Source: an uncultured Ignavibacteria bacterium
GTDB lineage: Bacteria; Zixibacteria; MSB-5A5; DSPP01; RBG-1
Direction: 5' to 3'
Assembly (NCBI GenBank): GCA_964399055.1
Contig: CAYNPJ010000001.1
Coordinates: forward strand, 582,935-646,934
DNA length: 64,000 nucleotides
The position numbers and the translations under genes were made by a program. The notes beneath the pieces were generated by a model. The model searched no databases, had not been told where the DNA came from, and worked only from the letters and a program-made list of their open reading frames with translations. Shown piece after piece: positions 1 to 64,000 of this stretch. How positions within the stretch are numbered: position 1 is the stretch's first letter; the number at the start of each line of letters is the position of its first letter.

Positions 1-572
1 GAGAGAGAGTCAAGGATATTTCCATTTTAGCGCACGAATTTCTAAAACAACTACAGGAAAAATATCCGGACCGACAGCCAGCCATCAGTGAGTCAGCCTT
101 GGAATTGATTATCCGCTACCACTGGCCCGGCAATGTGCGGGAGCTGAAGAATTTCATCGAGAGCGGGGTGGCCTTGTCGAGAACCGGAAGAATAGAAGTC
201 GGCACAGTTTCGGATTACATAGAGAAGCAGTCGCAGGGCAACCGCAATTTGCCGGTAGTAACCGGCAGAAGCACAACTGAAGCGGAGCATGACCTGATTT
301 TTCAGGCGCTCTCTAGTTTGAAGGCTGAAATCATCTCTTTGAAAAATCTAATCAAAGAAGGGCTGGAGATGACCGTGGGATACCCGGCCAAAAGCGAACA
401 GGCCTCGGAAACAGGTGTTGAAGTTGCGCAAGAGAGCTTAGAAGATTTGGAAAAGGAGCACATCCGAAAAGTTTTGATCCAGGTAGGAAGAAATCGCCGG
501 AAAGCCGCCAAGATTCTAGGAATAGGAGAGAGGACTCTGTACCGCAAGCTGAAGGAATACAGCTTGAGATAA
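1..572 (+). CDS. sigma-54-dependent transcriptional regulator (NtrC/Fis family), C-terminal part; 5' end outside window
   Basis: Frame is open from the window edge. Motifs DISILAHEFL and HWPGNVRELKN are typical of sigma-54 activator AAA+ domains. C-terminal Fis-type HTH: RNRRKAAKILGIGERTLYRKLKEY. Confidence 0.8.
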   Translation, partial: ERVKDISILAHEFLKQLQEKYPDRQPAISESALELIIRYHWPGNVRELKNFIESGVALSRTGRIEVGTVSDYIEKQSQGNRNLPVVTGRSTTEAEHDLIFQALSSLKAEIISLKNLIKEGLEMTVGYPAKSEQASETGVEVAQESLEDLEKEHIRKVLIQVGRNRRKAAKILGIGERTLYRKLKEYSLR

Positions 573-574
573 GG

Positions 575-2197
575 TTGAAAATGGGGAAGCTGATACTGGC
601 AGGGGTGGTTTTGATTGCCGCAACTGGATTCTGTCAGATAATCTCGCCGGAGATTTATCAGACCGAAGAGGATTTGTTAGAAGCTCTGCAATTAGGCGAA
701 ATCACTTTCGACCAGTATTTAGAGCTGCTGGATTTGATGAGGCAGAAAAATTTGTCAGCCGAGAGTGATTCCGAACTGATTACACAGATTCCGGACCTGG
801 ATTATCTTACCGAGGATTCTGTAGATAATGAAACTGAGCAGAAAATCGCCGAGTTCAGACGTACCTCGCCCGCAAAGCAGACTAAAGCTAAGGTAATTCT
901 GCAGCACCGGCAGAATATCTCCGAACCGAGCCAGCCGGAGACCTACTTCAGAATAGAGGCCGGACAGGGGAAAGACTGGAATCTCTATGTGGAAAGCGAG
1001 AATATGGAGAATCAGAATCGAATTAAAAGGAGGGCTTTGGAGGCAGGCAAGCCTCATAACTGGAACTTGGTCCTGGGGAATTTTCAACCGCGTTTCGGCC
1101 TGGGAGTAAATGTGGGTTACCGCACTTACTTAAATTTTTCCTCGCAAAATTCCCTGGAGACGGAAAATACACTTTTATTCCCTTTCTGGACCAGATATAA
1201 TGGAGTGCTGGCCGGTTATCAAAAGAGGAATAATTCCACGGCAATGTTTTATTCGCAGAATAGATTTGGAGATTACAAAGATCAGGTCTGGGGCGGAGCC
1301 GTAAATCTGCGGAGCAAACACTGGTTAATTTCACCAATCTTTTCTTATCAGGAGATTTCTAAAGGAAAAGATAGATTCCTCAGTCGGGCCGGAAGTCTGT
1401 ACGGAAAATTGTTCTGGGAGTCAGGTGAAATTGCAGCAGAGTATGTCTCAACCGATAGAAAAGAAAGCGGGCTGGTGGTGGAAGCGCTTTGGCAAAATAC
1501 CGATAGAATAAACACCTTTTTTTCATTTTGGAGCTACACCCGGGATTTTCTGCATCCCACTTCCGGGGGGAGAGCGCTGCCGGACTACCGCTTGACGGAG
1601 TTAGGGGATTTGGAGTTATCGCACCGCTCCAGGCAGGCCGGGGAGACCGGAGCATATTTTTCAACCGCGGCAAGGCTAAATCCGCGCACTAAATTAGACT
1701 TTGCCTATCAACAGTGGCAGGATGGAAATAGTTATCTGAACAAGAACAAGCTCAGATTGGGTCTGGCACACTGGTTCAAAAAGAACTTCGAGCTGCGCTT
1801 AAAAGAATACTGGGAGGATGATGACTTGAATGCAAGTTCTCCGGATAAATGGACCACGGTTGTAGTTGGAACTTACATTTTTAAAGGAAATACAAAATTA
1901 CAACTCAGGTTGAACTACCGAGTGAGTGATTCAGAATCGGGAAAGATTAATACGACCTGGGATGAGGTGATTTTTTACTTTCCGATTGCGGGAAAACTGT
2001 CCAGCAAGGTCAGACTGCGCTATCGAGATGATGACATTGCAACGGGAAGAAATTCCAGCTGGAGTTTCTACTTGAGTGAAAATTTCTGGCTGGCTGAAAA
2101 CCTGTTGCTTCTGGCGGAATTTGTCTCCAAGGAGTATCAGGATTTGGACAGAGAAGACTTACAGGTTGTAAGAGTGAGGCTGGAGTGGAGTTTATGA
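575..2197 (+). CDS. hypothetical secreted/outer-membrane protein
   Basis: 540-aa ORF with an N-terminal signal-like hydrophobic segment and aromatic-rich alternating strands. No recognisable catalytic motif. Confidence 0.4.
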   Translation: MKMGKLILAGVVLIAATGFCQIISPEIYQTEEDLLEALQLGEITFDQYLELLDLMRQKNLSAESDSELITQIPDLDYLTEDSVDNETEQKIAEFRRTSPAKQTKAKVILQHRQNISEPSQPETYFRIEAGQGKDWNLYVESENMENQNRIKRRALEAGKPHNWNLVLGNFQPRFGLGVNVGYRTYLNFSSQNSLETENTLLFPFWTRYNGVLAGYQKRNNSTAMFYSQNRFGDYKDQVWGGAVNLRSKHWLISPIFSYQEISKGKDRFLSRAGSLYGKLFWESGEIAAEYVSTDRKESGLVVEALWQNTDRINTFFSFWSYTRDFLHPTSGGRALPDYRLTELGDLELSHRSRQAGETGAYFSTAARLNPRTKLDFAYQQWQDGNSYLNKNKLRLGLAHWFKKNFELRLKEYWEDDDLNASSPDKWTTVVVGTYIFKGNTKLQLRLNYRVSDSESGKINTTWDEVIFYFPIAGKLSSKVRLRYRDDDIATGRNSSWSFYLSENFWLAENLLLLAEFVSKEYQDLDREDLQVVRVRLEWSL

Positions 2198-3885
2198 GAT
2201 TGGTGAACTTGTTAATGGCTGTTTTTGTGGCCTTGAGCCCTGCACTTTCACAAGCTCAGGTTGTTATCAATGAAGTATTGGCCAATGAACCGGGGAGTGG
2301 TACTTCTTTAGAGTGGGTGGAATTGTTTAACTCTGATTCGATTTCAGTCAATCTGGCTAACTGGAAATTCGCGGAAGGAGGAGATACAACCGTTTTCTCC
2401 GACCAGATTGTCATGCCGCCCAATGGATATTTGATTTTAGTGCGGAAGTTGGTCTCAATTCCGCCGGATGTAAACAGCTTCGAAGGGAAATGGGGGGATG
2501 GGAGCGGAGTCTGGGGAGATGCGCCATCTGAGAGTTTTCCGGCAATAGAAGCTAAGATGAGTCTAACTAATTCAGCAGGGACGGTTACTCTAATCTCGCC
2601 GATTGACTCTGTTCAGAATTTTAACTGGAATAGGGATGCTGGGGACGGGATTTCATGGGAAAAGATGGACCCTTTGGCCGGGGACGACAGCACTAACTGG
2701 AAGATCTGTGCATTATCTCAGGGCAGTACTCCCGGAAATATTAATTCTGTCACTCCGGCGGAGAATGATTTGACCATAGTAGAATTTTACAGCGAGCCGG
2801 ATAATCCGGAGGAGAATGCGGTCTTCGACCTCAAGCTGGATATTCAAAACCTGGGCCTATCAACTTCTCCGGCCAATAGCCTGACCATCTTCGATGACCT
2901 GAATTTTAACCAGATTATGGAAAGGGAGGAGGAGCTTTCCGCGGGGAGTATCCCTCAATTAGGTGTTACAGAAGTTTTTACCTTCACTGCAGCAGCAATA
3001 CTCACAGGAGGAAATCACCGATTAGTAGCCGGTTTAGATACCGATGACAAAATCTACAACAACCAGAAGTCGCTGGATTTAAGGGTGGGAGAATTTCTGA
3101 CAGACATAATCATCAATGAGATTATGGCTGCGCCGGATTTAAATCAGAATCAACCGGAATGGATGGAGCTGTACAACCGGAGCGAGCAGACGGTTAATTT
3201 GAAAAACCTGCAGTTGGGTGATGATAAAAAGCAGAGTATCATTACCGCAGAGGATATGTTCTTAGAGCCAGGGCGATTTCTTATTGCCACAGAAGACCGG
3301 AATGATTTCTTACATGCCTACCCAAGTTTCACCGGGCAATTAGTACAAATTGAAGGCTGGCAGACTTTAGATAACAGCGGGGATACGGTGATTCTGAAAG
3401 ATTCGCTCGGATTCGTGATGGAAAAAGTTGCTTATCCCTCCCAGAGTCTGAAGGGAGTCTCCTGGGAGAGGATTGATTACGAAAAAAGCTCATCTGAGCC
3501 GGACAACTGGTGGAGGAGCGTGGATTCAAGCGGCTCTACGCCTGGCAAACAGAACTCGGTGCAGGCGACTTTTACGTCCGGCATCGGGGTCAAAATAGAG
3601 CCAAACCCTTTTTCACCGGACGAAGACGGTTTTGACGACCTGACCGAAATCGAGTTCACCATTCCACTCGGAGTTGACCTGACCATGAAAATCTACGACC
3701 GAAGAGGTAGGCTGGTCAGAACTTTATTGGATAACGAGCCAAAGGTCTCCGGGAAAATCAGCTGGGATGGCAAGAATAATGACAGGAACAAGGTCAGAAG
3801 CGGAGTGTATGTTCTGTTCATTGAAGCTAAGGGAGAGGTCAGGGAAGTCAAGAAGGCGGCCATAGCAGTGACCAAGGGGAAATGA
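2185..3885 (+). CDS. lamin-tail-domain (LTD) protein with T9SS-type C-terminal sorting domain
   Basis: Signal peptide. Two LTD-like motifs: VINEVLANEPGSGTSLEWVELFN and IINEIMAAP...EWMELYN. C-terminus NPFSPDEDGFDDLTEIEFTIP...GVYVLFIEAKGEV resembles a Por secretion tail (T9SS CTD). Confidence 0.6.
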   Translation: MEFMRLVNLLMAVFVALSPALSQAQVVINEVLANEPGSGTSLEWVELFNSDSISVNLANWKFAEGGDTTVFSDQIVMPPNGYLILVRKLVSIPPDVNSFEGKWGDGSGVWGDAPSESFPAIEAKMSLTNSAGTVTLISPIDSVQNFNWNRDAGDGISWEKMDPLAGDDSTNWKICALSQGSTPGNINSVTPAENDLTIVEFYSEPDNPEENAVFDLKLDIQNLGLSTSPANSLTIFDDLNFNQIMEREEELSAGSIPQLGVTEVFTFTAAAILTGGNHRLVAGLDTDDKIYNNQKSLDLRVGEFLTDIIINEIMAAPDLNQNQPEWMELYNRSEQTVNLKNLQLGDDKKQSIITAEDMFLEPGRFLIATEDRNDFLHAYPSFTGQLVQIEGWQTLDNSGDTVILKDSLGFVMEKVAYPSQSLKGVSWERIDYEKSSSEPDNWWRSVDSSGSTPGKQNSVQATFTSGIGVKIEPNPFSPDEDGFDDLTEIEFTIPLGVDLTMKIYDRRGRLVRTLLDNEPKVSGKISWDGKNNDRNKVRSGVYVLFIEAKGEVREVKKAAIAVTKGK

Positions 3886-4676
3886 AGAAATTATTGTCAG
3901 TTATGCTAATCAGCAAGTGCTGCTGGGGAGCTTTTGAAATCACCGGAATAGATGCGCGAAGTTCGGCTTTAGGAAATTCGAGCTACGCGCTGTCAAAGGG
4001 CGTAGTGAGCAGTTTTCTGAATCCAGCAGGATTAGCAAAATTAGAAAAACCTGAGTTCTATTTGAGCTACAGTAATCAATTCAGCCTGGCTGAATTCTCG
4101 CAGGAGTGCATAGGGTTTGGCTTCAGCTATCGAAAAATAGGCATGGGTGTAGGATTTGAGAATTTCGGAAAAAGTGATTTTTATCAAGAGCAGAGAGTGA
4201 ATTTTTCAGCCGGGGCGCAAGTTATACCGAAATTAAATTTAGGGGTTGGCACGAGTTACTTAATGTTGAGAGCAGAAGGATACCCGACCCAAGATGCGGC
4301 CACGTTTGCTTTGGGTTTTCAATGGCAGAAGGGGAAATTTGAAATGGGTGGAGTGGTCAAAAACATCAATCAGCCAAAGGTAAGCGGGGATGAGGTCTTG
4401 AGAAATTATAATTTGGGAATACTTTACAAGGCACTGCCAGAGGTTAACTTAATGGTGGGATTATTTTATGACGCTGAGTTTGAGGAGCAGTTGCAGTTGG
4501 GACAGGAGATAAATGTTTCGCAGAACTTAGCCCTGCGGGCCGGATTTCAGACCGAGCCGAATCGCTATTCCTTTGGTGCGGAATTTTCCTGGAGCAGAAT
4601 TGAAATTGATTATGCTTATGTGAATCATCCGGAGTTGGGAGGGAGTCATAACGTAAGCATGAGCCTGAAGCTCTAA
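3882..4676 (+). CDS. putative PorP/SprF-family outer-membrane beta-barrel (T9SS cargo partner)
   Basis: 264 aa with a signal peptide and beta-barrel-like alternating pattern. Immediately downstream of, and coupled with, a T9SS-CTD cargo gene, as is typical for PorP/SprF pairs. Confidence 0.4.
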   Translation: MKKLLSVMLISKCCWGAFEITGIDARSSALGNSSYALSKGVVSSFLNPAGLAKLEKPEFYLSYSNQFSLAEFSQECIGFGFSYRKIGMGVGFENFGKSDFYQEQRVNFSAGAQVIPKLNLGVGTSYLMLRAEGYPTQDAATFALGFQWQKGKFEMGGVVKNINQPKVSGDEVLRNYNLGILYKALPEVNLMVGLFYDAEFEEQLQLGQEINVSQNLALRAGFQTEPNRYSFGAEFSWSRIEIDYAYVNHPELGGSHNVSMSLKL

Positions 4677-4710
4677 AGTTACAAGGTAGAACACGTTCGT
4701 ATAAAGATAT

Positions 4711-5871
4711 ATGACTGAAATCTACTTAAGAAGAGAGTCAGAGGAGCTAGAAGAAAAAATCTTAGCCCCCTACGCCACCAAGAGCAAGGACTCCCGCGGC
4801 AGAGTCCATCCGGAAGAGGAGCACCCCTATCGCACCTGCTTCCAGCGCGACCGGGACCGCATTATTCACTCCACTGCTTTCCGCCGATTAGAGTACAAGA
4901 CCCAGGTCTTTGTCAACCACGAAGGGGACCACTTCCGCACCCGCTTGACTCATACGATTGAAGTGACCCAGATCGCCCGCTCGATTGCCAGGGCCCTACG
5001 TCTGAATGAAGATTTAGCCGAAGCAGTGGCTTTAGCCCATGACTTAGGACATACCCCGTTCGGTCACGCGGGAGAAGAGGCCCTGCATGAAATTATGAAG
5101 GATAACGGAGGATTTGAGCATAATCGCCAGTCACTGCGGGTGGTTGACTACTTGGAAGAAAAATATCCGGAATTTCCCGGATTGAATTTGACCTATGAAG
5201 TCCGTGAGGGGATTGTGAAACATGAGACCGACTGGGATAAGCCCTTTCCTGAGGGATTTAATCCTGAGGAAAAGCCGGTCCTGGAAGCGCAAATTGTCAA
5301 CTTGGCCGATGAAATTGCCTATAACTGTCATGACATCGATGACGGGCTCTATTCTAAGGTTTTAAGCCAGCAGATGTTAGAAGAGGTGGAGCTGTGGATG
5401 ATTCTGTATAAAAAATTAAAAGAGAAATACACCAACCTGAGCGGGGCCAAAGTGAGGCACTTCATGGTGCGGCAGATGATAAATTGGGAAGTCTCGGATT
5501 TGCTGCAGACGACCGGACAGAAGTTAAAGGAGTTGGGAATCAACGCTATCGAAGATGTCCGCAGAGCTAAAGAACAGATTATCACATTTTCTCCTGGACT
5601 ACAGAAGCTGAATTCCGAATTGAAGAGCTTTCTGTTCCAGCATATGTATAAGCATTTCCGGATGGTGAGGATGGCAGATAAGGCCAGAAGAATTCTGACT
5701 GATTTGTTTGAAGCTTATTTGGAGAATCCGGAGCAGCTGCCCGGCTCGACCCGTGAAAAATTGAAAACGGAAGATAAAATGCGGGTGGTGTGCGACTATA
5801 TTGCCGGGATGACTGATAGGTTTGCCCAGCAGGAGTATAAGAAGCTGTTTGACCCGTTTGAGAAGGTATAG
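4711..5871 (+). CDS. dgt: dGTPase-like HD-domain deoxynucleoside triphosphate triphosphohydrolase
   Basis: HD motif HTIEVTQIARSIARAL...AHDLGHTPFGHAGEE. Length and architecture are typical of dGTP triphosphohydrolase-like proteins. Confidence 0.85.
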   Translation: MTEIYLRRESEELEEKILAPYATKSKDSRGRVHPEEEHPYRTCFQRDRDRIIHSTAFRRLEYKTQVFVNHEGDHFRTRLTHTIEVTQIARSIARALRLNEDLAEAVALAHDLGHTPFGHAGEEALHEIMKDNGGFEHNRQSLRVVDYLEEKYPEFPGLNLTYEVREGIVKHETDWDKPFPEGFNPEEKPVLEAQIVNLADEIAYNCHDIDDGLYSKVLSQQMLEEVELWMILYKKLKEKYTNLSGAKVRHFMVRQMINWEVSDLLQTTGQKLKELGINAIEDVRRAKEQIITFSPGLQKLNSELKSFLFQHMYKHFRMVRMADKARRILTDLFEAYLENPEQLPGSTREKLKTEDKMRVVCDYIAGMTDRFAQQEYKKLFDPFEKV

Positions 5872-5889
5872 TCTGATAATTTTTAGCTT

Positions 5890-6446
5890 GTAGACCCAGC
5901 TTGCCCCAAGCTGGGACAGAATAAAATGGTCAGATTAAGAAGATATAATGTGGAAAATTTAGCTTATCTAATAACTACTTCTGCTTTTCTGAATAGACCT
6001 TCGCTTTTGACAAACCAGAGAGCAGAAACAGTAGCGGATTACATCTATCGTGCCCGGCCTGACTTGATTCAATACCTTTTGGCATTTGCCATAATGCCCA
6101 GTCACATGCATATACTTTTTGTTCCCCAACCCGGAGTTACTATCTCAGGGGTTCTTCACTATATTAAAAGAGGCAGTGCCAGAGTAATTCAGGCACAAGA
6201 AAAGACAACCGGCCGGTTGTGGACCAGGAGATTTCACGACCAGGGCATCAGGACTGAGGAGCAGTTGAGAGAGTCGATTGAGTACATTCACAATAATCCG
6301 GTTAAAGCGGGGATGGTAAAGGAGGCGGAGGAGTATTTATGGTCGTCGGCGAATTCGAGGTGGAAGACGGATGTGGATTTGTATTTGGTCCCACGTTGAG
6401 GGTTCGACTCAGGCTCACCCTAAAAGGCAACGTGGGTCTACGAGCT
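5890..6446 (+). mobile_element. RAYT/IS200-like element copy 1 (left hairpin, tnpA, right hairpin)
   Basis: Left end GTAGACCCAGCTTG-CCCC-CAAGCTGGG hairpin (5890-5915). Right hairpin CCCACGTTG...CAACGTGGG-TCTACGAGCT (6390-6446). The GTAGACCCA / TGGGTCTAC termini are inverted repeats. Confidence 0.65.
5926..6399 (+). CDS. tnpA: REP-associated tyrosine transposase (IS200/IS605-like HuH TnpA)
   Basis: 157 aa. HuH motif HMHILF, C-terminal catalytic Tyr region EYIHNNPVKAG, IS200-like size. Identical to the copy at 8458-8931. Confidence 0.75.
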   Translation: MVRLRRYNVENLAYLITTSAFLNRPSLLTNQRAETVADYIYRARPDLIQYLLAFAIMPSHMHILFVPQPGVTISGVLHYIKRGSARVIQAQEKTTGRLWTRRFHDQGIRTEEQLRESIEYIHNNPVKAGMVKEAEEYLWSSANSRWKTDVDLYLVPR

Positions 6447-7349
6447 AATCCGTATTCTTATGTGAGGAATAATCCTTTGAACTACACAGACCCCAGTGGG
6501 ATGGACCCGATAGGTCTTTTCAAAGGTAGTGGTTTTCCTAGAGGAGGAATTGGAAAACCCGGTATACGCAATTTTGCAGGGCCGGAAGGGGGCACAGAAG
6601 GGGGAGGAAAATCTGTACCTTTTGGGAAATTATTCCCGGTGGCCGCAAGCAGGGGTCCTGAGGCTGCTTTTAATTATCTCGTCGGGAAAGGGATGATAAT
6701 ACATGACATGGGACCGCTAATCCTAGGTCCTAATCTGGGACCATCACGGCACGACCCATTTGATCTTTGGATGAAGATGGCCAATCAAGCTGCGGTTATA
6801 AATGATGCTAATAGGCGACAGTTAATGATTGAAGGAAACCTTCATTATTTGATGCAAGATGCTATAGATTACGCTAATAATCATCCCGAAGCTACTGAAG
6901 CAGAGATACAAGATTGGGTCAAGCAAGCAGCTCGAGCTACTGGTATACCTGAGCAAGTTGCTCTATCGGTACTCTACACGGAAAACAGAATAGGTATAGA
7001 TGATATTAAAAAAGGTGAGGATGCTAATAAGGTCAATCTGATGCAGATAGAAGACGGTCCGGGAATGGCAGGAACAGGAGAATATTTCGGTTTAAATCTA
7101 GCAGACGAAAGCGCTGTTCCTTGGCGGACTAATTGGGGCGCCAATATAGTGGCGGGTATGGCTTATTACGCACACCTGTATTATGATTACGCAATTACCC
7201 GTTATGGTTTTGAGCCAGGCTCTAGGCAGGCTTATCAGTCTGCCTATTCTATGTACAATGGTGGCCCAAAAGCTTGGTATCGATTCTTATTTATGATGGA
7301 TAAACGCGACCAGAATTTTCAAAACGAGCTAAACTATTGGGGTTTTTAA
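6339..7349 (+). CDS. orphan RHS C-terminal toxin module (RHS core end plus lysozyme/SLT-like tip), 5' truncated at the transposon boundary
   Basis: Homology begins exactly at the element end (6444) with ANPYSYVRNNPLNYTDPSGM, the conserved end of the RHS repeat-associated core (DPxG autoproteolysis motif). The tip carries SLT/lytic-transglycosylase-like motifs (NLMQIEDGPG, YSMYNGGPKAW). No RHS/YD repeats upstream. Confidence 0.55.
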   Translation: MVVGEFEVEDGCGFVFGPTLRVRLRLTLKGNVGLRANPYSYVRNNPLNYTDPSGMDPIGLFKGSGFPRGGIGKPGIRNFAGPEGGTEGGGKSVPFGKLFPVAASRGPEAAFNYLVGKGMIIHDMGPLILGPNLGPSRHDPFDLWMKMANQAAVINDANRRQLMIEGNLHYLMQDAIDYANNHPEATEAEIQDWVKQAARATGIPEQVALSVLYTENRIGIDDIKKGEDANKVNLMQIEDGPGMAGTGEYFGLNLADESAVPWRTNWGANIVAGMAYYAHLYYDYAITRYGFEPGSRQAYQSAYSMYNGGPKAWYRFLFMMDKRDQNFQNELNYWGF

Positions 7350-7411
7350 TACGCTCACTACCATTTTTGCACTAAGTCACAAACCAAAGAGTAGAAAGGA
7401 GGATAAAGACG

Positions 7412-8140
7412 ATGAGAATCAAATACGTAATCACTTTGTTAACTTTAATCTCTATTTTAACTGGGCAGAGCAATTCGAATAAAGCAGCTAAACCGGAGAG
7501 GGGAGAATTATACACTATCATTGGTCAGCTCTATGGTTATAGAGAAAGCCCAATTATAAAACCGGGAGTAGTTATGTGCTATGATTCAATGGATTGGGAC
7601 ATAAGAGACACCATTAATGCCCCAGGTGATTGGAAGGGAGAGAAATATGAGGTGAGGGAATATAGGTGGAAGGATTCGAGTTTTGTCTTTGAACGCAGAT
7701 ATTACACGAATGAAACCGGCAAGAAGCAGATCCATCGAGAGGATTATGATTATTCAAGAACCAGAAATTTAGAACTACCAGAGGTATTTTTTCAAATTCC
7801 ACAGATGGCCTTCATTGCAGGGATGAGGACGACAAAAGCTTATGCAGAAGGGGACTTCAATTCTGATGGAAGAAAAGACTTAGTAATCGTAATGGGAGAT
7901 ACTACGAGAGCAAAATATCCGAAATTTATAGACTACTATTTAGAGATTTGGGAGCAGAAAAATGATGGTGGATTCTCCAGAAAATTCCGTTACGATTTTA
8001 GCGATATTGATGTTGGAAAAGTAACGATACAAGATGCCACAGGTGATGGGAGACCAGAGGTTATACTTTGGACATTTAGTGGTGGTGCCAGTGGTTGGAC
8101 TGAGTTTGTGGATATTTTTTCAAGAGTAAAGGATAAATAA
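7412..8140 (+). CDS. secreted FG-GAP-like protein, candidate immunity protein for the upstream RHS-CT
   Basis: Signal peptide MRIKYVITLLTLISILTG. FG-GAP-like motifs GDFNSDGRKDLVIV and DATGDGRPEVILW. Sits directly downstream of a periplasm-acting toxin tip. Confidence 0.4.
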   Translation: MRIKYVITLLTLISILTGQSNSNKAAKPERGELYTIIGQLYGYRESPIIKPGVVMCYDSMDWDIRDTINAPGDWKGEKYEVREYRWKDSSFVFERRYYTNETGKKQIHREDYDYSRTRNLELPEVFFQIPQMAFIAGMRTTKAYAEGDFNSDGRKDLVIVMGDTTRAKYPKFIDYYLEIWEQKNDGGFSRKFRYDFSDIDVGKVTIQDATGDGRPEVILWTFSGGASGWTEFVDIFSRVKDK

Positions 8141-8421
8141 GCAGTTTCCTTAAAAATGAGGAGGATACTATCCTAAGCACTGGAGTAGAGAAGTATCGCT
8201 TTTTTGCTTTCTGCGTTGGGATTCTTGTTTACATATCTTTTTTACCAGATTCAGGCCTTGCTCAGATACCCCAGATTCAGGAAAACCAAATTATAAATGA
8301 CCCAGCTATAATCCCTCAAGGGGAATTCATTCTGGATACCACCATTAAGATTCCTCAACTCTCCTTCCGTAACGCCGACCTCCGCGATATCTTCGACGCT
8401 TTAGCCAAAACCTACAAGCTT
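8138..8421 (+). pseudogene. 5' fragment of an STN/secretin-N-domain protein, paralog of 34625-35506, truncated by the RAYT element
   Basis: Translates to ...IPQLSFRNADLRDIFDALAKTYK, near-identical to IPQLSFRNADIRDIFDALAKTYN in the 34625 gene. No ATG. The frame runs in-frame into tnpA copy 2. Confidence 0.5.
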
Positions 8422-8978
8422 GTAGACCCAGCTTGCCCCAAGCTGGGACAGAATAAAATGGTCAGATTAAGAAGATATAATGTGGAAAATTTAGCTTATC
8501 TAATAACTACTTCTGCTTTTCTGAATAGACCTTCGCTTTTGACAAACCAGAGAGCAGAAACAGTAGCGGATTACATCTATCGTGCCCGGCCTGACTTGAT
8601 TCAATACCTTTTGGCATTTGCCATAATGCCCAGTCACATGCATATACTTTTTGTTCCCCAACCCGGAGTTACTATCTCAGGGGTTCTTCACTATATTAAA
8701 AGAGGCAGTGCCAGAGTAATTCAGGCACAAGAAAAGACAACCGGCCGGTTGTGGACCAGGAGATTTCACGACCAGGGCATCAGGACTGAGGAGCAGTTGA
8801 GAGAGTCGATTGAGTACATTCACAATAATCCGGTTAAAGCGGGGATGGTAAAGGAGGCGGAGGAGTATTTATGGTCGTCGGCGAATTCGAGGTGGAAGAC
8901 GGATGTGGATTTGTATTTGGTCCCACGTTGAGGGTTCGACTCAGGCTCACCCTAAAAGGCAACGTGGGTCTACGAGCT
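8422..8978 (+). mobile_element. RAYT/IS200-like element copy 2 (identical to copy 1)
   Basis: Identical left hairpin (8427-8447), tnpA, and right hairpin with the same 29-nt loop insertion; ends in GGGTCTACGAGCT. Confidence 0.65.
8458..8931 (+). CDS. tnpA: REP-associated tyrosine transposase (identical copy 2)
   Basis: Protein is 100% identical to the 5926-6399 product. Confidence 0.75.
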   Translation: MVRLRRYNVENLAYLITTSAFLNRPSLLTNQRAETVADYIYRARPDLIQYLLAFAIMPSHMHILFVPQPGVTISGVLHYIKRGSARVIQAQEKTTGRLWTRRFHDQGIRTEEQLRESIEYIHNNPVKAGMVKEAEEYLWSSANSRWKTDVDLYLVPR

Positions 8979-9149
8979 TACCGGAGTAGGAATGGGGTTA
9001 AGTGCGCCAACATATATAGATTGGATTAATGATAATATTATGCCAATAATTAATGAATATTGTCCAGCATGCGGAGTTTATCCCATGGGTCCTTAGGTCG
9101 TTATTGTTTGTGGATGTCAAGCAGTGAAAAGAGAATCTAAAGGAAAATC

Positions 9150-9494
9150 ATGATACTAGACCTAGCACAAATTGCAATAGGGTTATTTTTCCTGCTAGTT
9201 GTATTTGTTTATCTTAAGAGATATCATTCCTTTCCCCTCAGCCCTCTCTACGCTTTAGGTTGGGGCATATTCATATCCATTGAATTGGGAATATATCTCT
9301 ACTCAAAACGGGTCGACTTCACTAATAGACTATTTATCATTCTTATGTTAGGACTTTATCTATTAGCACTATTCAGCCTATTAAATCACCTTGGAGAGAG
9401 AGATGACCAAGAATGGAAGAGGTTTCTCCATAGCCCAAATTTTTGGGGGTTGACCCTCATCAACTTTGCCATAGCATTAGCATTCGTATTATAA
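9150..9494 (+). CDS. hypothetical small membrane protein
   Basis: 114 aa with three hydrophobic helices, in an AT-rich patch. No homology recognised. Confidence 0.3.
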   Translation: MILDLAQIAIGLFFLLVVFVYLKRYHSFPLSPLYALGWGIFISIELGIYLYSKRVDFTNRLFIILMLGLYLLALFSLLNHLGERDDQEWKRFLHSPNFWGLTLINFAIALAFVL

Positions 9495-9811
9495 TTTTTC
9501 TAAATTTACATAGAATGAATTGCACTTGCGCATACAACCATTAAGAGCAGAACAGTTAAGTGATGTGAACTAACTCCACTTCAAGTAACTTTAGCAAGAC
9601 ATACAAGACAGTATGAACAATCAACAAATAAATCCCACTGCAGTCGTAATCAAGCCCGTCGGATTAATGGTTATTCTTACTATCTGTACATCTCTAGTGA
9701 AGTTTATTCTTGAACCATATCTTGGAATGTACTCATATGGTTACACTTCGTTCGTCTTACAGAATTTGGTGGATAGTGCTGGTGTAGTGAACCCCATTTG
9801 TCAAGACACGT

Positions 9812-9984
9812 TCAAGCTGCTTTTTCTATGCGGTTTTGGGCCTCAAACTCCTCCGGACTTTTGTAACCCAAAGCCGAATGGGGGTAGTGGTGATTGTAAT
9901 CTTCTACCCACCTTTTTAGTTTAGTCTCCACCTCCTCTAAGCTTTTAAATTCATTGACCCAGACTAGTTCCTCCTTGATAGCTT
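9812..9984 (-). pseudogene. C-terminal fragment of an IS3/IS481-family (rve integrase-core) transposase
   Basis: ...WVEDYNHHYPHSALGYKSPEEFE matches the conserved DDE-transposase C-terminal motif (N..RPHS.LGY.TP.EF). The N-terminal part of the ORF is encoded by the REP hairpin, so it is truncated. Confidence 0.5.
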
Positions 9985-10011
9985 GTAGACCCAGGTTGCC
10001 CCCAACCTGGG
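9985..10011 (+). repeat. solo REP-like hairpin of the RAYT family
   Basis: GTAGACCCAGGTTG-CCCC-CAACCTGGG. Same architecture as the RAYT left ends, with a compensatory GC>GG / GC>CC change that preserves the stem. Confidence 0.55.
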
Positions 10012-10281
10012 CATAGTTTCGCACCTTGGCTCGATTTCGCTCACCATCGAATTATGAGGACAGGGTAGGTCTCCATTTTCTCTTTTTATACTTGCACCAA
10101 ATATGAAGACTGATGCACAAAGAGACGGCAGCAGTCTCTCCGCTTAAACCTAACAGCAGTTACGCCCTTTTTGTCATTTATTTATGCACTCCTAACTTAT
10201 AGCCAGATAGAAAGTTAGCAGGCCATTTCACCACCTTATCCGACGCATTGAGTAAACCCTCACTGGCACAGGGTTTGCTCG

Positions 10282-10695
10282 ATGGTCTATCAGAAGACAA
10301 AAGGAAAAACGATGAACTGCTACTTTTACGGAACCGCCAGAGAGAGCCAGTCAATCTTAGGACACAACAGCGTGGTGGCCTTTTCCATCCCGGAGCTGAA
10401 TCTAATCTTCAAGGCCCAGATTAAAGGGAATCAGGCTCAGGCCGAATATGCCAGCCTGATAGCTCTCTTAGAGTTCATCGAGCTTAATCCCCGACTTTTT
10501 GACAAGAAGAAGATTCAGATTTACGGGGACAGCCCCACGGTAGTTCATCAGGTCAATTTTCAGGAAGGCTGCTCCAAAGAATTGGAGCCCTACCGCAATT
10601 TAGCCCTGCAATATAAAAGGAGAATCTCCTACACCTTAGGCTGGGTCTCCAAAGACGAAAACCGGGCCTTTCGGCTTACCTCTCCGGCTTTCTGA
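10282..10695 (+). CDS. RNase H-like domain protein (possibly inactive)
   Basis: Pattern ...GNQAQAEYASLIALLEFI...IQIYGDSPTVVHQV...DENRAFRL matches the RNase HI/RVT_3 Glu/Asp/Asp cores, but the first catalytic Asp is absent (YFYGTA). Confidence 0.4.
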   Translation: MVYQKTKGKTMNCYFYGTARESQSILGHNSVVAFSIPELNLIFKAQIKGNQAQAEYASLIALLEFIELNPRLFDKKKIQIYGDSPTVVHQVNFQEGCSKELEPYRNLALQYKRRISYTLGWVSKDENRAFRLTSPAF

Positions 10696-10787
10696 TTGAC
10701 AAACGGAAAGCCTGACCTATCTTAGCATTTAATAATTCAAATATTCTGATTCTACGTTTGTTTTGCTAACCAATCTTAAGAAATTAC

Positions 10788-11834
10788 TTGGCTAAGAAAA
10801 ATGTTGAAAAGTTCCGGCAAGAGATAAGTAAGAAGAAATTTGCCCGAGTTTATCTCTTCTCCGGGCCGCAGGAGGATTTGAAAAGGGAGGCGCTGAAGAT
10901 TCTGACCGAGGCGCTTTTGCCTTCAGGCTCGAAATCTTTCAACTTGGATAAAAGAGAAGCAGGTCAATTCGCAGTCCCGGACTTGGGCAATTTGATTTCC
11001 ACTCTGCCCTGGGGAGCGCCTCAAAGAATTGTAGTTCTCTCCGGGGTTGACGAATTGCAATTAGAGCAGAAACACGAATTAGCTAAATTAGTTGAGAAAA
11101 TCCCCCAAACCACCTGCTTAATTTTAACCGCAGTAAAAATTCCTGAGTCGGAAATACTTTACAAAGCCATAGATAAAAACGGAGAAGTGATTGAGTTTGC
11201 CACGCTACGGGAGGAGAAGTTAGTCGAAAGAATAATAGAAAAAGTACAGACTTCGGGAAAAGTAATAGATACACAGGCCGCAGAAAGGCTGGCTTTGGCG
11301 ATTGGCTCAGATTTGTCCGGCTTGGAGCAGGAAGTTGAGAAGCTGGTTACGTTCATAGGCGAGAAAAAGAGTATTACTGGAGAAGAAGTGGAGCAGCTGA
11401 TTTCCGCCAGTCCGGAATACAAGGTCTATGAGTTAATCGAGCAGATTTCCAAGGGAGAAGTTCAAAAATCCGTTGAGATTGTAAGAGAGGTTCTGTTCAC
11501 TCAGAAATATGCCGGGATTGTCACCAATCAATTGTTGCAAGATTTTTTCTTTTTATGGAGGTTGTTCACCTATACCGGCTCCAGAAGCGATTTCAAGGGG
11601 CTGACCGCCCATCTGGGTCTGGAGAGGCAGGCATTCAGAGTCTCCAAATATTTGAATTGTTCTCGAAATTACAATCAGGCTAAGGTTGAACAGTCGTTAA
11701 AGAAAATAACTGAAGCTGACCGGGCTCTACGTTACAACCCGCTCTCGCCAGAGATTCTGGTGGAGCAATTAGTCGTGGAGTTGTGCCAGATTGCATCAGG
11801 TAAGGCGACAGTCTTTACAACTGCCAAGATTTAG
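10788..11834 (+). CDS. holA: DNA polymerase III delta subunit
   Basis: TTG start. Length and N-terminal pattern KKFARVYLFSGPQEDLKREALKIL are typical of HolA. Confidence 0.65.
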   Translation: MAKKNVEKFRQEISKKKFARVYLFSGPQEDLKREALKILTEALLPSGSKSFNLDKREAGQFAVPDLGNLISTLPWGAPQRIVVLSGVDELQLEQKHELAKLVEKIPQTTCLILTAVKIPESEILYKAIDKNGEVIEFATLREEKLVERIIEKVQTSGKVIDTQAAERLALAIGSDLSGLEQEVEKLVTFIGEKKSITGEEVEQLISASPEYKVYELIEQISKGEVQKSVEIVREVLFTQKYAGIVTNQLLQDFFFLWRLFTYTGSRSDFKGLTAHLGLERQAFRVSKYLNCSRNYNQAKVEQSLKKITEADRALRYNPLSPEILVEQLVVELCQIASGKATVFTTAKI

Positions 11835-11934
11835 CCTGTTACACTTATACATTTCCAATCTCAGATATCCTGCCGAGCAAAGTCGAAATTAGAGCTTGAC
11901 TTGACCCTTTAGGAGAATAGTTTAATCTCCGGAG

Positions 11935-12669
11935 ATGGTTGTAAGGTCGTACGCTTTGGTTTTAGTTTTGGCCGCGTGCTTATTGCCAGACTGTGGCCGG
12001 AGAAAGGCGGACGTGAAAGAACAGAGTCCGGAAGAAATCTGGAGGGCCCGAAGAGCCAAGATGGTCAAGGAGCAGATCGAAGACCGGGGGATAAAGGACA
12101 GTTTAGTCCTGGCGGCCATGCGCAAAGTCCCCCGGCATAAATTCATTCCCGAAGAATATGTTGAATTAGCCTACGTGGACGGACCTCTTCCAATTGGCAG
12201 CGAACAGACCATCTCCCAGCCTTACATCGTGGCGGTGATGACCGAACTCTTAAAACTCAAAAAAGGGGATAAAGTTCTGGAAATCGGGACTGGCTCTGGC
12301 TATCAATGTGCCGTGCTGTGTGAAATTGCAGATTCTGTCTACACCATTGAAATAGTCGAACCCTTGGGTTTGAAGGCAAATCAAACTTTAAAGCGCTTAG
12401 GTTACAAAAACTTTGAACTTAAGATTGGTGACGGCTACCAAGGCTGGCCGGAAAAAGCTCCCTTTGAGGGCATAATCGTCACCGCTGCGCCCGATCATAT
12501 TCCGGAGCCGCTCTACGAACAGTTAAAGATGGGAGGGAGAATGGTCATTCCAGTGGGGGAAGCAAACCAGGAGTTGTTGGTAATTACCAAGACCGAAAGA
12601 GGAATGGTTACCGAATCGGTTTTGCCGGTTAGATTCGTGCGGATGACCGGGGAAGCGGAGGAAAAGTAA
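11935..12669 (+). CDS. pcm: protein-L-isoaspartate O-methyltransferase
   Basis: Motifs GSEQTISQPYIVAVMTELL and VLEIGTGSGYQ (SAM-binding). Confidence 0.85.
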   Translation: MVVRSYALVLVLAACLLPDCGRRKADVKEQSPEEIWRARRAKMVKEQIEDRGIKDSLVLAAMRKVPRHKFIPEEYVELAYVDGPLPIGSEQTISQPYIVAVMTELLKLKKGDKVLEIGTGSGYQCAVLCEIADSVYTIEIVEPLGLKANQTLKRLGYKNFELKIGDGYQGWPEKAPFEGIIVTAAPDHIPEPLYEQLKMGGRMVIPVGEANQELLVITKTERGMVTESVLPVRFVRMTGEAEEK

Positions 12670-12766
12670 TTTCTGAAGTTTTGCAGGCTGTTGTACACAT
12701 CACTTCAACTTCTGAGATTTTTGAACCCTTTTCAATTTTTGCTCGTAAATAACAATCAGGAGGTGT

Positions 12767-13003
12767 ATGATGGCTAAAAGAATCTATCGCTCGAGAAAAG
12801 AAAAAGTGATAGCCGGAGTTTGCGGAGGTTTGGGCGACTATCTGGGAATTGATCCGGTTCTTATCAGAATAGTCTGGGTGGTGACGGTAATCTGTGCTGG
12901 CACCGGAATCTTGGCTTACATCTTAGCCTGGATTTTTATCCCCAAGGAGCCGGTCTTTCAACACAGATCAGAACCAGAGGCCCGGGCAGCGGCCAACGTC
13001 TAA
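12767..13003 (+). CDS. PspC-domain membrane protein
   Basis: IYRSRKEKVIAGVCGGLGDYLGIDPVLIRIVWVV is the canonical PspC domain, followed by a TM helix. Confidence 0.7.
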   Translation: MMAKRIYRSRKEKVIAGVCGGLGDYLGIDPVLIRIVWVVTVICAGTGILAYILAWIFIPKEPVFQHRSEPEARAAANV

Positions 13004-13024
13004 TCTTTCAAGAAAGAGGAAATT

Positions 13025-13471
13025 ATGAATCATAGAATCTACCGCAGTAGAAAAGAGTCGCTGATAGCCGGGGTGTGCGGCGGTTTAGGCGAATATTTTG
13101 ACATTGACCCGGTTATCATTCGGCTGATTTTCGTCCTGCTGATTTTTGCCGGAGGAGCAGGTTTAATCGGCTATATCATCGCCTGGATAATCATTCCCCA
13201 GGCGCCGGCAACCGGTACAGCCGAAAGCGCTGAAGTTCCTCCTCCGCCGGCACAAGGAGAAGCTCCCTCCACACCAGCGGCAGAGCGGAGAGAAAAAGGA
13301 GCCTATTTGACCGGATTGATACTAATCGTAATCGGAGGGGTTTTTCTCTTCAGCAATCTATTCCACTGGTTCGAATTCTGGGAGCTGTGGCCAGTGATTC
13401 TAATCGTCATCGGCGCGGTGATTGTGATAAAAGCCAAGGGGAGTAAAGATGAAGATCCAGCATCTGCGTAA
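13025..13471 (+). CDS. PspC-domain membrane protein (second copy, Pro/Ala-rich linker)
   Basis: IYRSRKESLIAGVCGGLGEYFDIDPVIIRLIFVL PspC domain plus two TM segments. Confidence 0.7.
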   Translation: MNHRIYRSRKESLIAGVCGGLGEYFDIDPVIIRLIFVLLIFAGGAGLIGYIIAWIIIPQAPATGTAESAEVPPPPAQGEAPSTPAAERREKGAYLTGLILIVIGGVFLFSNLFHWFEFWELWPVILIVIGAVIVIKAKGSKDEDPASA

Positions 13472-14366
13472 CGGAGTCATCTTAATCTCGGTCGGCCTGG
13501 TCTTTCTTTTCAACAACTTGGGTTATGTAGACTGGGAAGTGTGGGAGACAATTCTATCCTGGTGGCCGGTCTATTTAATCGCCATAGGCATAGAGATAGT
13601 CTTCCGCAATAGCGCCTTAAAACCCTTAGCCCTGATTTCGCCTTTAGCTTTCGCTTTTTTCATCTTGGGCCCGGCCTGGTGGCAGTGGGAGGGGAGGGAT
13701 GAAGACAGATTAGTGCAAAGAATAGAGTGGAACCAGCCTCTTTCCGAGCAAATCAATTCACTCCAGGCGAATTTAGAGTTCAGACTGGGATGTCTGAAAG
13801 TAGAAGATTCAGATAACCGTGTTGTAAACTGCATGATGGAATATCAGTCCAGAGAGCCTTATGTCGATTTTAGCGAAACAGAGGGGAAAGCCAAGTTGAC
13901 ACTGCAGGACAGGAGCAAAAAATACTGGGGAATCAGGGTTAATGAAGCAGGAGTAGAGTCAAACTGGGGAAGCCCTAAAGATAAAGACTGGAATGTAGCA
14001 TTCGATACGATAACTACCTTAGAGTTAGATTTGAGCTCTCAATTATCCAAGAATGAAATGGATTTGACTAAGATTAAAGCCGGCAAGTTAAAATTCTCTT
14101 TCCAGCTGGCCAAGGGAGATATTAAATTAGGTGATAAAATTGATACGTTGACAGTCGATTTAGACCTGGAGCTCTCGAAAGTGAATCTTTGGGTGCCGGA
14201 AGAGGCTGTGGTCTTTCTGGAAAAACACCTCTCCCTTTCTGGATTCTCTGATTCGAATGTGAAAATAGTCAGAGGCGAGAATAATGCTTCAAACATCTCA
14301 GGCCAGCCGGTAATCTTTGTCAACTATGAAGGGGCGCTCTCCAAACTGAATCTGAAGGGTTATTGA
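13449..14366 (+). CDS. LiaF-like membrane protein with beta-rich C-terminal domain (DUF4097/DUF2154-like)
   Basis: N-terminal multi-TM region and beta-rich C-terminal domain. Coupled with the PspC-domain genes, an envelope-stress module architecture. Confidence 0.4.
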   Translation: MKIQHLRNGVILISVGLVFLFNNLGYVDWEVWETILSWWPVYLIAIGIEIVFRNSALKPLALISPLAFAFFILGPAWWQWEGRDEDRLVQRIEWNQPLSEQINSLQANLEFRLGCLKVEDSDNRVVNCMMEYQSREPYVDFSETEGKAKLTLQDRSKKYWGIRVNEAGVESNWGSPKDKDWNVAFDTITTLELDLSSQLSKNEMDLTKIKAGKLKFSFQLAKGDIKLGDKIDTLTVDLDLELSKVNLWVPEEAVVFLEKHLSLSGFSDSNVKIVRGENNASNISGQPVIFVNYEGALSKLNLKGY

Positions 14367-15128
14367 TTGAGTTTGTCAAAGTTTTCATTTCTACTCCTAC
14401 CTTCTCTAATCTTAGCGTGCTCTTCTCCGCAGGTTGATACCTTAGACAAAATCAAGGAGTCGGGTAAATTTCTAATCGGCACTGATGCCACTTATCCGCC
14501 TTTCGAGAGCCAGGACCTGCAAACCGGTGAAGTAGCCGGGTTCGACATAGATTTGATGAAAACAATCTGCCAAAAGTTGGGCGTCCAGCCAGAATTCATA
14601 GTAGTTCCCTTTGACGGAATAATTCCGGGCTTAAACAATCATAAATACGATGCCATCATCTCGGCCTTCACCATCACCGTGGCCAGAGAAGAGGCAGTCG
14701 ACTTCACCGATCCCTATTACGTAGCCGGGCAGGTGATTGCCGTGCCTGTGCGAGATACAGTCATCAGAAACATGGGTGATTTGGAGGGAAAGAGAATCGG
14801 AGCCCAGTTAGGCACCACGGGTGAGATGTTAGCCAAGCAGATTACCAGAGGAGAGGTCATCAGCTTCGACAACATCTCAGCCGCCTTCATTGATATGGAG
14901 AATGGAAAGTTAGATGCTATTATCAATGACAAACCCACCACGCAGATGATTATCAAGGTGCGCAGGTCTGCCAAAATTGTGGGTCCGCTTTTGACTAAGG
15001 AGTCTTACGGAATCGCAGTACGGCAGGGGGATAATAAGCTTTTGGAAGTGTTAAATTCGGCTCTACAGCAGTTGAAGGAAGAGGGGGTGTTGGAGGAGTT
15101 GAATAAGAAGTGGATTAGTCGCCAGTAA
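14367..15128 (+). CDS. amino-acid ABC transporter substrate-binding lipoprotein
   Basis: Lipobox LILACSS. SBP_bac_3-like sequence with GTDATYPPFE and FDIDL. Confidence 0.8.
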   Translation: MSLSKFSFLLLPSLILACSSPQVDTLDKIKESGKFLIGTDATYPPFESQDLQTGEVAGFDIDLMKTICQKLGVQPEFIVVPFDGIIPGLNNHKYDAIISAFTITVAREEAVDFTDPYYVAGQVIAVPVRDTVIRNMGDLEGKRIGAQLGTTGEMLAKQITRGEVISFDNISAAFIDMENGKLDAIINDKPTTQMIIKVRRSAKIVGPLLTKESYGIAVRQGDNKLLEVLNSALQQLKEEGVLEELNKKWISRQ

Positions 15129-15267
15129 AAAGCGAGGTTATTGGCCCCTCCCTGCCCTCACCTCTAGGGGAGGGATTTGAACCATTCTCCTTCACTTAAT
15201 ATAATCAGCTTGACTTAGAAGCAATTCTCCAGCTAACTTGGGTTTTATTTTGAAACTGGAGGATTGA

Positions 15268-15945
15268 TTGGACTGGGTATCCCAGCAGTTAAACATCTGT
15301 CTGGAGATTCTGAAGTATTTGGCGCCGGCAGTGCCGATGACCATCAAGGTCACTCTGCTGTCGTTTGCCTTAGCTTTAATTTTAGGAACGATTATTTCCC
15401 TGCTCAGAATCTCGCATATTGCACCGTTGAAGTGGCTGACCAAGATTTATGTGGACGTTATTCGGGGGGTGCCGCTTTTGGTTCAGATTTTCTTCATTTA
15501 CTTCGGACTGGGGAAGGTTTTAAACTTAGACCGCTTTTTGGCCGGGGTGATTGCCATTGGAGTCTGTTACTCCGCTTATTTAGCAGAAATTATCCGGGCC
15601 GGAATTCAATCAGTGAGCAAGGGGCAGTACGAGGCCGCCTTATCCTTAGGCATGACCTTTCCTCAGACCATGCGCTATGTTATTTTTCCCCAGGCCTTAA
15701 GAGTCATTCTTCCTCCCACGGCCAATGAGTTTATCGCCAGTTTGAAAGACAGTTCTTTGGTCTCCATAATCGGTTTAAGAGAGTTAACCAGGGCGGGAAG
15801 AGAATATTACTCCCAGTATTTTGTGGATTTTCAGACGTGGCTGATGGTAGGCTTAATCTACTTGGCCTTAACTTTGAGCCTGTCGCGATTGGTAGCCTGG
15901 TTGGAGAAAAAATATAAAGTCTTGGGCTACGAGGCAGCGCACTGA
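15268..15945 (+). CDS. amino-acid ABC transporter permease
   Basis: EAA-loop [28 protein letters not shown]. Polar amino acid permease family. Confidence 0.85.
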
Positions 15946-16673
15946 TGATTGTTCAGGCTAAAAATGTTTCCAAGAGATTCGGCCACCTAAGGGCAGTCGA
16001 TTCGGTTTCCTGCACGGTAGATAGAGGGGAAGTAGTGGTCATCCTAGGTCCTTCCGGCTCCGGGAAAAGTACTTTCCTGCGCTGTTTAAATGGTCTGGAA
16101 AAAACTGATTCCGGAGAAATCATAATTGACGGCATAAAATTAGACCATGACAAAAGCGCCGTCCACCGAGTCAGGCAGAAAATCGGCATAGTATTTCAAC
16201 AGTTCAATCTCTTTCCCCATCTGTGTGTTCTGGATAATCTGACTTTAGCTCAGACCGTGGTTTTAGGCCGGCAGAAAAAAGAGGCCCTGAAGATTGCCGG
16301 CGAATATCTGCGCAAAGTCGGCCTGAAAGAGAAGGACAAAAATTTTCCGGCCCAGCTCTCTGGGGGACAGCAGCAGAGAGTGGCCATTGCCCGGGCCTTA
16401 GCTCTTAATCCGCAGATAATGTTATTCGATGAACCCACTTCCGCTTTGGACCCGGAGATGATAGGGGAAGTTTTAGAGGTGATGAAGAATTTAGCCCGGG
16501 AAGGGATGACCATGATAGTCGTCACCCATGAGCTGGGCTTTGCTGCAGAGGTGGCTGACCGGATGATTTTTATGGACCAGGGTAAAATCGTGGAAGAAGG
16601 CAAAGCAGAGAAGATTCTGAACAATCCTCAACAGGAGCGAACCAGACTATTTTTAAGCAAGGTGCTGAGATAG
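15945..16673 (+). CDS. amino-acid ABC transporter ATP-binding protein
   Basis: Walker [10 protein letters not shown], signature [15 protein letters not shown], Walker [12 protein letters not shown]. Confidence 0.9.
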
Positions 16674-19600
16674 TGGAGGTGACAGTGAAGAAGGCTTTGT
16701 TTTGTTGCATAATACTAGTATGGAGTTGGACCGGGGCACAGGCTTACTGGCAGCAGGAGGTGCATTACAAAATTGAGGCTGAATTCATTCCGAAAGAGGA
16801 CAAAATAGTAGGGCAGGAAACCCTGATTTACACCAACAACTCTCCGGATACTTTAAATAAAGTTTACTTTCATCTATATTTGAACGCCTTCCAGCCTGGG
16901 AGTCCAATGGATATCAAGTCCAGACAGGAAGAAGACTACAGCATCGCTGAGCTTGCGCCCAGGCAGTGGGGGAAGATGGAAATTAAGAAAGTCAAAATTA
17001 ATGGGAAAGAAATCGATAAATTTGAAATTGACTATACCGTAATGGAAATAATCTTGCCGTTGCCACTGCTTCCGAACCAAGAAACCGAAATCTACCTGGA
17101 GTTTGAAGACCAGATTCCCGTTTTCGGCGCCCGAACTGGCAAGCAGGGAAAGCACTATGATATCGGGCAGTGGTATCCCAAGATTGCGGTTTATGACCGC
17201 TATGGCTGGCATAATGAACAGTATTTAGGCACCGGGGAGTTTTACGGAGACTTTGGAAAGTTTGAAGTGACTTTCACGGCGCCGGAAGAGTACATTCTGG
17301 GTCATACGGGAGAATTGTTAAACCAGGAAGAACTGTTCCCCGGTCTGCCCAAAGCGGCTGAGGATACGGTTCTGGTGGACATCTTAAAAAAATATAAAGA
17401 GGACCAGGACAGCACCAAGTTAGAAATAATAGCGGGTAAGAATGCCAAGGGTGGAAATAATAAGAGGGAGGACAAATCTGATGAGGCGGATACGACTATA
17501 AAGAAAAGACCCTGGAAGATGCAGGCTGAAAATGTGCATGATTTCTTCATTGCTGCCAATCCGGATTTCATCTGGGACCGGGCTCAGTTGGGCGATATCA
17601 CTATCAATACCCTCTATCCAAAGGATGCTGCCAGAATTTGGCAGAAAAAAGCGGCTGAGGAGACCAAATTCTGTCTGCAATTCATGAGTGAAAAATTCGG
17701 CCAGTATCCTTACACTCAGTTTACCTCAGTGGCCGGAGCAGTCCGCGGCGGAATGGAGTATCCCCAGATTATCACCATGAGCAAGAAAATCGGGGACCCG
17801 GTCAGCCACCGTTTTTTTTCGGTCCTGGCGCACGAGATTGCCCACAACTGGTTTTACGGCTTAATCGGCAATAATGAGACCAGGCAGGCCTGCCTGGATG
17901 AGGGTTTTACCTCCTTTGCCACGATTTTGATGATGGAGGAGCGGTTCGGCAGATACAACAACTCCTACGAGTGGCAGAACTGGATTCAGAAGACTTTTTA
18001 CTCCAATGACGATGAGCGAACCGGCTATGCCCGAAGTTACTTAAAGCGAGCCAATCGCAAAGAGGAGGAGCCGATTGATACCCATTCGGACCGCTTTGTC
18101 AATCCGCGCAACTATCGTCTGGCTGTCTATAACAAGACCGCCAGCGTACTCTTTATGCTGCAATATGCTTTGGGAGACTCCCTCTTCGATTCAGCCATGC
18201 AGGAGTACTTCAACTGGTGGCACTGGAAACATCCTTATTTAGGTGATTTTCAAACTGTGATGGAGGATATGTCCAAACAGAGTCTAGAGTGGTTCTTTGA
18301 CGAGTGGTTTGAGAAGACCCGCAGGCTGGATTTCGGGATTGCCTCAGTCAAAAGTAAGAAGATAGAAGAATCGGGAAGAGGGTATCTGACTCAGGTCAAA
18401 GTCAAGAAAGAAAAAGAAGCGGTGATGCCTCTGGATTTGCAGTTTAAGCTAGCAGATGGAACGTTGCATACGGAAAAAATCCCGGTGGAGGTCTGGCTGG
18501 AAGAGAGGAAGGAATATGTGGCTTCCGTGGAGCTGCCAACGAAACCGAAGTCAGTGGAAATAAATCCAGACCAGAGGCTTCTAGATGTGAACCGGTTGAA
18601 TAACTACTTCGTTCCGGGCTTACCCTCACCGTTGCCAAAATTACGGTTCGACTATAACTATCTAAATAAGTATAATCCGGTGCCAGTAGATGCCTATCAG
18701 TTTCTCTTTAATCCCAGTTTTTGGTATAATGATGTAGATGGATTAAAATCCGGACTCAGGCTGAAAGGCTCCTACTTAGAGTGGAGCCATAATTCAAACT
18801 TAGCCCTGTGGATGGGGCCGATGAGCGGGAGATTTCATTATGACGTCTCCTGGAAAGAGCCGAGCTTCTGGCTGGGGCCGGTGACTTACTTAAATCTCAG
18901 GAGCTTCTACTCAGAGGGGAGACAGGGGGAAGAGGCCAGTCTCGAAAAGGTCAATCTAAGGATTCCAGGCTACCGGGAGTATTTCGAGCCGCAGGGAAGC
19001 AGGTACGGAGTTGGCATCTACACCTATAGACTGAAGAGTGAACGCTGGCTTCCTCCAGCTATCAGCTGGGATAGTGGTGATTTAAATCTAATCAAGGCTC
19101 ACTATTTGGGGATGTTTCCGGGAAGGTACTATGACCAGGAGTTTTCCGCAGAATTCTCAACCGATTTTTACCGCACTGATTTTAATTTGCATAAACTCTG
19201 GCTGGAATATAAGGGGGAATTGGATTTAAAAATCTCTCAGGTCTGGTCCTGGAGAGTCTCTTTCGGCTATGCCAACGGGAAATTGCCGGTTCAGGATAGA
19301 TTTTACCTGGCTTCGGCCTCTCCCTTAGAAGAATTTGCCAACAGCTGGTATAGAAGCAGAGGAAGTCTGCCCAATAAATGGCGAGAAGAGGGGAATTTGT
19401 ATATGCCAGGAGGAGGGAATGTCCGTGGCTATACCGAGATGATTCTCTCCGGCCAGAAGCTCTTCAGCCTGAATTTCAAATGGGCCTTTCCTAATTATCT
19501 GAAGTTAATTCCAGCAAGAGTTCCCTATCTATCCGAGCAGATTAATTCACTGAAATGGGACCTATTTTACGATTTCGGCTCAGTCTGGAATTCAGACGAC

Positions 19601-19789
19601 CCGCCTCCCTGGAAGGACTTCTTTCACGATGCCGGAATAGGATTGGTCTATGAGATTCCCTATCTTGACCAGATTTTTTCCGACAGCCGGGTCAGATTAG
19701 ATTTTCCTTTCTGGCTGGATAAACCCCAGGTTGGTGAAAAACATTTTAAATTCCGCTGGTTGTTTTCCATGGGCGGGGGAATCTTGTAA
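16673..19789 (+). CDS. M1-family zinc metallopeptidase fused to a C-terminal Omp85/surface-antigen-like beta-barrel
   Basis: Signal peptide. Gluzincin motif VLAHEIAHNWFYG...LDEGF (HExxH plus E at 18 aa). The C-terminal roughly 400 aa are aromatic-rich and carry the GGNVRGY motif reminiscent of the Omp85 L6-loop VRGY/F. Confidence 0.55.
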   Translation: MEVTVKKALFCCIILVWSWTGAQAYWQQEVHYKIEAEFIPKEDKIVGQETLIYTNNSPDTLNKVYFHLYLNAFQPGSPMDIKSRQEEDYSIAELAPRQWGKMEIKKVKINGKEIDKFEIDYTVMEIILPLPLLPNQETEIYLEFEDQIPVFGARTGKQGKHYDIGQWYPKIAVYDRYGWHNEQYLGTGEFYGDFGKFEVTFTAPEEYILGHTGELLNQEELFPGLPKAAEDTVLVDILKKYKEDQDSTKLEIIAGKNAKGGNNKREDKSDEADTTIKKRPWKMQAENVHDFFIAANPDFIWDRAQLGDITINTLYPKDAARIWQKKAAEETKFCLQFMSEKFGQYPYTQFTSVAGAVRGGMEYPQIITMSKKIGDPVSHRFFSVLAHEIAHNWFYGLIGNNETRQACLDEGFTSFATILMMEERFGRYNNSYEWQNWIQKTFYSNDDERTGYARSYLKRANRKEEEPIDTHSDRFVNPRNYRLAVYNKTASVLFMLQYALGDSLFDSAMQEYFNWWHWKHPYLGDFQTVMEDMSKQSLEWFFDEWFEKTRRLDFGIASVKSKKIEESGRGYLTQVKVKKEKEAVMPLDLQFKLADGTLHTEKIPVEVWLEERKEYVASVELPTKPKSVEINPDQRLLDVNRLNNYFVPGLPSPLPKLRFDYNYLNKYNPVPVDAYQFLFNPSFWYNDVDGLKSGLRLKGSYLEWSHNSNLALWMGPMSGRFHYDVSWKEPSFWLGPVTYLNLRSFYSEGRQGEEASLEKVNLRIPGYREYFEPQGSRYGVGIYTYRLKSERWLPPAISWDSGDLNLIKAHYLGMFPGRYYDQEFSAEFSTDFYRTDFNLHKLWLEYKGELDLKISQVWSWRVSFGYANGKLPVQDRFYLASASPLEEFANSWYRSRGSLPNKWREEGNLYMPGGGNVRGYTEMILSGQKLFSLNFKWAFPNYLKLIPARVPYLSEQINSLKWDLFYDFGSVWNSDDPPPWKDFFHDAGIGLVYEIPYLDQIFSDSRVRLDFPFWLDKPQVGEKHFKFRWLFSMGGGIL

Positions 19790-19851
19790 TATTTTACTTG
19801 ACTTAAGACAGTCAATCCCTATTTTACCGGCACAAACGGAGGATGGAAAAA

Positions 19852-19929
19852 ATGTGCAAGACCTGTGCGGCCCACAATCCCGGCAAGAAGGGAAGCAAGA
19901 AGGGAATGAAGGGGACTAAGAAGAAATAA
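19852..19929 (+). CDS. possible 25-aa Cys/Lys-rich small protein
   Basis: RBS GGAGGA 8 nt upstream of the ATG. Product is MCKTCAAHNPGKKGSKKGMKGTKKK and is followed by an intrinsic terminator. Speculative. Confidence 0.25.
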   Translation: MCKTCAAHNPGKKGSKKGMKGTKKK

Positions 19930-19954
19930 TAGCCCCCAGCAAAGGATGGCCTTG

Positions 19955-19986
19955 AGCCCCGATTGAATCGGGGCTCATTTTTTTTG
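19955..19986 (+). terminator. rho-independent terminator
   Basis: GAGCCCCGATT-GAAT-CGGGGCTC stem-loop followed by T8. Confidence 0.6.
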
Positions 19987-20157
19987 TAGGCCCCTACTGC
20001 TTACCTAGTTTTCCTCCTCCGCTTATTGACTTGATATTGGAGGGGTAAATAGTTATAATTTTCACAAGTGAGACAGAGGAAAATGGACCGGCAGATGAAT
20101 TATTTAGCCAGAGATGTTGGAAATAAGATAGCTCAAAAAATAATTTAAGGAGGATTT

Positions 20158-21006
20158 ATGGAGATTAAAAAGGTTGGATTAGTGGGCTGCGGTCTGATGG
20201 GCTCAGGAATCGCCGAGACCTGCGGCAAGGCCGGCTACGGTGTCACGGTCACCGAAGCCAATGAGCAGGCCTTAAAGAAGGGGCAGGAGAGAATCACCAA
20301 ATCGCTGGATAGAGCGGTAGAAAAGGGCAAAGCCACTGCCGAGCAGAAGCAGAAGACCCTGGAGCTTTTGACATTTACGCCGAAGTTAGAAGATTTGAAA
20401 GACAGCGACATCGTTATCGAAGCCGTGGTGGAAAACATGGAGGAGAAGAAAAAAATCTGGAAGACCCTTGACCCTCTCTGCCGGCCAGAGGCTATTTTTG
20501 CATCCAACACCTCCTCTTTATCCATTGTAGAGATGGCTTCAGTCACCAAGAGAGCCAGCCGGATGTTAGGCTTGCATTTTTTTAATCCGGTGCCGGTGAT
20601 GAAGTTAGTGGAGATGGTAAAACCAATCACAGTGGACGAAGAAGTTTTCACCACCACCCGGAAATTCGCCGAATCCTTGGGCAAGACCGTCATAGTGGCC
20701 AAAGACACGCCCGGATTTATCGTCAATCTGCTTTTAATCCCCTATTTACTTGACGCGATACGCGCCTTAGAGAAGGGAATCGGCACCAAGGAAGACATTG
20801 ATGCCGGCATGACCTTGGGCTGCGGACATCCGATGGGACCCCTTACCCTGACCGACTTTATCGGCTTAGACACCACTTACTTCATTGCCGAAGCCATGTA
20901 TAAAGAATTCAAAGACCCGCGCTATGCCTCTCCCCCTTTGCTAAAGAGCATGGTGATTGCCGGCTATCATGGTCGAAAGAGTGGCCGAGGATTTTACACT
21001 TACTAA
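20158..21006 (+). CDS. hbd: 3-hydroxybutyryl-CoA dehydrogenase
   Basis: NAD-binding VGLVGCGLMGSGIAE. 3-hydroxyacyl-CoA dehydrogenase N- and C-terminal domains. Confidence 0.85.
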   Translation: MEIKKVGLVGCGLMGSGIAETCGKAGYGVTVTEANEQALKKGQERITKSLDRAVEKGKATAEQKQKTLELLTFTPKLEDLKDSDIVIEAVVENMEEKKKIWKTLDPLCRPEAIFASNTSSLSIVEMASVTKRASRMLGLHFFNPVPVMKLVEMVKPITVDEEVFTTTRKFAESLGKTVIVAKDTPGFIVNLLLIPYLLDAIRALEKGIGTKEDIDAGMTLGCGHPMGPLTLTDFIGLDTTYFIAEAMYKEFKDPRYASPPLLKSMVIAGYHGRKSGRGFYTY

Positions 21007-21009
21007 GGG

Positions 21010-21798
21010 ATGGATATGAATTACCAGAACATCTTATTGGAAAAGGAAGATAGGTTAGCGGTCATAACCATCAATCGTCCCAATGTTTTGAATGCCCTAA
21101 ATGACCAGACCATATCCGAGCTGCATCAGTGTCTACGAGAGATTTCCAGAGAAGCAGATGTCAGAGTCGTCATCCTCACCGGGGCAGGAGAGAAGGCCTT
21201 TGTGGCCGGAGCTGATATTAACGAGCTAAAGGTCTGCGACTCCCTTTCCGGGCATAGAAAATCTGTAAATGGCCAGAGCTTGTTAAACCATATCGAGAAT
21301 ATGGAACAGGTGGTGATTGCCGCCATTAATGGCTTTGCCTTAGGCGGTGGGTGTGAGTTAGCTTTGGCCTGCGATATCAGAATTGCCTCGGAGAACGCTA
21401 AATTAGGGCAGCCGGAAGTTAATTTAGGTATAATCCCGGGTTACGGAGGCACCCAGAGATTATCTCGCCTGGTCGGCAGAGGAAAAGCCAAGGAGCTGAT
21501 TTTCACCGGCGATATGGTAGATGCCCAAGAGGCTTTAAGAATCGGTCTGGTGGAAAAAGTCGTTCCTCTGCCGGAGCTTTTGAAAACCGCCAAAGAGATA
21601 GCCCAGAAGATTATTTCCAAGGGTCCCTTGGCCATTAAGGCGGCCAAGCGGGCGATTAATTTGGGTCTGAACGTGGATTTGAAATCTGGCTTGGATTATG
21701 AAGCCATGGAGTTCTCAGCCATCTGCGCCACAGAAGACAAGAGCGAAGGAACCTCGGCATTTTTGGAAAAGAGGAAGCCGGATTTTAAGGGAAAGTAG
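21010..21798 (+). CDS. enoyl-CoA hydratase (crotonase family)
   Basis: Crotonase fold motifs AAINGFALGGGCELALACDIRIA and ...GGTQRL. Confidence 0.85.
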   Translation: MDMNYQNILLEKEDRLAVITINRPNVLNALNDQTISELHQCLREISREADVRVVILTGAGEKAFVAGADINELKVCDSLSGHRKSVNGQSLLNHIENMEQVVIAAINGFALGGGCELALACDIRIASENAKLGQPEVNLGIIPGYGGTQRLSRLVGRGKAKELIFTGDMVDAQEALRIGLVEKVVPLPELLKTAKEIAQKIISKGPLAIKAAKRAINLGLNVDLKSGLDYEAMEFSAICATEDKSEGTSAFLEKRKPDFKGK

Positions 21799-21848
21799 AA
21801 GATTCCGTCAGTTACTGTTTCGCCTATTATTACAATGATAAATTCTCA

Positions 21849-21877
21849 GGGGCTGGTTGCAAAGCCAGCCCTTTTTA
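21849..21877 (+). terminator. rho-independent terminator
   Basis: GGGGCTGG-TTGCAAA-GCCAGCCC followed by TTTTT. Confidence 0.55.
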
Positions 21878-21962
21878 TTATTCAATTTGAATTTTTAATT
21901 ATAATTCTTAATTTAATGTCCCTGATTTAACGGGAAAAAGACTGAATCTTTAAGGAGGAAAA

Positions 21963-22541
21963 ATGGCAGGCGAGATAAAGATTACCAAGAAGTTCATCGC
22001 TTTCTTTTTCGGTGGAATTGTCCTGGCGGTATTTCTGGGTATCGTGGCCGGGCAGTATTTCAATGAGTGGAGGTTAAAGCGGGCACAAGAGAAGTTGATG
22101 AAGGAAAACCCTCCTATTACTTTGAAGGAAGGGGACATTATTCCCAATTTCACCTTTGCCAACCTGGATGGAAAACAGGAGGGAATCTACCAGATTCTGC
22201 AGTATGACAAGGCGGTGCTGATGCTGATGAGCACCTCTTGCGGTTTCTGCGCCAAGGAGATTGAAAAGTGGAAGGCCGAGCTAGCCACCCTGCCGGAGGA
22301 TGTGCAGTTAATCGGAATCTCCGCGGACTCGCTTGACAAATTAGTTTCTTACAGCCAGGAGAAGCAGATTTCTTTCCCCATGCTGTGCGATATGGCGGGC
22401 AAGTTCTTTGAGCAGTATCAGGTGAAGAGCTTTCCGGTTTTGGTCTTGGTGGACGCCAATAAAAAAGTGGTCAAGATTATGTCCGGCTATGACGCCAAGA
22501 AGAAGGTCAAAGATTACGTCAAGATGCTGGCCATGAAGTAG
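21963..22541 (+). CDS. membrane-anchored TlpA/ResA-like thiol-disulfide oxidoreductase
   Basis: N-terminal TM helix. Thioredoxin-fold CxxC motif STSCGFCAKE. Confidence 0.7.
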   Translation: MAGEIKITKKFIAFFFGGIVLAVFLGIVAGQYFNEWRLKRAQEKLMKENPPITLKEGDIIPNFTFANLDGKQEGIYQILQYDKAVLMLMSTSCGFCAKEIEKWKAELATLPEDVQLIGISADSLDKLVSYSQEKQISFPMLCDMAGKFFEQYQVKSFPVLVLVDANKKVVKIMSGYDAKKKVKDYVKMLAMK

Positions 22542-22581
22542 TTCCGTTTTCAGGCAGAACAAATTTAAGACAGAATTCAAG

Positions 22582-22609
22582 CACTCCGACAAAATCGGAG
22601 TGTTTTTTT
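22582..22609 (+). terminator. rho-independent terminator
   Basis: CACTCCGA-CAAAA-TCGGAGTG followed by T7. Confidence 0.55.
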
Positions 22610-22650
22610 CAAATGGATTAACCCGGAAATTTGTAGTATCTTTAGTTAAT

Positions 22651-24045
22651 ATGAGTGAGATCAAAGAAAAAGAGATTTTAGATGCCCTGCGCTCGGTCAA
22701 AGACCCGGATTTGGGCCGGGACATTGTCGAGTTGGGCTTCGTCAAGAATCTTAAGATTGTAGGTGAGAAAGCTTCCTTCACCATTGAGCTAACCACTCCG
22801 GCCTGTCCGGTCAAGGATCGACTGAAAGAGGAAGCCAGAGGAGCCGCCCTTTCAGTTCCTGGAATAAAAGAGGCTGAAATCCAGATGACCGCCAGAGTCC
22901 GCCCCAGTCTGTCAAGACAGAAAGAAGAGTTGATTCCCCGGGTCAAGAATGTCATTCCCATAGCCAGCGGCAAAGGAGGAGTGGGAAAATCGACAGTCAG
23001 CGCCAATTTAGCCGTGGCTCTGGTGCAGATGGGCGCTAAAGTGGGTTTAATGGACGCAGATGTTTACGGGCCCAGCATCCCCAGAATAATGGGAGTCACC
23101 CAGAGTCCGCAGGTCTTACCCGGCAACAAAGTAATTCCGCCGGAAGAGCAGGGAGTGAAAATTATCTCTATGGGTTTTTTCTTAAGGGAAGGAGAGGCAG
23201 TGGTCTGGCGGGGACCGATGCTGCACAAAACCATTCAGCAATTCTTAGGTGACGTGGAATGGGGGGAGTTAGATTACCTAATCGTCGATTTACCGCCTGG
23301 CACCGGAGACGTTCAGTTAAGCATCTGCCAGACCATCCCTTTAACCGGAGCAGCCATAGTCTCCACTCCTCAGGATGTGGCTTTAAAAGTGGCTGAAAAG
23401 GCCATTGTCATGTTCAAGAAGCTCAACACTCCAATTCTGGGAATGATTGAGAACATGAGCGGATTTGTCTGCTCTTCTTGCGGCCAGAAAAATGACATCT
23501 TCGGAAGCGGAGGAGCCAGAGAATACAGTCTGGAAAACGGCATTCCCTTTTTAGGAGAAATTCCCCTGGATACTAATCTGCGTCTGAGTTCAGATGCAGG
23601 CATACCCATAGTCAAAAGCTCCCCTGATTCAGCAGTGGCCAAAGCTTTCCAGCAGATAGCCCGGAATTTAGCCGCCCAGGTGAGCATCAAGAATTTAGGT
23701 GGAACTGTTGCCCGCTTAGCCCCCAGGCAGGTCAGCCAGCCGGATGTCAGTCACCTGAAAATTGTCTGGAATGACGGGCATGAAAGTATTTACTCAACTT
23801 ATGCACTAAGAACAGCCTGCCAGTGTGCGGTCTGCGTGGATGAGATGAGTGGACATAAAAAACTAAAACCGGAAGAGGTTGACCCTAAGATTCTCATTTT
23901 AGGAATCAATCCAGTAGGACAATATGCACTGCAGTTCCGCTTCAGTGACGGACATTCCACCGGCATATATGCTTTTGATTATCTGCGCTCTTTATGTAAT
24001 TGCTCCGAATGTCAGTCTAAAGCCAATGTAAAGATTTCAGGCTAG
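22651..24045 (+). CDS. apbC: Mrp/NBP35-family Fe-S cluster carrier ATPase with N-terminal DUF59 and C-terminal DUF971 domains
   Basis: P-loop IASGKGGVGKST and CxxC SSCGQ. N-terminal MIP18-like region. C-terminal Cys-rich DUF971-like tail. Start moved to the ATG after the upstream terminator. Confidence 0.8.
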   Translation: MSEIKEKEILDALRSVKDPDLGRDIVELGFVKNLKIVGEKASFTIELTTPACPVKDRLKEEARGAALSVPGIKEAEIQMTARVRPSLSRQKEELIPRVKNVIPIASGKGGVGKSTVSANLAVALVQMGAKVGLMDADVYGPSIPRIMGVTQSPQVLPGNKVIPPEEQGVKIISMGFFLREGEAVVWRGPMLHKTIQQFLGDVEWGELDYLIVDLPPGTGDVQLSICQTIPLTGAAIVSTPQDVALKVAEKAIVMFKKLNTPILGMIENMSGFVCSSCGQKNDIFGSGGAREYSLENGIPFLGEIPLDTNLRLSSDAGIPIVKSSPDSAVAKAFQQIARNLAAQVSIKNLGGTVARLAPRQVSQPDVSHLKIVWNDGHESIYSTYALRTACQCAVCVDEMSGHKKLKPEEVDPKILILGINPVGQYALQFRFSDGHSTGIYAFDYLRSLCNCSECQSKANVKISG

Positions 24046-24275
24046 CAAATGAAATCTCTTTACTGTCTTCTTTCTTGAAGTAACGGTTCGAGTTGCGTCC
24101 GGGCAATTCTGCCAAACATAGGACTATTCTGCCCGTAAAAACTCAGAGAAAAAGGTTGACTTTTGAAAATTAAAGAGAAATATTAAATATTTATTATTCT
24201 GAATGCCTGTCAGGATTGATTTCCTTGCCAAGCAAGATAGAAGCATAAAATAGCATAAGAGGAGAGAAAAAATTT

Positions 24276-25337
24276 ATGCCTGTAAACGCCAAGTTGGCGA
24301 CCAAGCCCAAGCAGGAGACCAGCCTGCCCTTTACCTCGGTAGAGGAGGCCAGAAAGCTCTATTACCTCCTGCTTAAGTGCCGGCTGGTGGACGAAGCCAA
24401 CCGCAAGCACTTCCGCACCGGGAAGTTCTTAGGGACCTATTATTCCGCAGTTGGGCAGGAAGCCACTACCGTAGTTCCGGCCTTTCTACTTAAACCTGAA
24501 GACGTGATTGCCCCCCAGCACCGAGAGATTGGCTGCAGTATCGGGCGGCAGGTCCCCTTGAAGCTGATGTTAGCCCACAACATGGGGCGCAGAGCTGGAT
24601 TTGACAAAGGAAAGAATCACCCTTGCCACTATGGCGGCAGTCAGTGGAATATTATTAACCCGGCTTCCACGATGGCGGCCCAGACTGTAGTGGGAAGCGG
24701 CTGCGCCCTGGCTTTCAAATTACAGAAGAGAGATAACGTTGTCATCGCCTTCACCGGCGAAGGCGGAACTTCCCAGGCCGGCTGGCATGAGGCCTGCAAC
24801 TTGGCCGGAGTTCACAAGCTCCCCATGATTTTCATCTGTCAGAATAACCTCTGGGCAGAATCGGTGCCAGCCAGCCTTCAGGCCGGGATAACGGATTTTT
24901 CCGACCGGGCCAAGGCCTACGGCTTTCCCGGAATCACTATTGACGGCAATGACGTAATTGCGGTTTACACCACGGTCAAGGAGGCCATAGCCCGGGCCAG
25001 AAAAGGAGAAGGTCCCACCTTAATCGAGATGAAGACTTACCGCTGGTACGGCCACTCGGAAATCGACCCGGCTGATTACCGGACCAATGATGAGGTAGAG
25101 GAGTGGAAGAAGAAAGACCCTTTGCCCCGCTTTGAAAAATTTCTGCTGGAGCGGGGAGTCATTACTCAGGCTGAAGTCGAAGAGCTGACCGCTCAGATTA
25201 AAAGAGAGCATGAAGAGGCTTCGGATTGGGCGGCCAACTCCCCCTTGCCGGCCCCGGAAGAAGCCATCGAAGACGTTTACGTACCCGGCACCAGAGTAGA
25301 GGAGATGCACCGTGAGCAGAACCGTAACTTTCATTGA
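24276..25337 (+). CDS. 2-oxoacid dehydrogenase E1 component alpha subunit (TPP-dependent)
   Basis: TPP-binding region GEGGTSQAGWHEACNLAG...IFICQNN. Operon position upstream of E1beta-E2-E3. Confidence 0.8.
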   Translation: MPVNAKLATKPKQETSLPFTSVEEARKLYYLLLKCRLVDEANRKHFRTGKFLGTYYSAVGQEATTVVPAFLLKPEDVIAPQHREIGCSIGRQVPLKLMLAHNMGRRAGFDKGKNHPCHYGGSQWNIINPASTMAAQTVVGSGCALAFKLQKRDNVVIAFTGEGGTSQAGWHEACNLAGVHKLPMIFICQNNLWAESVPASLQAGITDFSDRAKAYGFPGITIDGNDVIAVYTTVKEAIARARKGEGPTLIEMKTYRWYGHSEIDPADYRTNDEVEEWKKKDPLPRFEKFLLERGVITQAEVEELTAQIKREHEEASDWAANSPLPAPEEAIEDVYVPGTRVEEMHREQNRNFH

Positions 25338-26298
25338 TGCCATAACCGAGGCGATGAGAGAGGAGATGGAGCGGGATGAAACCGTCTATCTCATCGGCGA
25401 GGACATAGGAATTTATGGCGGAGTCTTCAAAGCCACCAAAGGCTTACAGAAACAATTCGGCGAATACAGAGTAATAGACTCGCCCTTATCCGAAAACGTA
25501 ATAGTCGGCTCCTCCATCGGCGCGGCGATACAGGGCATGAGGCCGGTGCCGGAGATTCAGTTCTCCGATTTTATCACCCCGGCTATGGACCAGATTGTCC
25601 AGCAAGCGGCCAAGCTGCGCTACCGCTCCGGCGGGGATTACAAGATTCCCATGACCATCCGGGTCTGCTGCGGCGGAGAAGTGGGGGGCGGCCTGTATCA
25701 CTCCCAGATTAACGAAGCCTGGTTTGTCCACACGCCCGGATTAGTGGTGGTGGCTCCTTCCACCCCTTATGATGCCAAGGGCCTGCTCAAAGCCTCTATC
25801 AGAGACGACAACCCGGTAATCTTCTTCGAGCACAAAAAACTCTACCGCTCCATTAAGGCTGAAATTCCAGACGGAGACTACACCATCCCCTTGGGCTCTG
25901 CTGATATCAAGCGACCGGGCAAGCATGTCACCATCATTACCTACATGCTAATGCTGCACAAGTCCCTTAAGGCGGCCGAAGAGTTAGCCCAAGAGGGGAT
26001 TGAATGCGAAGTGATTGACCTGCGGACAATTTACCCGATTGACAAACAGACCATTTTGGAATCGGTCAAAAAGACCGGCAAAGTTGTAATAGTGGTAGAA
26101 GCTCCCAAGACCGGCTCAGTGGCCGGAGAGCTTTCTGCCATTATCTCCGAGGAGGTCTTTGAATATCTGGATGCCCCCATCATCAGGGTTTGCGGACCGG
26201 ACACACCGCCGATTCCCTTCTCCCCACCCATGGAGCACTTTTGGCTTCCCAGCCCGGAGAGGATCATCAAGGCGGTCAAGCACGTGGTCAATTATTAG
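25312..26298 (+). CDS. 2-oxoacid dehydrogenase E1 component beta subunit
   Basis: Transketolase-like pyrimidine-binding and C-terminal domains, with typical E1beta conservation (IGEDIG.YGGVFK). Confidence 0.85.
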   Translation: MSRTVTFIDAITEAMREEMERDETVYLIGEDIGIYGGVFKATKGLQKQFGEYRVIDSPLSENVIVGSSIGAAIQGMRPVPEIQFSDFITPAMDQIVQQAAKLRYRSGGDYKIPMTIRVCCGGEVGGGLYHSQINEAWFVHTPGLVVVAPSTPYDAKGLLKASIRDDNPVIFFEHKKLYRSIKAEIPDGDYTIPLGSADIKRPGKHVTIITYMLMLHKSLKAAEELAQEGIECEVIDLRTIYPIDKQTILESVKKTGKVVIVVEAPKTGSVAGELSAIISEEVFEYLDAPIIRVCGPDTPPIPFSPPMEHFWLPSPERIIKAVKHVVNY

Positions 26299-26306
26299 GA
26301 GGACCG

Positions 26307-27599
26307 ATGGCAATAGAGATAGTGATACCCCAGTTAGGCGAGTCGGTAGTAGAGGGGACCATTTCCAAATGGCTCAAGAAGGAAGGGGATAAAATCGACA
26401 AGGATGAGCCGCTGGTCGAAATTGCCACGGATAAAATCAACATCGAGATTCCTTCACCCAAGGCCGGCACTTTAGGAAAAATCATTGTTAAAGAAGGCAC
26501 AGTGGTTCCGGTCGGCGAGTTGATAGGCTTATTAGCCGAGCCGGGAGAATCTTTAGATTCGCTCAAGGCTCCGGCTGGAGTCAAAACCGAGAAGGGAGTA
26601 GAAAAGCCTTCTTCCGCACCAACCACTTCTGGAGCTGCCTCAGAAACAGAAGCAGTTGAGACAGACCACAAACGTCTCTCTCCGGCGGTCAGACGGCTGG
26701 TGAAGGAACATAACTTAGATGTCAACAGGATAAGAGGGACCGGCTCCGAAGGCCGCATCACCCGAGACGATGTCTTAGCTTACATTGAGCAGTCGAAATC
26801 CGCTCCGGCACCTGCCAGGGCCGAGACCGCTCCCAAACCAGCTCCCAAGACAGTTCCCACATATGCCCCTTCGGCTCCAGCAGGGCCACGAGAAGAGATT
26901 ATCCCCATGACCCAGGTGCGAAGAATCATTGCCGAGCACATGACAAAAAGCGCCTACACGGCCCCGCATGTCACCACCTGGGATGAATTCGACTGTACCA
27001 AATTGGTAGAAATACGGGAGAAGCTAAAAATCATTGCTCAGGAAAAATACAACATCAAGCTGACTTATATGCCTTTGATTGCCAAGGCCTCGGTGATGGC
27101 ATTGAAGGAATATCCCTTGGTAAACGCTTCCCTTGAGGGTGAGAATATCCGCCTGAAAAAATTCTACAACATCGGCATGGCCGTGGGCCGTGACTCCGGT
27201 CTTATCGTGGTAGTGGTCAAGGACTGCGACAAGAAGTCGCTCTTGCAGATTGCTTCGGAGATGACCCAATTGGGTGAGAAAGCCCGGACCGATAAGCTGA
27301 CCTTAGATGAGATTCAGGGAAGCACTTTTACCCTGACCAATGCAGGGATGTACGGCGCACTGGCCTCTACTCCGATAATTAATTACCCCGAGGTAGCCAT
27401 CTTAGGACTGCATATGATTCAGAAGCGTCCGGCGGTGGTTGACAACCAGATTGTGATCCGGGAGATGATGACCGCCTGTTTATCTTTTGACCACCGTCTG
27501 ATTGACGGCCACTATGCAGTCCAATTTTTACACCGCATTAAATACTTCATAGAGCATCCGGATGAGTGGCTCTTGAGCGCGGTCTTGGATGCAGTTTAG
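26307..27599 (+). CDS. dihydrolipoamide acyltransferase E2 component
   Basis: RBS AGGAGG precedes the ATG at 26307. Lipoyl domain IATDKINIEI, E3-binding LSPAVRRLVKEHNLD, catalytic DHRLIDG. Confidence 0.85.
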   Translation: MAIEIVIPQLGESVVEGTISKWLKKEGDKIDKDEPLVEIATDKINIEIPSPKAGTLGKIIVKEGTVVPVGELIGLLAEPGESLDSLKAPAGVKTEKGVEKPSSAPTTSGAASETEAVETDHKRLSPAVRRLVKEHNLDVNRIRGTGSEGRITRDDVLAYIEQSKSAPAPARAETAPKPAPKTVPTYAPSAPAGPREEIIPMTQVRRIIAEHMTKSAYTAPHVTTWDEFDCTKLVEIREKLKIIAQEKYNIKLTYMPLIAKASVMALKEYPLVNASLEGENIRLKKFYNIGMAVGRDSGLIVVVVKDCDKKSLLQIASEMTQLGEKARTDKLTLDEIQGSTFTLTNAGMYGALASTPIINYPEVAILGLHMIQKRPAVVDNQIVIREMMTACLSFDHRLIDGHYAVQFLHRIKYFIEHPDEWLLSAVLDAV

Positions 27600-27673
27600 G
27601 TAGAAAATATGCCTTGCTTTCAGAAGAGTGGTAGGGGTCTGCCACTCTTTTTAATTCCCTAGAAAGGAAGAAT

Positions 27674-29089
27674 ATGTCTGCTGAGATTAGAACCGAAGCT
27701 TTAGTCATCGGCGCCGGGCCCGGCGGATACGTAGCCGCCATCAGGCTGGGGCAGTTAAAAAAGAAAACCGTCATTGTGGAGAGAGACAAAGTCGGCGGCC
27801 TGTGCCTGAATTACGGCTGTATCCCCTCCAAAGCGCTTTTATACGCGGCTGAGTTAATCAAGAATTTTAAGAAAGCGGAAAAATACGGAATCACTGCTGA
27901 AAATATAAAAATCGATATCAATGTTCTGCGCAACAAGAAGCAGCAGGTGGTAAATCAATTAGTCAACGGAGTGGGTATTCTGCTGAAAGGAAATGGGGTT
28001 CAAACTATGATGGGGGAGGCGAAGTTTACAGACCAGAAAGTGGTGGAAGTGAAATCGGCAACCGGAGAAGTTACCCGGATAATAGCCGACAGCCTCATCA
28101 TCTCAACTGGCTCGGCCCCTTTTTCATTTCCATTTCTGCCCTTAGACGGCAAAAAAGTGATTACCAGCAAAGAGGCCCTGGAAGTTCCCTTTATCCCCAA
28201 AGAGATGGGAGTTGTAGGCGGCGGCTATGTGGGGATGGAGATGGCTTCGGTCTATCATGCTTTAGGCGCGCATGTCACTGTGATTGAGATGTTGGACATG
28301 GTCTGCGCCAATGCGGATAAGCAGATTGCCCAGTTAGTCAATATGAAATTCAAAAGAGATGGAATTGTTCTTTTGACCTCTACCAAGGTGACTGGTTCGA
28401 AGACGTTGTCCGACGGTAAGATAGAATTGACTGTCACCGGTCCGGAAGGAGAAAAGAAATTGGCTTTTGATTTGGTGATGGTGGCAGTGGGGCATAAGCC
28501 GGTTACCAATGGGCTGGGTCTGGAAAAGACCGGAGTCAGATTAGACCAGAAAGGATTCATCCAGGTAGACTCGCAGATGAAGACCAATGTGCCGGGAATT
28601 TATGCGGTTGGCGATTGTGTTGGGCATCAACTCTTAGCCCACAAAGCTTTCAAGGAAGGCGAAGTGGCCGCAGAAGTGATTTCCGGCAACAATGAGGCGG
28701 AGATGAATTACCGGTTGGTCCCCTGGGCGGTCTTTACCCATCCGGAGATTGCCGGAGTCGGTCTCACTGAAGAGGAGGCCAAACAGAACGGCTATCAGGT
28801 TAAAATCGGCACCTTTCCTTTCAGAGCCATAGGCAGGGCCATCGGGATGGACGAAAGCGATGGCTTAATCAAAGTTGTAGCCAACGCTACTAACGATGAA
28901 CTTTTAGGAGTGCATATGTTCGGAGCCAGCGCCGGAGAGCTGATTGCCGAGGCAGCGGTGGCTTTGGGATTTGAAGCCACTGCGACTGAATGGGGAGAAA
29001 TCATTCACGTGCATCCCACCCTATCGGAGGCGGTGATGGAGGCGGCTTTAGGCGTCAACAAACGTTCGGTTCACATGATAAACAAATGA
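27674..29089 (+). CDS. lpdA: dihydrolipoyl dehydrogenase (E3)
   Basis: FAD motif GAGPGGYVAAIR, redox disulfide GGLCLNYGCIPSKAL, C-terminal HVHPTLSE. Confidence 0.9.
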   Translation: MSAEIRTEALVIGAGPGGYVAAIRLGQLKKKTVIVERDKVGGLCLNYGCIPSKALLYAAELIKNFKKAEKYGITAENIKIDINVLRNKKQQVVNQLVNGVGILLKGNGVQTMMGEAKFTDQKVVEVKSATGEVTRIIADSLIISTGSAPFSFPFLPLDGKKVITSKEALEVPFIPKEMGVVGGGYVGMEMASVYHALGAHVTVIEMLDMVCANADKQIAQLVNMKFKRDGIVLLTSTKVTGSKTLSDGKIELTVTGPEGEKKLAFDLVMVAVGHKPVTNGLGLEKTGVRLDQKGFIQVDSQMKTNVPGIYAVGDCVGHQLLAHKAFKEGEVAAEVISGNNEAEMNYRLVPWAVFTHPEIAGVGLTEEEAKQNGYQVKIGTFPFRAIGRAIGMDESDGLIKVVANATNDELLGVHMFGASAGELIAEAAVALGFEATATEWGEIIHVHPTLSEAVMEAALGVNKRSVHMINK

Positions 29090-29790
29090 AAAAGGAATGC
29101 TGGGCCTTTAATTTAGGCCGGGTTGATTACGCCGAGGCTCTGAATTTGCAGAGAGAGTTAGTTTCTCTGCGCCAGAGAGAGTCATTGCCAGAATTGCTGC
29201 TGCTGGTCGAACACGACCATGTCATCACCTTCGGCAGGGCAGGGAGAGAAACAAATTTGCTTTCTGACGAAGAGGCTCTAAAAAGAGCCAGTGTAGAGGT
29301 TCATTACATAGAGCGGGGAGGGGATGTAACCTATCATGGGCCCGGCCAGTTGGTGGCTTATCCGATTTTTGACTTAAATTACTGGAAGAAGGACTTACAT
29401 TTGTTCCTGCGCAATTTGGAAGATGTGATAATTCAGACTTTATCTGAGTACGACTTAAAGGCCGAAAGAATAAAGGGCTTGACCGGCGTGTGGGTGGAAG
29501 GCGAGAAAGTAGCTGCCATCGGGGTGGCAGTTAAGAAGTGGATTACTTTGCACGGCTTTGCTCTAAACGTCAACACCGACTTGAGCTATTTTACATTCAT
29601 TCATCCGTGCGGGATTACGGACAGGCCGGTGACCTCGATGCAGGAGTTGTTAGGAGAAAAAGTTGATTTTGAAGAAGTAATCAAGATTGTGCAGGAAAAG
29701 TTTGCCGAAGTATTCGGACTGAAGATAGAAATTGGCGCCCCAAATTTTCTTCATAAGATATTAGTTGCTCAGCCCACTCTTTCTACCTAA
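29086..29790 (+). CDS. lipB: lipoyl(octanoyl) transferase
   Basis: ATGA overlap with the lpdA stop. LipB-like core RGGDVTYHGPGQLVAYPI. Confidence 0.8.
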   Translation: MKKECWAFNLGRVDYAEALNLQRELVSLRQRESLPELLLLVEHDHVITFGRAGRETNLLSDEEALKRASVEVHYIERGGDVTYHGPGQLVAYPIFDLNYWKKDLHLFLRNLEDVIIQTLSEYDLKAERIKGLTGVWVEGEKVAAIGVAVKKWITLHGFALNVNTDLSYFTFIHPCGITDRPVTSMQELLGEKVDFEEVIKIVQEKFAEVFGLKIEIGAPNFLHKILVAQPTLST

Positions 29791-29873
29791 ATCGGAAAAT
29801 ACCTCTTCTAAAAGAAAGAGGAACTAAATCCCCTCTCCTATGAGGGGAGGGTTAGGGAGGGGTTAGTTATTTT

Positions 29874-29977
29874 CGTCATTGCGAGGAGAGCCGATATATC
29901 GGCTCGACGTGGCAATCCCCCAGAATAAACGCTCGGTATCCATTCACTGGAATCACCACGCCCCGAGTGGCCGGGGC
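29874..29977 (+). repeat. MITE-like element with terminal inverted repeats CGTCATTGCGAG / CTCGCGATGAC
   Basis: 11/12-nt TIR in a 104-nt non-coding unit. The same left TIR recurs at 35604. Confidence 0.4.
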
Positions 29978-30113
29978 TCGCGATGACTGCTGACATTATT
30001 GTTTCATCTCTCGATGTAAAAAGGTTTAGTTCGGTTAACGTCTGTGGATTGCTTGACTTGCCGCCAGAAAGCTGATAGATTGCCTCTTGTGATTTTCTTC
30101 ACCAGAAGCAGTT

Positions 30114-30503
30114 ATGTCCAAGAAAATTATTTCCACCGATAGAGCGCCCCAGGCAGTAGGTCCTTATTCTCAGGCGGTAGTGTTGGAGAATCTGAATCTG
30201 GTCTTTGTCTCCGGGCAGATTGCCATTCCACCGGGGTCAAAAGAGTTAATCCGGGGAGGAATCGTCGAAGAGACTAAGCAGGTTTTGGAGAATCTTAAGA
30301 ATATCTTGGAAGCGGCGGGGAGTTCCCTCGACAAAGTGGTCAAGACCACGGTCTTCTTGCGCAGTATGGATGACTTCGGCCTGATGAATGAAACTTACAA
30401 TCAGTATTTAAAGACTAATTTTCCGGCGCGCTCCACGGTCCAGGTGGCCGCGCTCCCCAAGGGAGCCAGAGTAGAAATAGAAGCTATAGCATATCTAGAT
30501 TAA
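30114..30503 (+). CDS. ridA: RidA/YjgF-family reactive intermediate deaminase
   Basis: 129 aa with typical RidA conservation (APQAVGPYSQAV, VFVSGQI, PARS.VQV). Confidence 0.85.
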   Translation: MSKKIISTDRAPQAVGPYSQAVVLENLNLVFVSGQIAIPPGSKELIRGGIVEETKQVLENLKNILEAAGSSLDKVVKTTVFLRSMDDFGLMNETYNQYLKTNFPARSTVQVAALPKGARVEIEAIAYLD

Positions 30504-30515
30504 AAAGGAGAAGAG

Positions 30516-31724
30516 ATGATTGATTTCAGCTGGAGCGATGAACATATAGCAGTCAGAGAATTGGTGCGGGAATTCTGTCAGAAGGAAGTTGCCCCCAATT
30601 TAGTCGAAAGAGACCGGACCCAGAAATTCGACCCGGATATACTGAAAAAGATGGCCGAGAAAGACATCTTAGGCATTTGCATTCCGGCCAAATACGGCGG
30701 AGCAGGTTTTGACTACATCAGCCTAGGGGTCTGCTGCGAAGAGTTGGAATACTGTGATACTTCACTCAGAGTAATATTGTCGGTGCATATCGGCTTAAAC
30801 AGTCTGACTTTACTCTCCTGGGGAACTGAGGAACAGAAACAGAAATATTTAGTCCCTAATGCCAAGGGAGAAAAAATCGGGACCTTCGGATTAACCGAGC
30901 CAAATGCCGGCTCAGACGTGGTCGGTATCCTGAGCACTGCAGATGATAAGGGAGACCATTATCTCTTGAACGGCGAGAAGATGTGGATTTCCTTAGCTGA
31001 GGTGGCTGATAATTTCTTGATTTTTGCCTGGACCGACCGGGAGAAGATGAAAAAAAGAGACCACTCCGGCATTACCGCTTTTATTGTCGAACGCCACTGG
31101 AAAGGGATAACCACCGGAGCTATTCACGGCAAATTAGGTATTCGGGCCGGTAATACCGGTTGGATTTCGATGCAGGACGTGAAAGTCCCCAAAGAAAATC
31201 TTCTCGGAAAAATCGGAGAAGGTTTTCACATAGCTATGTTCTGTTTGGACCAGGGTAGATACACAGTGGCTGCCGGCGCAACCGGTCTGGTCAAAGCCTG
31301 CTTGGACGCCTCGATTAACTATTCCAAGACCAGAAAAACTTTCGGACATCTGATTGCCGAACATCAGTTAGTCAAAGAGATGATTGCCGGCATGGAGTCA
31401 GATTATCATGCGGCTCAGTTGCTATGGTTAAAAGCTGGCTGGCTAAAGAATATGGGTATTCGCAACACCAAAGAGACTTCCTTAGCCAAGTGGTATGCCA
31501 CAGTTGCTTCAGAGCGGGCCGCGTCAGATGCGGTCCAGGTCCATGGCGCTTATGGCTACTCAGATGAATATCCGGTGGAGAGATTCTATCGCAACTGCAA
31601 AGGGGCGGTTATCTACGAAGGCTCGCGGGAGATTCACAAGCTGATGCAGGCGGATTATGTGCTGGGCTACCGTCAGGATAAGCCGACCAGGTGTACTCTG
31701 CCGAAGTACGGGGAGATAAAGTAA
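30516..31724 (+). CDS. acyl-CoA dehydrogenase
   Basis: ACAD N-terminal, middle and C-terminal domains ([22 protein letters not shown]). Confidence 0.85.
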
Positions 31725-31760
31725 TTCTATGAATAGTAGATTAATCTAAATGTAAAAATC

Positions 31761-32292
31761 GTAGACCCAGCTTGTCCCCAAGCTGGGATAAGATAAGATG
31801 GTGAGATTACGACGATATAATGTCGAAAACTTGGCATACTTTGTCACAACTTCTTCGTTTTTGAGCCAGCCCGTTCTCCTGACAAATAAAAGAGCCGACG
31901 CAATCGCGAACCATATTTATGCGGCTAAAGAGGAATTGATTGAGTATCTTTTGGCATTTGCCATTATGCCTAATCATTTGCATTTGTTATTTGTACCGAT
32001 GCCGAACGTAACTATTTCTCAAGTTTTGCATTATATTAAGAAGGGGAGTTCCAGGGTTATACACGAACAGGAAAAAGGCAGCGGGAGGTTGTTGACCAGG
32101 CGATTTCATGACAGAGGGATTAGGAGCCAGGAGCAACTGAGGAAGGCCATTGAGTATATTCATTTTAATCCGGTGAAGGCGGGATTGGTTAAGGAAGCGG
32201 AGGAGTATTTATGGTCGTCAGCGAATTCGAGGTGGAAGACGGATGCGGATTTGTATTTAGTCCCACGTTGAGGCAACGTGGGTCTACGAGCT
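31761..32292 (+). mobile_element. RAYT/IS200-like element copy 3 (diverged)
   Basis: Same GTAGACCCAGCTTG...CAAGCTGGG left hairpin and CCCACGTTG-AG-GCAACGTGGGTCTACGAGCT right hairpin, but without the 29-nt loop insertion. Confidence 0.65.
31798..32271 (+). CDS. tnpA: REP-associated tyrosine transposase (copy 3, about 70% identical to copies 1 and 2)
   Basis: HuH motif HLHLLF and catalytic region EYIHFNPVKAG. Same length as the other copies. Confidence 0.7.
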   Translation: MVRLRRYNVENLAYFVTTSSFLSQPVLLTNKRADAIANHIYAAKEELIEYLLAFAIMPNHLHLLFVPMPNVTISQVLHYIKKGSSRVIHEQEKGSGRLLTRRFHDRGIRSQEQLRKAIEYIHFNPVKAGLVKEAEEYLWSSANSRWKTDADLYLVPR

Positions 32293-32516
32293 TGGGGAAG
32301 TATCCAAACTTTTTGGATACTCAAAAGAAGTTGCTTTGACTAAAAGCTTATTATATCATTTCTTTATTTACGAATCATCTGTCGAGACTTGGGAGCCATG
32401 GGAATATTGGGACCTTTATTCTGACATGTATGGAGTAACAAGTGCGTACTCAAGATGAGAACTTTTTGTTTACACGAATTAGAGCCAAAACGATCTAACA
32501 GTTAAAGGACCCAAGA

Positions 32517-33365
32517 GTGAAGAACAGTGGATGGTATTTCTTTACTGGTTTCCTAGTCTTTCAGTCTTTTGGAACATCTGTAACTAGCGGCTACGATGAA
32601 ATACTAACTAATAGTTATTCTTTTCTAGTGCAGCAGGTGACATTCAAGATTGACACACCTCTTGCGGAAAGTAGAAAGAAGCAGTCAAAGCTTGGCTTCA
32701 ACTCATTTGCTCTGATAGGACTTGGGCATCATGATAACTTGACTAAATTTAAGCGCACTGCCTTACCCAAACTAAAAACTGGAGTGGTATATGTTCGATT
32801 GGACCTTGGAATTGGACTACACTATAACTCAGCTTTGTTAATCCCTATTATGTCAATTAGCAAACCCATAACCGGCACAAGCCGTGATAGCGGTCTCATA
32901 CATAACAGCGAAATACTTGAGGTTGGAATTCCGTTCCAGTTTAGGCTGCTTCCCCAGGAATCACGCATCAGCATGGTTCCAATGGTGGGCCATAAGTGGT
33001 TGTGGGAATTAGCGAAAATCAGTGACAACGATGATCAAACTCCTGATGTGTTGAATAAAAAATACAAGGATAATGGGTTGCTTGTTGGTTCAGGATCAAG
33101 CTTTAGAATACTCAGGAAAGTGAATAGCGAGGTTAAACTAACGTTTACTTTTGTCTATGAATTCCTAAGAAATCAGGTGCAAAGATATAGACTTGAATGG
33201 CGAAACATGTGGTTTGATTCTTTTGAGGTTGATTCTAACTCAAGGCAGTTATCTGTATCTGAGATTATGAATTATTGGTCTTTTGGAGTTGAGTATATTT
33301 CAAGGTCTGGCGGGAGAGTTGATTGGTATTTTCTTGGGTCGGTTTCCTTTGGATACGGATTTTAA
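32517..33365 (+). CDS. hypothetical outer-membrane beta-barrel protein
   Basis: Signal-like N-terminus, alternating aromatic strands, C-terminal ...SFGYGF (terminal Phe). Low GC. Confidence 0.35.
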   Translation: MKNSGWYFFTGFLVFQSFGTSVTSGYDEILTNSYSFLVQQVTFKIDTPLAESRKKQSKLGFNSFALIGLGHHDNLTKFKRTALPKLKTGVVYVRLDLGIGLHYNSALLIPIMSISKPITGTSRDSGLIHNSEILEVGIPFQFRLLPQESRISMVPMVGHKWLWELAKISDNDDQTPDVLNKKYKDNGLLVGSGSSFRILRKVNSEVKLTFTFVYEFLRNQVQRYRLEWRNMWFDSFEVDSNSRQLSVSEIMNYWSFGVEYISRSGGRVDWYFLGSVSFGYGF

Positions 33366-33540
33366 TTGATGCCTTCAGCTTGTGTCAAAAACATCAATAC
33401 ACAGACATGCATAAGTTCTTGGCAACTTGTTAAAAGTAAATTTATAGATATGTTATTTAATTTACAGAATGGATCAATAGGTTTGGCTTACATTGATTTT
33501 TTCAATCAAAATCCTAACATTCTTTGACTGAGGAGGTGGA

Positions 33541-34101
33541 ATGAAACGAATAATCTTCTCACTTGGGATAGTATGGGTTATTTACTCTTTTGGTTGGTCT
33601 GTCCAGAACCCCAAACGAATAACAGAATTCTCCATAGCTGCCTCTTTTCAGCTTTTGCAAAGTGGAGGAGAGACAGAAAGCTTCCTTAATATTCCTATTA
33701 GAGCGGGATACTTTTTTAAAAGAAATATAGAAATAGAGGCCGAATTCACCTTAACCGCACCTGAGAATGCAGACGCGGGCTACATTTTATCGGGCATTGC
33801 CTCCTATAATTTTATAACACCAGGTGGACTTATGCCATTTATCTCAGCTGGATACGGTGTTACTAACTCCTATCCAGTTGTCAGCAATCAGGTGGTTACT
33901 AATGCTGGCGGAGTAACCTTAGGCGTGTTAAACTTGGGCGGAGGTCTGAAAGTACCCATGGGGACAAAGGCAGCTCTGAGAGCTGAGTACCGCTTTCAGA
34001 ACTTTACCGGAAAACGTGATGTGACAGGGCCTTTCCAGCAAAATGAGATAAGCTTTCGAGCACATTCCATTTTCACAGGCGTCAGTTTATTTTTACCTTA
34101 G
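33541..34101 (+). CDS. small outer-membrane beta-barrel protein (OmpW/OmpA-beta-barrel-like)
   Basis: Signal peptide and eight-strand-like pattern with Gly/aromatic alternation. Confidence 0.45.
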   Translation: MKRIIFSLGIVWVIYSFGWSVQNPKRITEFSIAASFQLLQSGGETESFLNIPIRAGYFFKRNIEIEAEFTLTAPENADAGYILSGIASYNFITPGGLMPFISAGYGVTNSYPVVSNQVVTNAGGVTLGVLNLGGGLKVPMGTKAALRAEYRFQNFTGKRDVTGPFQQNEISFRAHSIFTGVSLFLP

Positions 34102-34132
34102 ACGAAAAGTGAACAAATTGTAGATCGAAAAG

Positions 34133-34618
34133 ATGAAAAGAGTATTGATAAGCCTATTGTTCATAGCGGTATCCCCGCTTTTCATAATTTTTCATTTGAT
34201 AGGTTGTAATAAATCAACAGTTCCGTTGCCATTTACAGATATAACCGTAACTGATTCGTTGGGTAACGTAATATCCGGTGACCGCTATGATTGGTGTGGG
34301 GGATGTGGAGGTTTAATACCAAGCTGCTACTCTTTCTACCCGGCCTATCCGAACCCTGCCACTGATAGTATCATTCTTTGGTATGGCATACCCCAGCTTT
34401 CCCTAGTCAGTCTGACAATTCGCAACATCTATGGTCAGAAGGTCATAACTCTTTTGGATTATGAACAGCAGGACCCGGATTATCATTTTGTGACATGGTA
34501 TCTTCAAGATTGGATGTCAAATAAAATTCCCTCAGGAATTTACAGGGCTAGGCTCGAATGTTTTTCAAGTGATAAGAAACTAATTTTTGACTGTGAGGGT
34601 GACATAGAAGTAAAGTAG
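34133..34618 (+). CDS. hypothetical lipoprotein
   Basis: Signal peptide with lipobox LIGC, Cys-rich (WCGGCGG). Confidence 0.35.
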   Translation: MKRVLISLLFIAVSPLFIIFHLIGCNKSTVPLPFTDITVTDSLGNVISGDRYDWCGGCGGLIPSCYSFYPAYPNPATDSIILWYGIPQLSLVSLTIRNIYGQKVITLLDYEQQDPDYHFVTWYLQDWMSNKIPSGIYRARLECFSSDKKLIFDCEGDIEVK

Positions 34619-34624
34619 TGGTTA

Positions 34625-35506
34625 GTGAGGCAAGTATACATGGAAGGCTCATCTCGCTTCTTAAAATGGCTATTCTTGATGCAGGTGATAATATGTTTAG
34701 TAGCGAGTCTTAAGGCACAGCCACTTTTACTCTCACTTACTCAAGTCGTAGAGGATACTTCTCAATCGCAGGTCGATACTGTCGATTTCAAGCAATCCTT
34801 AGTAAGCCCCGATACGATAATCCCACAGCTCTCTTTCCGTAACGCAGACATTCGTGATATCTTTGATGCTTTGGCTAAAACCTACAATCTCAACCTCTGG
34901 ATAGATGAAAAAGTTCAAGGGAAAACCACTCTCCACTTGGTCAATGTCTCACTCAACAGCGTGTTTGAATTCTTGGCTCAGCAGAATCAATTAGTCTATG
35001 AAAAATCGGACAACATAATCAAGGTATACAAGGCTCCTCCTCCGCCTCCTGAGCCTCTGAAGATTTTCTATTCGCTCAGTTTCCTTTCGGTTGACTTGAA
35101 GGATGCAGACCTGGCTGAAGTTATCAGGACTCTGGTTAAGGAGAGTAAAGAAAACATAGTCATAGAGGCCGGGGTTATAGGCAGAATAAGTGGCACCCTT
35201 GAGTCAATAGAGTTTGAAAAGGGTTTAAAAGCCCTGATGATTTCCAATGGTTATGTGGTCAGAAAGATTGAGGGGATTTACCACATTGACCGGCTGCCCA
35301 CCGAGCAGCAGGCCCCTACTTTCAAAGGGGTTTATTCAGTCAGCTACAAAGATGACAAGCTCAATATAGATATCGGCAATGCCCAACTATCCAACCTTGT
35401 CCGCCAGATAGCCGAGATGGCCAAGCTGGATATTTTCGTATATGGAGACCTGCAAGGGCAGATTTCGGTCTTTCAGCCGGAGATTCCGTGTCTTCGTCAC
35501 TTGTGA
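34625..35506 (+). CDS. STN/secretin-N-domain protein
   Basis: LSFRNADIRDIFDALAKTYNLNLWIDEKVQGKTTLHLVNVSLNSVFEFLAQQNQLVY fits the secretin/TonB short N-terminal (STN) domain. No secretin barrel domain present. Confidence 0.45.
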   Translation: MRQVYMEGSSRFLKWLFLMQVIICLVASLKAQPLLLSLTQVVEDTSQSQVDTVDFKQSLVSPDTIIPQLSFRNADIRDIFDALAKTYNLNLWIDEKVQGKTTLHLVNVSLNSVFEFLAQQNQLVYEKSDNIIKVYKAPPPPPEPLKIFYSLSFLSVDLKDADLAEVIRTLVKESKENIVIEAGVIGRISGTLESIEFEKGLKALMISNGYVVRKIEGIYHIDRLPTEQQAPTFKGVYSVSYKDDKLNIDIGNAQLSNLVRQIAEMAKLDIFVYGDLQGQISVFQPEIPCLRHL

Positions 35507-35603
35507 ATCAAATCACAAAAAGCTCCTTCTCAAGCGGAAAAATAACCCCCTTTTTACTACCAAAAACCAGCATTTTACCCCTTTTTTGCTATACGAGTGA
35601 ACC

Positions 35604-35680
35604 CGTCATTGCGAGGAGTCCCGTCTTCGACCCTGAGGAGCTCAGACCCGAAGGGAGCTTGTCGAGGGACGACATGGTAA
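35604..35680 (+). repeat. MITE-like repeat sharing its core with the insertion at 46345-46444
   Basis: Starts with CGTCATTGCGAGGAG (same as 29874). Core GTCTTCGACCCTGAGGAGCTCAGACCCGAAGGGAG (35623-35657) is nearly identical to 46367-46399. Confidence 0.4.
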
Positions 35681-35865
35681 TCTGTTTTTAAAACCTCACC
35701 CATCCCTCTCCTAGTAGGAGAGGGTGTAAGATTTCCTCCCCTAAGAGGGGAGGGCTAGGGAGGGGTTTTTTCTACTGAAAGGGGCTTTCTTATTTTGAGT
35801 TTCGTTTTATAACCCTTTGCCTGAACTAATGTTCAGAGAAATGTTTCACGTGCAACAATTTTGCC

Positions 35866-35899
35866 TAATAAAAAAGGCGTCCCGACTTGTCGGGACGCC
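35866..35899 (-). terminator. rho-independent terminator for the minus-strand operon
   Basis: GGCGTCCCGAC-TTGT-CGGGACGCC followed, on the minus strand, by a T-run. Confidence 0.5.
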
Positions 35900-35920
35900 C
35901 TTCACACTGATTGTTGCTAA

Positions 35921-36481
35921 TTAACCGCGTTTCACCCCATATTCCCTTTCATCGTCGTCGCGGTCCTTCTTCTCCTTGGATTTAACCTTCTTGCTGACTC
36001 TTTCCCAGCGCTCAGAGGCCTCTTTGTTTTTGGGGTTGAGGGTCATGGCCATCTGGTACTCTCTTTCAGCATCCCGATATCTTCCAATGTATTCCAGGGA
36101 GATGCCGATGTGCAGTCTGACCCTGGAGAGCCAGACTTTATCGCCAGAATTATACTCAATGGCCAGGCGGAAGTGCTCAATGGAGTCGTTGTATTTTTTC
36201 CAGCGCTGATAGGTCAGCCCCAGGTAGAAGTAAGCCTCCCAGTTGCGGGGGTCTTTGTCAATGGCCAAGCGGAACTGTTCAGTAGCCTGTTTATAGTGCC
36301 CTTTGTTTAACTGTTTGAGCCCGTTGTCCACATGCTTCTGGGAAGCAATGGCCTGGCCTTTGTTCTTGGCCGGGGGCGGAGCCGGTTTCTCGGTCTCAAC
36401 GATGACCACCTTGCGGGTAGTGCAGCCGGAGAAGGCGGCTAAGGTTGCTAAGGATAACAGCAGGACGGCAAATCTTTTCAT
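35921..36481 (-). CDS. TPR-repeat lipoprotein
   Basis: Lipobox AFSGC. TPR-like repeats (AYFYLGLTYQRWKKYNDSIEHFRLAIEYN...). Confidence 0.65.
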   Translation of the reverse strand: MKRFAVLLLSLATLAAFSGCTTRKVVIVETEKPAPPPAKNKGQAIASQKHVDNGLKQLNKGHYKQATEQFRLAIDKDPRNWEAYFYLGLTYQRWKKYNDSIEHFRLAIEYNSGDKVWLSRVRLHIGISLEYIGRYRDAEREYQMAMTLNPKNKEASERWERVSKKVKSKEKKDRDDDEREYGVKRG

Positions 36482-36533
36482 ACTTGCTCCTCTCTTTTAT
36501 TATCCTATATATCGGCAGAAGGTTTTGAAGAAT

Positions 36534-37688
36534 TTACGGCTGATTGCGGCGCAGGATTTGGACTAGTAGCTCAATTTCGTCAGAGGTGTTGTAAAAATGG
36601 GGCGAGAGGCGCAGGCACTTTTCCCGGAAGGAGCAGATGATTTTGTTTTTCATCAACTTCCGGTGCAACGCCTCTGCATTAGGGCAGGTGAAGGAGAGGA
36701 TGGCGGAGCGATGTTCTGATTTAAGGCTGGATTTGATTTCGTAAGGAGAGTCCTGCAGATATTCAATTAGAGGGTCGAGTAGCTGCCGGGTATGTCTTTC
36801 AATATTAGAGACTCCGATGCCGCTAATCAGTTTCAGAGAGTTCGCTAGAATGTAAAGCAGGGCATAGGGGTAGGTGCCGATTTCAAATTTTCTGGCTGAG
36901 AGAAAAGGGGGCTTGTCATAATGACTCAATTCTTCAAATTTCTCTTTCCAGTCCACTCCCAGCCAGCCGAAGAAGACCGATTTCAATCTCCTCTGAAGTT
37001 TTTCCGAGGCATAGAAGAAGGCTGTTCCAGGAGAGGACAAAAGCCATTTGCTGGCGCCACAGGAGAGGAAGTCTATCCGGCATTTATTGACATCCAGAAT
37101 CTGATTACCCACGCCTTGAATGCCATCCACCACAAAAATGATTCCTCTTTCCTGGCAGATTTTTCCGATGGCCTCCAAGTCATTCTTATAGCCGTTGAAA
37201 TATTGAACGAAGCTCAAAGAGAGAACTCTAACAGTTTGGTCAATTGCCTTTAGAAAGTCATCAATCGAAAAGAATCCGTTTCTGCTCTTGATAAATTTAA
37301 CTTTAACGCCGTCCTGCCGGAGATTGAGCCAGGGGTAGACATTGGCCGGGAATTCGATGTCGGATAACAAGACGGTGTCACCCCTTTTCAATTTCAATCC
37401 CTGAGCTACTACATTTAAGCCATAAGAAGTGTTGGGAGCGATGCCGATTTCGGAAGCCTTAGCCTTTATCAGGCTGGCAGCTAAGTTCCGCGATTCCTCC
37501 AGAACTGAGAATTGATATTTGTGGCTGGTGGGTATGTTTTCCAGAAGAAGATAACGATAATAGTCCTGTATAGCTTTATAAGAACTCAAAGGAATTGGAC
37601 CATCTGAGGCGTGGTCGAAATAAATCACATTTTTGACGAAAGGAAATTCTTTACGATAAAATGCGGGACTAAATCTCTTAGCCTTCAA
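36534..37688 (-). CDS. class V aminotransferase-fold PLP-dependent enzyme (cysteine desulfurase/SufS-like)
   Basis: PLP-lysine region SCGASKWLLSSPGTAFFYAS. Aminotransferase class V architecture. Confidence 0.7.
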   Translation of the reverse strand: MKAKRFSPAFYRKEFPFVKNVIYFDHASDGPIPLSSYKAIQDYYRYLLLENIPTSHKYQFSVLEESRNLAASLIKAKASEIGIAPNTSYGLNVVAQGLKLKRGDTVLLSDIEFPANVYPWLNLRQDGVKVKFIKSRNGFFSIDDFLKAIDQTVRVLSLSFVQYFNGYKNDLEAIGKICQERGIIFVVDGIQGVGNQILDVNKCRIDFLSCGASKWLLSSPGTAFFYASEKLQRRLKSVFFGWLGVDWKEKFEELSHYDKPPFLSARKFEIGTYPYALLYILANSLKLISGIGVSNIERHTRQLLDPLIEYLQDSPYEIKSSLKSEHRSAILSFTCPNAEALHRKLMKNKIICSFREKCLRLSPHFYNTSDEIELLVQILRRNQP

Positions 37689-38113
37689 TTGAAGAAGTAG
37701 CCGAAGGTGCCAAAAATCAAAAAGAGTTTAAGCAGGCGCCAGAGAAGTTGATGCAGCCAGAAAGTCAGGGATAGTTTCACTGAAGTAGCCAGCCAGAGCA
37801 TGTCCGGAAAAGAGCCCAGCATAAAGACCAAAAGAGCCACAAATAGGCCGGCTTTGATTCCGGAAAAAGGGATGAAGGAGAAAATCAGGCTGTAGATAAA
37901 ACCCGGGAGAATGACTTCCCACAAGATCGACTGCAGAATCAGTTCAAAAATATCTACCGGGTGAGTGCGGGCCGGCTTGATTACCACAGCCGGAACTGTC
38001 TCTGATACTTTCAGAGCCCGGGCGGTCAGGCGCGACAGAAAAATCGAGAGGGTCAAAAAAAGACTGGCCAAAAGAACGGAGAGAACAAAGGGCTGGATTA
38101 ACATCAAATCCAC
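37685..38113 (-). CDS. hypothetical polytopic membrane protein
   Basis: 142 aa with four hydrophobic helices. Overlaps both neighbours by 4 nt, indicating an operon. Confidence 0.35.
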   Translation of the reverse strand: MDLMLIQPFVLSVLLASLFLTLSIFLSRLTARALKVSETVPAVVIKPARTHPVDIFELILQSILWEVILPGFIYSLIFSFIPFSGIKAGLFVALLVFMLGSFPDMLWLATSVKLSLTFWLHQLLWRLLKLFLIFGTFGYFFN

Positions 38114-39087
38114 TTCTGCTCTCTATACCACAAAATTGTCTCTTGGGCGCCGGTTTTGAAATCATACTCAGGCTGAAAACCGAGTTCCTGCCTGGCCTTG
38201 GTGATGTCGCAGACCCAGAGCTGATAATTTAGCTCTTTAATCTTGCGCCGGGTGAGGTAAAAACTTTTCCTGGAAACTCTCGCCAAGATGTCGGCGCCTG
38301 CTGCCAGAATATACAAAATCCATTTGGGTACAGTCAGGTTGCGAAATTTTTTCCCCTGCACTTCAGCTAAAACTTTTCCAGCCTCCAGCCAGGTGTAAAC
38401 CTGACCGTCGCTTAAGAAATAAGGTTGTCCTAATGCTCGCCTGGATTCAGCGGCCAGGATGATGCCTTTGACCAGGTCTTTGACATGAATTAAGGAGAAA
38501 CGGTAGTCCCCTTTGCCCAAGACCGGCATAATCCCCCATTGAATGACCTTGAAAATGCTCAGAAGCTGTTTATCCCTGGGCCCGTAAATACCCGGCGGCC
38601 TAATCACCGTGACCGGAAATTTCTCCGAATAGTGAAAGGTCTCTCTTTCCCCGGCCAGCTTGCTCTGTCCATAAACCGAAGTGGGATTGCACAGGTCAGA
38701 TTCCTTTTTAGGCTTTCCATTAAGACTGGGCCCGGCAGCAGCCAGACTGGAGATGTAAACAAATCTCTTCAAAGGGAGATGATTTTCCCAGGCCACTTCC
38801 AAGAGATTTCTAGTCCCTTCATAGTTCACTTTGAGAAAAAGGGCCGGGTTATGGCTCTTAATCAAACCGGCGGTGTGAAAAATGTACTCGTAATCAACCA
38901 GAATTTTTTTCAGCGACTCTTTGTCCTGTATATCTCCGAAGACAAATTCTACTCCCTTGTCAACCAGCCAGTTCAGATTACTGCTCTTTCTGACCAGACA
39001 GTGGACTCTATAGCCCCGACGGACCAATTCTTCAGCCAGGTGGCTGCCTACAAAACCACTGGCGCCAGTTACCAGACAGAGAGACAT
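38104..39087 (-). CDS. NAD-dependent epimerase/dehydratase (extended SDR)
   Basis: Rossmann motif LVTGASGFVGSHLAEELVRRGYRV and catalytic YGQSK. Confidence 0.85.
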   Translation of the reverse strand: MSLCLVTGASGFVGSHLAEELVRRGYRVHCLVRKSSNLNWLVDKGVEFVFGDIQDKESLKKILVDYEYIFHTAGLIKSHNPALFLKVNYEGTRNLLEVAWENHLPLKRFVYISSLAAAGPSLNGKPKKESDLCNPTSVYGQSKLAGERETFHYSEKFPVTVIRPPGIYGPRDKQLLSIFKVIQWGIMPVLGKGDYRFSLIHVKDLVKGIILAAESRRALGQPYFLSDGQVYTWLEAGKVLAEVQGKKFRNLTVPKWILYILAAGADILARVSRKSFYLTRRKIKELNYQLWVCDITKARQELGFQPEYDFKTGAQETILWYREQKWI

Positions 39088-39169
39088 AATCCGCTTGACA
39101 AAAGTGTTTGTTTAGCCTAAGATAGGCAAGTTTTGCCGAAATGTAAACTGTCTTAACTTACTAAAATAT

Positions 39170-40357
39170 ATGGACATATTTCAGAAGTGCTACGGCTTTA
39201 CCGCAGCCAGGGAGGTGATGGCCTTAGGACTCTATCCTTACTTCCATCCCCTCTCCTCCGGGCAGGACACCGGCGTGGTCATTGACGGCAAGCCGATGAT
39301 AATGATCGGCTCCAACAATTACCTGGGCCTGACCTCCCATCCGGAAGTAAAAGAGGCGGCCATGAAAGCCGTGGAGACGTACGGCTCAGGCTGTTCCGGC
39401 TCCCGTTTTTTAAACGGCACTTTGGACCTGCACGTAGAATTAGAAGAAAAGTTGGCCAGATTTGTCAGAAAAGAGGCGGCTCTGGTCTTCTCCACCGGGT
39501 TCCAGACTAATCTTGGGACCATCTCCGCCTTGGTCACCAAGCATGATTACGTCATCACTGACCGGGCCGACCACGCCTCGATTTTCGACGCCTGCCGGCT
39601 CTCTTTCGGCGATACGATTAAATATAGGCACAACGACATGGAGGATTTAGAAAGGGTTTTAGCAGGCTTAGAAGAAGAAGCCGGCAAGTTAATCGTGGTC
39701 GACGGCGTATTCTCCATGGAAGGAGATTTAGCCAATCTGCCGGAAATCGTGCGCATAGGCAAAAAGTACGGGGCCAGAATCATGGTGGACGACGCGCACG
39801 GTATTGGCGTCATGGGGAAAAATGGCCGGGGAACTGCCGAGCACTTCGGCGTGGAAGATAAAGTTGATTTAATCATGGGAACCTTCTCCAAGTCTTTTGC
39901 CTCCTTGGGCGGATTCATTGCCGGAGAAGAGGCGGTCATCCACTATCTCAAACACATTTCCCGGGAGCTGATTTTTTCGGCCTCCATGCCTCCGGCTGCA
40001 GTGGCCGCCACTCTCAAGGCCCTGGAAATCATCCAGAAAGAGCCGGAGAGAAGAGCCCGTTTATGGGAAATTACTCACCGGATGCACCGGGAGTATCGCA
40101 AATTAGGTTTCGACATCGGCCCGACCGAAACCCCGGTTATCCCCATTCTAATCGGAGAGGATATGGACACCTTCCGCTTCTGGAGGGAGCTGTTCGACAG
40201 CGGAATCTTTGCCAACCCCATCATCTCTCCGGCAGTCCCCAAAGGCAAGGCTTTAATCCGCACCAGCTATACTGCTACCCACACTGACCAGCAGATGGAC
40301 AAGGTTCTAAAGGTCTTCGCCTGCGTGGGAAAGAAATTAGGCGTACTGCGCAATTAG
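39170..40357 (+). CDS. alpha-oxoamine synthase family PLP enzyme (8-amino-7-oxononanoate synthase / serine palmitoyltransferase-like)
   Basis: Class II aminotransferase with GTFSKSF PLP-lysine region. Typical BioF/Kbl/Spt length and conservation. Confidence 0.8.
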
Positions 40358-40363
40358 ACTTGC

Positions 40364-41482
40364 GTGCCGATTCGAGAAGTCCGCAATAAATTAGACCTAA
40401 GGAAATTCACTCTCCTCCCCTGGAAAATCTATAAGAAAGACCCACACTGGGTGGCGCCCTTAATCTCAGAGCGCCTGAGATTTTTCAGCCCTAACAGAAA
40501 TCCCTTTTTCAAGCACGCGGAGGTAAAATATTTCTTAGCCGAGAAGAACTCTAAAGTTGTGGGCCGCATCGCCGGCATAGTCAATCACGCGCACAATCAG
40601 TATCACCAGGATAAGGTAGGCTTCTTCGGACATTTTGAGTGCACCGATGACTATGAAGTCGCCTTAGAACTCTTCGATGCTGCTAAAGAATTTCTTAAGT
40701 CCAAGGACATGGAATACATGCGGGGCCCGGCCAATTTCTCCTCCAATGACGATATGGGCTTCTTGGCCGAAGGGTTTGATTCGCCGCCGGTCTTGATGAT
40801 GCCTTACAATCCGCCTTACTATTTAGAGTTTGCGGAAAGATACGCCATGAACAAGGTCAAGGACTTATACGCCCTGTACATGCACAAGGAGAGCCTACCC
40901 CCGGAGAGAATGAATGCCATAGCAGAGAGAATCAAAAGAAATGAAAAGATTACCATTCGGAAGATTGACCCCAAGAATCTGGAAAAAGAAATCACTTTAA
41001 TCAAGGAAATCTACAACTCGGCCTGGAGCAAGAACTGGGGCTTTGTCCCCATGACTGAAGAGGAGATTGATTTCTTGGCTGACGACCTGAAGAAGGTTTT
41101 AGACCCGGATATCGCTTATTTAGCTTTCGTGGAAGATAAACCTGCCGGATTCTCTTTATCCCTGCCGAACATCAATCCGGTCTTGCAGAAACTGAAAGGG
41201 AGCATCTTGCCTTTGGGGTGGCTGAAGTATCTCTGGTACACCAAGGTCAATAATTTAGTCGATGGACTGCGGGTGATTACCTTAGGGGTGAAGCCGGAGT
41301 ATCAGAAAAAGGGGATTGACGTGGTCTTCTATGTGGAGACTTTTCAAAAGGGGATAGCAAAGGGATACAACTGGGGGGAGTTTAGCTGGATTTTGGAGGA
41401 CAACTACCTGATTATTAAGCCCTTGGAGGCGATGGGGGCGAGGGTGTATAAGGTGTATAGGATGTATGAGATGAGGATTTAG
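40364..41482 (+). CDS. hypothetical protein, possibly a GNAT-fold (FemAB/BioF2-like) acyltransferase
   Basis: 372 aa, coupled to the alpha-oxoamine synthase. Weak resemblance to FemAB-like acyltransferases. Assignment uncertain. Confidence 0.3.
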   Translation: MPIREVRNKLDLRKFTLLPWKIYKKDPHWVAPLISERLRFFSPNRNPFFKHAEVKYFLAEKNSKVVGRIAGIVNHAHNQYHQDKVGFFGHFECTDDYEVALELFDAAKEFLKSKDMEYMRGPANFSSNDDMGFLAEGFDSPPVLMMPYNPPYYLEFAERYAMNKVKDLYALYMHKESLPPERMNAIAERIKRNEKITIRKIDPKNLEKEITLIKEIYNSAWSKNWGFVPMTEEEIDFLADDLKKVLDPDIAYLAFVEDKPAGFSLSLPNINPVLQKLKGSILPLGWLKYLWYTKVNNLVDGLRVITLGVKPEYQKKGIDVVFYVETFQKGIAKGYNWGEFSWILEDNYLIIKPLEAMGARVYKVYRMYEMRI

Positions 41483-41588
41483 AGATGGCAAGTCCGAGCT
41501 TATACTCTCGTACCGCTCACGTTATCTTCTTGTAAAACAATAACATAGCACTGACGTCTTCTAGATCTAAAAATATAATAGATTTTTC

Positions 41589-41617
41589 TTGACAGTTCGT
41601 ATATGTTAGGTATATTT
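41589..41617 (+). promoter_or_regulatory. sigma70-like promoter for the AT-rich three-gene operon
   Basis: TTGACA, 16-nt spacer, then TATATT, about 40 nt upstream of the 41659 start. Confidence 0.3.
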
Positions 41618-41658
41618 GTAATAGTTAACGATATTTCAAAATATAGCACATATTTATT

Positions 41659-41874
41659 ATGGATGAAAACAAAAGAGACAGGTTCTTAAGATTAGCAGCA
41701 AAACGAACGAATTCGATCTTAAAAAAGATTCGCGTATTAGGTAACTGTGCTAATAGAAATTACTACGAATACACAGAAGAGGACTTGCGGAAAATATTCG
41801 CGGCTATTGAGAAGCAGCTTCAAGCTGTAAAGTCGAAATTTCAGCCTTCAGGGGAAAGGGAGTTCAAACTCTGA
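41659..41874 (+). CDS. hypothetical small protein (first gene of island operon)
   Basis: 71 aa, helical and basic (FLRLAAKRTNSILKKIRVLGN). Stop overlaps the next start (TGATG). Low GC. Confidence 0.4.
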   Translation: MDENKRDRFLRLAAKRTNSILKKIRVLGNCANRNYYEYTEEDLRKIFAAIEKQLQAVKSKFQPSGEREFKL

Positions 41875-42572
41875 TGCAGCCGATACATGAAATGTTCCCG
41901 GGGTTACCTGAGTTTTCACCAGATACCTACTTGAAGATTGGCATGGATGATTTGGTAACTGTATCGCTTCACTTTCTATTGGAATCAGGAAAGCCACCCA
42001 CTTTTGAGAACTTAGTTGCGCTTGCTTACTCATTGTTTCCCCAACGATTTTCGATGGTTGGTTATGCTCAGTGGCCCGATTCTGCAATTATTAACAAATG
42101 TTGGCTTAGGTGCAGGACTGATAAGAAGCTGATTTCTGGAAACGTTGCATCCGGTTTTCAACTCACGCCAAAGGGCAAGTTCGTTACAGAAAAAACGCTC
42201 GCGAAACTTCTACCTTCGTTGGAATTTGACAAAGACGGAAAAGGAAAACTTCAGAGAAAAGGCGGAGACAGAAGGACAGCAGCCGGGCGAGTGGTTTCTA
42301 GGGTCGAAAAAAGTACTGCATTCAATAAGTACAAGTCTGATGGTCACGTTGAAAACGTATCAGAGTACGAACTCTGTGATATTCTGTACTGCACTTTAGA
42401 AAGTTCCGCAGAGACTCTTAAAAAAAATTATGAGTTGGTCAGCCAATATTTAAAGGAGTATTCCAGAGATGACTTGGTCAAATTCATCGACATGCTCAAA
42501 GTAAAATTCAGCAGTAAATTTCTGGCCTCTAAAATTCGTGGCGGAATGCTTCCAAAGAAAGGGCATTGTTGA
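41874..42572 (+). CDS. hypothetical protein (second gene of island operon)
   Basis: 232 aa, no recognisable motif. Translationally coupled on both sides. Confidence 0.45.
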   Translation: MQPIHEMFPGLPEFSPDTYLKIGMDDLVTVSLHFLLESGKPPTFENLVALAYSLFPQRFSMVGYAQWPDSAIINKCWLRCRTDKKLISGNVASGFQLTPKGKFVTEKTLAKLLPSLEFDKDGKGKLQRKGGDRRTAAGRVVSRVEKSTAFNKYKSDGHVENVSEYELCDILYCTLESSAETLKKNYELVSQYLKEYSRDDLVKFIDMLKVKFSSKFLASKIRGGMLPKKGHC

Positions 42573-42583
42573 AGGAGTATAGC

Positions 42584-44467
42584 ATGGTAATACTTCAAAA
42601 GAAGAAACTCCAAGCGAGTTCAAGGGCGTTTCAAACTCTAGCATCTCAAGCAATAGGAAATGACCTTCTAAAGGGCTTAGTTGAACTTATAACAAATAGT
42701 GATGATAGTTATTTTCGACTTGAGAAAAATGGTGTAACGACTTCCGGTAAAATAGAGATCGAAATTGAGAGACGGCCCAGAAGTAGACAAACTTTGGTGC
42801 GAGTTCGGGACTTCGCACAGGGTATGGATAATCAGCAGATGGATGAATGTATTGCTCATAATGGTGATGATGTTAGTGGCGACACTGGACGAGGCTTTTT
42901 TGGTATGGGTTTAAAAGATACGATCATAAATTTTGGCAAAGGAGAAATTTATTCAGTCAAAGACGGTAGATATTATAAATGTCGACTTGAAGGAGATGAT
43001 TTTACTCCATTTCTACCACAAAGGGTTGATGCCAAGCTAAGGAAGGAACTCGGCATTGCAAATAATGGTACTCTCGTCTCGATTTTAGTCATGAATCCTA
43101 GAGTGAGGATACCTCAATTCGATACCTTGCGCGAAGATTTACAAAACCATGTTCTATTAAGATTGATAATGAAGGATCCAAATAGAACTATAATCCTCCG
43201 CGACCTGCGTACCGGCACAGAAAATACCTTATTCTACCAGGAACCAGAAATAGAAGAGATTTTGTACGACGATAATTTTGGATTGGATGACTATCCTGAG
43301 GCGGACCTCCATCTTACAATTAAAAAGGCTAGGGGAGCTTTCCAATTGAGTCAAAATGGCTCTTGTAGAACAGGTGGAATATTATTTACAACTAGAAGAA
43401 CGGTTCATGAATCTACGATGTTGGAATATGATTCAGACCCTTTTGCGGCGAAACTATTTGGGGAGCTGAGATGTGAATACATTTACGAATTGCAAAAAAC
43501 AGCCGAACCAGTCGTAGACCGAAATAGGGATGGACTGAGAAGAAATCATCCTTTCACTAGATCCTTATTTAGGAAAATATTTCAGATATTAAAATTGATA
43601 GTTGATGACGAGAAACAAAAGCAAAAAGACCGTGAACGTGAATTAGAAAATGAAAACACGCGACGTCGATTTCGAGAAGCAGTACGTGAGTTGAATCAAA
43701 TTGCTTCAGTAGAGCTAGAGGATATCGGTGGTCTCGGTCCTGGCCCTGGCCCGATTACGAAAAAGCCGAAGTTTCCTGCAAATGATTTTGAATTCATTCC
43801 CGATACGTATAGGATAGTTGTTGGAAAACGCCAGGATTTGAATCTCAGGTTAATGCTGGGCCCGCTTCTGCGCACTGGTTCTATTGTAAATTTCTCGACG
43901 GAATGTACGGGTCTAACTGTGATTAATCCGGTAGAGAAAATACCAGAATCGGACGATTCGACATTGCCGGTTAATATGAAGGTGACAATAGAGGCTCATA
44001 GGCATGGGGCAGAGGGGTTTGTGGCTGCCTCCTGCGGCGACAAAAAAGCCGTTGCTCTCGTTGAGGTAGTTTCTCTTCCAGACGATATTGAAAGACCCCA
44101 TCAACCGAGGAGAGCTGGACTATTCAGAGATATCAAGTACGAGAACCAGGACAATGTTCAACGGGCAAGATTTGAACAAGCTACAGGGATTATCTACATA
44201 AATACATCTGCGCCGTCGGTAAGGCTGTATTTTGGCCCTGAGGGTGAGGGTCAAGACCTAGGTCCTAATAGAGTATTACAGGCTGAGCTTGTAACTGAGC
44301 TCGCATGTAGAGAGATAGCCAAGATTAAGCAGTCAAAATCGCTTATTGATCTCCCGCCCGGCATTGAGCCAATAGACGCGTTTTACAATGAGATCAACAG
44401 GCTAAAGGGAGCATACGCGGAAAAAATTCATGAATGTCTTGTCGATTCAAAATTCAGAAGAAGTTGA
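42584..44467 (+). CDS. GHKL/Bergerat-fold ATPase-domain protein (HATPase_c-like N-terminus, large unknown C-terminal region)
   Basis: RBS AAGGAG before the ATG at 42584. N-box-like LVELITNSDDS, then G1/G2-like HNGDDVSGDTGRGFFGMGLKD. Roughly 450 aa of uncharacterised C-terminal sequence. Confidence 0.55.
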   Translation: MVILQKKKLQASSRAFQTLASQAIGNDLLKGLVELITNSDDSYFRLEKNGVTTSGKIEIEIERRPRSRQTLVRVRDFAQGMDNQQMDECIAHNGDDVSGDTGRGFFGMGLKDTIINFGKGEIYSVKDGRYYKCRLEGDDFTPFLPQRVDAKLRKELGIANNGTLVSILVMNPRVRIPQFDTLREDLQNHVLLRLIMKDPNRTIILRDLRTGTENTLFYQEPEIEEILYDDNFGLDDYPEADLHLTIKKARGAFQLSQNGSCRTGGILFTTRRTVHESTMLEYDSDPFAAKLFGELRCEYIYELQKTAEPVVDRNRDGLRRNHPFTRSLFRKIFQILKLIVDDEKQKQKDRERELENENTRRRFREAVRELNQIASVELEDIGGLGPGPGPITKKPKFPANDFEFIPDTYRIVVGKRQDLNLRLMLGPLLRTGSIVNFSTECTGLTVINPVEKIPESDDSTLPVNMKVTIEAHRHGAEGFVAASCGDKKAVALVEVVSLPDDIERPHQPRRAGLFRDIKYENQDNVQRARFEQATGIIYINTSAPSVRLYFGPEGEGQDLGPNRVLQAELVTELACREIAKIKQSKSLIDLPPGIEPIDAFYNEINRLKGAYAEKIHECLVDSKFRRS

Positions 44468-44585
44468 TTCCCTAGCTTGGCCGGATAATAAAAATCTTAA
44501 AATTGCTGCGACAATACATAAAGCCAGCCCTTATTTATAGTTCAACAAGTTCACTATAAGAGGACTGGCCTTCGGTCAGCATCCT

Positions 44586-44634
44586 TCGACTGCGCTCGGT
44601 ATATGCTGAGGCGGTAGGATTCGAACCTACAATC
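44586..44634 (-). repeat. direct repeat of the tRNA-Asn 3' end plus downstream flank (att-like remnant A)
   Basis: TTCGACTGCGCTCGGTATATGCTGAGGCGGTAGGATTCGAACCTACAATC matches the 3' 29 nt and flank of the tRNA at 48457-48528. Confidence 0.55.
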
Positions 44635-44703
44635 CTTCCCCAGAGCTTGCTATTGTATTCAAGACCGAGTAACTTACCCCCCAGACCATTCAAATTGAGA
44701 GAC

Positions 44704-46332
44704 ATGAAAAACGCCTTACTAATCTGTCCTGAATTCTCGCCCCTGGGATTCTGGAACTACAAGGGCGTTTGCAGATTAGTCGGGGCCAAATATCCGGCTG
44801 CGCCTCTGGGGATCATAACTCTGGCGGCGCTTCTGCCGCAGGAATGGGATATCAGGCTGATCGACATGAACGTAACCGAATTACATGATTCTGATATCGA
44901 ATGGGCCGACCTGGTTTTTATCGGGGGCATGCTGCCGCAGCAGGTTGCGTTTTTGAAGCTGATTGACAGGGTTCACGCCCGCGGTAAGAGAGTTGTTTCC
45001 GGCGGGCCTGACCCAACCTCACAACCCGAAGTCTATAAGAGTTCTGATTATCTGGTTTTAGGTGAAGCCGAAGATACTATCCATTCATTCCTGAATGATC
45101 TATACCGGGGCGCGCAGAAAGGGGTATATTTCCCATCTGAGAATAGACCTGACCTTAGCAGCAGTCCTGTTCCACGGTTTGATTTACTCACTTTTAATGA
45201 TTACCTGATGGTCGGCATCCAGTTTTCCCGGGGCTGTCCCTATAACTGTGAATTCTGCGATATAATTGAGCTTTACGGCCGGGTACCGCGTACAAAATCA
45301 CCTCAGCAAATTGTAAACGAGCTTGGTGTACTTTACGACCTGGGGTACAGAGGTCATATTGATTTTGTAGATGACAATTTCATAGGCCATAAAGGAAAAG
45401 TAAAACAGACTCTGAGAGAGCTCAAGAAATGGTCGCAGGCACATAATTATCCATTTTTCTTCTCGACCGAGGCGTCTGTTAATCTCGCAGATGACCAGGA
45501 GCTTCTCGGACTGATGCGGGATATAGACTTCAGGTACGTATTCATTGGCATAGAATCGGTAAGCGAGGAAGTACTGCGATCCAATCAGAAAAGACAGAAC
45601 CTCAATCGAAAGCTCTCTGACGATCTTCATAAAATCTACAATTATGGAATGGTGGTTAACGGGGGCTATATCGTCGGATTCGATAATGAAACCAGCCAGA
45701 CCACCAGGCTAATTGCCGACTCTATCGAACAGAGTAAGATATGTATGGCTATGGTAGGTTTGCTATACGCCCTCCCCGGTACTCAGCTGACTCGTAGACT
45801 GGAACAAGAAAACCGGCTATCTGAGCATAGCAACCGGTTGGATCCAGGCAACCGGGATAACGTTGACCAGGGCACCAGCGGACTTAATTTTGCCACCCAA
45901 AGACCCAGAAATGAGATAATAGATGATTTTGTGTACATACTGAAGAAAACATACAATGCAAGGAAATACTTCAATAGATGTTTGAGGCTGGGCCGGGCCT
46001 TGAAAGTCAGTAGGAAACACCGGCCTCCATTTTCCAGGAAAGTGATCGCCGCGCGTGCCTTAATCCGGCTGGTCAGACAGCTGGGGTTCTGGCCTTCGAC
46101 CGCTTACTATTTTTGGAGAAACAGCCTGATCATGTTGCTGGTCCGCCCGTCCGCTTTAGCTGAAGTAGTCAATCTTATGGCGATGTACATTCATTTTAGC
46201 AAACAATCAGAATATATCATTGAGCTGATGGCTCGTAATTCGCGGAATGGCGATGAACTGGATAAAGCGGCCACTGCCGCTGTGGCGAAGGAAGCAAAAG
46301 AGATTCTCAGCGGTCAGCCTAACCATCACTGA
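44704..46332 (+). CDS. B12-binding domain radical SAM protein
   Basis: N-terminal cobalamin-binding-like domain (ALLICPEF...IGGMLP). Radical SAM CxxxCxxC SRGCPYNCEFCDI. Start set at the internal ATG 44704. Confidence 0.8.
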   Translation: MKNALLICPEFSPLGFWNYKGVCRLVGAKYPAAPLGIITLAALLPQEWDIRLIDMNVTELHDSDIEWADLVFIGGMLPQQVAFLKLIDRVHARGKRVVSGGPDPTSQPEVYKSSDYLVLGEAEDTIHSFLNDLYRGAQKGVYFPSENRPDLSSSPVPRFDLLTFNDYLMVGIQFSRGCPYNCEFCDIIELYGRVPRTKSPQQIVNELGVLYDLGYRGHIDFVDDNFIGHKGKVKQTLRELKKWSQAHNYPFFFSTEASVNLADDQELLGLMRDIDFRYVFIGIESVSEEVLRSNQKRQNLNRKLSDDLHKIYNYGMVVNGGYIVGFDNETSQTTRLIADSIEQSKICMAMVGLLYALPGTQLTRRLEQENRLSEHSNRLDPGNRDNVDQGTSGLNFATQRPRNEIIDDFVYILKKTYNARKYFNRCLRLGRALKVSRKHRPPFSRKVIAARALIRLVRQLGFWPSTAYYFWRNSLIMLLVRPSALAEVVNLMAMYIHFSKQSEYIIELMARNSRNGDELDKAATAAVAKEAKEILSGQPNHH

Positions 46333-46477
46333 GGCGGTAGGATTGGCCTGTTCCGCCTTCGGCTCTGTCTTCGACCCTGAGGCTCAGACCCGAAGGGAGG
46401 TCCTCGACTCGAAGAGAGCCAGCCGAAGGCTACGTCGAGGAAAACCTACAATCTTCCGGTTAACAGCCGGCTGCACT
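46329..46477 (-). repeat. tRNA-Asn fragment (3' end through D-arm), interrupted by a roughly 100-nt MITE-like insertion in the T-loop (att-like remnant B)
   Basis: CTGAGGCGGTAGGATT [insert 46345-46444] CCTACAATCTTCCGGTTAACAGCCGGCTGCACT is identical to the tRNA at 48457-48528 over 16 plus 34 nt, but diverges in the acceptor 5' strand. Confidence 0.5.
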
Positions 46478-46624
46478 CCCCTGGTGCCAATTAGAGCGAG
46501 ATCAAAGCCGGCTCTACATTAGCAAGCTCAAAAAAAGCGTTGACATTCCCAATATTCGGCCTAAATTTCAATAGAGGTCGTTTCAGCCTATTTAGATAGT
46601 AAACTAACAGCCAAGGAGGAATAT

Positions 46625-48259
46625 ATGTCAATGTCTTCATTAAGGCTGGGGTTAATCTTAGTCATCGCATTAATCCACGCATCCGTAATTTTCAGCCAGG
46701 AAGAGGTGTACGAAGCCTGGGTAGCCCGCTACAACGGCCCGGGTAATTCTGACGACCAGGCCACAGCCCTGGTCCAGGATAACAGCGGGAACGTATACGT
46801 GACAGGTTTTAGCAGAGGAAATGGGACAGGCTGGGATTATGCAACCATAAAGTACTCTCCTGCCGGAGAGGAGTTATGGGTAGCCCGCTACAACGGGCCG
46901 ATAAGCTTTAACGATTTGGCCTACGCATTAGCAGTAGACCAGAGCGGAAATGTGTACGTTACCGGTGGAAGCTTTGACAGCAGCGGGCTCGATTATGCCA
47001 CGATTAAATATTCTCCCTCCGGGGAGAGTCTGTGGGTGAGAAGATATAACGGGCCGGGTGATTCGGCTGACTGGGCCAATGACCTGGCAGTTGACCAGGA
47101 GGGCAACGTATACGTGACCGGTCAGAGCGGCGGAATCGGCAGCCAGGATGATTATGCTACCATTAAATACTCTCCTAATGGAGACAGTCTCTGGGTGAGA
47201 AGATACAATGGCATGGGTAATGAGAACGACGTTGCTAAGGCTTTAGCAGTGGATGACAGCGGAAATATTTTGGTAACTGGCTATAGCGTTGATAGTGTCC
47301 GCTCAGCCGATTTCCTGACCATTAAATATTCCCCTAGCGGGGATACTCTGTGGGTGAGAAGATTAAACGGTCCGGGAAACATGTCCGACAACGCGAATGA
47401 TATAGCCTTGGATGACAGCGGCAATGCGTATGTGACAGGTCATAGCTGGGGTGTCGGCACTTCGCACGACTATCTCACGGTCAAGTACTCGGCTGCCGGG
47501 GCGATGTTGTGGGCCAGCAGATATGACGGTCCGGATGGCAATACGGAATCCGCCTATGCCATATCGGTTGACCCTTATTACAATGTCTGTGTGACCGGTT
47601 ACAGCCTGGGCAGTACCAGCTCAATGGACTATGCCACCGTAAAATATTCCTCTGACGGAGACACCGTCTGGGTAAGAAGGCATAATGGTTCAGACAATGC
47701 TGCCGACCTTGGCAATGCCATAGAGGCAGACCATCTCGGCAATGTCTATGTGACCGGTGAGAGCCCTAACAGTGGTTCTTTCACCGATTTTGTAACCATA
47801 AAATACAGCTCATCAGGCAACAGCACATGGTTGAAACGTTACAACGGCCCTGGAAATGGTAGCGATCGAGCCGAAGATTTGGAATTAGACGACAGTGGTA
47901 ATGTGTATGTAACTGGCCACAGCGCTGGTGATGAATCTTCCGATGATTATGCCACTATTAAGTATTCTCCCTGCTCTGCTGAGAGCCCCTTAGCAGGTGA
48001 TGCCAGCTCGGACCAAACTTATACTTTGGTAGATATCATTGCCACCGTGAACTATATTTTCAATAGACCCGGTTTCGCGGCCTGTTCCTCTAACTCCGCC
48101 ATTTGCTGGTTATCCGACAGATTGTGTCGGGGGGACTGGAATGGCTCTGGTGATGTGACCTTAGGGGATGTGATTCAGGGAGCAAACTTCATTTTTGATA
48201 AATCCGGCGGTCCTTGGTCTCCGGTTTCTTCCTTGGGCTGCTGTCCTTATTCTCCTTAA
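46625..48259 (+). CDS. secreted SBBP beta-propeller-repeat protein with dockerin-like Cys-rich C-terminal domain
   Basis: Signal peptide. At least 8 tandem roughly 50-aa repeats with the YVTG / DYATIKYS / LWVRRYNGPGN motifs (SBBP type). Conserved C-terminal roughly 90 aa ending in CCPYSP. Confidence 0.6.
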   Translation: MSMSSLRLGLILVIALIHASVIFSQEEVYEAWVARYNGPGNSDDQATALVQDNSGNVYVTGFSRGNGTGWDYATIKYSPAGEELWVARYNGPISFNDLAYALAVDQSGNVYVTGGSFDSSGLDYATIKYSPSGESLWVRRYNGPGDSADWANDLAVDQEGNVYVTGQSGGIGSQDDYATIKYSPNGDSLWVRRYNGMGNENDVAKALAVDDSGNILVTGYSVDSVRSADFLTIKYSPSGDTLWVRRLNGPGNMSDNANDIALDDSGNAYVTGHSWGVGTSHDYLTVKYSAAGAMLWASRYDGPDGNTESAYAISVDPYYNVCVTGYSLGSTSSMDYATVKYSSDGDTVWVRRHNGSDNAADLGNAIEADHLGNVYVTGESPNSGSFTDFVTIKYSSSGNSTWLKRYNGPGNGSDRAEDLELDDSGNVYVTGHSAGDESSDDYATIKYSPCSAESPLAGDASSDQTYTLVDIIATVNYIFNRPGFAACSSNSAICWLSDRLCRGDWNGSGDVTLGDVIQGANFIFDKSGGPWSPVSSLGCCPYSP

Positions 48260-48456
48260 TGAGAATTCTTATCTGAAATTTCAAGGTTCAGAGAATAGGT
48301 ACAGAAACGGCAGGATTGGCCTTGTCCGAGCCAGCGGAGGTTGTTCGGGGGAAACTTCTTGTATTAGGTACAGCCATCCCTCCACTCATTTCATTCGCTC
48401 GGGATGAATTTCTCGCTGCGCTCGAAATTCAATGCCTCGACTTCGCTCGGCACAAG

Positions 48457-48528
48457 CTGAGGCGGTAGGATTCGAACCTACAATCTTCCGGTTAACAGCC
48501 GGCTGCACTGCCCTTGTGCTACGCCTCA
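48457..48528 (-). tRNA. tRNA-Asn (anticodon GTT)
   Basis: Cloverleaf folds by hand. Acceptor TGAGGCG/CGCCTCA, U8, D-stem GCAC/GTGC, anticodon loop CTGTTAA, T-arm GTAGG-TTCGAAT-CCTAC. One G-A mismatch at the base of the anticodon stem. No encoded CCA. Confidence 0.6.
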
Positions 48529-48542
48529 ATTTTCAAAGGGCA

Positions 48543-49370
48543 TTAAAAAATCTGTTCTCCCCGTTTGCTCTGACACCTAGGGCAAAAATGAGTCGACCTC
48601 TGCCCTACTAAGATTCTCTTAATTTTCGCTCTACATCTGGAACAGGGTTTCCCCTCTTTGCCATAGGCTTTATGATAAATCTGAAAATGACCGGGATTGC
48701 CCTCCACGTCCACATAATTGTCCACTGAGGAGCCGCCGGTTTTAATGGCTTTGGTCAGGACCTTCTTGATAGCCTTATATAAGCGCAGAAGTTCAACTTT
48801 ACTTAAGCTATAAGTCTTCCTCAAGGGGTGGAGTTTGGCCTCAAATAAAGACTCGTCCGCATAAATGTTACCAATGCCTGCTAAAAAGCTCTGGTCTAAA
48901 AGAGCGGGTTTTAGCAATCTCTTTCTATTGCGGAAAAGTTCAACAAATTCATCAAAACTTATCTGCAAAGGCTCCGGGCCTAATTTTTGAATTGGCTCCT
49001 GGCCATTGGTCATAAGAGCAAGTTTTCCGAATTTGCGGATGTCGTGGAAATGAAGCTCTCCTTGAGCATCTTTGAATCTGAACAGAGCCACGTCATGCTT
49101 GTTGCCTTGGGCTCTCTTACTATAGTAAAAGAGATGGCCGGTCATTCCCAGATGAGCCACAAGAGTTTTATTGTCCGATAGTAAAAAGAGGATATTTTTC
49201 CCCCGCCGGTTTATCTCTTTGATTCTCTTTCTGGGCAGGGAGACTGTTAATTCGCGCAAATCGGATTTAACGATCTTGGGAGAGAAAATCTTGACCTCCT
49301 GGATAGTTCGACCCAGGACAGTCTTTTTCAGCCCGGCCACTACGGTTTCAACTTCAGGTAGTTCAGGCAT
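48543..49370 (-). CDS. mutM: formamidopyrimidine-DNA glycosylase
   Basis: N-terminal MPELPEVETV (catalytic Pro2/Glu3) and C-terminal zinc finger CSRCRAKI...FCPRCQ. Confidence 0.85.
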   Translation of the reverse strand: MPELPEVETVVAGLKKTVLGRTIQEVKIFSPKIVKSDLRELTVSLPRKRIKEINRRGKNILFLLSDNKTLVAHLGMTGHLFYYSKRAQGNKHDVALFRFKDAQGELHFHDIRKFGKLALMTNGQEPIQKLGPEPLQISFDEFVELFRNRKRLLKPALLDQSFLAGIGNIYADESLFEAKLHPLRKTYSLSKVELLRLYKAIKKVLTKAIKTGGSSVDNYVDVEGNPGHFQIYHKAYGKEGKPCSRCRAKIKRILVGQRSTHFCPRCQSKRGEQIF

Positions 49371-49371
49371 G

Positions 49372-49947
49372 CTATTTCTTCAAATCAGACAGAGCTTTTT
49401 TCAAATCCTCGAAATCGTTCTGGTCTCTGACCGAATACTCCAAATCTTGGTAGGCAATCTTTCCCTGATTGTCAATCAAAAAGACGGTGCGTTTGCACAT
49501 GCCGTAGTCTTCGTTCCAGGAAGCATACTGCTTGGCCACCTTGCCTCCATAGTCAGACACCAGGGTGAAAGGGAGATTGTGATGCTTGGCCCATTCGTGA
49601 TGAGAATAGGCATAGTCGCCGGAGATAGCCACAATCTGAGCATTCAATTCCTGCAGGGCGGAGAAATTGTCCCGAAAAGTGCACATCTCTTTGGTGCAGC
49701 CGCCGGACCAATCAGCCGGATAAAAGGCCAGGACTATGGGGCCCTTGCCAAATAAATTAGAGAGCTTTAAACCTTCGCGGGCAAGGCTGTCTTTAGTGGC
49801 ATAAGGTAAGGTGAAATCGATGGATTTCTCTCCAACGTCCGGGGTCTTGATTTGAGTCATTTTTTCTCCTTGGGCTTGGTTTTCGTAAGCAAAGGTTAAG
49901 CCGGTCATGAGAAAAGAGGCTGCCACAAACAGACATTTTATTTTCAT
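49372..49947 (-). CDS. secreted peroxiredoxin (AhpC/TSA, Bcp-like)
   Basis: Signal peptide. Peroxidatic Cys motif FYPADWSGGCTKEMC. Confidence 0.8.
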   Translation of the reverse strand: MKIKCLFVAASFLMTGLTFAYENQAQGEKMTQIKTPDVGEKSIDFTLPYATKDSLAREGLKLSNLFGKGPIVLAFYPADWSGGCTKEMCTFRDNFSALQELNAQIVAISGDYAYSHHEWAKHHNLPFTLVSDYGGKVAKQYASWNEDYGMCKRTVFLIDNQGKIAYQDLEYSVRDQNDFEDLKKALSDLKK

Positions 49948-50063
49948 ATCTCCTCCACCGCTTCAAATAATATTTAACTTTATACGACTAAAAAGTCAAT
50001 TTCAACGGAGAATCGCTTGATGAATTTTCAATTTCTGATATCTTGGACGCACTGGAGTAAAAC

Positions 50064-52205
50064 TTGACAGATTTCTTAAAGGAGCTGAACCCACCACAGA
50101 GGGAGGCGGTTACCCATCCAAAAGGACCGCTGCTCATTTTAGCCGGAGCAGGCTCAGGCAAGACCAGAGTTTTGACTTACCGCATCGCCTTCCTGATAGC
50201 AGAGAAATTGGCCAATCCGGAAAACATTTTGGGCGTCACCTTCACCAATAAGGCGGCGGGTGAAATGAAAGAGAGAGTGGCCAATTTAGTTGGGGTGAAA
50301 TCGGCCAGTATCTGGCTCTCCACTTTTCACTCTTTCTGCGCCAGGCTGTTGCGCCAATACGCGCAGCATATAGGCTACAGCCAGCATTTCACCATCTATG
50401 ACGAGGATGACCAGAGCGCTCTAATCAGCGAATGTATAAAAGAAAGAGATTTGCCCAGACAGAGATTTGCACCCTCTTTAGTGCTGAATAAAATCTCGGC
50501 CTGCAAGAATGTGTTGATAGATTATCAGAGCTATTTCCAGCACGCGCATGATTACTTTGAAAAGACCGTAGCTGAACTCTACCAGAGTTACCAGACCAGA
50601 TTAGAAAAAGCCAATGCGCTCGATTTCGATGACTTGCTCATGCAAACCGTCAGATTACTACAGAGGCAAGAGAAAGTTCTGGCACAATTACAGGAAAGAT
50701 TTCAGCATATCTTAGTAGATGAATACCAGGATACTAATCATGCCCAGTACGTTCTGGTCAAATCATTATCCGGCCAGAGCAGAAATTTAGCGGTGGTTGG
50801 GGATGACGACCAGTCCATCTACGGCTGGAGAGGGGCGGATTTGAAGAACATTTTGGATTTTGAGAGAGATTATCCGGAGTGCAAGGTGGTCCGCCTGGAG
50901 CAGAACTACCGCTCTACGCAGAATATTTTAGAGGCGGCCTGGTCAGTGGTGAAGAACAACTTCTCCCGCAAGGAAAAGAAGCTGTGGACAGAGAATGTGT
51001 CCGGAGAAAAAATTAAATTACTGGAAGGCTACGACGAGAAACAGGAAGCGCAGTCGGTAGTAGAAAAAATCCGAGAGCTGAGATCAAGAAACGAGTGGTC
51101 TGATTTCGTGATTCTGTACAGGACCAATGCGCAATCGCGGGTGTTAGAGCAGGCTCTGCGGGATGCAGGGATGCCTTACGTGATAGTGGGGGGTGTGCGA
51201 TTTTACGAAAGAAAAGAAATCAAGGACATATTGGCTTTCTTGAAAATCTTAGCCAATCCCAAAGATGATTTGAGCTTGAAGAGAATTATAAAAACGTTTG
51301 GCGAAGGAATCGGAGAGAAAACGATTTCCGTATTGGAGAAGAAAGCGCTGACGGAAGGGTTATCACTCTTAGAAGCGTTGCAGGATAAGACATTTATAAG
51401 TGAACTTTCTACCAAGGCTAAAAAATCATTTGAGAAACTCATAGGTTGGCAGAAGGAATTTGAAGAGGCAAAAGATGGAATCTCATTGCCAGAACTTACT
51501 GAAAGAATTCTGGAAAGGACCGGCTATTTGGAAGAGTTGACGCTGGAGAGGAGCGAGGAATCTTTAAACAGAGCGGAAAACCTCAGAGAATTAGTCTCAG
51601 CAGTCAGGGAATTTACGGAGCGGAGTGAGAATCCGAGTCTGGAAAGTTTCCTGGAAGAGGTGGCGTTAATCACCGACATCGACCAGTGGGACAATGCCAA
51701 AGAGGCGGTTAGCCTGATGACCCTGCATTCGGCCAAAGGGTTGGAATTCTCAGTAGTTTTTTTGGTCGGTTTGGAAGAAGGACTTTTTCCACTCTCGCGT
51801 TCCTTAGAGAGTGTGGAGCAGACTGAGGAAGAGAGAAGATTGTTTTACGTGGGCTGCACCCGGGCCAAGCAACTCTTGTTCTTAAGCTATGCTAGAATGA
51901 GAAACAGATTCGGACAAACTTATAACCTGCGCTCGCGATTCTTAGATGAAATTCCAGAGGAGCTGATTGAAATTCAAAGGCCGGAGCAGGTTTTGTGGGA
52001 GAAAGTTGAAAAGTTGGCGGAGATGGAGTCCAGGCTGGATTCGATGTTACGGGTTGGTAGCCGGATAATACATCCTACTTTCGGGTACGGGCAGGTGGTG
52101 GCTAAGGAGGGGAGTGGGGAAAACCTACGGCTGACAGTGGTATTTAATAGAGGGATGAAGAAGAGGCTCTTGGCCAAATATGCGGATTTGGAGATAGTGG
52201 GGTAA
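50064..52205 (+). CDS. pcrA: ATP-dependent DNA helicase PcrA/UvrD
   Basis: LNPPQREAV, Walker A AGAGSGKT, UvrD motifs (VDEYQDTN, LEQNYRST). Confidence 0.85.
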   Translation: MTDFLKELNPPQREAVTHPKGPLLILAGAGSGKTRVLTYRIAFLIAEKLANPENILGVTFTNKAAGEMKERVANLVGVKSASIWLSTFHSFCARLLRQYAQHIGYSQHFTIYDEDDQSALISECIKERDLPRQRFAPSLVLNKISACKNVLIDYQSYFQHAHDYFEKTVAELYQSYQTRLEKANALDFDDLLMQTVRLLQRQEKVLAQLQERFQHILVDEYQDTNHAQYVLVKSLSGQSRNLAVVGDDDQSIYGWRGADLKNILDFERDYPECKVVRLEQNYRSTQNILEAAWSVVKNNFSRKEKKLWTENVSGEKIKLLEGYDEKQEAQSVVEKIRELRSRNEWSDFVILYRTNAQSRVLEQALRDAGMPYVIVGGVRFYERKEIKDILAFLKILANPKDDLSLKRIIKTFGEGIGEKTISVLEKKALTEGLSLLEALQDKTFISELSTKAKKSFEKLIGWQKEFEEAKDGISLPELTERILERTGYLEELTLERSEESLNRAENLRELVSAVREFTERSENPSLESFLEEVALITDIDQWDNAKEAVSLMTLHSAKGLEFSVVFLVGLEEGLFPLSRSLESVEQTEEERRLFYVGCTRAKQLLFLSYARMRNRFGQTYNLRSRFLDEIPEELIEIQRPEQVLWEKVEKLAEMESRLDSMLRVGSRIIHPTFGYGQVVAKEGSGENLRLTVVFNRGMKKRLLAKYADLEIVG

Positions 52206-52339
52206 ACTGGCTTCAATTTGAGCAGGCAGGGATTTTTTCTACCTTTTAGAATTTGAGAATCGGTCTCAGTTATTAAATAATTGTCCTTGACTGGAACTGA
52301 TTATAAGCTAGATTTAATTAGTAGGCAAAGGGAAAAAAT

Positions 52340-53878
52340 ATGGGGAAGAGACCGCTGGCCATTCTTCTGTGGGTAGGATTCATCCTATTTTTAGTCTCAG
52401 CGGCAAAGGCCGAAGTGTCAGCGGAAATTGGAGATGACATCCCGGTGGATATTGCAGTTGACCAGAATGGGAATGCGTATGTGACTGGTCTTAGTTACGC
52501 TCCGATTACTGGATTGGATTTTGCCACTTTAAAATATTCATCCGTAGGAGAGCTACTATGGAAAAGGCGTTATCCAGTCCAGGGACATGGTGATGATGTT
52601 CCGGTCAAGTTGGCCCTGGATTATGCGGGGAACTTATATCTCACTGGATATACCGATGATTACCCTACCAGTAATAATTATGCCACTATCAAATACTCTC
52701 CTGTGGGTGGTCTTTTGTGGTCAAAAAGTTATGGCGGGCCTGGCGGTGGCAGCGATGCTCCAACCGATCTGGAGTTAGATGACTCAGGCAATGTTTTTGT
52801 AACCGGTTATGCTTATTTTAATCCAGGTGGCAAAAATTATGTCACAGTGGCTTATACTTTTACAGGGCTCACGATTTGGGGTGCCATATATGATGGGCCG
52901 ATAAATTCAGAAGACCGAGCTGTAGCTTTAGAAGTTAGTCCAGACGGCAATATCTATGTTACGGGTACCAGTGTTAGCCGCCTTCTCTGGTACGATAATC
53001 CATGGGGACCTGGTTATATGGGTCCGGATTATGATTATGCTACAATAAAACTGAATTCTCAAGGCGATACAGATTGGGTGCGGAGGTTCGGCAATTATTA
53101 TGATTATGATTCGCCTAATGACATGGCGCTAGATGATTCTGGGAATATCTTTATAACTGGCATTTCAGGAACTATCAGTTATAAACCAGATGGTAGCGTA
53201 AGATGGACAAATAAAAATCTTCAAGGCAATTTAATAGTTTGTGACACTTCCGGCAATATCTACATACTTAATAAGGAAAGCGTCTCCAAGTATTCCGCGT
53301 CTGGAAGCTTCATTTGGTTTGCGAACCACGGAGGGAATGACTTAGCCTTAGACAAGAACGGCAATGTATATATAGCTGGAGGGAGTTCTGATTTTTTAAC
53401 GGTCAAACTCCCTTCTGGCGGAAGTAATGCTTGGGTAAGACATTATGATGGGCCAGCCGGTGGAACTGACCAAGCCACGGCCATTGCAGTGGACGACAGC
53501 GGGAACGTTTATGTTACTGGAAAAAGCCAGGGGATAGGAACATGTTACGATTATGCCACGGTAAAATACTCGGCAGATGGAAATCAACTCTGGATTAATC
53601 GTTTCAATAATTACTGTCTGGCAATTCCAGGTGATGCCGATGCTAGTAGCGATTTTACCTTAGGAGATATAATAGCCATAGTCAATTATTATTTCAACAA
53701 GCCGGGCTGTTCTCCTCAGCCTTTGTGTTGGTTGTCAAATTTACTATGTCGCGGAGATTGGAATGGTAGCGGCACTATATCTCTGGGAGACATAATTCGG
53801 GGCGTAAATTATTTTTTCAACAAGCCGGGCGGCCCCTGGAATGCACTTCCCAGCGGACCATGCTGCCTAGTGCCGTAG
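52340..53878 (+). CDS. secreted SBBP beta-propeller-repeat protein with dockerin-like Cys-rich C-terminal domain
   Basis: Signal peptide. YVTG and DYATIKYS-type repeats. C-terminal domain homologous to those at 47972-48259 and 62965-63231, ending in CCLVP. Confidence 0.6.
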   Translation: MGKRPLAILLWVGFILFLVSAAKAEVSAEIGDDIPVDIAVDQNGNAYVTGLSYAPITGLDFATLKYSSVGELLWKRRYPVQGHGDDVPVKLALDYAGNLYLTGYTDDYPTSNNYATIKYSPVGGLLWSKSYGGPGGGSDAPTDLELDDSGNVFVTGYAYFNPGGKNYVTVAYTFTGLTIWGAIYDGPINSEDRAVALEVSPDGNIYVTGTSVSRLLWYDNPWGPGYMGPDYDYATIKLNSQGDTDWVRRFGNYYDYDSPNDMALDDSGNIFITGISGTISYKPDGSVRWTNKNLQGNLIVCDTSGNIYILNKESVSKYSASGSFIWFANHGGNDLALDKNGNVYIAGGSSDFLTVKLPSGGSNAWVRHYDGPAGGTDQATAIAVDDSGNVYVTGKSQGIGTCYDYATVKYSADGNQLWINRFNNYCLAIPGDADASSDFTLGDIIAIVNYYFNKPGCSPQPLCWLSNLLCRGDWNGSGTISLGDIIRGVNYFFNKPGGPWNALPSGPCCLVP

Positions 53879-53991
53879 GCAGTTATAATTTGGGACTTAC
53901 CCCTTCCTTATTCGCCATCGATCAGTCGTAGGGACAATTCGCCTTTGGCGATACCCATCTCTGACTCACCCTCCTCTAAGAGGAGAGGGTA

Positions 53992-54023
53992 ATAAAAAAG
54001 GCAGGCCGAGGTGACCTGCCTTT
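53992..54023. terminator. bidirectional intrinsic terminator hairpin
   Basis: A-run, then GGCAGG-CCGAGGTGA-CCTGCC, then T-run. Lies between convergent genes. Confidence 0.4.
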
Positions 54024-54048
54024 GAAAAACTTTTTCCTCCTTGTCTTC

Positions 54049-54189
54049 TTAGCCGCCGATTCGAAACATCTTGGTGCCGCACTTGGGGCAGACACCCTGC
54101 ACGGCTTTCTTCTTGTTCTTCATGGTGACAGTCTTGGGATTCTTCATCTCTCTTTTGGCCTTACACTTCACGCAGTAAGCCTGTGGCAT
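54049..54189 (-). CDS. small zinc-ribbon protein (DUF5679-like)
   Basis: MPQAYCVKCKAKREMKNPKTVTMKNKKKAVQGVCPKCGTKMFRIGG with two CxxC pairs. AGGAGA RBS 7 nt upstream of the internal ATG. Confidence 0.45.
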   Translation of the reverse strand: MPQAYCVKCKAKREMKNPKTVTMKNKKKAVQGVCPKCGTKMFRIGG

Positions 54190-54402
54190 CTGGTTCTCCT
54201 TTCGGTTAGGTTTGCAGGAGTATAGTGATTTATTCCGGTTTGTCAAAGGAAATCTTGCTGGCTACTAACAATTTCTGCCACTTGTAAGATTGTGACCCCA
54301 CCTTAATCCTCCCCTCTGGTTCGACTTCGCTCACCATAAATAGGGGAGGAAATAAACAGGAGTTGGGCTTGACAATCAATTCAACAGAGCTAAGATTGAG
54401 CC

Positions 54403-54699
54403 ATGGCTATTTCACGGGAAAAAGTGGAGCATATTGCCAAGTTAGCGCGTCTGCAACTGACCGAGGACGAAATAACGCGCTTTCAGGTTGAGCTGGGTAA
54501 GATTATCGAGTATTTCGACCAGTTGAAGAAGCTGGATACGGAGAATGTCCCTCCAATGACTCATGCGGTGCCATTGGAGAATGTTTTAAGAGAGGATCAG
54601 TCAGAGAAAAGTCTAACAATCGAAGAAGCCCTGCAAAATGCTCCGGAAAAGAAGGATAGCTATTTCCAAGTCCCGAAAGTAGTTGGGCAGGATTCTTGA
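54403..54699 (+). CDS. gatC: Asp-tRNA(Asn)/Glu-tRNA(Gln) amidotransferase subunit C
   Basis: MAISREKVEHIAKLARLQLTEDEI...ENVPPMTH matches the GatC consensus. Confidence 0.8.
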   Translation: MAISREKVEHIAKLARLQLTEDEITRFQVELGKIIEYFDQLKKLDTENVPPMTHAVPLENVLREDQSEKSLTIEEALQNAPEKKDSYFQVPKVVGQDS

Positions 54700-54780
54700 G
54701 GAAAACCCCTCGGGTCAAAATATTTTTTTGAATTTTGGTTGACAGTTTGAAAGCTTTCTTGTAAGATTGCTTTCGATGTT

Positions 54781-57178
<2,398 letters not shown>

Positions 57179-57261
57179 GCAATTCCGACACAAGCGGGGA
57201 TATACTGAGGTCAGGGTTCAGAATCATTCGGGCCGCTAGTAAATTCTAACAAACATCTGCC

Positions 57262-58041
57262 ATGAAACTTCCCCTATATCTGATTGACGCCTTCACGAGC
57301 AGAGCGTTCACCGGCAATCCGGCTGCGGTCTGTCCTCTGACGGAGTGGCTGCCTGAGAAAACCATGCAGGCTATTGCTGCAGAGAATAATCTCTCTGAGA
57401 CTGCATTTTTCATCAAAAAGGGAGAAGACTATGAACTGCGCTGGTTTACTCCTACTACGGAAGTAGATTTATGCGGACATGCCACGTTAGCCTCCGCCTA
57501 CCTGATATTGAATAAAATTGAGCCAGATAAATCAGCCGTGCATTTCCACAGCAAGAGCGGAATCCTTAACGTAACTAAAGAGGGGAAGCTGTTAGCCTTG
57601 GATTTTCCCTCCCGTCCGGCTGAGCCTGCTCAAGCGCCGTTTGAGCTATTAAACGGACTGGGAATACAACCTAAAGAGGTTTTAAAAGCCAGGGATTACT
57701 TAGTGCTGCTCGAATCTGAGAAAGCCGTAAAGAATCTGAAGCCCGATTTCGCAGAACTCTCCAGATTAGAACAGGCCAGCGTGATTGTAACCGCTCCAGG
57801 AGAGGGAGTTGACTTTGTCTCCCGCTTTTTTGCGCCGGGTTTTGGAATTCCGGAAGACCCGGTCACCGGCTCGGCCCACTGTACCTTGATTCCCTTCTGG
57901 TCAAAGAGATTGAACAAAACTAAGTTAATTGCCAGACAGGTCTCTGCCAGAGGAGGGGAACTTTTTTGCGAGGATAAAGGAGAGAGGGTCAAAATAGCCG
58001 GTGAAGCGGCGCTCTATTTAGAAGGGGAGATTACAATCTAA
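57262..58041 (+). CDS. PhzF-family isomerase
   Basis: PhzF/DapF-fold conservation (LPLYLIDAFT...GNPAAV, ...TGSAHC). Confidence 0.8.
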   Translation: MKLPLYLIDAFTSRAFTGNPAAVCPLTEWLPEKTMQAIAAENNLSETAFFIKKGEDYELRWFTPTTEVDLCGHATLASAYLILNKIEPDKSAVHFHSKSGILNVTKEGKLLALDFPSRPAEPAQAPFELLNGLGIQPKEVLKARDYLVLLESEKAVKNLKPDFAELSRLEQASVIVTAPGEGVDFVSRFFAPGFGIPEDPVTGSAHCTLIPFWSKRLNKTKLIARQVSARGGELFCEDKGERVKIAGEAALYLEGEITI

Positions 58042-58923
58042 GTGAGGAGCACAACTATCATCAGCAGCAAAATTGTCAAGGTAGGCAAAATTAAAATCGG
58101 AGGCGGAAACCGTCTGGCTCTGATTGCCGGGCCCTGCGTGATTGAGTCGGAGAAATTAGTGATGCGGACGGCTGAAGCGATTAAAAAGCGCACTGAGCGT
58201 TGCCGCATCTCTTTCATCTTCAAATCTTCTTATCTCAAAGCTAACCGGTTGAGCATTGATTCATTTACCGGGCCGGGAATAAAAAGAGGACTTAGGATTT
58301 TGGAAAAAGTAAGAAAGGAATTTGAGGTTCCGGTTTTAACAGACGTGCATTCTGTTGAGGAGTCTAAAATAGCCGGAGAAATAGTTGATGTAGTGCAAGT
58401 CCCGGCTTTCCTGTGCCGTCAGACCGATATCGTCTTAGCCGCAGGCAGAACCGGTAAAGTGGTCAATTTGAAAAAAGGGCAATTTATGGCGCCGGAAGAT
58501 ATGGCTGCCATTGTCAAGAAGGTTGAGTCAACCGGAAATAAGAATATTCTGCTGACCGAAAGAGGGACTACTTTTGGTTATCACAACTTAGTGGTAGATA
58601 TGCGCTCGTTACTAATTATGCGTGAATTCGGTTATCCGGTGGTCTTCGATGCCACCCATTCACTTCAGTTACCAGGAGGCGGCGGAAAAGTCTCCTCAGG
58701 TCAGCCAGAGTTTATTATCCCTCTGGCAAGGGCGGCAGTAGCCTGCGGATGTGATGCACTCTTTGTCGAAACCCACCCGGATGTAAAGAATGCTCTCTCG
58801 GATGCCAGGAGCATGCTGCCTTTGGACCAGTTAGATATGTTACTCAGACAGGTTACAGAGATTGACCAATTGATGAAAGAGAATCTTTCTAGTGAAAGAA
58901 AGTCTGCAAAAAAAACTAAGTAA
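58042..58923 (+). CDS. kdsA: 3-deoxy-8-phosphooctulonate synthase
   Basis: KDO8P synthase motifs (LIAGPCVIES, FKSSYLKANR, DATHSLQLPGG). Confidence 0.85.
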   Translation: MRSTTIISSKIVKVGKIKIGGGNRLALIAGPCVIESEKLVMRTAEAIKKRTERCRISFIFKSSYLKANRLSIDSFTGPGIKRGLRILEKVRKEFEVPVLTDVHSVEESKIAGEIVDVVQVPAFLCRQTDIVLAAGRTGKVVNLKKGQFMAPEDMAAIVKKVESTGNKNILLTERGTTFGYHNLVVDMRSLLIMREFGYPVVFDATHSLQLPGGGGKVSSGQPEFIIPLARAAVACGCDALFVETHPDVKNALSDARSMLPLDQLDMLLRQVTEIDQLMKENLSSERKSAKKTK

Positions 58924-59398
58924 GGTTAAATTACTCATCTTAGATGTGGATGGTGTGCTGACTGACAATGGAGTGTATGTTGGCTCAGATGGGAATGAGT
59001 TTAAGAAATTCAATATTCAGGATGGATTTGGAATATATTTGGTGCAGAAAGCCGGAGTGCAGGTAGCTCTTTTATCCGGAAGATATTCTAAGGCGACTGA
59101 GTTTAGGGCGCAAGAGTTGAAGATTGAGCACGTTTACAACGGGTACACAGACAAGTTAAAAATATATCAGGAGCTGAAAGAGAAATTGTCACTTCAGGAT
59201 GAAGAGATTGCTTTTGTGGGAGACGACTTACCGGACATTCCAGTGTTGGAAAATGTCGGTGTGCCGATGACGGTAGCCAACGCTCAGCCAGAGGTGAAAA
59301 AAGTTGCCGAATACCTTACCAAGACTCCGGGCGGTCAGGGGGCGGTCAGAGAAATTATCAACTTGATTTTGAAGGCGAAAAAATTCAAATATGAATAA
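58892..59398 (+). CDS. kdsC: KDO 8-phosphate phosphatase (HAD-IIIA)
   Basis: GTG start overlapping kdsA. HAD motif I LLILDVDGVLTD, motif IV GDDLPD. Confidence 0.75.
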   Translation: MKESLQKKLSKVKLLILDVDGVLTDNGVYVGSDGNEFKKFNIQDGFGIYLVQKAGVQVALLSGRYSKATEFRAQELKIEHVYNGYTDKLKIYQELKEKLSLQDEEIAFVGDDLPDIPVLENVGVPMTVANAQPEVKKVAEYLTKTPGGQGAVREIINLILKAKKFKYE

Positions 59399-59401
59399 AA
59401 T

Positions 59402-60358
59402 ATGAAGGAAAAAGCTAAACAGGTCATCCGCAAGCAGGCGCAAGCCATCTTAGACTTAGAGAATCGCATCAATGAGCAGTTCACGAAGGCCGTTGAAATC
59501 ATACTCAACTGCAAAGGGCGGGTCATTGTCACCGGCATGGGAAAATCCGGCATCATCGCCAGAAAGATTGCCGCAACTTTAGCTTCCACCGGAACAGCGG
59601 CTCTGTATCTACATCCGGCAGAAGGGGTGCATGGAGATTTGGGGATCGTCCGCAGAGAAGATGTCGTGATAGTAGTCACCAAATCCGGAGATACAGACGA
59701 AGTCTATCAGCTCTTTCCTTTATTCAAGAGATTCGGGATTCCCATCATCTCCCTTCTCGGCAATGTCAACTCGCCGGTGGCCGAAAAGTCGGACGTGGTG
59801 ATTGACGTCTCTGTTTCCGAAGAGGCAGGCGGGGATAATCTCATACCAACTTCATCGACTACTGCGGCATTAGTGATGGGAGATGCCTTGGCCTTAGCGC
59901 TTTTAGAAGAAAGACACTTTTCACCGGAGGATTTTGCATTATTACATCCGGGCGGGACGATTGGCAGACAGTTATTACTCCGGGTGGAGGATGTGATGCA
60001 CACCGGGGAGGAGGTGCCGATTGTCAAAGAGTCCGATTCAATGAAGGAAGTGATATTGGAGATGACCTCCAAGAGGTTCGGGGCCACTTCAATAGTGAAC
60101 CAGCAGGGGCAATTGACCGGAATCTTCACGGACGGGGACCTGCGGCGCCTGGTGGAAAAGAGTTCGGATATATTTTCGCTTTCGGCTAAGGATGTGGTTC
60201 AACTGAACCCGAAGATTATTTCCAAGGAAGCTCTGGCGGCGAGGGCTTTGAATCTGATGGAGTTTTTTAATATAACTTGTTTGCTGATAATAGATAAGGA
60301 GAGGAAGCCGGTGGGGATTGTGCATCTGCATGATTTGTTGAAGGCGGGGGTGGTGTAG
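59402..60358 (+). CDS. kdsD: arabinose-5-phosphate isomerase
   Basis: SIS domain (GRVIVTGMGKSG) followed by tandem CBS domains. Confidence 0.85.
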   Translation: MKEKAKQVIRKQAQAILDLENRINEQFTKAVEIILNCKGRVIVTGMGKSGIIARKIAATLASTGTAALYLHPAEGVHGDLGIVRREDVVIVVTKSGDTDEVYQLFPLFKRFGIPIISLLGNVNSPVAEKSDVVIDVSVSEEAGGDNLIPTSSTTAALVMGDALALALLEERHFSPEDFALLHPGGTIGRQLLLRVEDVMHTGEEVPIVKESDSMKEVILEMTSKRFGATSIVNQQGQLTGIFTDGDLRRLVEKSSDIFSLSAKDVVQLNPKIISKEALAARALNLMEFFNITCLLIIDKERKPVGIVHLHDLLKAGVV

Positions 60359-60471
60359 ATTTAAGATAAGTCCAGAGCATTCAGTATATAACCGTCTAGA
60401 TGTGTCTTGACAAAGGGAGTGTGCTATAGTAGAATTAGTACTAATTCACTCTACAAGTAACGGAGGTAGCC

Positions 60472-63231
60472 ATGAGGCTCGAAAACTTGCAGTTAACTGG
60501 AATCTCAATCCTCATACTTATGATAATTATTACCACACCCGTACGTGCTGGATTCGAACCACGCGTAGATTATCCCACAGGCATAGCTCCCCAATCAGTA
60601 GTTGCAGAAGACCTAGATGGGGATGGACTGAAGGACATTGCAATTGGACAGAATGAGTTATTTATTACGGTGCTAAAGAACAACGGAAATGCGAATTTCG
60701 GTACCAGGGTCGATTATCCCGTCTCAGGAGACGCTCCTCGTGAAATTGTTGCTGGCGATCTTGACCAGGACGGCAATACAGATTTAGCGGTAACACAAAC
60801 GTATGATAATGCGATTTCCATAATGTGGAACAATGGTGACGGTTCCTTTTCTCAAATTACCTATAATACGGGAGCATATCCGACCGGCATTGTTCTTGTA
60901 GATTTGGACAGCGACGGCCTTTTGGATGTTGTGACATCCAATGTAAATGGCCACTCGATATCAATCCATGTAAATGCCGGAAACAGGGCTCTCTACCAAC
61001 ATATAGACTACAAAGTAGGCATCAACCCACGATCGCCGTTCGCCTCTGATCTGGATAATGACGGGGATCAAGACCTTGTTGTGGCCGACCCTACGTCTGA
61101 TAGTATCTTCGTACTACTAAACGATGGCAGTGGCAGTTTGGGCTTACCAGTTGGTTATGAGTCTGGTGATAAACCTGCTGATGTCGTAGCTTCTGATTTT
61201 GATGGTGATGGAGATTTTGATTTAGTGGTCCCAAATAATGGTACAAATCCTAATTTTGGAACATCAGTATCAGTATTCAAAAATAGAGGGGACGGGACAT
61301 TTGAAGGAAGAATAACTTTCCAAACGGGTATTGCTCCTCGCAGCGTCGTTGCAGTGGATTTTGACGGAGACGGGGATCAAGATCTAGGAATAGCCTGCGG
61401 AGTGGGAGGAATTTTGTCTATTCTTTACAATGATGGGGTCGGTGTATTTGCTGAAAGAATCGATTATGTTACCGGTCAAGGACCTTGGTCAGTTTTTGCT
61501 GCAGATCTCGATGGAGATGGCGATCAAGATATAATAGTACCAAATCAGAACGCAGCATCAGTGTCAGTATTCCTAAATCATGGCCACGGGGGCTTTAGTG
61601 AAAAACAAGACTACCGAACGGGTTTGGAACCGTTGTCCGTTGCTCCTGCAGATCTAAATGGAGATGGGTTTAAGGATTTAGCAGTTGCAAACTATAACTC
61701 AGCCGGTACTGGATCTATCTCAATATTTATGAATCGAGGTAATGGAACATTTCTGCCAAAAGTTGACTACTTAGTTTATAGTCCTGTTTCCATAATTGCG
61801 ACAGACATAGATGGTGATGCAGATTTCGATGTAGTAGTAGCTAATGACTTCAGTTCTACCTTATCCATACTAAAGAATAATGGCGAGGGAACTTTCGCAA
61901 CTCCAGTTGAATATAGTACAGGATCGTGGCCGAGTTCAGTCTCCGCTTCAGACATAGACAATGACAATGATCAGGACCTAGTTGTTACAAACGCGGGGGG
62001 CAACACCGTTTCTGTTCTCAAGAACTACGGCAATGGGACTTTTGCTCCGAAAGTCGACTATGAAACAGGCTTAAGACCTAGCTCAGTATTTGTCTCAGAC
62101 ATGAATAGTGATGGTGATGAGGACCTAATTGTAGCGAATCCAGGGACCGCAGAATCGTCAGGAGATAAGGTTTCCATATTAGAGAATAACGGAAATGGCA
62201 CGTTTGCTCCGAAAGTCGACTACAGTGCTGGCCCATATCCCTTCTCGTTGTATGTTGCAGACCTCAATGGAGATGGTGCCAAAGACATCCTGGTGACAAA
62301 CGTTTTGCAGAACTCTATTTCTATATTAAAGAACAACAAGAACGGGACTTTCACATGGTCAGCTGTAGGGACTGGTCATTACCCCTACTCCGTATTTGCT
62401 TCTGACGTGGATGGAGACCAGGACCTGGACCTGATGACAGCCAATTTTTATGGCAATACATTCACACTCTTAAAGCAAACGTCAACCCTCTCTTTCGACG
62501 AGAGGCGGTACTATGTCACTGGTATCACACCCAAGTCAATTGTGGCATCTGATATTGATAATGATGGCGATCCGGATTTGATCGTAGCAAACAGCCGGAG
62601 TAATACAGTTTCCGTGTTTAGAAACCTATCTAACAACTTTCGCTGGATTACAATTCAAGCATACTCCCCTGTTGACCTTATAGTTACTAACCCCAATGGC
62701 GATAGTATAGGACCGTCCTTTAGCAGTATTGAAAATGCTACATACAATATTTCTAATGACAGTATTTACATACCTAATGCTGTAATCGGGCCATACAAGA
62801 CCAGAATTGTAAGGGACACACTAGACCAATCTGGTCAGACAATCTATTCTCTGGGAGTTCAGATTGGAGTAAATCCTGAGAATATGATTATCTCCGATGC
62901 TTCGGTTCCTGGCGTGGGCCAGAGCAATGAATTTGTAACTGGATACAATCCTGCCTCTCCGGAGTGTTTATCTACACCTGGGGACGCAAATGCTGATGGC
63001 TCTCTTACTCTTGCGGACATAATTTCGACTGTTAACTACATCTTTGGTAAAAGCGGGTGCATCCCTGTTTCCATTTGTTGGCTCAAGGGTATCTCGTGTC
63101 GAGGGGACTGGGACGGCTCCAGCACAGTTACGCTTTCAGACGTCATCCGCGGCGTCAACTACATCTTCAACAAGCCCGGCGGCCCCTGGGCTCCTTTACC
63201 CTCTGGCGCCTGTTGTCTCCCTGTCCCCTGA
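60472..63231 (+). CDS. secreted FG-GAP/VCBS-repeat beta-propeller protein with dockerin-like Cys-rich C-terminal domain
   Basis: Signal peptide. More than 12 FG-GAP-like DxDxDGxxD repeats (DLDGDGLKDIAIG, DFDGDGDFDLVV, ...). C-terminus homologous to the other two CC-tail domains, ending in CCLPVP. Confidence 0.6.
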   Translation: MRLENLQLTGISILILMIIITTPVRAGFEPRVDYPTGIAPQSVVAEDLDGDGLKDIAIGQNELFITVLKNNGNANFGTRVDYPVSGDAPREIVAGDLDQDGNTDLAVTQTYDNAISIMWNNGDGSFSQITYNTGAYPTGIVLVDLDSDGLLDVVTSNVNGHSISIHVNAGNRALYQHIDYKVGINPRSPFASDLDNDGDQDLVVADPTSDSIFVLLNDGSGSLGLPVGYESGDKPADVVASDFDGDGDFDLVVPNNGTNPNFGTSVSVFKNRGDGTFEGRITFQTGIAPRSVVAVDFDGDGDQDLGIACGVGGILSILYNDGVGVFAERIDYVTGQGPWSVFAADLDGDGDQDIIVPNQNAASVSVFLNHGHGGFSEKQDYRTGLEPLSVAPADLNGDGFKDLAVANYNSAGTGSISIFMNRGNGTFLPKVDYLVYSPVSIIATDIDGDADFDVVVANDFSSTLSILKNNGEGTFATPVEYSTGSWPSSVSASDIDNDNDQDLVVTNAGGNTVSVLKNYGNGTFAPKVDYETGLRPSSVFVSDMNSDGDEDLIVANPGTAESSGDKVSILENNGNGTFAPKVDYSAGPYPFSLYVADLNGDGAKDILVTNVLQNSISILKNNKNGTFTWSAVGTGHYPYSVFASDVDGDQDLDLMTANFYGNTFTLLKQTSTLSFDERRYYVTGITPKSIVASDIDNDGDPDLIVANSRSNTVSVFRNLSNNFRWITIQAYSPVDLIVTNPNGDSIGPSFSSIENATYNISNDSIYIPNAVIGPYKTRIVRDTLDQSGQTIYSLGVQIGVNPENMIISDASVPGVGQSNEFVTGYNPASPECLSTPGDANADGSLTLADIISTVNYIFGKSGCIPVSICWLKGISCRGDWDGSSTVTLSDVIRGVNYIFNKPGGPWAPLPSGACCLPVP

Positions 63232-63244
63232 GTTTATAATCATG

Positions 63245-63440
63245 CCACCCTCTCCTAAGAGGAGAGGGCTAGGGTGAGGTTTAATTAAACCCCACCTTAA
63301 TCCTCCCTTCAGGGTGAACCTTCAGGATGAACCCCTCTTAGGGGAGGAAAATGAAACTGACCCCTCCCTATCCCTCCCCTTAAAGGAGAGGGGATTTGAC
63401 TCTCTCCCCTTTTAGGGGAGAGGTGGAGAGGGGTAAGTAA
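63245..63440. repeat. cluster of GGGGAGAGG-type palindromic (REP-like) units
   Basis: At least four imperfect palindromes: CCCTCTCCTAAGAGGAGAGGG, CCCCTCTTAGGGGAGG, CTCCCCTTAAAGGAGAGGGG, CTCTCCCCTTTTAGGGGAGAG. The same family occurs at 29830, 35704, 35735 and 53968. Confidence 0.45.
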
Positions 63441-63549
63441 GAAATTTTTTTATAAGTTCCGTCAGGAGCTACTCCTGACGCAACCACAGATGTCCATCAC
63501 ATCAAAGCCCAAGTTGACTCCTAACTCCCCTGAGTATTAAATTCAGGGG

Positions 63550-64000
63550 GTGAGCCTTAAAAGAATCCGCAAGTCCCTCAAAAACAGTTTCATCTTCTAT
63601 TTCCTCTGGTCTGTCATCTTTTTTCTGCTCCTTCTCCCCCGCAAAGTCTCTTTAGCGCTCGGTGGCTGGTTAGCTTGCTTAGCCTATCTGTTACTCCCCA
63701 AAGAACGAAAAATCACCCATCAAAATCTCAAAACTTTTTATTCCCCTCAAAACTTATCTCAACTTCGCTCTCTCTCCCGTTCAGTCTTCATCAACATAGG
63801 CAAATCAGCCGCGGATGCGGTCCGCCTCCCCAAGTGGAAGGATAAAGATTTCAGAGAGTTAGTCTGGGTGGAGGGCTTGACCAGATTTGAATCTGCCTAC
63901 AAAAGGAGGAAAGGTTTAATCGCGGTCACCGGGCACATCAGCAATTTTGAACTGATTCCGGCTTATTTTTCCTGGCTGGGTTTCAAAACTGCGGTGATTG
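63550..64000 (+). CDS. lipid A biosynthesis acyltransferase (LpxL/HtrB family), 3' end outside window
   Basis: GTG start. N-terminal membrane anchor and LPLAT H(X)4D motif region AVTGHISNFEL. Frame is open to the window edge. Confidence 0.55.
   Translation, partial: MSLKRIRKSLKNSFIFYFLWSVIFFLLLLPRKVSLALGGWLACLAYLLLPKERKITHQNLKTFYSPQNLSQLRSLSRSVFINIGKSAADAVRLPKWKDKDFRELVWVEGLTRFESAYKRRKGLIAVTGHISNFELIPAYFSWLGFKTAVI

What the first reader, a model, noticed from the sequence alone, without database searches (positions are those of the whole stretch)
5890..8978. Two 100%-identical RAYT (IS200-like HuH transposase) units bracket an RHS-toxin/immunity cassette
The segments 5890-6446 and 8422-8978 are identical over 557 nt (hairpin, tnpA, hairpin) and flank a roughly 2 kb low-GC segment. 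That segment carries an orphan RHS C-terminal toxin tip and a secreted candidate immunity gene. RAYTs are normally single-copy domesticated genes that mobilise REPs. Here the pair forms a composite-transposon-like structure around polymorphic-toxin cargo, which suggests RAYT-mediated capture or shuffling of toxin tips. An assembly collapse of a repeat cannot be fully excluded
Basis: partly seen in the sequence, partly recalled or inferred. Interest (0 to 1): 0.7.

Follow-up and report, generated by a model that had tools for sequence, protein, structure and literature searches.

The report
Twin RAYT units flank orphan toxin cassette
Two identical copies of a small mobile gene unit (a REP-associated transposase with its hairpin ends) sit on either side of a leftover bacterial toxin/antidote gene pair inside foreign DNA at an insertion hot spot, but the evidence does not show that they carried the toxin there as one transposon.

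Summary
Window 5885-6446 and 8417-8978 are an exact 562-nt direct repeat. Each copy is a complete unit: GTAG-headed REP hairpin, 157-aa RAYT gene, inverted REP hairpin. A third unit lies at 31761-32287 (76% protein identity) and a solo REP at 9979-10013.

Between the twins lie three things:
- an RHS end piece (last 19 core residues plus a very rare, probably lytic-transglycosylase-like toxin);
- a secreted FG-GAP immunity candidate;
- the first ~93 codons of an STN/secretin-like gene, cut by copy 2.

Relatives add two points. First, the order dGTPase – RNase H-like – holA is conserved with a ~250-nt spacer. The window has about 4.1-4.2 kb of foreign DNA exactly there, running about 1 kb beyond copy 2. 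Second, a relative carries toxin remnant – immunity – STN gene with no RAYT, broken by other insertion sequences instead.

The RAYT units therefore behave like a recently active small insertion sequence sitting at rearrangement junctions. Recombination between copies explains the layout at least as well as composite transposition. The RAYT|tip junction rests on the deposited contig alone. The case is moderately interesting, and toxin capture by the RAYT is unproven.

The parts
4711..5871 (+). dGTPase-like HD phosphohydrolase gene. Native left border of the insertion hot spot.
   Evidence: Pfam HD + HD_assoc. Conserved synteny with the RNase H-like and holA genes in relatives.
5885..6446 (+). 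RAYT unit 1: left REP 5885-5918, RAYT ORF 5926-6399, right inverted REP about 6375-6446.
   Evidence: Exact 562-nt repeat. NF047646 103.8 bits against cut-off 80. Best PDB hit is TnpA(REP) 4er8, E=9e-10. REP hairpins fold at -10 to -12.6 kcal/mol, z -3 to -4.
6447..7349 (+). Orphan RHS C-terminal piece: last 19 core residues (NPYSYVRNNPLNYTDPSGM), a linker, and a putative lytic-transglycosylase-like toxin domain (about 6900-7349).
   Evidence: TIGR03696 positions 58-76. Aligns with the RHS-fused P0002. The profile hits only MltC, E=0.011, with the catalytic Glu aligned. The L085 homologue gives a weak SLT hit. No RHS core anywhere in the window.
7412..8140 (+). Candidate immunity protein: secreted, FG-GAP repeat.
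   Evidence: FG-GAP_3 E=1.6e-7 and weak XAC2610_fam. The 61% homologue P0007 again sits directly after the toxin remnant in L085/L086.
8141..8416 (+). 5' fragment (about 93 codons, no standard start codon in frame) of an STN/secretin-N0-type gene. It is cut after ...LSFRNADLRDIFDALAKTY by RAYT unit 2.
   Evidence: 90.8% nt identity to L085 2548-2612. The native continuation ...TACAATCTCAACCTCTGG is seen in L085 and in the window paralogue, and is absent after 8978.
8417..8978 (+). RAYT unit 2, identical to unit 1 (RAYT ORF 8458-8931).
   Evidence: Both junctions appear in independent contigs L001 and L171/L082.
8979..9811 (+). Further foreign, low-GC (37%) DNA with two small membrane-protein ORFs (9150-9494, 9613-9924).
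   Evidence: No counterpart in the spacer of relatives. GC. No significant family hits.
9812..9978 (-). Remnant (C-terminal ~55 aa) of an IS3/IS481-type rve transposase, cut off by the solo REP.
   Evidence: rve_3 E=1.7e-11, transpos_IS3 E=3e-13. L171 breaks 30 nt into it, which suggests it is repeated elsewhere.
9979..10013 (+). Solitary REP (GTAGA-CCCAGGTTG-CCCC-CAACCTGGG) near the right edge of the foreign block.
   Evidence: Folds at -10.3 kcal/mol, z -4.1. The stem has compensatory changes relative to the other REPs.
10091..10695 (+). Native DNA resumes: conserved CTTGCAC..TATGAAG..TGCACAAA block, then the RNase H-like gene (10282-10695).
   Evidence: Alignment with L092 and L091 spacers. 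Synteny.
31761..32287 (+). RAYT unit 3: diverged paralogue (76% protein identity) with the same REP ends, its right REP having a 3-nt loop. It sits in an intergenic spacer after an acyl-CoA dehydrogenase gene.
34625..35506 (+). Full paralogue of the STN/GspD-N0 gene whose fragment is in the cassette (context only).
   Evidence: Pfam type_II_gspD_N0 and STN. 81.7% nt identity to 8350-8420 and 83.9% to L085.

Best explanation
The repeat is a complete REP-RAYT-REP unit that behaves in this genome like a small insertion sequence. There are at least three units in 64 kb, and two are identical, so they were copied recently.

The twins sit at the two ends of a decaying polymorphic-toxin module. That module is an RHS end piece with a probably peptidoglycan-cleaving toxin, its periplasmic immunity gene, and the start of the neighbouring STN/secretin-like gene.

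The module, the two RAYT units and about 1 kb of other foreign DNA together form a 4.1-4.2 kb insertion. It lies at a hot spot directly behind the dGTPase stop codon.

Proposed steps:
1. RAYT units inserted by single-strand cut-and-join next to their GTAG hairpins. One went into an RHS gene just inside its 3' end, 19 codons before the core/tip border and right after a native CT dinucleotide. The other went into the STN gene.
2. Homologous recombination between identical units then gave each unit one cassette-side flank and one unrelated flank. This happened either by deletions in place, or by looping out a 2.5-kb RAYT+cassette circle that re-integrated into a unit already at the hot spot.

Shown: the repeat, the family assignments, the truncated genes at both inner junctions, the empty site in relatives, and the same cassette without RAYTs in a relative.

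Inferred: the order of events, the recombination step, and the toxin's activity.
For: - Exact 562-nt repeat with sharp borders.
- RAYT membership: NCBIfam above cut-off, 4er8 as best structure hit, invariant HUH and Tyr.
- Seven REPs of one design in the window against 0.46 expected. Their stems co-vary (GC/GC, CG/CG, GG/CC, plus GCC/GGC in relatives).
- Relatives of this RAYT have a stand-alone REP doublet with the same two stem types (L087 5185/5249).
- Inner junctions cut real genes. RHS homology to P0002's gene starts at 6445, after a native ...ACT|AATCC. The STN gene is cut at ...TACAA| and its continuation is missing.
- Outer flanks are unrelated to the cassette. The left one is the native dGTPase 3' end.
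- Synteny dGTPase - about 250 nt - RNase H-like - holA holds in at least 10 relatives. L091 and L098 carry other inserts between the same two genes, L091's in the same <=15-nt interval.
- L085/L086 carry toxin remnant - immunity - STN gene with rve and IS110 elements and no RAYT.
- Reported TnpA(REP) cleavage at CT beside GTAG-REPs (PMC8266576).
Against:
- The recombination step is one of several histories that give the same map.
- The RAYT|tip junction is not in any independent contig. In SRR10095362 the repeat shows two entries but only one exit.
- RAYTs have never been shown to transpose themselves in vivo. Duplication by another route cannot be excluded.
- 100% identity could also come from gene conversion.
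Confidence: 0.55

Rival explanations
1. True composite transposon. The RAYT enzyme cut at the outermost REPs (left REP of unit 1, right REP of unit 2) and moved RAYT-cassette-RAYT as one single-stranded piece into the hot spot.
For: - Two identical units in direct orientation bracket cargo whose inner junctions are donor-type (truncated RHS and STN genes) and whose outer flanks are unrelated.
- The cassette is foreign to the locus.
- Both unit ends carry AGCT/CT next to GTAG, the reported cleavage dinucleotide.
Against: - The insertion does not end at unit 2. Another 1.0-1.1 kb of foreign DNA follows. This model therefore needs an older island whose left edge coincided with the target.
- No second copy of the composite was found.
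- Y1 HUH elements use hairpins on one strand, whereas these ends are inverted repeats.
- No RAYT has been shown to move cargo.
Confidence: 0.15
2. Bystander colonisation. The cassette and the other foreign DNA arrived and decayed for unrelated reasons. The RAYT units merely inserted later into dispensable DNA, and the truncations are unrelated deletions.
For: - The relative L085 shows the same cassette equally truncated and riddled with other IS types.
- The hot spot takes up unrelated genes in L091 and L098.
- The RAYT-RHS co-occurrence in other genomes is not significant, 2/80 against 0/80, p about 0.5.
Against: All three truncation points in the block (RHS 5' end, STN 3' end, rve remnant) coincide to the base with a REP or RAYT-unit end. 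That is unlikely if the deletions were unrelated.
Confidence: 0.17
3. Assembly problem. The deposited contig pairs the repeat's flanks wrongly, or the RAYT|tip join is an artefact. The true state could be one chromosomal RAYT unit plus a separate or circular RAYT+cassette molecule, or a longer repeat.
For: - No independent contig covers 6446|6447 or 6447-6636.
- L171 runs through the right border unbranched.
- A k-mer graph cannot separate R-cassette-R from R plus a 2532-bp circle.
Against: - Two distinct left contexts are proven by contigs that break exactly k-1 into the repeat, so a second exit must exist.
- The cassette's left end is unconnected in any scenario. A G-rich stretch (6580-6612) offers a possible, untested reason for a coverage gap followed by tip clipping.
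- The tip ORF is continuous across 6447-6974 in alignment with P0002.
- The contig is 1.435 Mb.
Confidence: 0.1
4. Ordinary segmental duplication of a domesticated, immobile RAYT gene, with no element mobility involved.
For: Most RAYTs are single-copy and vertically inherited (PMC5581495).
Against: - The duplicated segment starts and ends exactly at the REP ends of the unit.
- A third, diverged unit has the same ends at an unrelated intergenic site.
- The flanks share no similarity.
Confidence: 0.03

Closest known systems
REPtrons: RAYT / TnpA(REP) with flanking REPs (E. coli TnpA(REP), PDB 4er8; group 3 systems such as Stenotrophomonas REPtron Sm)
   Same: - Y1 HUH protein with HUH and Tyr motifs, and 4er8 as the best structural relative.
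- The gene is flanked by inverted REPs.
- Each REP is a short perfect palindrome (9-bp stem, 3-4-nt loop) preceded by GTAG, with a CT dinucleotide just upstream.
- Relatives carry stand-alone REP doublets.
   Different: - The whole unit is multi-copy here: three in 64 kb, two of them identical.
- Only one solo REP occurs in 64 kb, so the gene-carrying unit rather than the REPs appears to have spread.
- Units sit at gene-truncating junctions.
IS200/IS605-family insertion sequences (e.g. IS608)
   Same: - Small element encoding only a Y1 HUH transposase.
- Hairpin ends and no target duplication.
- Identical copies in one genome.
- All copies in one orientation.
   Different: - Scores below the IS200 NCBIfam cut-off (31 against 55 bits) and above the RAYT cut-off.
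- Its ends are inverted repeats with GTAG heads, rather than unlike left and right hairpins on one strand.
Orphan rhs-CT/rhsI (and cdiA-CT/cdiI) modules (PMC3150448)
   Same: - A tip preceded by a short stretch of core ending in the DPxG(L/M) motif.
- Followed by a small immunity gene.
- The homologous tip is fused to RHS core elsewhere (P0002).
- Orphan cdiA-CT modules are reported to be interrupted by IS and transposon genes.
   Different: - It lies far from any full-length rhs gene within the 64-kb window.
- It retains only 19 core residues.
- It is bracketed by RAYT units, an element type for which I found no reported link to such modules.
Composite transposons and IS26-type translocatable units (from general knowledge)
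   Same: Two identical direct copies of one element bracket cargo, and a 2.5-kb circle with one copy could loop out by recombination.
   Different: - The transposase class is different (single-strand HUH).
- The pair does not delimit the inserted DNA.
- No evidence of movement as a unit.
Peptidoglycan-hydrolase effectors with periplasmic immunity proteins (e.g. Xanthomonas X-Tfe/X-Tfi, XAC2609/XAC2610; from general knowledge)
   Same: - Toxin motifs align with the MltC catalytic region.
- The immunity candidate is secreted, has FG-GAP-type repeats and gives a weak XAC2610-family hit.
   Different: All similarities are below curated cut-offs. Delivery would be through an RHS protein, which is missing here.

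Membership tests
RAYT (REP-associated tyrosine transposase) | Y1 HUH fold with an HUH motif and one catalytic Tyr; curated family model | tested here: met
   NF047646 103.8 bits (cut-off 80). H60/H62 and Y120 are invariant in 13 relatives. Best PDB hit is TnpA(REP) 4er8, E=9e-10, ahead of IS200-type 2ec2 at 4.7e-6.
RAYT (REP-associated tyrosine transposase) | Gene flanked by REP hairpins in inverted orientation, each with a 5' GTAG | tested here: met
   All three units have GTAG-A-9-bp stem REPs on both sides in inverted orientation. Stems co-vary and fold stably.
RAYT (REP-associated tyrosine transposase) | Cognate REPs/REPINs dispersed in many copies over the genome | tested here: inconclusive
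   Only one solo REP in 64 kb. Relatives do show a stand-alone REP doublet.
RAYT (REP-associated tyrosine transposase) | Single copy per REP class, no recent duplicates (the 'domesticated' behaviour) | tested here: not met
   Two 100% identical units 2.5 kb apart and a third at 76% protein identity. Duplicates are a documented minority (PMC5581495).
IS200/IS605 insertion sequence | TnpA of the IS200 type (curated model) | tested here: not met
   NF033573 31 bits against a cut-off of 55.
IS200/IS605 insertion sequence | Multiple identical copies with precise common ends and no target-site duplication | tested here: met
   Identity starts and stops at the same bases. No direct repeat in the flanks.
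Composite transposon | Two copies of one element bracket the cargo | tested here: met
Composite transposon | The outer ends of the pair coincide with the borders of the inserted DNA relative to an empty site | tested here: not met
   The left border fits. On the right, native DNA resumes only at or before 10091, about 1.0-1.1 kb beyond unit 2.
Composite transposon | The same composite found at another site or in another genome | not testable with these tools
   The source genome is absent from the searchable collections. The toxin is unique apart from two distant relatives.
Orphan RHS toxin/immunity module | Starts with the 3' end of the RHS core including DPxG(L/M), with no YD-repeat core upstream | tested here: met
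   TIGR03696 positions 58-76. No RHS core in the window. P0002 shows the fused form.
Orphan RHS toxin/immunity module | Cognate immunity gene directly downstream | tested here: inconclusive
   The adjacency is conserved in L085/L086 at 61% identity. Protection has not been tested.
SLT-type lytic transglycosylase (toxin domain) | Catalytic Glu followed by GLMQ-like and AYNxG-like motifs; family model hit | tested here: inconclusive
   The profile hits only MltC, E=0.011, with YTEN aligned to QTES (the catalytic Glu, which is Gln in 4cfo). Pfam SLT on the L085 homologue gives 18.3 bits against a cut-off of 21.3. No Pfam hit for the window protein. Both structure models were too poor to use.

The most novel reading that the evidence does not exclude
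A RAYT-REP unit that is still an autonomous mobile element can, in pairs or through a one-copy circular intermediate, pick up and relocate adjacent genes, here a polymorphic-toxin tip with its immunity gene. That would be a previously undescribed route for shuffling RHS toxin cassettes, and the first case of a RAYT moving cargo rather than only REPs.
Probability: 0.2. Interest if true: 0.7.

Novelty: new variant of a known kind. Interest (0 to 1): 0.45.

Why it matters
RAYTs are usually described as domesticated, single-copy genes that no longer copy themselves. Here a whole REP-RAYT-REP unit is duplicated base-perfectly and has precise ends. It lies at the exact points where three genes are truncated. 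This makes it a natural case for testing whether some RAYTs are still autonomous elements that remodel genomes.

If the pair, or a one-copy circle, moves, it would link RAYTs to the traffic of polymorphic-toxin cassettes.

The locus also supplies three other things:
- a very rare RHS toxin family, probably peptidoglycan-cleaving, with a conserved FG-GAP immunity partner;
- a precisely defined insertion hot spot behind a dGTPase gene;
- a caution about the database entry for the 336-aa 'protein', which is a chimera of RAYT-unit sequence and toxin tip.

Tried and rejected
- Two AlphaFold runs on the toxin (single sequence, and a 2-sequence alignment) gave pLDDT 40 and 46. No fold search was run.
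- Pfam finds nothing on the window toxin even at E<=10.
- The genome-contig scan with the RAYT did not contain the source genome (best hits 30-36% identity). A genome-wide census of RAYT units, REPs, RHS genes and reciprocal junctions was therefore impossible.
- Exact-protein look-ups for the 336-aa chimeric ORF, for RAYT 3 and for a 310-aa partial product meant to catch the RAYT|tip junction all found nothing.
- I tested whether RAYTs are enriched next to RHS tips. Two of 80 distant RAYT loci have RHS tips (both from one related lineage) against 0 of 80 control loci, p about 0.5. I rejected this as evidence.
- REPs do not mark the RHS module borders in those two loci.
- I considered that the STN fragment might be a duplicate of the window's own paralogue at 34.6 kb. 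I rejected this because its N-terminal part instead matches L085's cassette-linked gene.
- I considered L001's pass-through of the repeat as proof of physical linkage. I rejected this because a k-mer contig only shows that no branch was seen.


Full report
**1. The observation**

Window 5885-6446 and 8417-8978 are identical over 562 nt. Identity in the adjoining 20-100 nt falls to chance.

Each copy holds three parts:
- a left hairpin, AGCTT-GTAG-A-CCCAGCTTG-CCC-CAAGCTGGG;
- a 157-aa ORF;
- a right hairpin in inverted orientation, with stem CCCACGTTG/CAACGTGGG and a 29-nt loop that has a small inner stem. Its stem overlaps the ORF's stop codon.

A 16-nt REP core motif occurs 7 times in the window, against 0.46 expected. 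Six occurrences flank three RAYT genes. The third unit is at 31761-32287, has 76% protein identity, and its right hairpin has a 3-nt loop. The seventh is a solo REP at 9979-10013.

The middle of the stem differs between REPs but always stays complementary: GC/GC, CG/CG and GG/CC here, and GCC/GGC in relatives. All fold well as single-stranded DNA, with z-scores from -3.1 to -5.5.

**2. What the parts are**

*The RAYT.* The ORF is a RAYT by every test available.
- NCBIfam REP_Tyr_transpos scores 103.8 bits (cut-off 80), while the IS200 model scores 31 (cut-off 55).
- The best solved relative is E. coli TnpA(REP) 4er8 at E=9e-10.
- The HUH histidines and the Tyr of the EYIHxNP motif are invariant in 13 relatives.
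- GTAG-headed perfect palindromes with a CT just upstream match what is described for REPtrons, where TnpA(REP) cuts at CT and needs GTAG (PMC8266576).

*The tip.* 6447-7349 opens with NPYSYVRNNPLNYTDPSGM, the last 19 positions of the RHS-associated core. The only informative relative, P0002, has the same tip fused to 114 aa of RHS core. There is no RHS core anywhere in the window.

*The toxin family.* It is extremely rare. An exhaustive scan of 1.84 billion representatives finds only itself, the L085 remnant, P0002 and two marginal hits. A two-sequence profile of the C-terminal domain hits only MltC lytic transglycosylases (E=0.011). Its YTEN aligns to the catalytic QTES, and its LMQI to GLMQV. 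The L085 homologue gives a sub-threshold Pfam SLT hit. I therefore read the toxin as probably peptidoglycan-cleaving. This is an inference, because both structure models failed.

*The immunity candidate.* The next gene (7412-8140) has a hydrophobic leader (read by eye), FG-GAP repeats and a weak XAC2610-family hit. Its 61% homologue follows the toxin remnant in L085/L086. It is thus a conserved, presumably periplasmic partner.

*The STN fragment.* 8141-8416 is the first ~93 codons of an STN/GspD-N0-type gene, cut after ...AKTY by unit 2.

**3. Context from relatives**

*The empty site.* A metagenome scan with the dGTPase gave loci at 66-79% identity. The order LTD protein - PorP - dGTPase - RNase H-like - holA - PIMT is conserved, with 230-450 nt between the dGTPase and RNase H-like genes. 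In the closest relative, L092, the gap is 247 nt. In the window that gap is 4.4 kb.

A conserved block, CTTGCAC..TATGAAG..TGCACAAA, follows the dGTPase stop within ~15 nt in L092. In the window it reappears at 10091, and in L091 it reappears after a different 2.5-kb insert. L098 has yet another insert between the same two genes.

So the interval just behind the dGTPase stop is an insertion hot spot. The window's foreign block runs from 5885 to somewhere between 10013 and 10090. It contains unit 1, the tip, the immunity gene, the STN fragment and unit 2. It also contains 0.8 kb of 37%-GC DNA with two small membrane ORFs, an rve-transposase remnant on the minus strand, and the solo REP.

*The cassette without RAYTs.* L085/L086 and three further contigs carry the cassette without any RAYT. 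The layout is toxin remnant (C-terminal half only) - immunity - STN gene 5' part - intact rve IS - STN gene continuation - IS110 transposase. The immunity-to-STN adjacency therefore predates the RAYT insertion. In another lineage the module is being broken up by other element types.

**4. The junctions**

On the tip side, nucleotide similarity to P0002's gene starts at 6445. The native gene reads ...TATACT|AATCC, so the join lies right after a native CT.

On the STN side, the native sequence ...ACCTACAA|TCTCAACCTCTGG is seen in both L085 and the window paralogue. It is replaced after TACAA by the unit, and the continuation is absent to the right of unit 2.

The rve remnant is likewise cut exactly at the solo REP.

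Each twin thus has one flank belonging to the cassette and one unrelated flank. Three gene truncations coincide to the base with REP or RAYT-unit ends.

**5. Mechanism**

The map fits RAYT units that first inserted into an RHS gene and into the STN gene, followed by recombination between identical units. The recombination could be two deletions in place. It could also be excision of a 2532-bp RAYT+cassette circle that re-integrated into a unit already at the hot spot.

True composite transposition by the enzyme gives the same inner junctions. However, it predicts that the pair's outer ends are the borders of the insertion, and that fails on the right. Pure bystander insertion does not explain why every truncation ends at a REP.

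I could not separate the sub-models, because the source genome is not in the searchable collections.

**6. Is it an assembly artefact?**

In SRR10095362, Logan contigs L083 (window 1-5914) and L082 (6637-8446) both stop exactly 30 nt into the repeat. That is the signature of a true repeat with two left contexts.

L171 (8417-9845) starts at the repeat's first base and passes its right border unbranched. L001 (SRR10095373) covers 8049-9102. So both junctions of unit 2 and the left junction of unit 1 are independently seen.

The RAYT|tip junction and 6447-6636 are not. A second exit from the repeat must exist. A G-rich stretch just upstream of 6637 is a possible reason for the gap, though this was not tested. 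The tip ORF is continuous across that region in alignment with P0002.

I therefore give mis-assembly about 0.1. A k-mer graph cannot tell R-cassette-R from one chromosomal unit plus a free circle.

**7. Comparison and novelty**

RAYT duplicates are a known minority: 0.8-6.3% of members in the main groups and 30% in group 6 (PMC5581495). Orphan CT/immunity modules are known too (rhs-CT/rhsI and cdiA-CT/cdiI), and orphan cdiA-CT genes are reported to be interrupted by IS elements (PMC3150448). I found no paper linking RAYTs to RHS or polymorphic toxins.

Two distant RAYT loci, L025 and L066 (one related lineage), have a RAYT unit right after an array of RHS end pieces. This is not significant against a control set.

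**8. Verdict**

This is a real and unusual arrangement built from known parts. It gives good evidence for a recently copied, IS-like RAYT unit and for REP-linked rearrangement. Toxin capture by the RAYT is unproven.

Noticed in passing
L025:1-6513 and L066:4345-6513: In an Omnitrophota MAG and a related 'Planctomycetia' MAG, arrays of RHS end pieces each followed by a small lipoprotein gene end in a 170-aa RAYT. The RAYT is in the same orientation, 85-107 nt after the last immunity gene, inside its own ~600-bp inverted-repeat unit. These RAYTs are only ~28% identical to the window's.
   Followed up: partly
window 5872-10090; L091:6580-9047; L098:11147-13271: The short spacer right after the dGTPase stop codon holds different foreign DNA in at least three lineages. 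L091 has a 637-aa secreted protein gene, L098 a 298-aa unknown gene, and the window the RAYT/toxin block. L092 and others have it empty.
   Followed up: partly
window 6339-7349 (database protein P0001): The 336-aa ORF on record for this gene is a chimera. Its first 36 residues are read from the 3' end and right REP of RAYT unit 1, in another frame than the RAYT. Only from residue 37 is it RHS tip. The same start gives a 52-aa ORF at unit 2 (8871-9029).
   Followed up: yes
P0021 and P0009 (RAYT relatives; L087:994-1524): REP hairpins are translated inside called RAYT proteins. P0021 has a 15-residue insert (HTPKDFVDPRCPQRG) that reads like a REP inserted into the gene. P0009's N-terminal extension (..SVDPACPQAGG..) is read-through of the left REP.
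   Followed up: no
window 6400-6425 / 8932-8957 versus 32271-32273: The right REP of units 1 and 2 carries a 26-nt insertion in its loop relative to unit 3. The insertion forms an extra inner stem (GGGTT..AACCC). Its origin and effect are unknown.
   Followed up: no
window 31761-35506: RAYT unit 3 lies 2.3 kb upstream of the full paralogue of the STN/GspD-N0 gene whose fragment is in the cassette. Between them are a 282-aa ORF with no family hit, an OMP beta-barrel protein and a T9SS-tail protein. This may be coincidence.
   Followed up: partly
window 6447-6636 (Logan SRR10095362): The independent assembly has no contig for the first 190 nt of the tip. L082 starts at 6637, just after a G-rich stretch (6580-6612). 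This could be a coverage drop or strain variation. It is not resolved.
   Followed up: partly
window 8137-8457: The STN fragment's reading frame stays open through the left REP into the RAYT ORF of unit 2, but it has no ATG/GTG/TTG start. The fragment looks like a dead gene rather than a fusion.
   Followed up: no
window 9816-9845 (end of L171): The Logan contig breaks 30 nt into the rve remnant. This suggests that this IS3/IS481-type sequence is itself repeated elsewhere in the genome or sample.
   Followed up: no

Follow-up and report, generated by a model that had tools for sequence, protein, structure and literature searches.

The C-terminal tip of an RHS protein, standing directly beyond the end of a mobile element with no RHS gene ahead of it, raises the question of whether it is still a weapon, a module held in reserve, the cargo of a transposon, or something left behind. 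We addressed this question in a stretch of 64,000 nucleotides (64 kb), referred to here as the window, in which the following features bear on the answer.

5885-6446, plus strand: RAYT/REP mobile unit, copy 1, 562 bp, 100% identical to 8417-8978
5926-6399, plus strand: RAYT gene for a REP-associated tyrosine transposase of 157 aa; its HUH motif reads H60-M-H62 and its Tyr lies in EYIHNNP
6339-6446, plus strand: element-derived start of the chimeric ORF, its first 36 codons, from the right end of the 562-bp unit
6447-6503, plus strand: RHS core end NPYSYVRNNPLNYTDPSGM of 19 residues, in which the DPxG(L/M) cleavage motif reads DPSGM
6504-6911, plus strand: residues 56-191, made up of a Gly-rich linker and the helical N-terminal portion of the toxin region
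6912-7349, plus strand: SLT/GH23 lysozyme-like toxin domain, residues ~192-336 plus stop codon, assigned by profile comparison and motifs
7412-8140, plus strand: candidate periplasmic immunity protein, 242 aa, with signal peptide, FG-GAP-like repeats and a strong Shine-Dalgarno
8170-8417, plus strand: secretin-like (N0/STN) gene of which copy 2 leaves a 5' fragment, without a canonical start codon
8417-8978, plus strand: RAYT/REP mobile unit, copy 2, in direct orientation relative to copy 1 and 100% identical to 5885-6446
9980-10015, plus strand: solo REP-like motif of left-end type, AGCTTGTAGACCCAGGTTGcccccAACCTGGG, lying in the remnant of an IS3-type integrase

The ORF at 6339-7349 on the plus strand (336 aa), present as the first-pass annotation described it, is a chimera of the right end of the mobile unit and the RHS tip. 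Its ATG and the strong Shine-Dalgarno ahead of it (GGAGGAG, 5 nt, ATG) are both supplied by the element, and the rhs-derived part has no translation initiation signals of its own. This start and the 3' end of the RAYT gene overlap in different frames, and the same outward-reading start in copy 2 opens a 52-aa ORF (8871-9029). A promoter scan returned 11 matches against 7.0 +/- 2.6 expected, which is chance level for a sigma-70 consensus that may not suit this organism. The right end of the element, GGGTCTACGAGCT, finishes at 6446 and not at 6443, so the first RHS-derived codon (AAT, Asn37) is at 6447. The first-pass annotation was therefore right to place the boundary of RHS homology at the element end, and its coordinate of 6444 was 3 nt off. 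When a metagenomic RHS fragment, P0002, is aligned to the window (residues 115-289 against 6444-6974, tblastn E=1e-25), the first pair is a mismatch between Thr115 and the element-encoded Ala36 (6444-6446), and identity begins with Asn37. The junction at 6446/6447 is clean, and it severs the reading frame 19 residues before the DPxG(L/M) self-cleavage site.

Very little of the RHS protein is left at this locus. Residues 36-55 align to positions 57-76 of the 76 in TIGR03696, the RHS-associated core domain, with E=5.9e-5 and a score of 23.5 bits against a cut-off of 32.5, indicating that the complete core is absent while DPSGM is present. The 114 RHS-shell residues that precede the alignment in P0002 have no tblastn match on either strand of the window, and the YD motif has none either. 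There is likewise no shell, PAAR or other delivery region and no main rhs gene within the 64 kb; the RAYT unit and a dGTPase-like gene stand upstream of the tip. The description of an orphan RHS tip without upstream RHS repeats thus holds for the whole window on both strands. The arrangement of a 281-residue tip after DPSGM, with a candidate immunity gene downstream, matches the layout of an RHS/YD polymorphic toxin C-terminus. Three metagenome contigs, L087, L088 and L089, contain the core-end 23-mer TATTCTTATGTGAGGAATAATCC without a change and carry different tips after it; because a Peptidase_M15_4 tip follows it in L089, this RHS lineage carries cell-wall toxins.

The tip was proposed to be a lytic-transglycosylase or SLT-like effector, and profile similarity with the catalytic Glu in register bears this out. 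The two motifs cited for it, LMQIEDGPG and YSMYNGGPKAW, were both found, from residues 234 and 303, alongside Glu215 in LYTEN and NLMQI at 233; YSMYNGG likewise reads from 303. When compared with five E. coli SLT domains using hhalign, the toxin gave a probability of 96.6% (E=6.1e-10, 125 columns) and a score of 63.1, against a top score of 16.8 in thirty column shuffles. A two-sequence toxin profile matches MltC in the PDB (4c5f, E=6.5e-4) with Glu215 aligned to the catalytic Glu, the residue changed to Gln in 4cfo. The closest toxin homologue, P0003, matches IagB (E=7.6e-6) and Pfam SLT (E=1.8e-3). When the window toxin itself was scanned against family collections, Pfam gave no match (P0003 itself reaches 18.3 bits against PF01464, where the cut-off is 21.3), the best NCBIfam hit was MltC at E=0.097, PHROGs gave nothing, and a tblastn search of plasmids gave nothing significant. 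Homologue searches across 5.8 and 1.8 billion sequences yielded 2 to 5 matches, which cannot support a deep alignment, and two AlphaFold2 runs (single sequence and two-row alignment) produced helical models that are unreliable (pLDDT 40.4 and 45.4). Overall the family occurs three times in ~15 billion proteins, each time as a broken fragment. These comparisons support assigning the tip to a divergent SLT/GH23 lysozyme-like domain, a putative peptidoglycan cutter.

With SLT/GH23 lytic transglycosylases (E. coli MltC, Slt70 and EmtA, and IagB of the T3SS) and with lysozyme-like interbacterial effectors, the window toxin shares the catalytic Glu and the helix that leads up to it, as well as the (G)LMQ motif and an AYNxG-type motif. 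It differs from them in falling below the Pfam and NCBIfam cut-offs, in reading E-N rather than E-S and N-LMQ rather than G-LMQ, in having an insertion ahead of the third motif, and in its position on an RHS tip, preceded there by a Gly-rich and helical segment of 135 residues. That segment (residues 56-191) has no family match; it is colinear with P0002 and with the reconstituted protein of the metagenomic relative described below, at ~35-40% identity.

The FG-GAP gene at 7412-8140 begins 62 bp past the toxin stop codon. Its product passes PF13517 (FG-GAP_3) with 32.2 bits against a cut-off of 26.9 (E=1.6e-7), and its N-terminus, MRIKYVITLLTLISILTG, is signal-peptide-like. A homologue, P0007, aligns with 56% overall identity (61% best local), also has a signal-peptide-like N-terminus, and directly follows a toxin fragment in the metagenomic contigs L084/L085, where the intergenic gap is 36 bp. 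The recurrence of the toxin-then-FG-GAP order in this relative fits an immunity role. The protein had been described as placed like a periplasmic immunity protein, and the signal peptide and the order kept in the relative agree with that placement; from position, signal peptide and conserved pairing we infer a candidate immunity protein. Known periplasmic inhibitors of peptidoglycan hydrolases with beta-propeller-type folds (X-Tfi XAC2610, Tsi1, PliI; PMC10933484) are likewise secreted, encoded directly after a cell-wall toxin, and built with FG-GAP-like motifs. In contrast to these, the window protein has no lipobox Cys, and its match to XAC2610 covers a single motif of ~30 residues: NF047539 (XAC2610_fam) scores 19.6 bits (E=9.4e-4) for the window protein and 21.3 bits for P0007, below the cut-off of 35 and over model positions 4-32 only, one FG-GAP motif. 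The profile compared with the PDB likewise found a generic FG-GAP motif only, and no PDB relative. We rejected an addiction role of the toxin-antitoxin type, as the toxin has no signal peptide and both the substrate and the immunity protein are periplasmic.

In the metagenomic relative (L084/L085) the toxin-immunity-secretin order is conserved. Its toxin is split in two by an IS3 insertion; put back together, the halves P0002 and P0003 make a single protein, which is colinear with residues 37-334 of the window ORF at 40% identity (E=2e-65). The immunity protein is better conserved (56% overall, 61% best local) than the toxin (40%), and the immunity gene is intact in both genomes. The relative's module has been struck by IS3, IS481-like and IS110 elements, and it is also an orphan, truncated ~125 residues into the core at another site than in the window and with no RAYT present. 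The first-pass annotation had the orphan tip created exactly at the transposon boundary. Truncation at the element end stands, but "created" is overstated given that the relative's module was already an orphan without a RAYT; the RAYT end may possibly have just trimmed a pre-existing orphan.

The transposon of that annotation is indeed a mobile element, which we identify more closely as a RAYT gene between inverted GTAG-hairpin REPs, with a second identical copy. The RAYT protein passes NF047646 (E=7e-30, 103.8 bits against a cut-off of 80) and matches Pfam Y1_Tnp (E=7.7e-11). The equivalog model for the transposase of IS200/IS605 insertion sequences, NF033573, is not reached (31 bits against a cut-off of 55). 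The gene is flanked by inverted REP hairpins with a 5' GTAG, and at each end of the unit, AGCTTGTAGACCC on the left and GGGTCTACGAGCT on the right, the motif AGCTNGTAGACCC stands in inverted orientation with a hairpin after it. Chance would give 0.21 occurrences of this terminal motif in the window, where 7 are found, and the end hairpins fold with z=-4.2 and -3.2. Identity between copies 1 and 2 extends over exactly 562 bp and stops sharply at both ends, without one further matching base. We rejected AGCTT at the left end as target DNA, since the intact secretin gene of L084 departs from the window one base before GCTT and AGCTNGTAGACCC is symmetric at both ends. The window also holds a further, diverged copy of the unit (~70% identity) and one solo REP, the only one in the 64 kb, within an rve_3 integrase remnant (9815-10024, minus strand, E=1.7e-11); the stem of this REP is changed on both sides relative to copies 1-3.

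In its equivalog score, its HUH motif and Tyr, and its inverted flanks of GTAG followed by a hairpin, the unit resembles the RAYT genes with inverted GTAG-tagged REPs described by others (Nunvar 2010; Bertels and Rainey 2011, PMC3116915; Di Nocera 2013, PMC3733652). RAYTs are usually single-copy and housekeeping-like, and duplicated RAYTs are uncommon (PMC5581495). The window unit departs from this pattern, with two 100% identical copies and one at ~70%, and it cuts genes like an insertion sequence; where the RAYT/REP norm is a single-copy gene with many dispersed REPs or REPINs, the window has multiple copies and the one solo REP. In 185,579 species genomes there is no close relative of this RAYT, the best being ~30-40% identical across most of the protein's length, with up to 57% in short segments only, and an exact 35-mer of the element is absent from the genome contigs searched.

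Copy 2 cuts the secretin-like gene, whose fragment is colinear with the STN gene of L084: at the break L084 reads ACCTACAA followed by TCTCAACC, while the window reads ACCTACAA followed by GCTTGTAGACCC. The two copies therefore bracket a cassette at 6447-8416. The cassette lies downstream of the dGTPase-like gene, and its outer flanks hold neither the 5' part of rhs nor the 3' part of the secretin gene (TCTCAACCTCTGG...); with both missing partners absent from both flanks, the cassette must have moved. A secretin paralogue is present elsewhere in the window, at 34625-35506 (PilQ TIGR02515, E=5e-22, plus Pfam N0/STN).

A 562-bp repeat invites suspicion of a mis-join, in which the tip would in fact follow another copy inside an intact rhs gene, or the cassette and one copy would form a free circle of 2,532 bp. 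The 6446/6447 junction is spanned by none of the independent contigs retrieved and rests on the source assembly and elimination, short-read contigs stop 30 bp into the element, and exact-product look-ups with the chimeric ORF, its predicted contig-edge partial and three right-flank ORFs gave no match. Still, a tip that followed another copy would start at an element end all the same, and the locus lies on a source contig of 1.43 Mb. Logan contig L082 (SRR10095373) equals window positions 8049-9102 at 100%, spanning copy 2 and both its flanks; as it crosses from the secretin fragment through copy 2 to the right flank, the circle-only layout is ruled out. Short-read contigs from two other runs show the dGTPase gene joined to the element, toxin-immunity-secretin joined to the element, and secretin, element and right flank in succession. 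We regard an assembly artefact as highly improbable.

Taking the junctions as real, we consider it probable that the locus is a stranded orphan RHS toxin/immunity remnant that can no longer be delivered. The ancestral gene would have encoded an RHS shell enclosing a C-terminal SLT/GH23 lysozyme-like glycosidase, which would act on peptidoglycan in the periplasm of the target cell, while the secreted FG-GAP protein would block it in the producer's own periplasm. Two clean element-end junctions presumably formed in an ancestral rhs-immunity-secretin locus, and the cassette would then have moved, either as a circle that carried one element copy and recombined with a copy already in place, or as a composite mobilised through the outer ends of the two copies. 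Having lost its shell, its N-terminal delivery region and, within the core, the aspartyl-protease part, the toxin would be undeliverable, and since the element gives it an ATG and a ribosome-binding site and no signal peptide, any product would stay cytoplasmic, away from its substrate. The immunity gene, which retains its own ribosome-binding site and signal peptide, would protect against relatives still firing the toxin and would be the part most likely still under selection. The toxin ORF itself is fully intact over 300 codons with a good ATG and ribosome-binding site, features that a toxin still in use would have as well.

Orphan rhs-CT/rhsI modules of Enterobacteriaceae (Poole et al. 2011, PMC3150448; Koskiniemi et al. 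2014, PMC3967940) are the closest parallel, being likewise a displaced core fragment up to DPxGL, a toxin domain and a linked immunity gene without shell or export signals. Such modules have no initiation or export signals, and their deployment needs recombination with a main rhs gene (PMC3967940). The window tip differs in that no main rhs gene precedes it within the 64 kb. It keeps just 19 core residues, has a RAYT/REP unit at its boundary that donates the ATG and ribosome-binding site, and belongs to a T9SS-bearing host rather than an enterobacterium. A rival idea is that the cassette is a reserve toxin/immunity module, swappable onto a full-length rhs gene elsewhere by core-end recombination, as for the orphan Rhs toxins of Salmonella. 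The intact toxin ORF, the highly conserved core-end DNA with its 23-mer identical in three contigs bearing different tips, and the precedent for the mechanism (PMC3967940) all suit that idea, but the 57 nt of core left here compare poorly with the 522 bp at 95% identity used in Salmonella (PMC3967940), a main rhs gene is missing from the 64 kb, and the toxin family is rare and found only as fragments, so that we think it unlikely. It is very unlikely, in our judgment, that the cassette is the cargo of a composite transposon moved by the RAYT working at the two outermost ends (copy 1 left, copy 2 right) and spreading the immunity gene. The direct, 100% identical copies with clean ends, the absence of the missing partners from both outer flanks and the rarity of RAYT duplication (PMC5581495) speak for it, yet we found neither a second composite copy nor an empty site, a circle recombining homologously with a resident copy yields the same structure with no new activity, and the survey of species genomes offered no close RAYT relative.

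The RAYT class is commonly viewed as a domesticated single-copy gene. A speculative extension, which we hold to be quite unlikely, is that this RAYT is an active gene-cutting element, two copies of which captured and moved the toxin/immunity cassette, as a composite single-strand transposon or by RAYT-catalysed joining of REP ends. If true, REP/RAYT systems would be a route that creates and spreads orphan immunity genes. The stranded remnant that we favour overturns no current ideas; debris of this kind is normal in genomes, and the toxin family here is a rare one. With the remnant, the RHS repertoire gains a lysozyme-like toxin family that is uncommon and very divergent, together with an FG-GAP immunity candidate to match, and the bracketing identical units are a small, concrete case of a RAYT acting like an insertion sequence. 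Seen alongside the metagenomic relatives, the remnant shows that these modules persist as orphans riddled with IS elements, the immunity gene outliving the weapon.

The lineage from which the locus comes is little studied. PorP/SprF and CHU_C genes are found upstream; judging from these genes, the host bears a T9SS, and it probably belongs to the FCB group.

The ORF at 6339-7349 (336 aa) is confirmed in the window and is a chimera, with an element-derived start and an RHS-derived remainder. Its first 36 codons lie within a 562-bp block (copy 1, 5885-6446), where they share DNA, in a different frame, with the 3' end of the gene that the block itself carries, and RHS-derived sequence begins at 6447 (Asn37). 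The first-pass annotation had the tip cut exactly at the end of a mobile element, and the junction at 6446/6447 agrees with this; RHS homology does start directly after the element end, but GGGTCTACGAGCT runs to 6446, so the proposed start at 6444 has to move up by 3 nt. ORF residues 36-55 correspond to the final 20 of the 76 positions of TIGR03696, the RHS-associated core model (E=5.9e-5). The metagenomic RHS fragment P0002 aligns with the ORF from P0002 residue 115 on (NPYSYVRNNP...DPSGMDPIG..., E=1e-25). Nothing in the window matches the 114 shell residues before that point (...YYYGARYYDPKIGRFISIDPIVNYT), and no YD-repeat motif was found on either strand of the window. Because the core match is partial and the shell and YD repeats are absent, only 19 RHS core residues survive with nothing upstream, so the earlier statement that there are no upstream RHS repeats holds.

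The block recurs at 8417-8978 (copy 2) with 100% identity, which stops at the block ends with zero common bases outside. Its 157-aa product matches Pfam Y1_Tnp, passes the NCBIfam equivalog for REP-associated tyrosine transposases (RAYTs; 103.8 bits, cut-off 80), does not pass the IS200 equivalog (31 bits, cut-off 55), and has a HUH motif (H60-M-H62) and a Tyr in EYIHNNP. At both block ends, in inverted orientation, AGCTNGTAGACCC is followed by a hairpin with a 9-bp stem; the GTAG tetranucleotide at the base of this palindrome is the hallmark of REP sequences (PMC3733652). This terminal motif occurs 7 times in the window (0.21 expected), and six of the seven flank three RAYT genes. The further features concerned are:

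About 31756-32292: third RAYT/REP unit, 65-74% identity to copies 1 and 2
9980-10015, plus strand: solo REP (the seventh motif), inside an IS3-type integrase remnant
9812-10024, minus strand: IS3-type integrase C-terminal remnant (rve_3, E=1.7e-11), cut by the solo REP-like motif

The solo REP stem has one change per side with pairing preserved. In the third unit, the ~110 nt leading up to the right hairpin hardly differ from those of copies 1 and 2, and this hairpin has a loop shorter by 26 nt; all three RAYT copies keep an ATG that reads outward, together with its Shine-Dalgarno sequence. The region 8979-10280, between the dGTPase-like gene and holA, looks like an accumulation of mobile-element remnants. 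Most RAYTs are single-copy genes of housekeeping-like character, and pairs with at least 95% identity are uncommon (PMC5581495), whereas the RAYT in this window acts like an insertion sequence. It has no close relative in 185,579 species genomes, where the best matches have ~30-40% identity over most of the protein and reach 57% over short segments only.

The toxin family is very rare, with only two relatives among ~15 billion proteins, P0002 (40% identity, N-terminal part) and P0003 (48%, C-terminal part). A two-sequence toxin profile matches E. coli MltC (PDB 4c5f, E=6.5e-4), with Glu215 (LYTEN) aligned on the catalytic Glu, where the Glu-to-Gln variant 4cfo has Gln. P0003 matches the T3SS lytic transglycosylase IagB (E=7.6e-6), Pfam SLT (E=1.8e-3) and hen lysozyme from Glu35 to Asp52 (E ~0.15). 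In hhalign against an SLT reference alignment (domains of E. coli MltC, EmtA, Slt70, MltD and MltF), the toxin scored 63.1 over 125 columns (96.6% probability, E=6.1e-10), with the Glu, NLMQI/GLMQ and MYNGG/AYNxG in register, compared to a maximum of 16.8 in 30 column shuffles and 13.7 for the reversed query. The window toxin alone passes no curated family threshold in Pfam or NCBIfam, and its AlphaFold2 models have low pLDDT (40 and 45). Homology of residues ~190-336 to SLT/GH23 lysozyme-like domains is well supported at the level of sequence profiles, and the corresponding fold and chemistry are predictions. This agrees with the initial proposal of an SLT/lysozyme-like effector tip.

The ORF at 7412-8140 has a strong Shine-Dalgarno sequence and an N-terminus that resembles a signal peptide but lacks a lipobox Cys, and scores over the Pfam cut-off for FG-GAP_3. 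The sole homologue of its product is P0007 (56% overall alignment identity, 61% best local), whose gene follows the SLT fragment P0003 after 36 bp in metagenome contigs L084 and L085. This pairing and the N-terminus fit the earlier remark that the FG-GAP-like protein is placed like periplasmic immunity, and its position and pairing make it a candidate for periplasmic immunity, placed in no known immunity family by these searches. Its resemblance to XAC2610, a protein of beta-propeller type that inhibits the peptidoglycan hydrolase of a Xanthomonas T4SS (PMC10933484), is below the family cut-off and confined to one motif, and a PDB profile search with the product made no informative addition.

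Copy 2 cuts a third gene, whose 5' fragment (~8170-8417) is colinear with the STN/secretin-N0 gene of L084; L084 reads ACCTACAA followed by TCTCAACCTCTGG where the window reads ACCTACAA followed by GCTTGTAGACCC. There is also a paralogue in the window:

34625-35506: secretin paralogue (PilQ model, E=5e-22; Pfam N0/STN)

This 293-aa ORF is without the secretin C-domain, is followed by opposite-strand genes and may itself be truncated. It has 84% DNA identity to the L084 STN gene, more than the 68% that the two immunity genes have between them.

The contigs of the relative come from JGI sample 3300025310. L087 stops within the toxin at an IS3-type orfA and overlaps L001 with 100% identity, and L084 opens with the end of an IS3-type orfB and then the remaining toxin. 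Joining L087 and L084 across the TAT duplication restores ...ALIMYKEN..., and the joined protein is colinear with window toxin residues 37-334 (40% identity, E=2e-65); L001 and L084 appear to be halves of one locus. The relative's toxin module is an orphan as well, with RHS homology starting abruptly ~125 residues before the cleavage motif, beside divergent M1 peptidase genes, and RAYT is absent from the module. An rve-type IS interrupts the module's secretin-like gene, which an IS110-type element then cuts as well. The locus carries three different ISs (one of IS3 type in the toxin, one of rve type in the 5' part of the secretin gene and one of IS110 type further on), with insertions at:

L001 10870-10988
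L084 1-128, 1520-2494 and 2820-3403

The shared gene order, the RAYT-free orphan module and the IS hits indicate that toxin-immunity-secretin is the ancestral order and show the immunity gene to be the part staying intact. They also qualify the original idea that the orphan tip was created at the transposon boundary: the boundary is real, but orphan status may predate the RAYT junction.

Two other metagenome contigs have different tips after the same RHS core-end 23-mer:

L089 183-1010, minus strand: Peptidase_M15_4/VanY-like tip
L088 22-633, plus strand: unassigned Gly-rich tip, then a small membrane protein

The L089 tip is apparently another orphan. One core end preceding different tips is the usual pattern in polymorphic toxins, and the 23-mer follows it here, with a cell-wall target again in L089.

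We think it probable that the tip and the FG-GAP gene are what remains of an orphan toxin/immunity module that cannot be delivered. Translation of the chimeric ORF may start at the element's ATG, and because its product lacks a signal peptide, the shell and the aspartyl-protease portion of the core, it would be unable to reach peptidoglycan. The immunity gene may still protect against kin firing this toxin. That the tip serves as a standby cassette, to be recombined onto a main rhs gene, is unlikely, since only 57 nt of homology are left, in contrast to the 522 bp used in orphan recombination in Salmonella (PMC3967940). The cassette (6447-8416) has clean element ends at both junctions; a dGTPase-like HD gene ends with its stop codon 13 bp to the left of copy 1, unrelated sequence and IS debris lie to the right of copy 2, and the missing rhs and secretin partners are absent from both outer flanks. 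Clean junctions and missing partners suggest that the two element-end junctions formed first and the cassette was relocated afterwards, perhaps as a one-copy circle that recombined with a copy already present, or else as a composite; we give a composite RAYT transposon little credence as the overall explanation.

Mis-assembly is very improbable. In two sequencing runs, short-read Logan contigs agree with the window at 100% identity: L086 extends from the dGTPase side and stops 30 bp inside copy 1, L083 (6637-8446) contains the toxin and immunity genes, and L082 (8049-9102) traverses copy 2 plus both flanks. No sequence among the independent contigs retrieved spans 6446/6447, and L083 begins in the Gly-rich linker, away from the element end, which may reflect low coverage or an upstream population variant. 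The first-pass annotation was essentially right in observation and interpretation. Judged by its sequence, the module belongs to a known class, orphan Rhs-CT/immunity modules, with a predicted lysozyme-like toxin, and is mildly unusual in its very rare toxin/immunity family and its bracketing by identical RAYT/REP units.

Upstream, 2185-4676 (also in L086) encodes type IX secretion markers, a CHU_C/LTD protein and a PorP/SprF-like protein, which suggests a host in the FCB group, where RHS delivery routes are poorly known. Elsewhere in the window we noted:

48456-48528, minus strand: tRNA-Asn

Its 3' part recurs as two incomplete copies at a distance of 2-4 kb (stretches noted: 44581-44634, 46443-46487 and, around the tRNA itself, 48432-48528), with genes encoding SBBP-type beta-propeller repeat proteins in between, an arrangement typical of recurrent integration into a tRNA gene. 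Two 43-nt inverted repeats rich in GGGAGGG (29826-29868 and 63355-63397), which lie 33 kb from each other and are 91% complementary, may be another dispersed repeat family.

Follow-up and report, generated by a model that had tools for sequence, protein, structure and literature searches.

The DNA analysed here (64,000 nt, hereafter the window) carries three copies of a compact unit which is very probably a REPtron, a RAYT gene placed between two inverted GTAG-tagged REPs of a dispersed family. At its core this is an ordinary REPtron, a type of bacterial repeat system already known, in an under-studied phylum, and an earlier note on this DNA, which had recognized a RAYT family with terminal hairpins, was essentially right. 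What stands out is that the whole unit has been copied, that three truncated genes adjoin REP or REPtron ends, and that a second, very widespread mini-repeat lies in one of the hairpin loops. To our knowledge, RAYT/REP systems have been studied nearly exclusively in Proteobacteria. There, the RAYT gene is a sedentary single copy, and how REPs spread remains unproven.

Three REPtron units in the window

The units, their hairpins and their open reading frames are as follows.

5885-6446, plus strand: REPtron copy 1, made of AGCTT, left REP, RAYT gene, inverted right REP and GAGCT (hairpin to hairpin 5890-6441)
5890-5915, plus strand: left REP of copy 1, GC type, with the GTAG tag, an A, a 9-bp stem CCCAGCTTG/CAAGCTGGG and the loop CCC
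5926-6399, plus strand: RAYT ORF of copy 1, 157 aa, TnpA-REP-like Y1 HUH nuclease
6390-6441, minus strand: right REP of copy 1, CG type, head outward, expanded loop
8417-8978, plus strand: REPtron copy 2, identical to copy 1 (hairpin to hairpin 8422-8973)
8422-8447: left REP of copy 2, same sequence as in copy 1
8458-8931, plus strand: RAYT ORF of copy 2
8922-8973: right REP of copy 2, same sequence as in copy 1
9980-10011, plus strand: solo REP, AGCTT followed by GTAGACCCAGGTTG-CCCC-CAACCTGGG, GG/CC subtype (hairpin itself 9985-10011)
31761-32292, plus strand: REPtron copy 3 with trailing GAGCT (hairpin to hairpin 31761-32287)
31761-31787: left REP of copy 3, loop TCCC
31798-32271, plus strand: RAYT ORF of copy 3, 76% aa identity to copies 1 and 2
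32262-32287: right REP of copy 3, plain AGG loop

Each of these small units (552-562 bp) consists of a left hairpin GTAGACCCAGCTTG..CAAGCTGGG, the 157-aa ORF and an inverted right hairpin CCCACGTTG..CAACGTGGGTCTAC, within which the last codons and the stop of the ORF fall. The unit termini are inverted repeats of 28 nt that differ by a single compensated swap of a dinucleotide, and the GTAG tags lie on opposite strands. The pattern GTAGACCCAGSTTG, allowing at most one mismatch, matched seven times in the window, precisely at the claimed sites, against 0.02 matches expected from shuffling, and the full hairpin pattern GTAGACCCANNTTG..CAANNTGGG also gave seven matches, against none expected; the common inverted terminal hairpins that had been described for the three copies are thus borne out. 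Folding, proposed as a check at the time, returned a 9-bp stem for every hairpin (z about -4). AGCTT stands 5' of three of the four left hairpins, as had been counted, the left side of copy 3 being devoid of it, and GAGCT directly follows all three right hairpins. The left loop had been given as CCCC in all copies, which is incorrect: copies 1 and 2 have CCC and copy 3 has TCCC. Beyond the REPtrons themselves, a single solo REP is present in the window, and doublets are absent.

Copies 1 and 2 are 100% identical across exactly 562 bp (5885-6446 and 8417-8978), the identity ends exactly at the outer borders of the REPs on both sides, and the flanks are unrelated, which indicates that gene and REPs were copied as a whole. 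Near-identical duplicates on the same replicon have been reported for only 0.8-6.3% of RAYTs (PMC5581495), so that this block copy is atypical. Copy 3 shares about 74% identity with the two others in its middle and is nearly identical to them at both ends. Over its 3' 114 nt, 27 codons are identical, 8 carry synonymous and 3 non-synonymous changes, as compared with 38, 47 and 35, respectively, in the rest of the gene. This 3' end has been homogenised with copies 1 and 2, indicating that exchange between copies occurs.

The surroundings of the units were found to contain gene fragments.

6444-7349, plus strand: 5'-truncated C-terminal tip (ANPYSYVRNNPLNYTDPSGMDP...) that begins at the right end of copy 1
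8180-8421, plus strand: 3'-truncated pilQ/secretin-N-like fragment that stops at the left end of copy 2
9812-9984, minus strand: C-terminal gene fragment, seen in translation, cut off at the solo REP

From its motifs we take the first fragment to be of the Rhs/YD type, with no match for it in Pfam, and the third is presumably, again by motif, an integrase/transposase of the rve type. An intact paralogue of the pilQ/secretin-N-like fragment is present at 34625-35506. As all three REP/REPtron ends in the 5.9-10 kb region adjoin truncated genes, neither copy 1 nor copy 2 lies in a simple insertion site. This observation, together with the homogenised 3' end of copy 3 and a source which is probably a MAG, would fit a scenario in which no unit moved and copies 1 and 2 arose by homologous or REP-mediated recombination, by gene conversion of older diverged copies, or as an assembly artefact. 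We consider such an origin possible but doubtful: the identity stops precisely where the REPs do, both junctions of copy 2 were reproduced in an independent Logan assembly (contig L001), and full-length conversion, including a 26-nt insert in the right loop, would still need two pre-existing units. Block copying of the unit remains the preferred reading.

The RAYT protein and the dispersed REP family

The product of the window ORF is matched by Pfam Y1_Tnp and passes the NCBIfam model REP_Tyr_transpos (NF047646) with 103.8 and 106.4 bits, above the cutoff of 80. A protein of the TnpA-IS200 type was rejected, the IS200 equivalog NF033573 scoring only 31 bits for a cutoff of 55. The best relative in the PDB is E. 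coli TnpA-REP (4ER8), matched over its full length; the HUH motif (HMH, residues 60-62) and the catalytic tyrosine, located in EYIHNNPVKAG, both align with it. The assignment to the RAYT family made by the earlier note is therefore upheld.

In a genome scan, the same GTAG hairpin was recovered at no fewer than 106 loci, none of which encodes a RAYT gene among the matches listed. Several Zixibacteria MAGs, RBG-1 among them, harbor many REP loci apiece, and so do Ignavibacteria, one 'Terriglobales' MAG and Planctomycetota; RBG-1 has at least 12 and MAG C20 at least 13, the high copy number being a feature of these relatives' genomes. REPs were found in both orientations, and eight head-out doublets were identified in RBG-1, L112 and L079, each combining a GC-type and a CG-type REP with a spacer of 11-23 nt, an architecture identical to that of the REPtron ends. 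Some REPs of RBG-1 and others display expanded loops of different contents. The variable dinucleotides are complementary in 82 of 102 REPs and represent eight Watson-Crick types; compensatory cells numbered 90, compared to 32 in shuffles, and none of 500 shuffles reached the observed value. Selection on the stem is thus supported across the family. The solo hairpin of the window, whose stem CCCAGGTTG/CAACCTGGG differs from the left REP by one flipped base pair, had been presented as a compensatory mutation revealing such selection; the selection stands family-wide, but the hairpin is more aptly seen as one of the common GG/CC subfamily than as a copy that mutated recently.

The compact REP-ORF-REP unit is kept in homologues sharing 68-80% identity, in unrelated gene contexts. 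Homologues at 49-57% identity form a sister clade with arrays of the same REP alongside and a syntenic position (comM-like / RAYT / methyltransferase), conserved as for a domesticated RAYT. GT[AG]G-tagged palindromes flank all three window copies as well as the relatives L112, L236, L238, L108, L111, L113 and L115. A coincidental palindrome, absent elsewhere and not conserved in relatives, had been named as the observation that would speak against the proposal; the hairpins are instead dispersed in many related genomes and flank RAYT homologues.

These data bear on two other readings. An ordinary IS200-group insertion sequence (IS200/IS605), autonomous and moving by single-strand peel-and-paste with no REP/RAYT system, would explain a short unit with a single ORF, three copies within 26 kb of which two are identical with different flanks, close relatives in non-syntenic contexts, and AGCTT, as a possible target sequence, 5' of three of the four left ends. 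It is nevertheless improbable, since the IS200 model failed and the RAYT model passed, since the window ends are inverted and IS200/IS605 elements have their hairpins on one strand and lack terminal inverted repeats (PMC6006769, PMC8266576), and since gene-less hairpins are dispersed as singlets and doublets; moreover, the AGCTY flank belongs to the REP consensus in RBG-1 singlets. Alternatively, the hairpins could be host regulatory elements, such as terminators or mRNA stabilisers, flanking by chance a RAYT that has no action on them. Most REPs do lie between genes, and REPs in general have been suggested to act in termination and mRNA stability (PMC3733652), but we find this explanation hardly credible: the same hairpin accompanies RAYT homologues across clades of 49-80% identity, its conserved unpaired GTAG is the determinant recognised by TnpA-REP (PMC8266576), the REPs are oriented either way and also form head-out doublets, and a host function, though conceivable, leaves the association with the RAYT gene unexplained.

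A mini-repeat in hairpin loops

The expanded right loop of copies 1 and 2 contains an insertion related to further sites in the window.

6400-6425, plus strand: 26-nt insertion in the right REP loop of copy 1, placement ambiguous by 1-2 nt
8932-8957: 26-nt insertion in the right REP loop of copy 2
10027-10051, plus strand: diverged mini-repeat TGGCTCGATTTCGCTCACCATCGAA, 15 nt from the solo REP
48433-48453, plus strand: related hairpin TGCC-TCGACTTCGCTC-GGCA, adjoining the 3' end of tRNA-Asn
54308-54349, plus strand: mini-repeat TGGTTCGACTTCGCTCACCATAAA in the loop of the palindrome CCTCCCCT..AGGGGAGG

The insertion, real as had been noticed and 26 nt in length instead of the 29 nt first given, is absent from copy 3 and from every REPtron relative compared. 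It belongs to a mini-repeat (N)GGT-TCGACTNN(N)GCTC-ACC(N')TAAA, the consensus of which is (A)NGGT-TCGACTNNGCTC-ACCN'(T)AAA, about 24 nt. The mini-repeat takes the form of a variable stem of 4-5 bp, a conserved 12-nt loop TCGACTNNGCTC and a TAAA tail, the conserved part being the loop. Its kinship with motifs at 54318 and 10027, described as free-standing, is also real; the 10027 copy has two mismatches in its 16-nt core and the one at 54318 sits inside a palindrome loop, other window copies of this palindrome having 3-nt loops. The nested repeat proposed by the earlier note therefore exists, yet the element is far more widespread, its 20 specified bases recurring, between unrelated flanks, in more than 120 metagenome contigs.

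The flanking base pair of the mini-repeat covaries (103 of 112 Watson-Crick, three types), more than 20 different stems close the conserved loop, and the element often occupies hairpin loops, those of no fewer than four unrelated families, all of which have empty members too. Its many different hosts include a GTAG REP and copies of the mini-repeat itself. This behaviour has a known parallel, in which a small repeat occupies the middle of an unrelated palindrome of which empty copies are also present; the mini-repeat differs from that case in its lack of a GTAG or CGTC tag, in its stem, loop and tail, and in the variety of hairpins it enters. These properties, and the lack of the motif in close REPtron relatives, argue against a long-loop REP variant, as in E. 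coli or Bradyrhizobium, or a chance resemblance. Some GTAG families do have long loops with partial self-complementarity (PMC3733652), and loops expanded with other contents exist in some RBG-1 and other REPs, but such an origin of the 26-nt sequence seems to us very unlikely. Two further candidates were rejected: a GTAG- or CGTC-tagged REP, as no unpaired tag occurs at the stem end and the loop is the conserved part, and a MITE, as filled and empty pairs differ by 24-26 nt with no evident target-site duplication. A coding partner was looked for between paired mini-repeat copies and none was found. The mini-repeat is enriched near genes for RAYT-like HUH enzymes.

Judged from sequence, the mini-repeat is apparently a hairpin-loop-seeking and seemingly undescribed element, which appears to insert without target duplication into single-stranded loops (those of REPs, of terminator-like palindromes and of its own copies), and which may be mobilised by RAYT-like HUH enzymes.

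Proposed mechanism, significance and relation to known systems

GTAG REPs, REPtrons, complementary stem subfamilies, head-out dimers and ORF/REP overlap have been described previously (PMC3733652), as have cutting at CT and guidance by GTAG (PMC8266576). From these systems we infer that the protein is catalytic, where it would cut, that the intermediate is single-stranded and which enzyme moves which element. By analogy, the RAYT protein would bind the folded hairpin and its 5' GTAG on single-stranded DNA, cut at a nearby dinucleotide and religate the strands; the candidate site is CT, as in the known cases, within the conserved AGCT that borders GTAG on its outer side. REP singlets and head-out doublets would spread in this way. 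In the present lineage, the RAYT gene itself lies within a head-out doublet, and we propose that the whole unit was block-copied at least once, giving copies 1 and 2. Exchange between paralogues would later have homogenised the 3' end of copy 3, and REP/REPtron ends probably served as rearrangement breakpoints. The 26-nt loop insert would be a later arrival of an unrelated, widespread mini-repeat preferring hairpin loops, presumably older than the duplication behind copies 1 and 2. In two group 3 systems that have been studied, positions in the loop are important (PMC8266576), so that the insertion might be expected to impair recognition. The insertion-bearing unit is nonetheless the duplicated one.

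The block-copied 552-bp REP-gene-REP unit, along with the gene-less doublets of relatives, offers a compact natural test of whether the enzyme moves REP doublets, and a REP core common to several MAG lineages, with a freely covarying 2-bp portion, is convenient for the study of recognition specificity. If the mini-repeat truly targets hairpin loops, it would rank among the smallest mobile units known, and its insertion would also be one way in which the loops of REPs and terminators expand. Tentatively, it could represent an undescribed class of minimal mobile DNA present in many uncultured lineages and, separately, the REPtron clade could be a RAYT still transposing with its REPs, linking IS200-like elements to domesticated RAYTs.

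A typical domesticated RAYT (one copy per REP family, vertical inheritance, conserved position) does not agree with three copies, two of them identical, and with relatives at 68-80% identity in unrelated contexts. The window REPtron resembles that of E. coli (TnpA-REP, REP/BIME) in its Y1 HUH protein, which is about 160 aa long and shares the HUH and Tyr motifs, and in inverted GTAG palindromes which flank the gene, are dispersed in the genome (here in relatives) and form subtypes through compensated stem changes. E. coli REPs, however, are longer, with bulged stems and large loops, whereas those of the window are short, with perfect stems of 9 bp; in E. coli there is one copy of the gene, for which no movement is known, whereas the window unit occurs three times, twice identically, and its ORF, unlike the E. 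coli one, ends inside the right REP. Judged by REP features, the system can be likened to group 3 REPtrons (Stenotrophomonas maltophilia Sm, Marinomonas Mb; PMC8266576) and to Pseudomonas fluorescens REPINs (PMC3116915), which share perfect short palindromes with 3-4 nt loops right after GTAG, inverted doublets as the presumed mobile unit and a CT near the tag. Those systems belong to Proteobacteria and the window REPtron to Zixibacteria and FCB-like bacteria, and, unlike in them, the RAYT gene here behaves like cargo of the doublet. With the IS200 group (IS200; IS608 TnpA), it has in common a related Y1 HUH enzyme, hairpin ends, several identical copies and no evident target duplication, but it differs from this group in failing the IS200 model, in having ends that are inverted and not on one strand, and in hairpins which proliferate without the gene.

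REPtron units and their terminal hairpins

The hairpin head GTAGACCCAGSTTG was matched seven times in the window against 0.02 expected, and the full hairpin GTAGACCCANNTTG-loop-CAANNTGGG also seven times, with none expected. Six of the seven bracket three copies of a 157-aa ORF and the seventh stands alone:

5890-6441, REPtron copy 1
8422-8973, REPtron copy 2
31761-32287, REPtron copy 3
9985-10011, solo hairpin

In each unit the left hairpin reads, on the top strand, GTAG-A-CCCAGCTTG-(T)CCC-CAAGCTGGG, and the right hairpin, on the bottom strand, is built alike except for a swapped central dinucleotide in each arm (CCCACGTTG/CAACGTGGG), so that the unit termini are 28-nt inverted sequences, each itself a palindrome. 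The ORF starts 8-10 nt past the left hairpin and its last codons (…VPR-stop) lie inside the right one. Folded as DNA, each hairpin gave a 9-bp stem of about -10 kcal/mol (z about -4).

The ORF was assigned to Pfam Y1_Tnp. It passed the NCBIfam equivalog for REP-associated tyrosine transposases (RAYTs; 103.8 and 106.4 bits, cutoff 80) and failed the one for IS200 (31 bits, cutoff 55). Its best solved relative is E. coli TnpA-REP (4ER8), matched over the full length, with which both the HUH motif (HMH) and the catalytic Tyr were aligned (YIHNNPVKAG vs YIYINPVKHG). An earlier note, made by reading the sequence, had described a RAYT family with terminal hairpins; both this observation and its interpretation hold. 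The object is a REPtron, a known kind of system, together with its family of GTAG-tagged REPs. The places where the REP and the closest homologues occur point to a lineage related to Zixibacteria.

In the systems studied, the target of TnpA-REP is single-stranded DNA: the protein binds a folded REP together with its GTAG, cuts at CT (or CA) on the 5' or the 3' side of the hairpin, and is able to rejoin the strands. The GTAG plays a part like that of the guide sequence in IS608 (PMC8266576). In the window units, the conserved AGCT directly outside GTAG contains a CT at both ends. REP singlets of RBG-1, a Zixibacteria MAG, have AAGCTC or AAGTTT before GTAG, and since the same flank is thus found there, it is part of the REP consensus and not a target duplication. 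By analogy with TnpA-REP, the RAYT enzyme would act on these REPs.

The REP family and the RAYT homologues

Scanning one genome per species (596 Gb) for the REP led to the recovery of at least 106 loci. By our own estimate the gapped 19-base pattern would give about 130 chance matches in 596 Gb, so that scattered single long-loop matches (Actinomycetota, Vibrio, others) are considered noise or unrelated conserved sequences. Among the matches listed, the short-loop ones were concentrated in few genomes with many loci each.

REP-rich genomes and REP variants
Zixibacteria: RBG-1 (at least 12 loci), C20 (at least 13), RBG_16_43_9, MAG038, CSMAG_2715
Ignavibacteria: three MAGs, among the matches listed
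MAG labelled Terriglobales: at least 13 loci
Planctomycetota: several, with a distinct GG/CC, CGAG-loop variant, among the matches listed

No RAYT gene was found by tblastn and HMM searches of the 106 listed REP loci (8 kb each), which indicates that the hairpin is a dispersed repeat and not only a gene end. The REP was absent from viral contigs. Head-out doublets were frequent in RBG-1 and in L112, a contig with a RAYT homologue, the two REPs being 11-23 nt apart, with the GC type on one side and the CG type on the other. The window units have exactly this arrangement at their ends and look like head-out doublets that carry a gene as cargo.

Within the stem, the two central positions are free to vary and yet remain complementary (82 of 102 distinct short-loop copies, eight Watson-Crick types). 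In an alignment of 87 distinct 28-nt copies, obtained with a looser pattern, 93.8% of cells were paired, double changes affected four of the five unconstrained stem pairs, and 90 compensatory cells were observed against 32 ± 4 in shuffles, none of 500 shuffles reaching 90; slid controls collapsed. The solo hairpin had been read as showing a compensatory mutation: its complementary stem change agrees with the covariation of the family, but it is no private mutation, GG/CC being the commonest subtype. GTAG REPs are characterized by an unpaired 5' GTAG, 6-13 bp stems and 2-4 nt loops; stem subfamilies with complementary changes, head-out dimers and a REP overlapping the 3' end of the transposase gene have all been described for such REPs or REPtrons (PMC3733652).

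The RAYT protein family is small, with 24 matches in a word-indexed search. Homologues at 68-80% identity (contigs L112, L236, L238 and L239) keep the same compact unit, with a left GTAG REP just upstream and the ORF end (…PR-stop) inside CCCACGTTGA-GGR-CAACGTGGGTCTAC; their neighbours, identified by name or by reading the translation, are unrelated (CorC-like, NadE-like, NYN-like and RpoN-like). Homologues at 49-57% identity occupy a conserved site between ComM/Mg-chelatase-like and O-methyltransferase genes on four different contigs. The RAYTs of this sister clade (at about 4001-4477 in L108, L111, L113, L114 and L115) are flanked on both sides by BIME-like arrays, in which the REP of the window alternates with a second type, GTA(T/G)YCCC(A/G)CCTTG. 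A conserved position with flanking REP arrays is the classic picture of a sedentary RAYT, and the sister clade looks like a domesticated branch of the family. Compared with this fixed site, the unrelated contexts of the window's clade make it look like a mobile, or at least frequently relocated, branch.

Other contigs also carry genes of this type. L152 has a RAYT pseudogene with the same REP ends (2014-2712, minus strand). It is interrupted at two places: by an inverted doublet of a hairpin repeat of 24-26 nt, hereafter mini-repeat, and, farther along, by a 50-nt AT-rich palindrome that separates the YIHY codons from the NPVK codons. L179 has a RAYT-like gene of about 32% identity (4700-5450, minus strand) that lies between two directly oriented copies of a 60-nt repeat. 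This repeat ends in a GCAGCC…GGCTGC hairpin, whose loop holds a mini-repeat in the upstream copy only. A RAYT-like protein is also encoded in L184. Separately, window positions 55553-60357 align with L098 (DATKKH010000105.1) at 65-71% nucleotide identity over about 3.4 kb in three pieces. L098 belongs to a MAG labelled Terriglobales which also has many copies of the window's REP; this might mean that the MAG is mislabelled or that more than one phylum has the REP/RAYT system.

Probable copying of the unit and truncations at its ends

A block of exactly 562 bp (5885-6446 and 8417-8978, comprising AGCTT, the unit and GAGCT) is identical between copies 1 and 2, whose flanks are unrelated. Copy 1 could conceivably be a misassembly; copy 2 and both its junctions were matched base for base by contig L001, from an independent public assembly. 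The exact RAYT protein is on record in one 1-kb Logan contig only, and a database search with the protein of copy 3 and the neighbouring acyl-CoA dehydrogenase found no record. The protein of copy 3 and that shared by copies 1 and 2 have 76% identity. The codons compare as 38 identical, 47 synonymous and 35 non-synonymous over codons 1-120, and as 27, 8 and 3, respectively, over codons 121-158. As the 3' part of the gene is not conserved at the nucleotide level in the relative L112, the near-identical 3' end and right REP point to exchange between paralogues and not to a cis-acting constraint.

We lean towards the view that the unit, with a head-out REP at each end, was copied in one piece, which is also what has been proposed for REPIN doublets. 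Certainty is lowered by the rarity of near-identical RAYT duplicates (0.8-6.3% by group, PMC5581495) and because neither copy 1 nor copy 2 lies in a clean insertion site. The empty-site comparison for copy 1, with a dGTPase orthologue in contig L182, reached 67% nucleotide identity only, too distant to decide. A REPtron that was probably copied whole is one of two aspects deserving specialist attention.

Within 4 kb there are three truncations bounded by REPs, a pattern suggesting that deletion or recombination in this region has used REPs and REPtrons as breakpoints. Directly after the right end of copy 1 come a core tip (ANPYSYVRNNPLNYTDPSGMDP…; 6444-7349), which we take from its motif to be of Rhs/YD type, and a C-terminal domain without a Pfam match, the rest of the gene being missing. 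A pilQ/secretin-N-like gene (8180-8421) breaks off after …ALAKTYKL at the left end of copy 2, where the intact 293-aa paralogue 26 kb away (34625-35506) continues …ALAKTYNLNLWIDEK; the fragment has no in-frame ATG, GTG or TTG start codon, and unrelated sequence follows copy 2 on its right. The solo REP truncates a C-terminal integrase/transposase fragment (9812-10024, minus strand; …YNHHYPHSALGYKSPEEF…), presumably rve-type and IS3/IS481-like, judging from its motif.

An ATG in the RAYT 3' end of copy 1, in another frame, opens an ORF (6339-7349) that reads out through the right REP and runs in frame into the orphan tip (…NPLNYTDPSGMDP…). Copy 2 has an outward ORF of like kind, and in L236 such an ORF begins at the corresponding site. 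Possibly a displaced toxin tip obtains its start codon from the REPtron in this way; the arrangement may also be a coincidence.

A mini-repeat nested in hairpin loops

The right REP loop of copies 1 and 2 holds an insert, GGGTTCGACTCAGGCTCACCCTAAAA, lacking in copy 3 and in all relatives (none was found in L112, L236, L238 and L239). It measures 26 nt, not 29 nt as claimed earlier, and folds into a separate 5-bp stem that stacks on that of the REP. Since both identical copies carry it, entry into the REP loop preceded the duplication. The mini-repeat occurs in the window at:

6400-6425 and 8932-8957, REP loops of copies 1 and 2
10027-10051, diverged
48433-48453, stem TGCC/GGCA
54317-54341, stem TGGT/ACCA

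The motif at 54318, previously thought to be free-standing, is nested inside another palindrome. A second palindromic family (CCTCYCCT-NNN-AGGRGAGG then GNTAGGGAGGGGTT), scattered intergenically, has a copy at 54308 that hosts the mini-repeat; other positions of this family are:

29799-29864
35702-35767
53967-53989
63246-63268
63370-63435

With other stems, the mini-repeat was also present in the Zixibacteria loci L017, L041 and L107. A metagenome scan with GGTTCGACTN{2,3}GCTCACCNTAAA (20 specified bases, an estimated handful of chance matches at most) recovered at least 120 loci (L116-L235), with unrelated flanks and a G+C content of 32 to 68%. Of the 112 distinct copies listed, 103 have a base pair between the nucleotide preceding GGT and the one following ACC (T·A 91, C·G 11, G·C 1), and searching for the loop only (TCGACTNNGCTC) gave 150 distinct copies, 128 of which were closed by at least 3 bp, with more than 20 different stems. 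The mini-repeat is thus a hairpin in which the loop is conserved and the stem is free, with TAAA after it; its consensus is (A)NGGT-TCGACTNNGCTC-ACCN'(T)AAA and one form reads ATGGT-TCGACTTCGCTC-ACCAT-AAA.

Nesting in a perfect stem of at least 6 bp was observed in 22 of 118 listed cases against 3.2 expected, ten of the 22 being one repeated family. Four hairpin families, unrelated to one another, include members with the mini-repeat (filled) as well as members without it (empty).

Hairpin families with and without the mini-repeat
Window REP: copies 1 and 2 filled, copy 3 empty
Repeat flanking the RAYT-like gene in L179: loop CTC-(24 nt)-CGT filled, CTC/CGC empty
CCCGCC-AAA-GGCGGG family: ten filled, L182 empty
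Window CCTCCCCT…AGGGGAGG family: one filled, five empty

The mini-repeat was also found inside the NN position of other mini-repeat copies, in both orientations, in tandem arrays and as the inverted doublet of L152. No target duplication was evident at the insertions. A RAYT-like gene lay within 200 nt of the mini-repeat in 3 of 120 listed motif loci, versus none in about 700 kb of REP-selected loci.

Gene orientation around the mini-repeat was unbiased (29 vs 30 upstream, 25 vs 33 downstream), which argues for a DNA-level element and against a terminator or leader role. A tRNA 3'-end fragment (GGTTCGA..CACCA) was rejected, there being no T-stem or acceptor pairing. ARAGORN returned the real tRNA-Asn only, as did Rfam for the window at gathering thresholds; run on motif-rich loci at E-value thresholds, Rfam gave nothing but spurious miRNA matches. 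The search for a coding partner between paired mini-repeats in L154, L159 and L160 found ordinary genes only (MoxR, TPR, glyoxalase, MltG-like), and the mini-repeat was absent from viral contigs.

Degenerate mini-repeat copies cluster beside the 3' end of tRNA-Asn. This tRNA and its partial copies (pieces 89% and 96% identical) lie at 44581-44634, 46443-46487 and 48456-48528 (minus strand); the partial copies, at distances of 2 and 4 kb from the intact tRNA gene, may have been left by integrated elements. In the window, most families of direct repeats come from long genes of about 159-nt repeats (…GNVYVTG…, …DYATIKYSP… units) and FG-GAP/VCBS-like repeats (46700-48000, 52400-53600, 60600-62300), and are unrelated to the REPtron finding.

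A literature search by sequence strings found no relevant paper on the mini-repeat. This apparently undescribed, widespread mini-repeat, which seems to seek hairpin loops, is the second aspect deserving specialist attention. The nearest precedent comes from T. roseum and A. variabilis, where REPs have inserted into other palindromes (PMC3733652).
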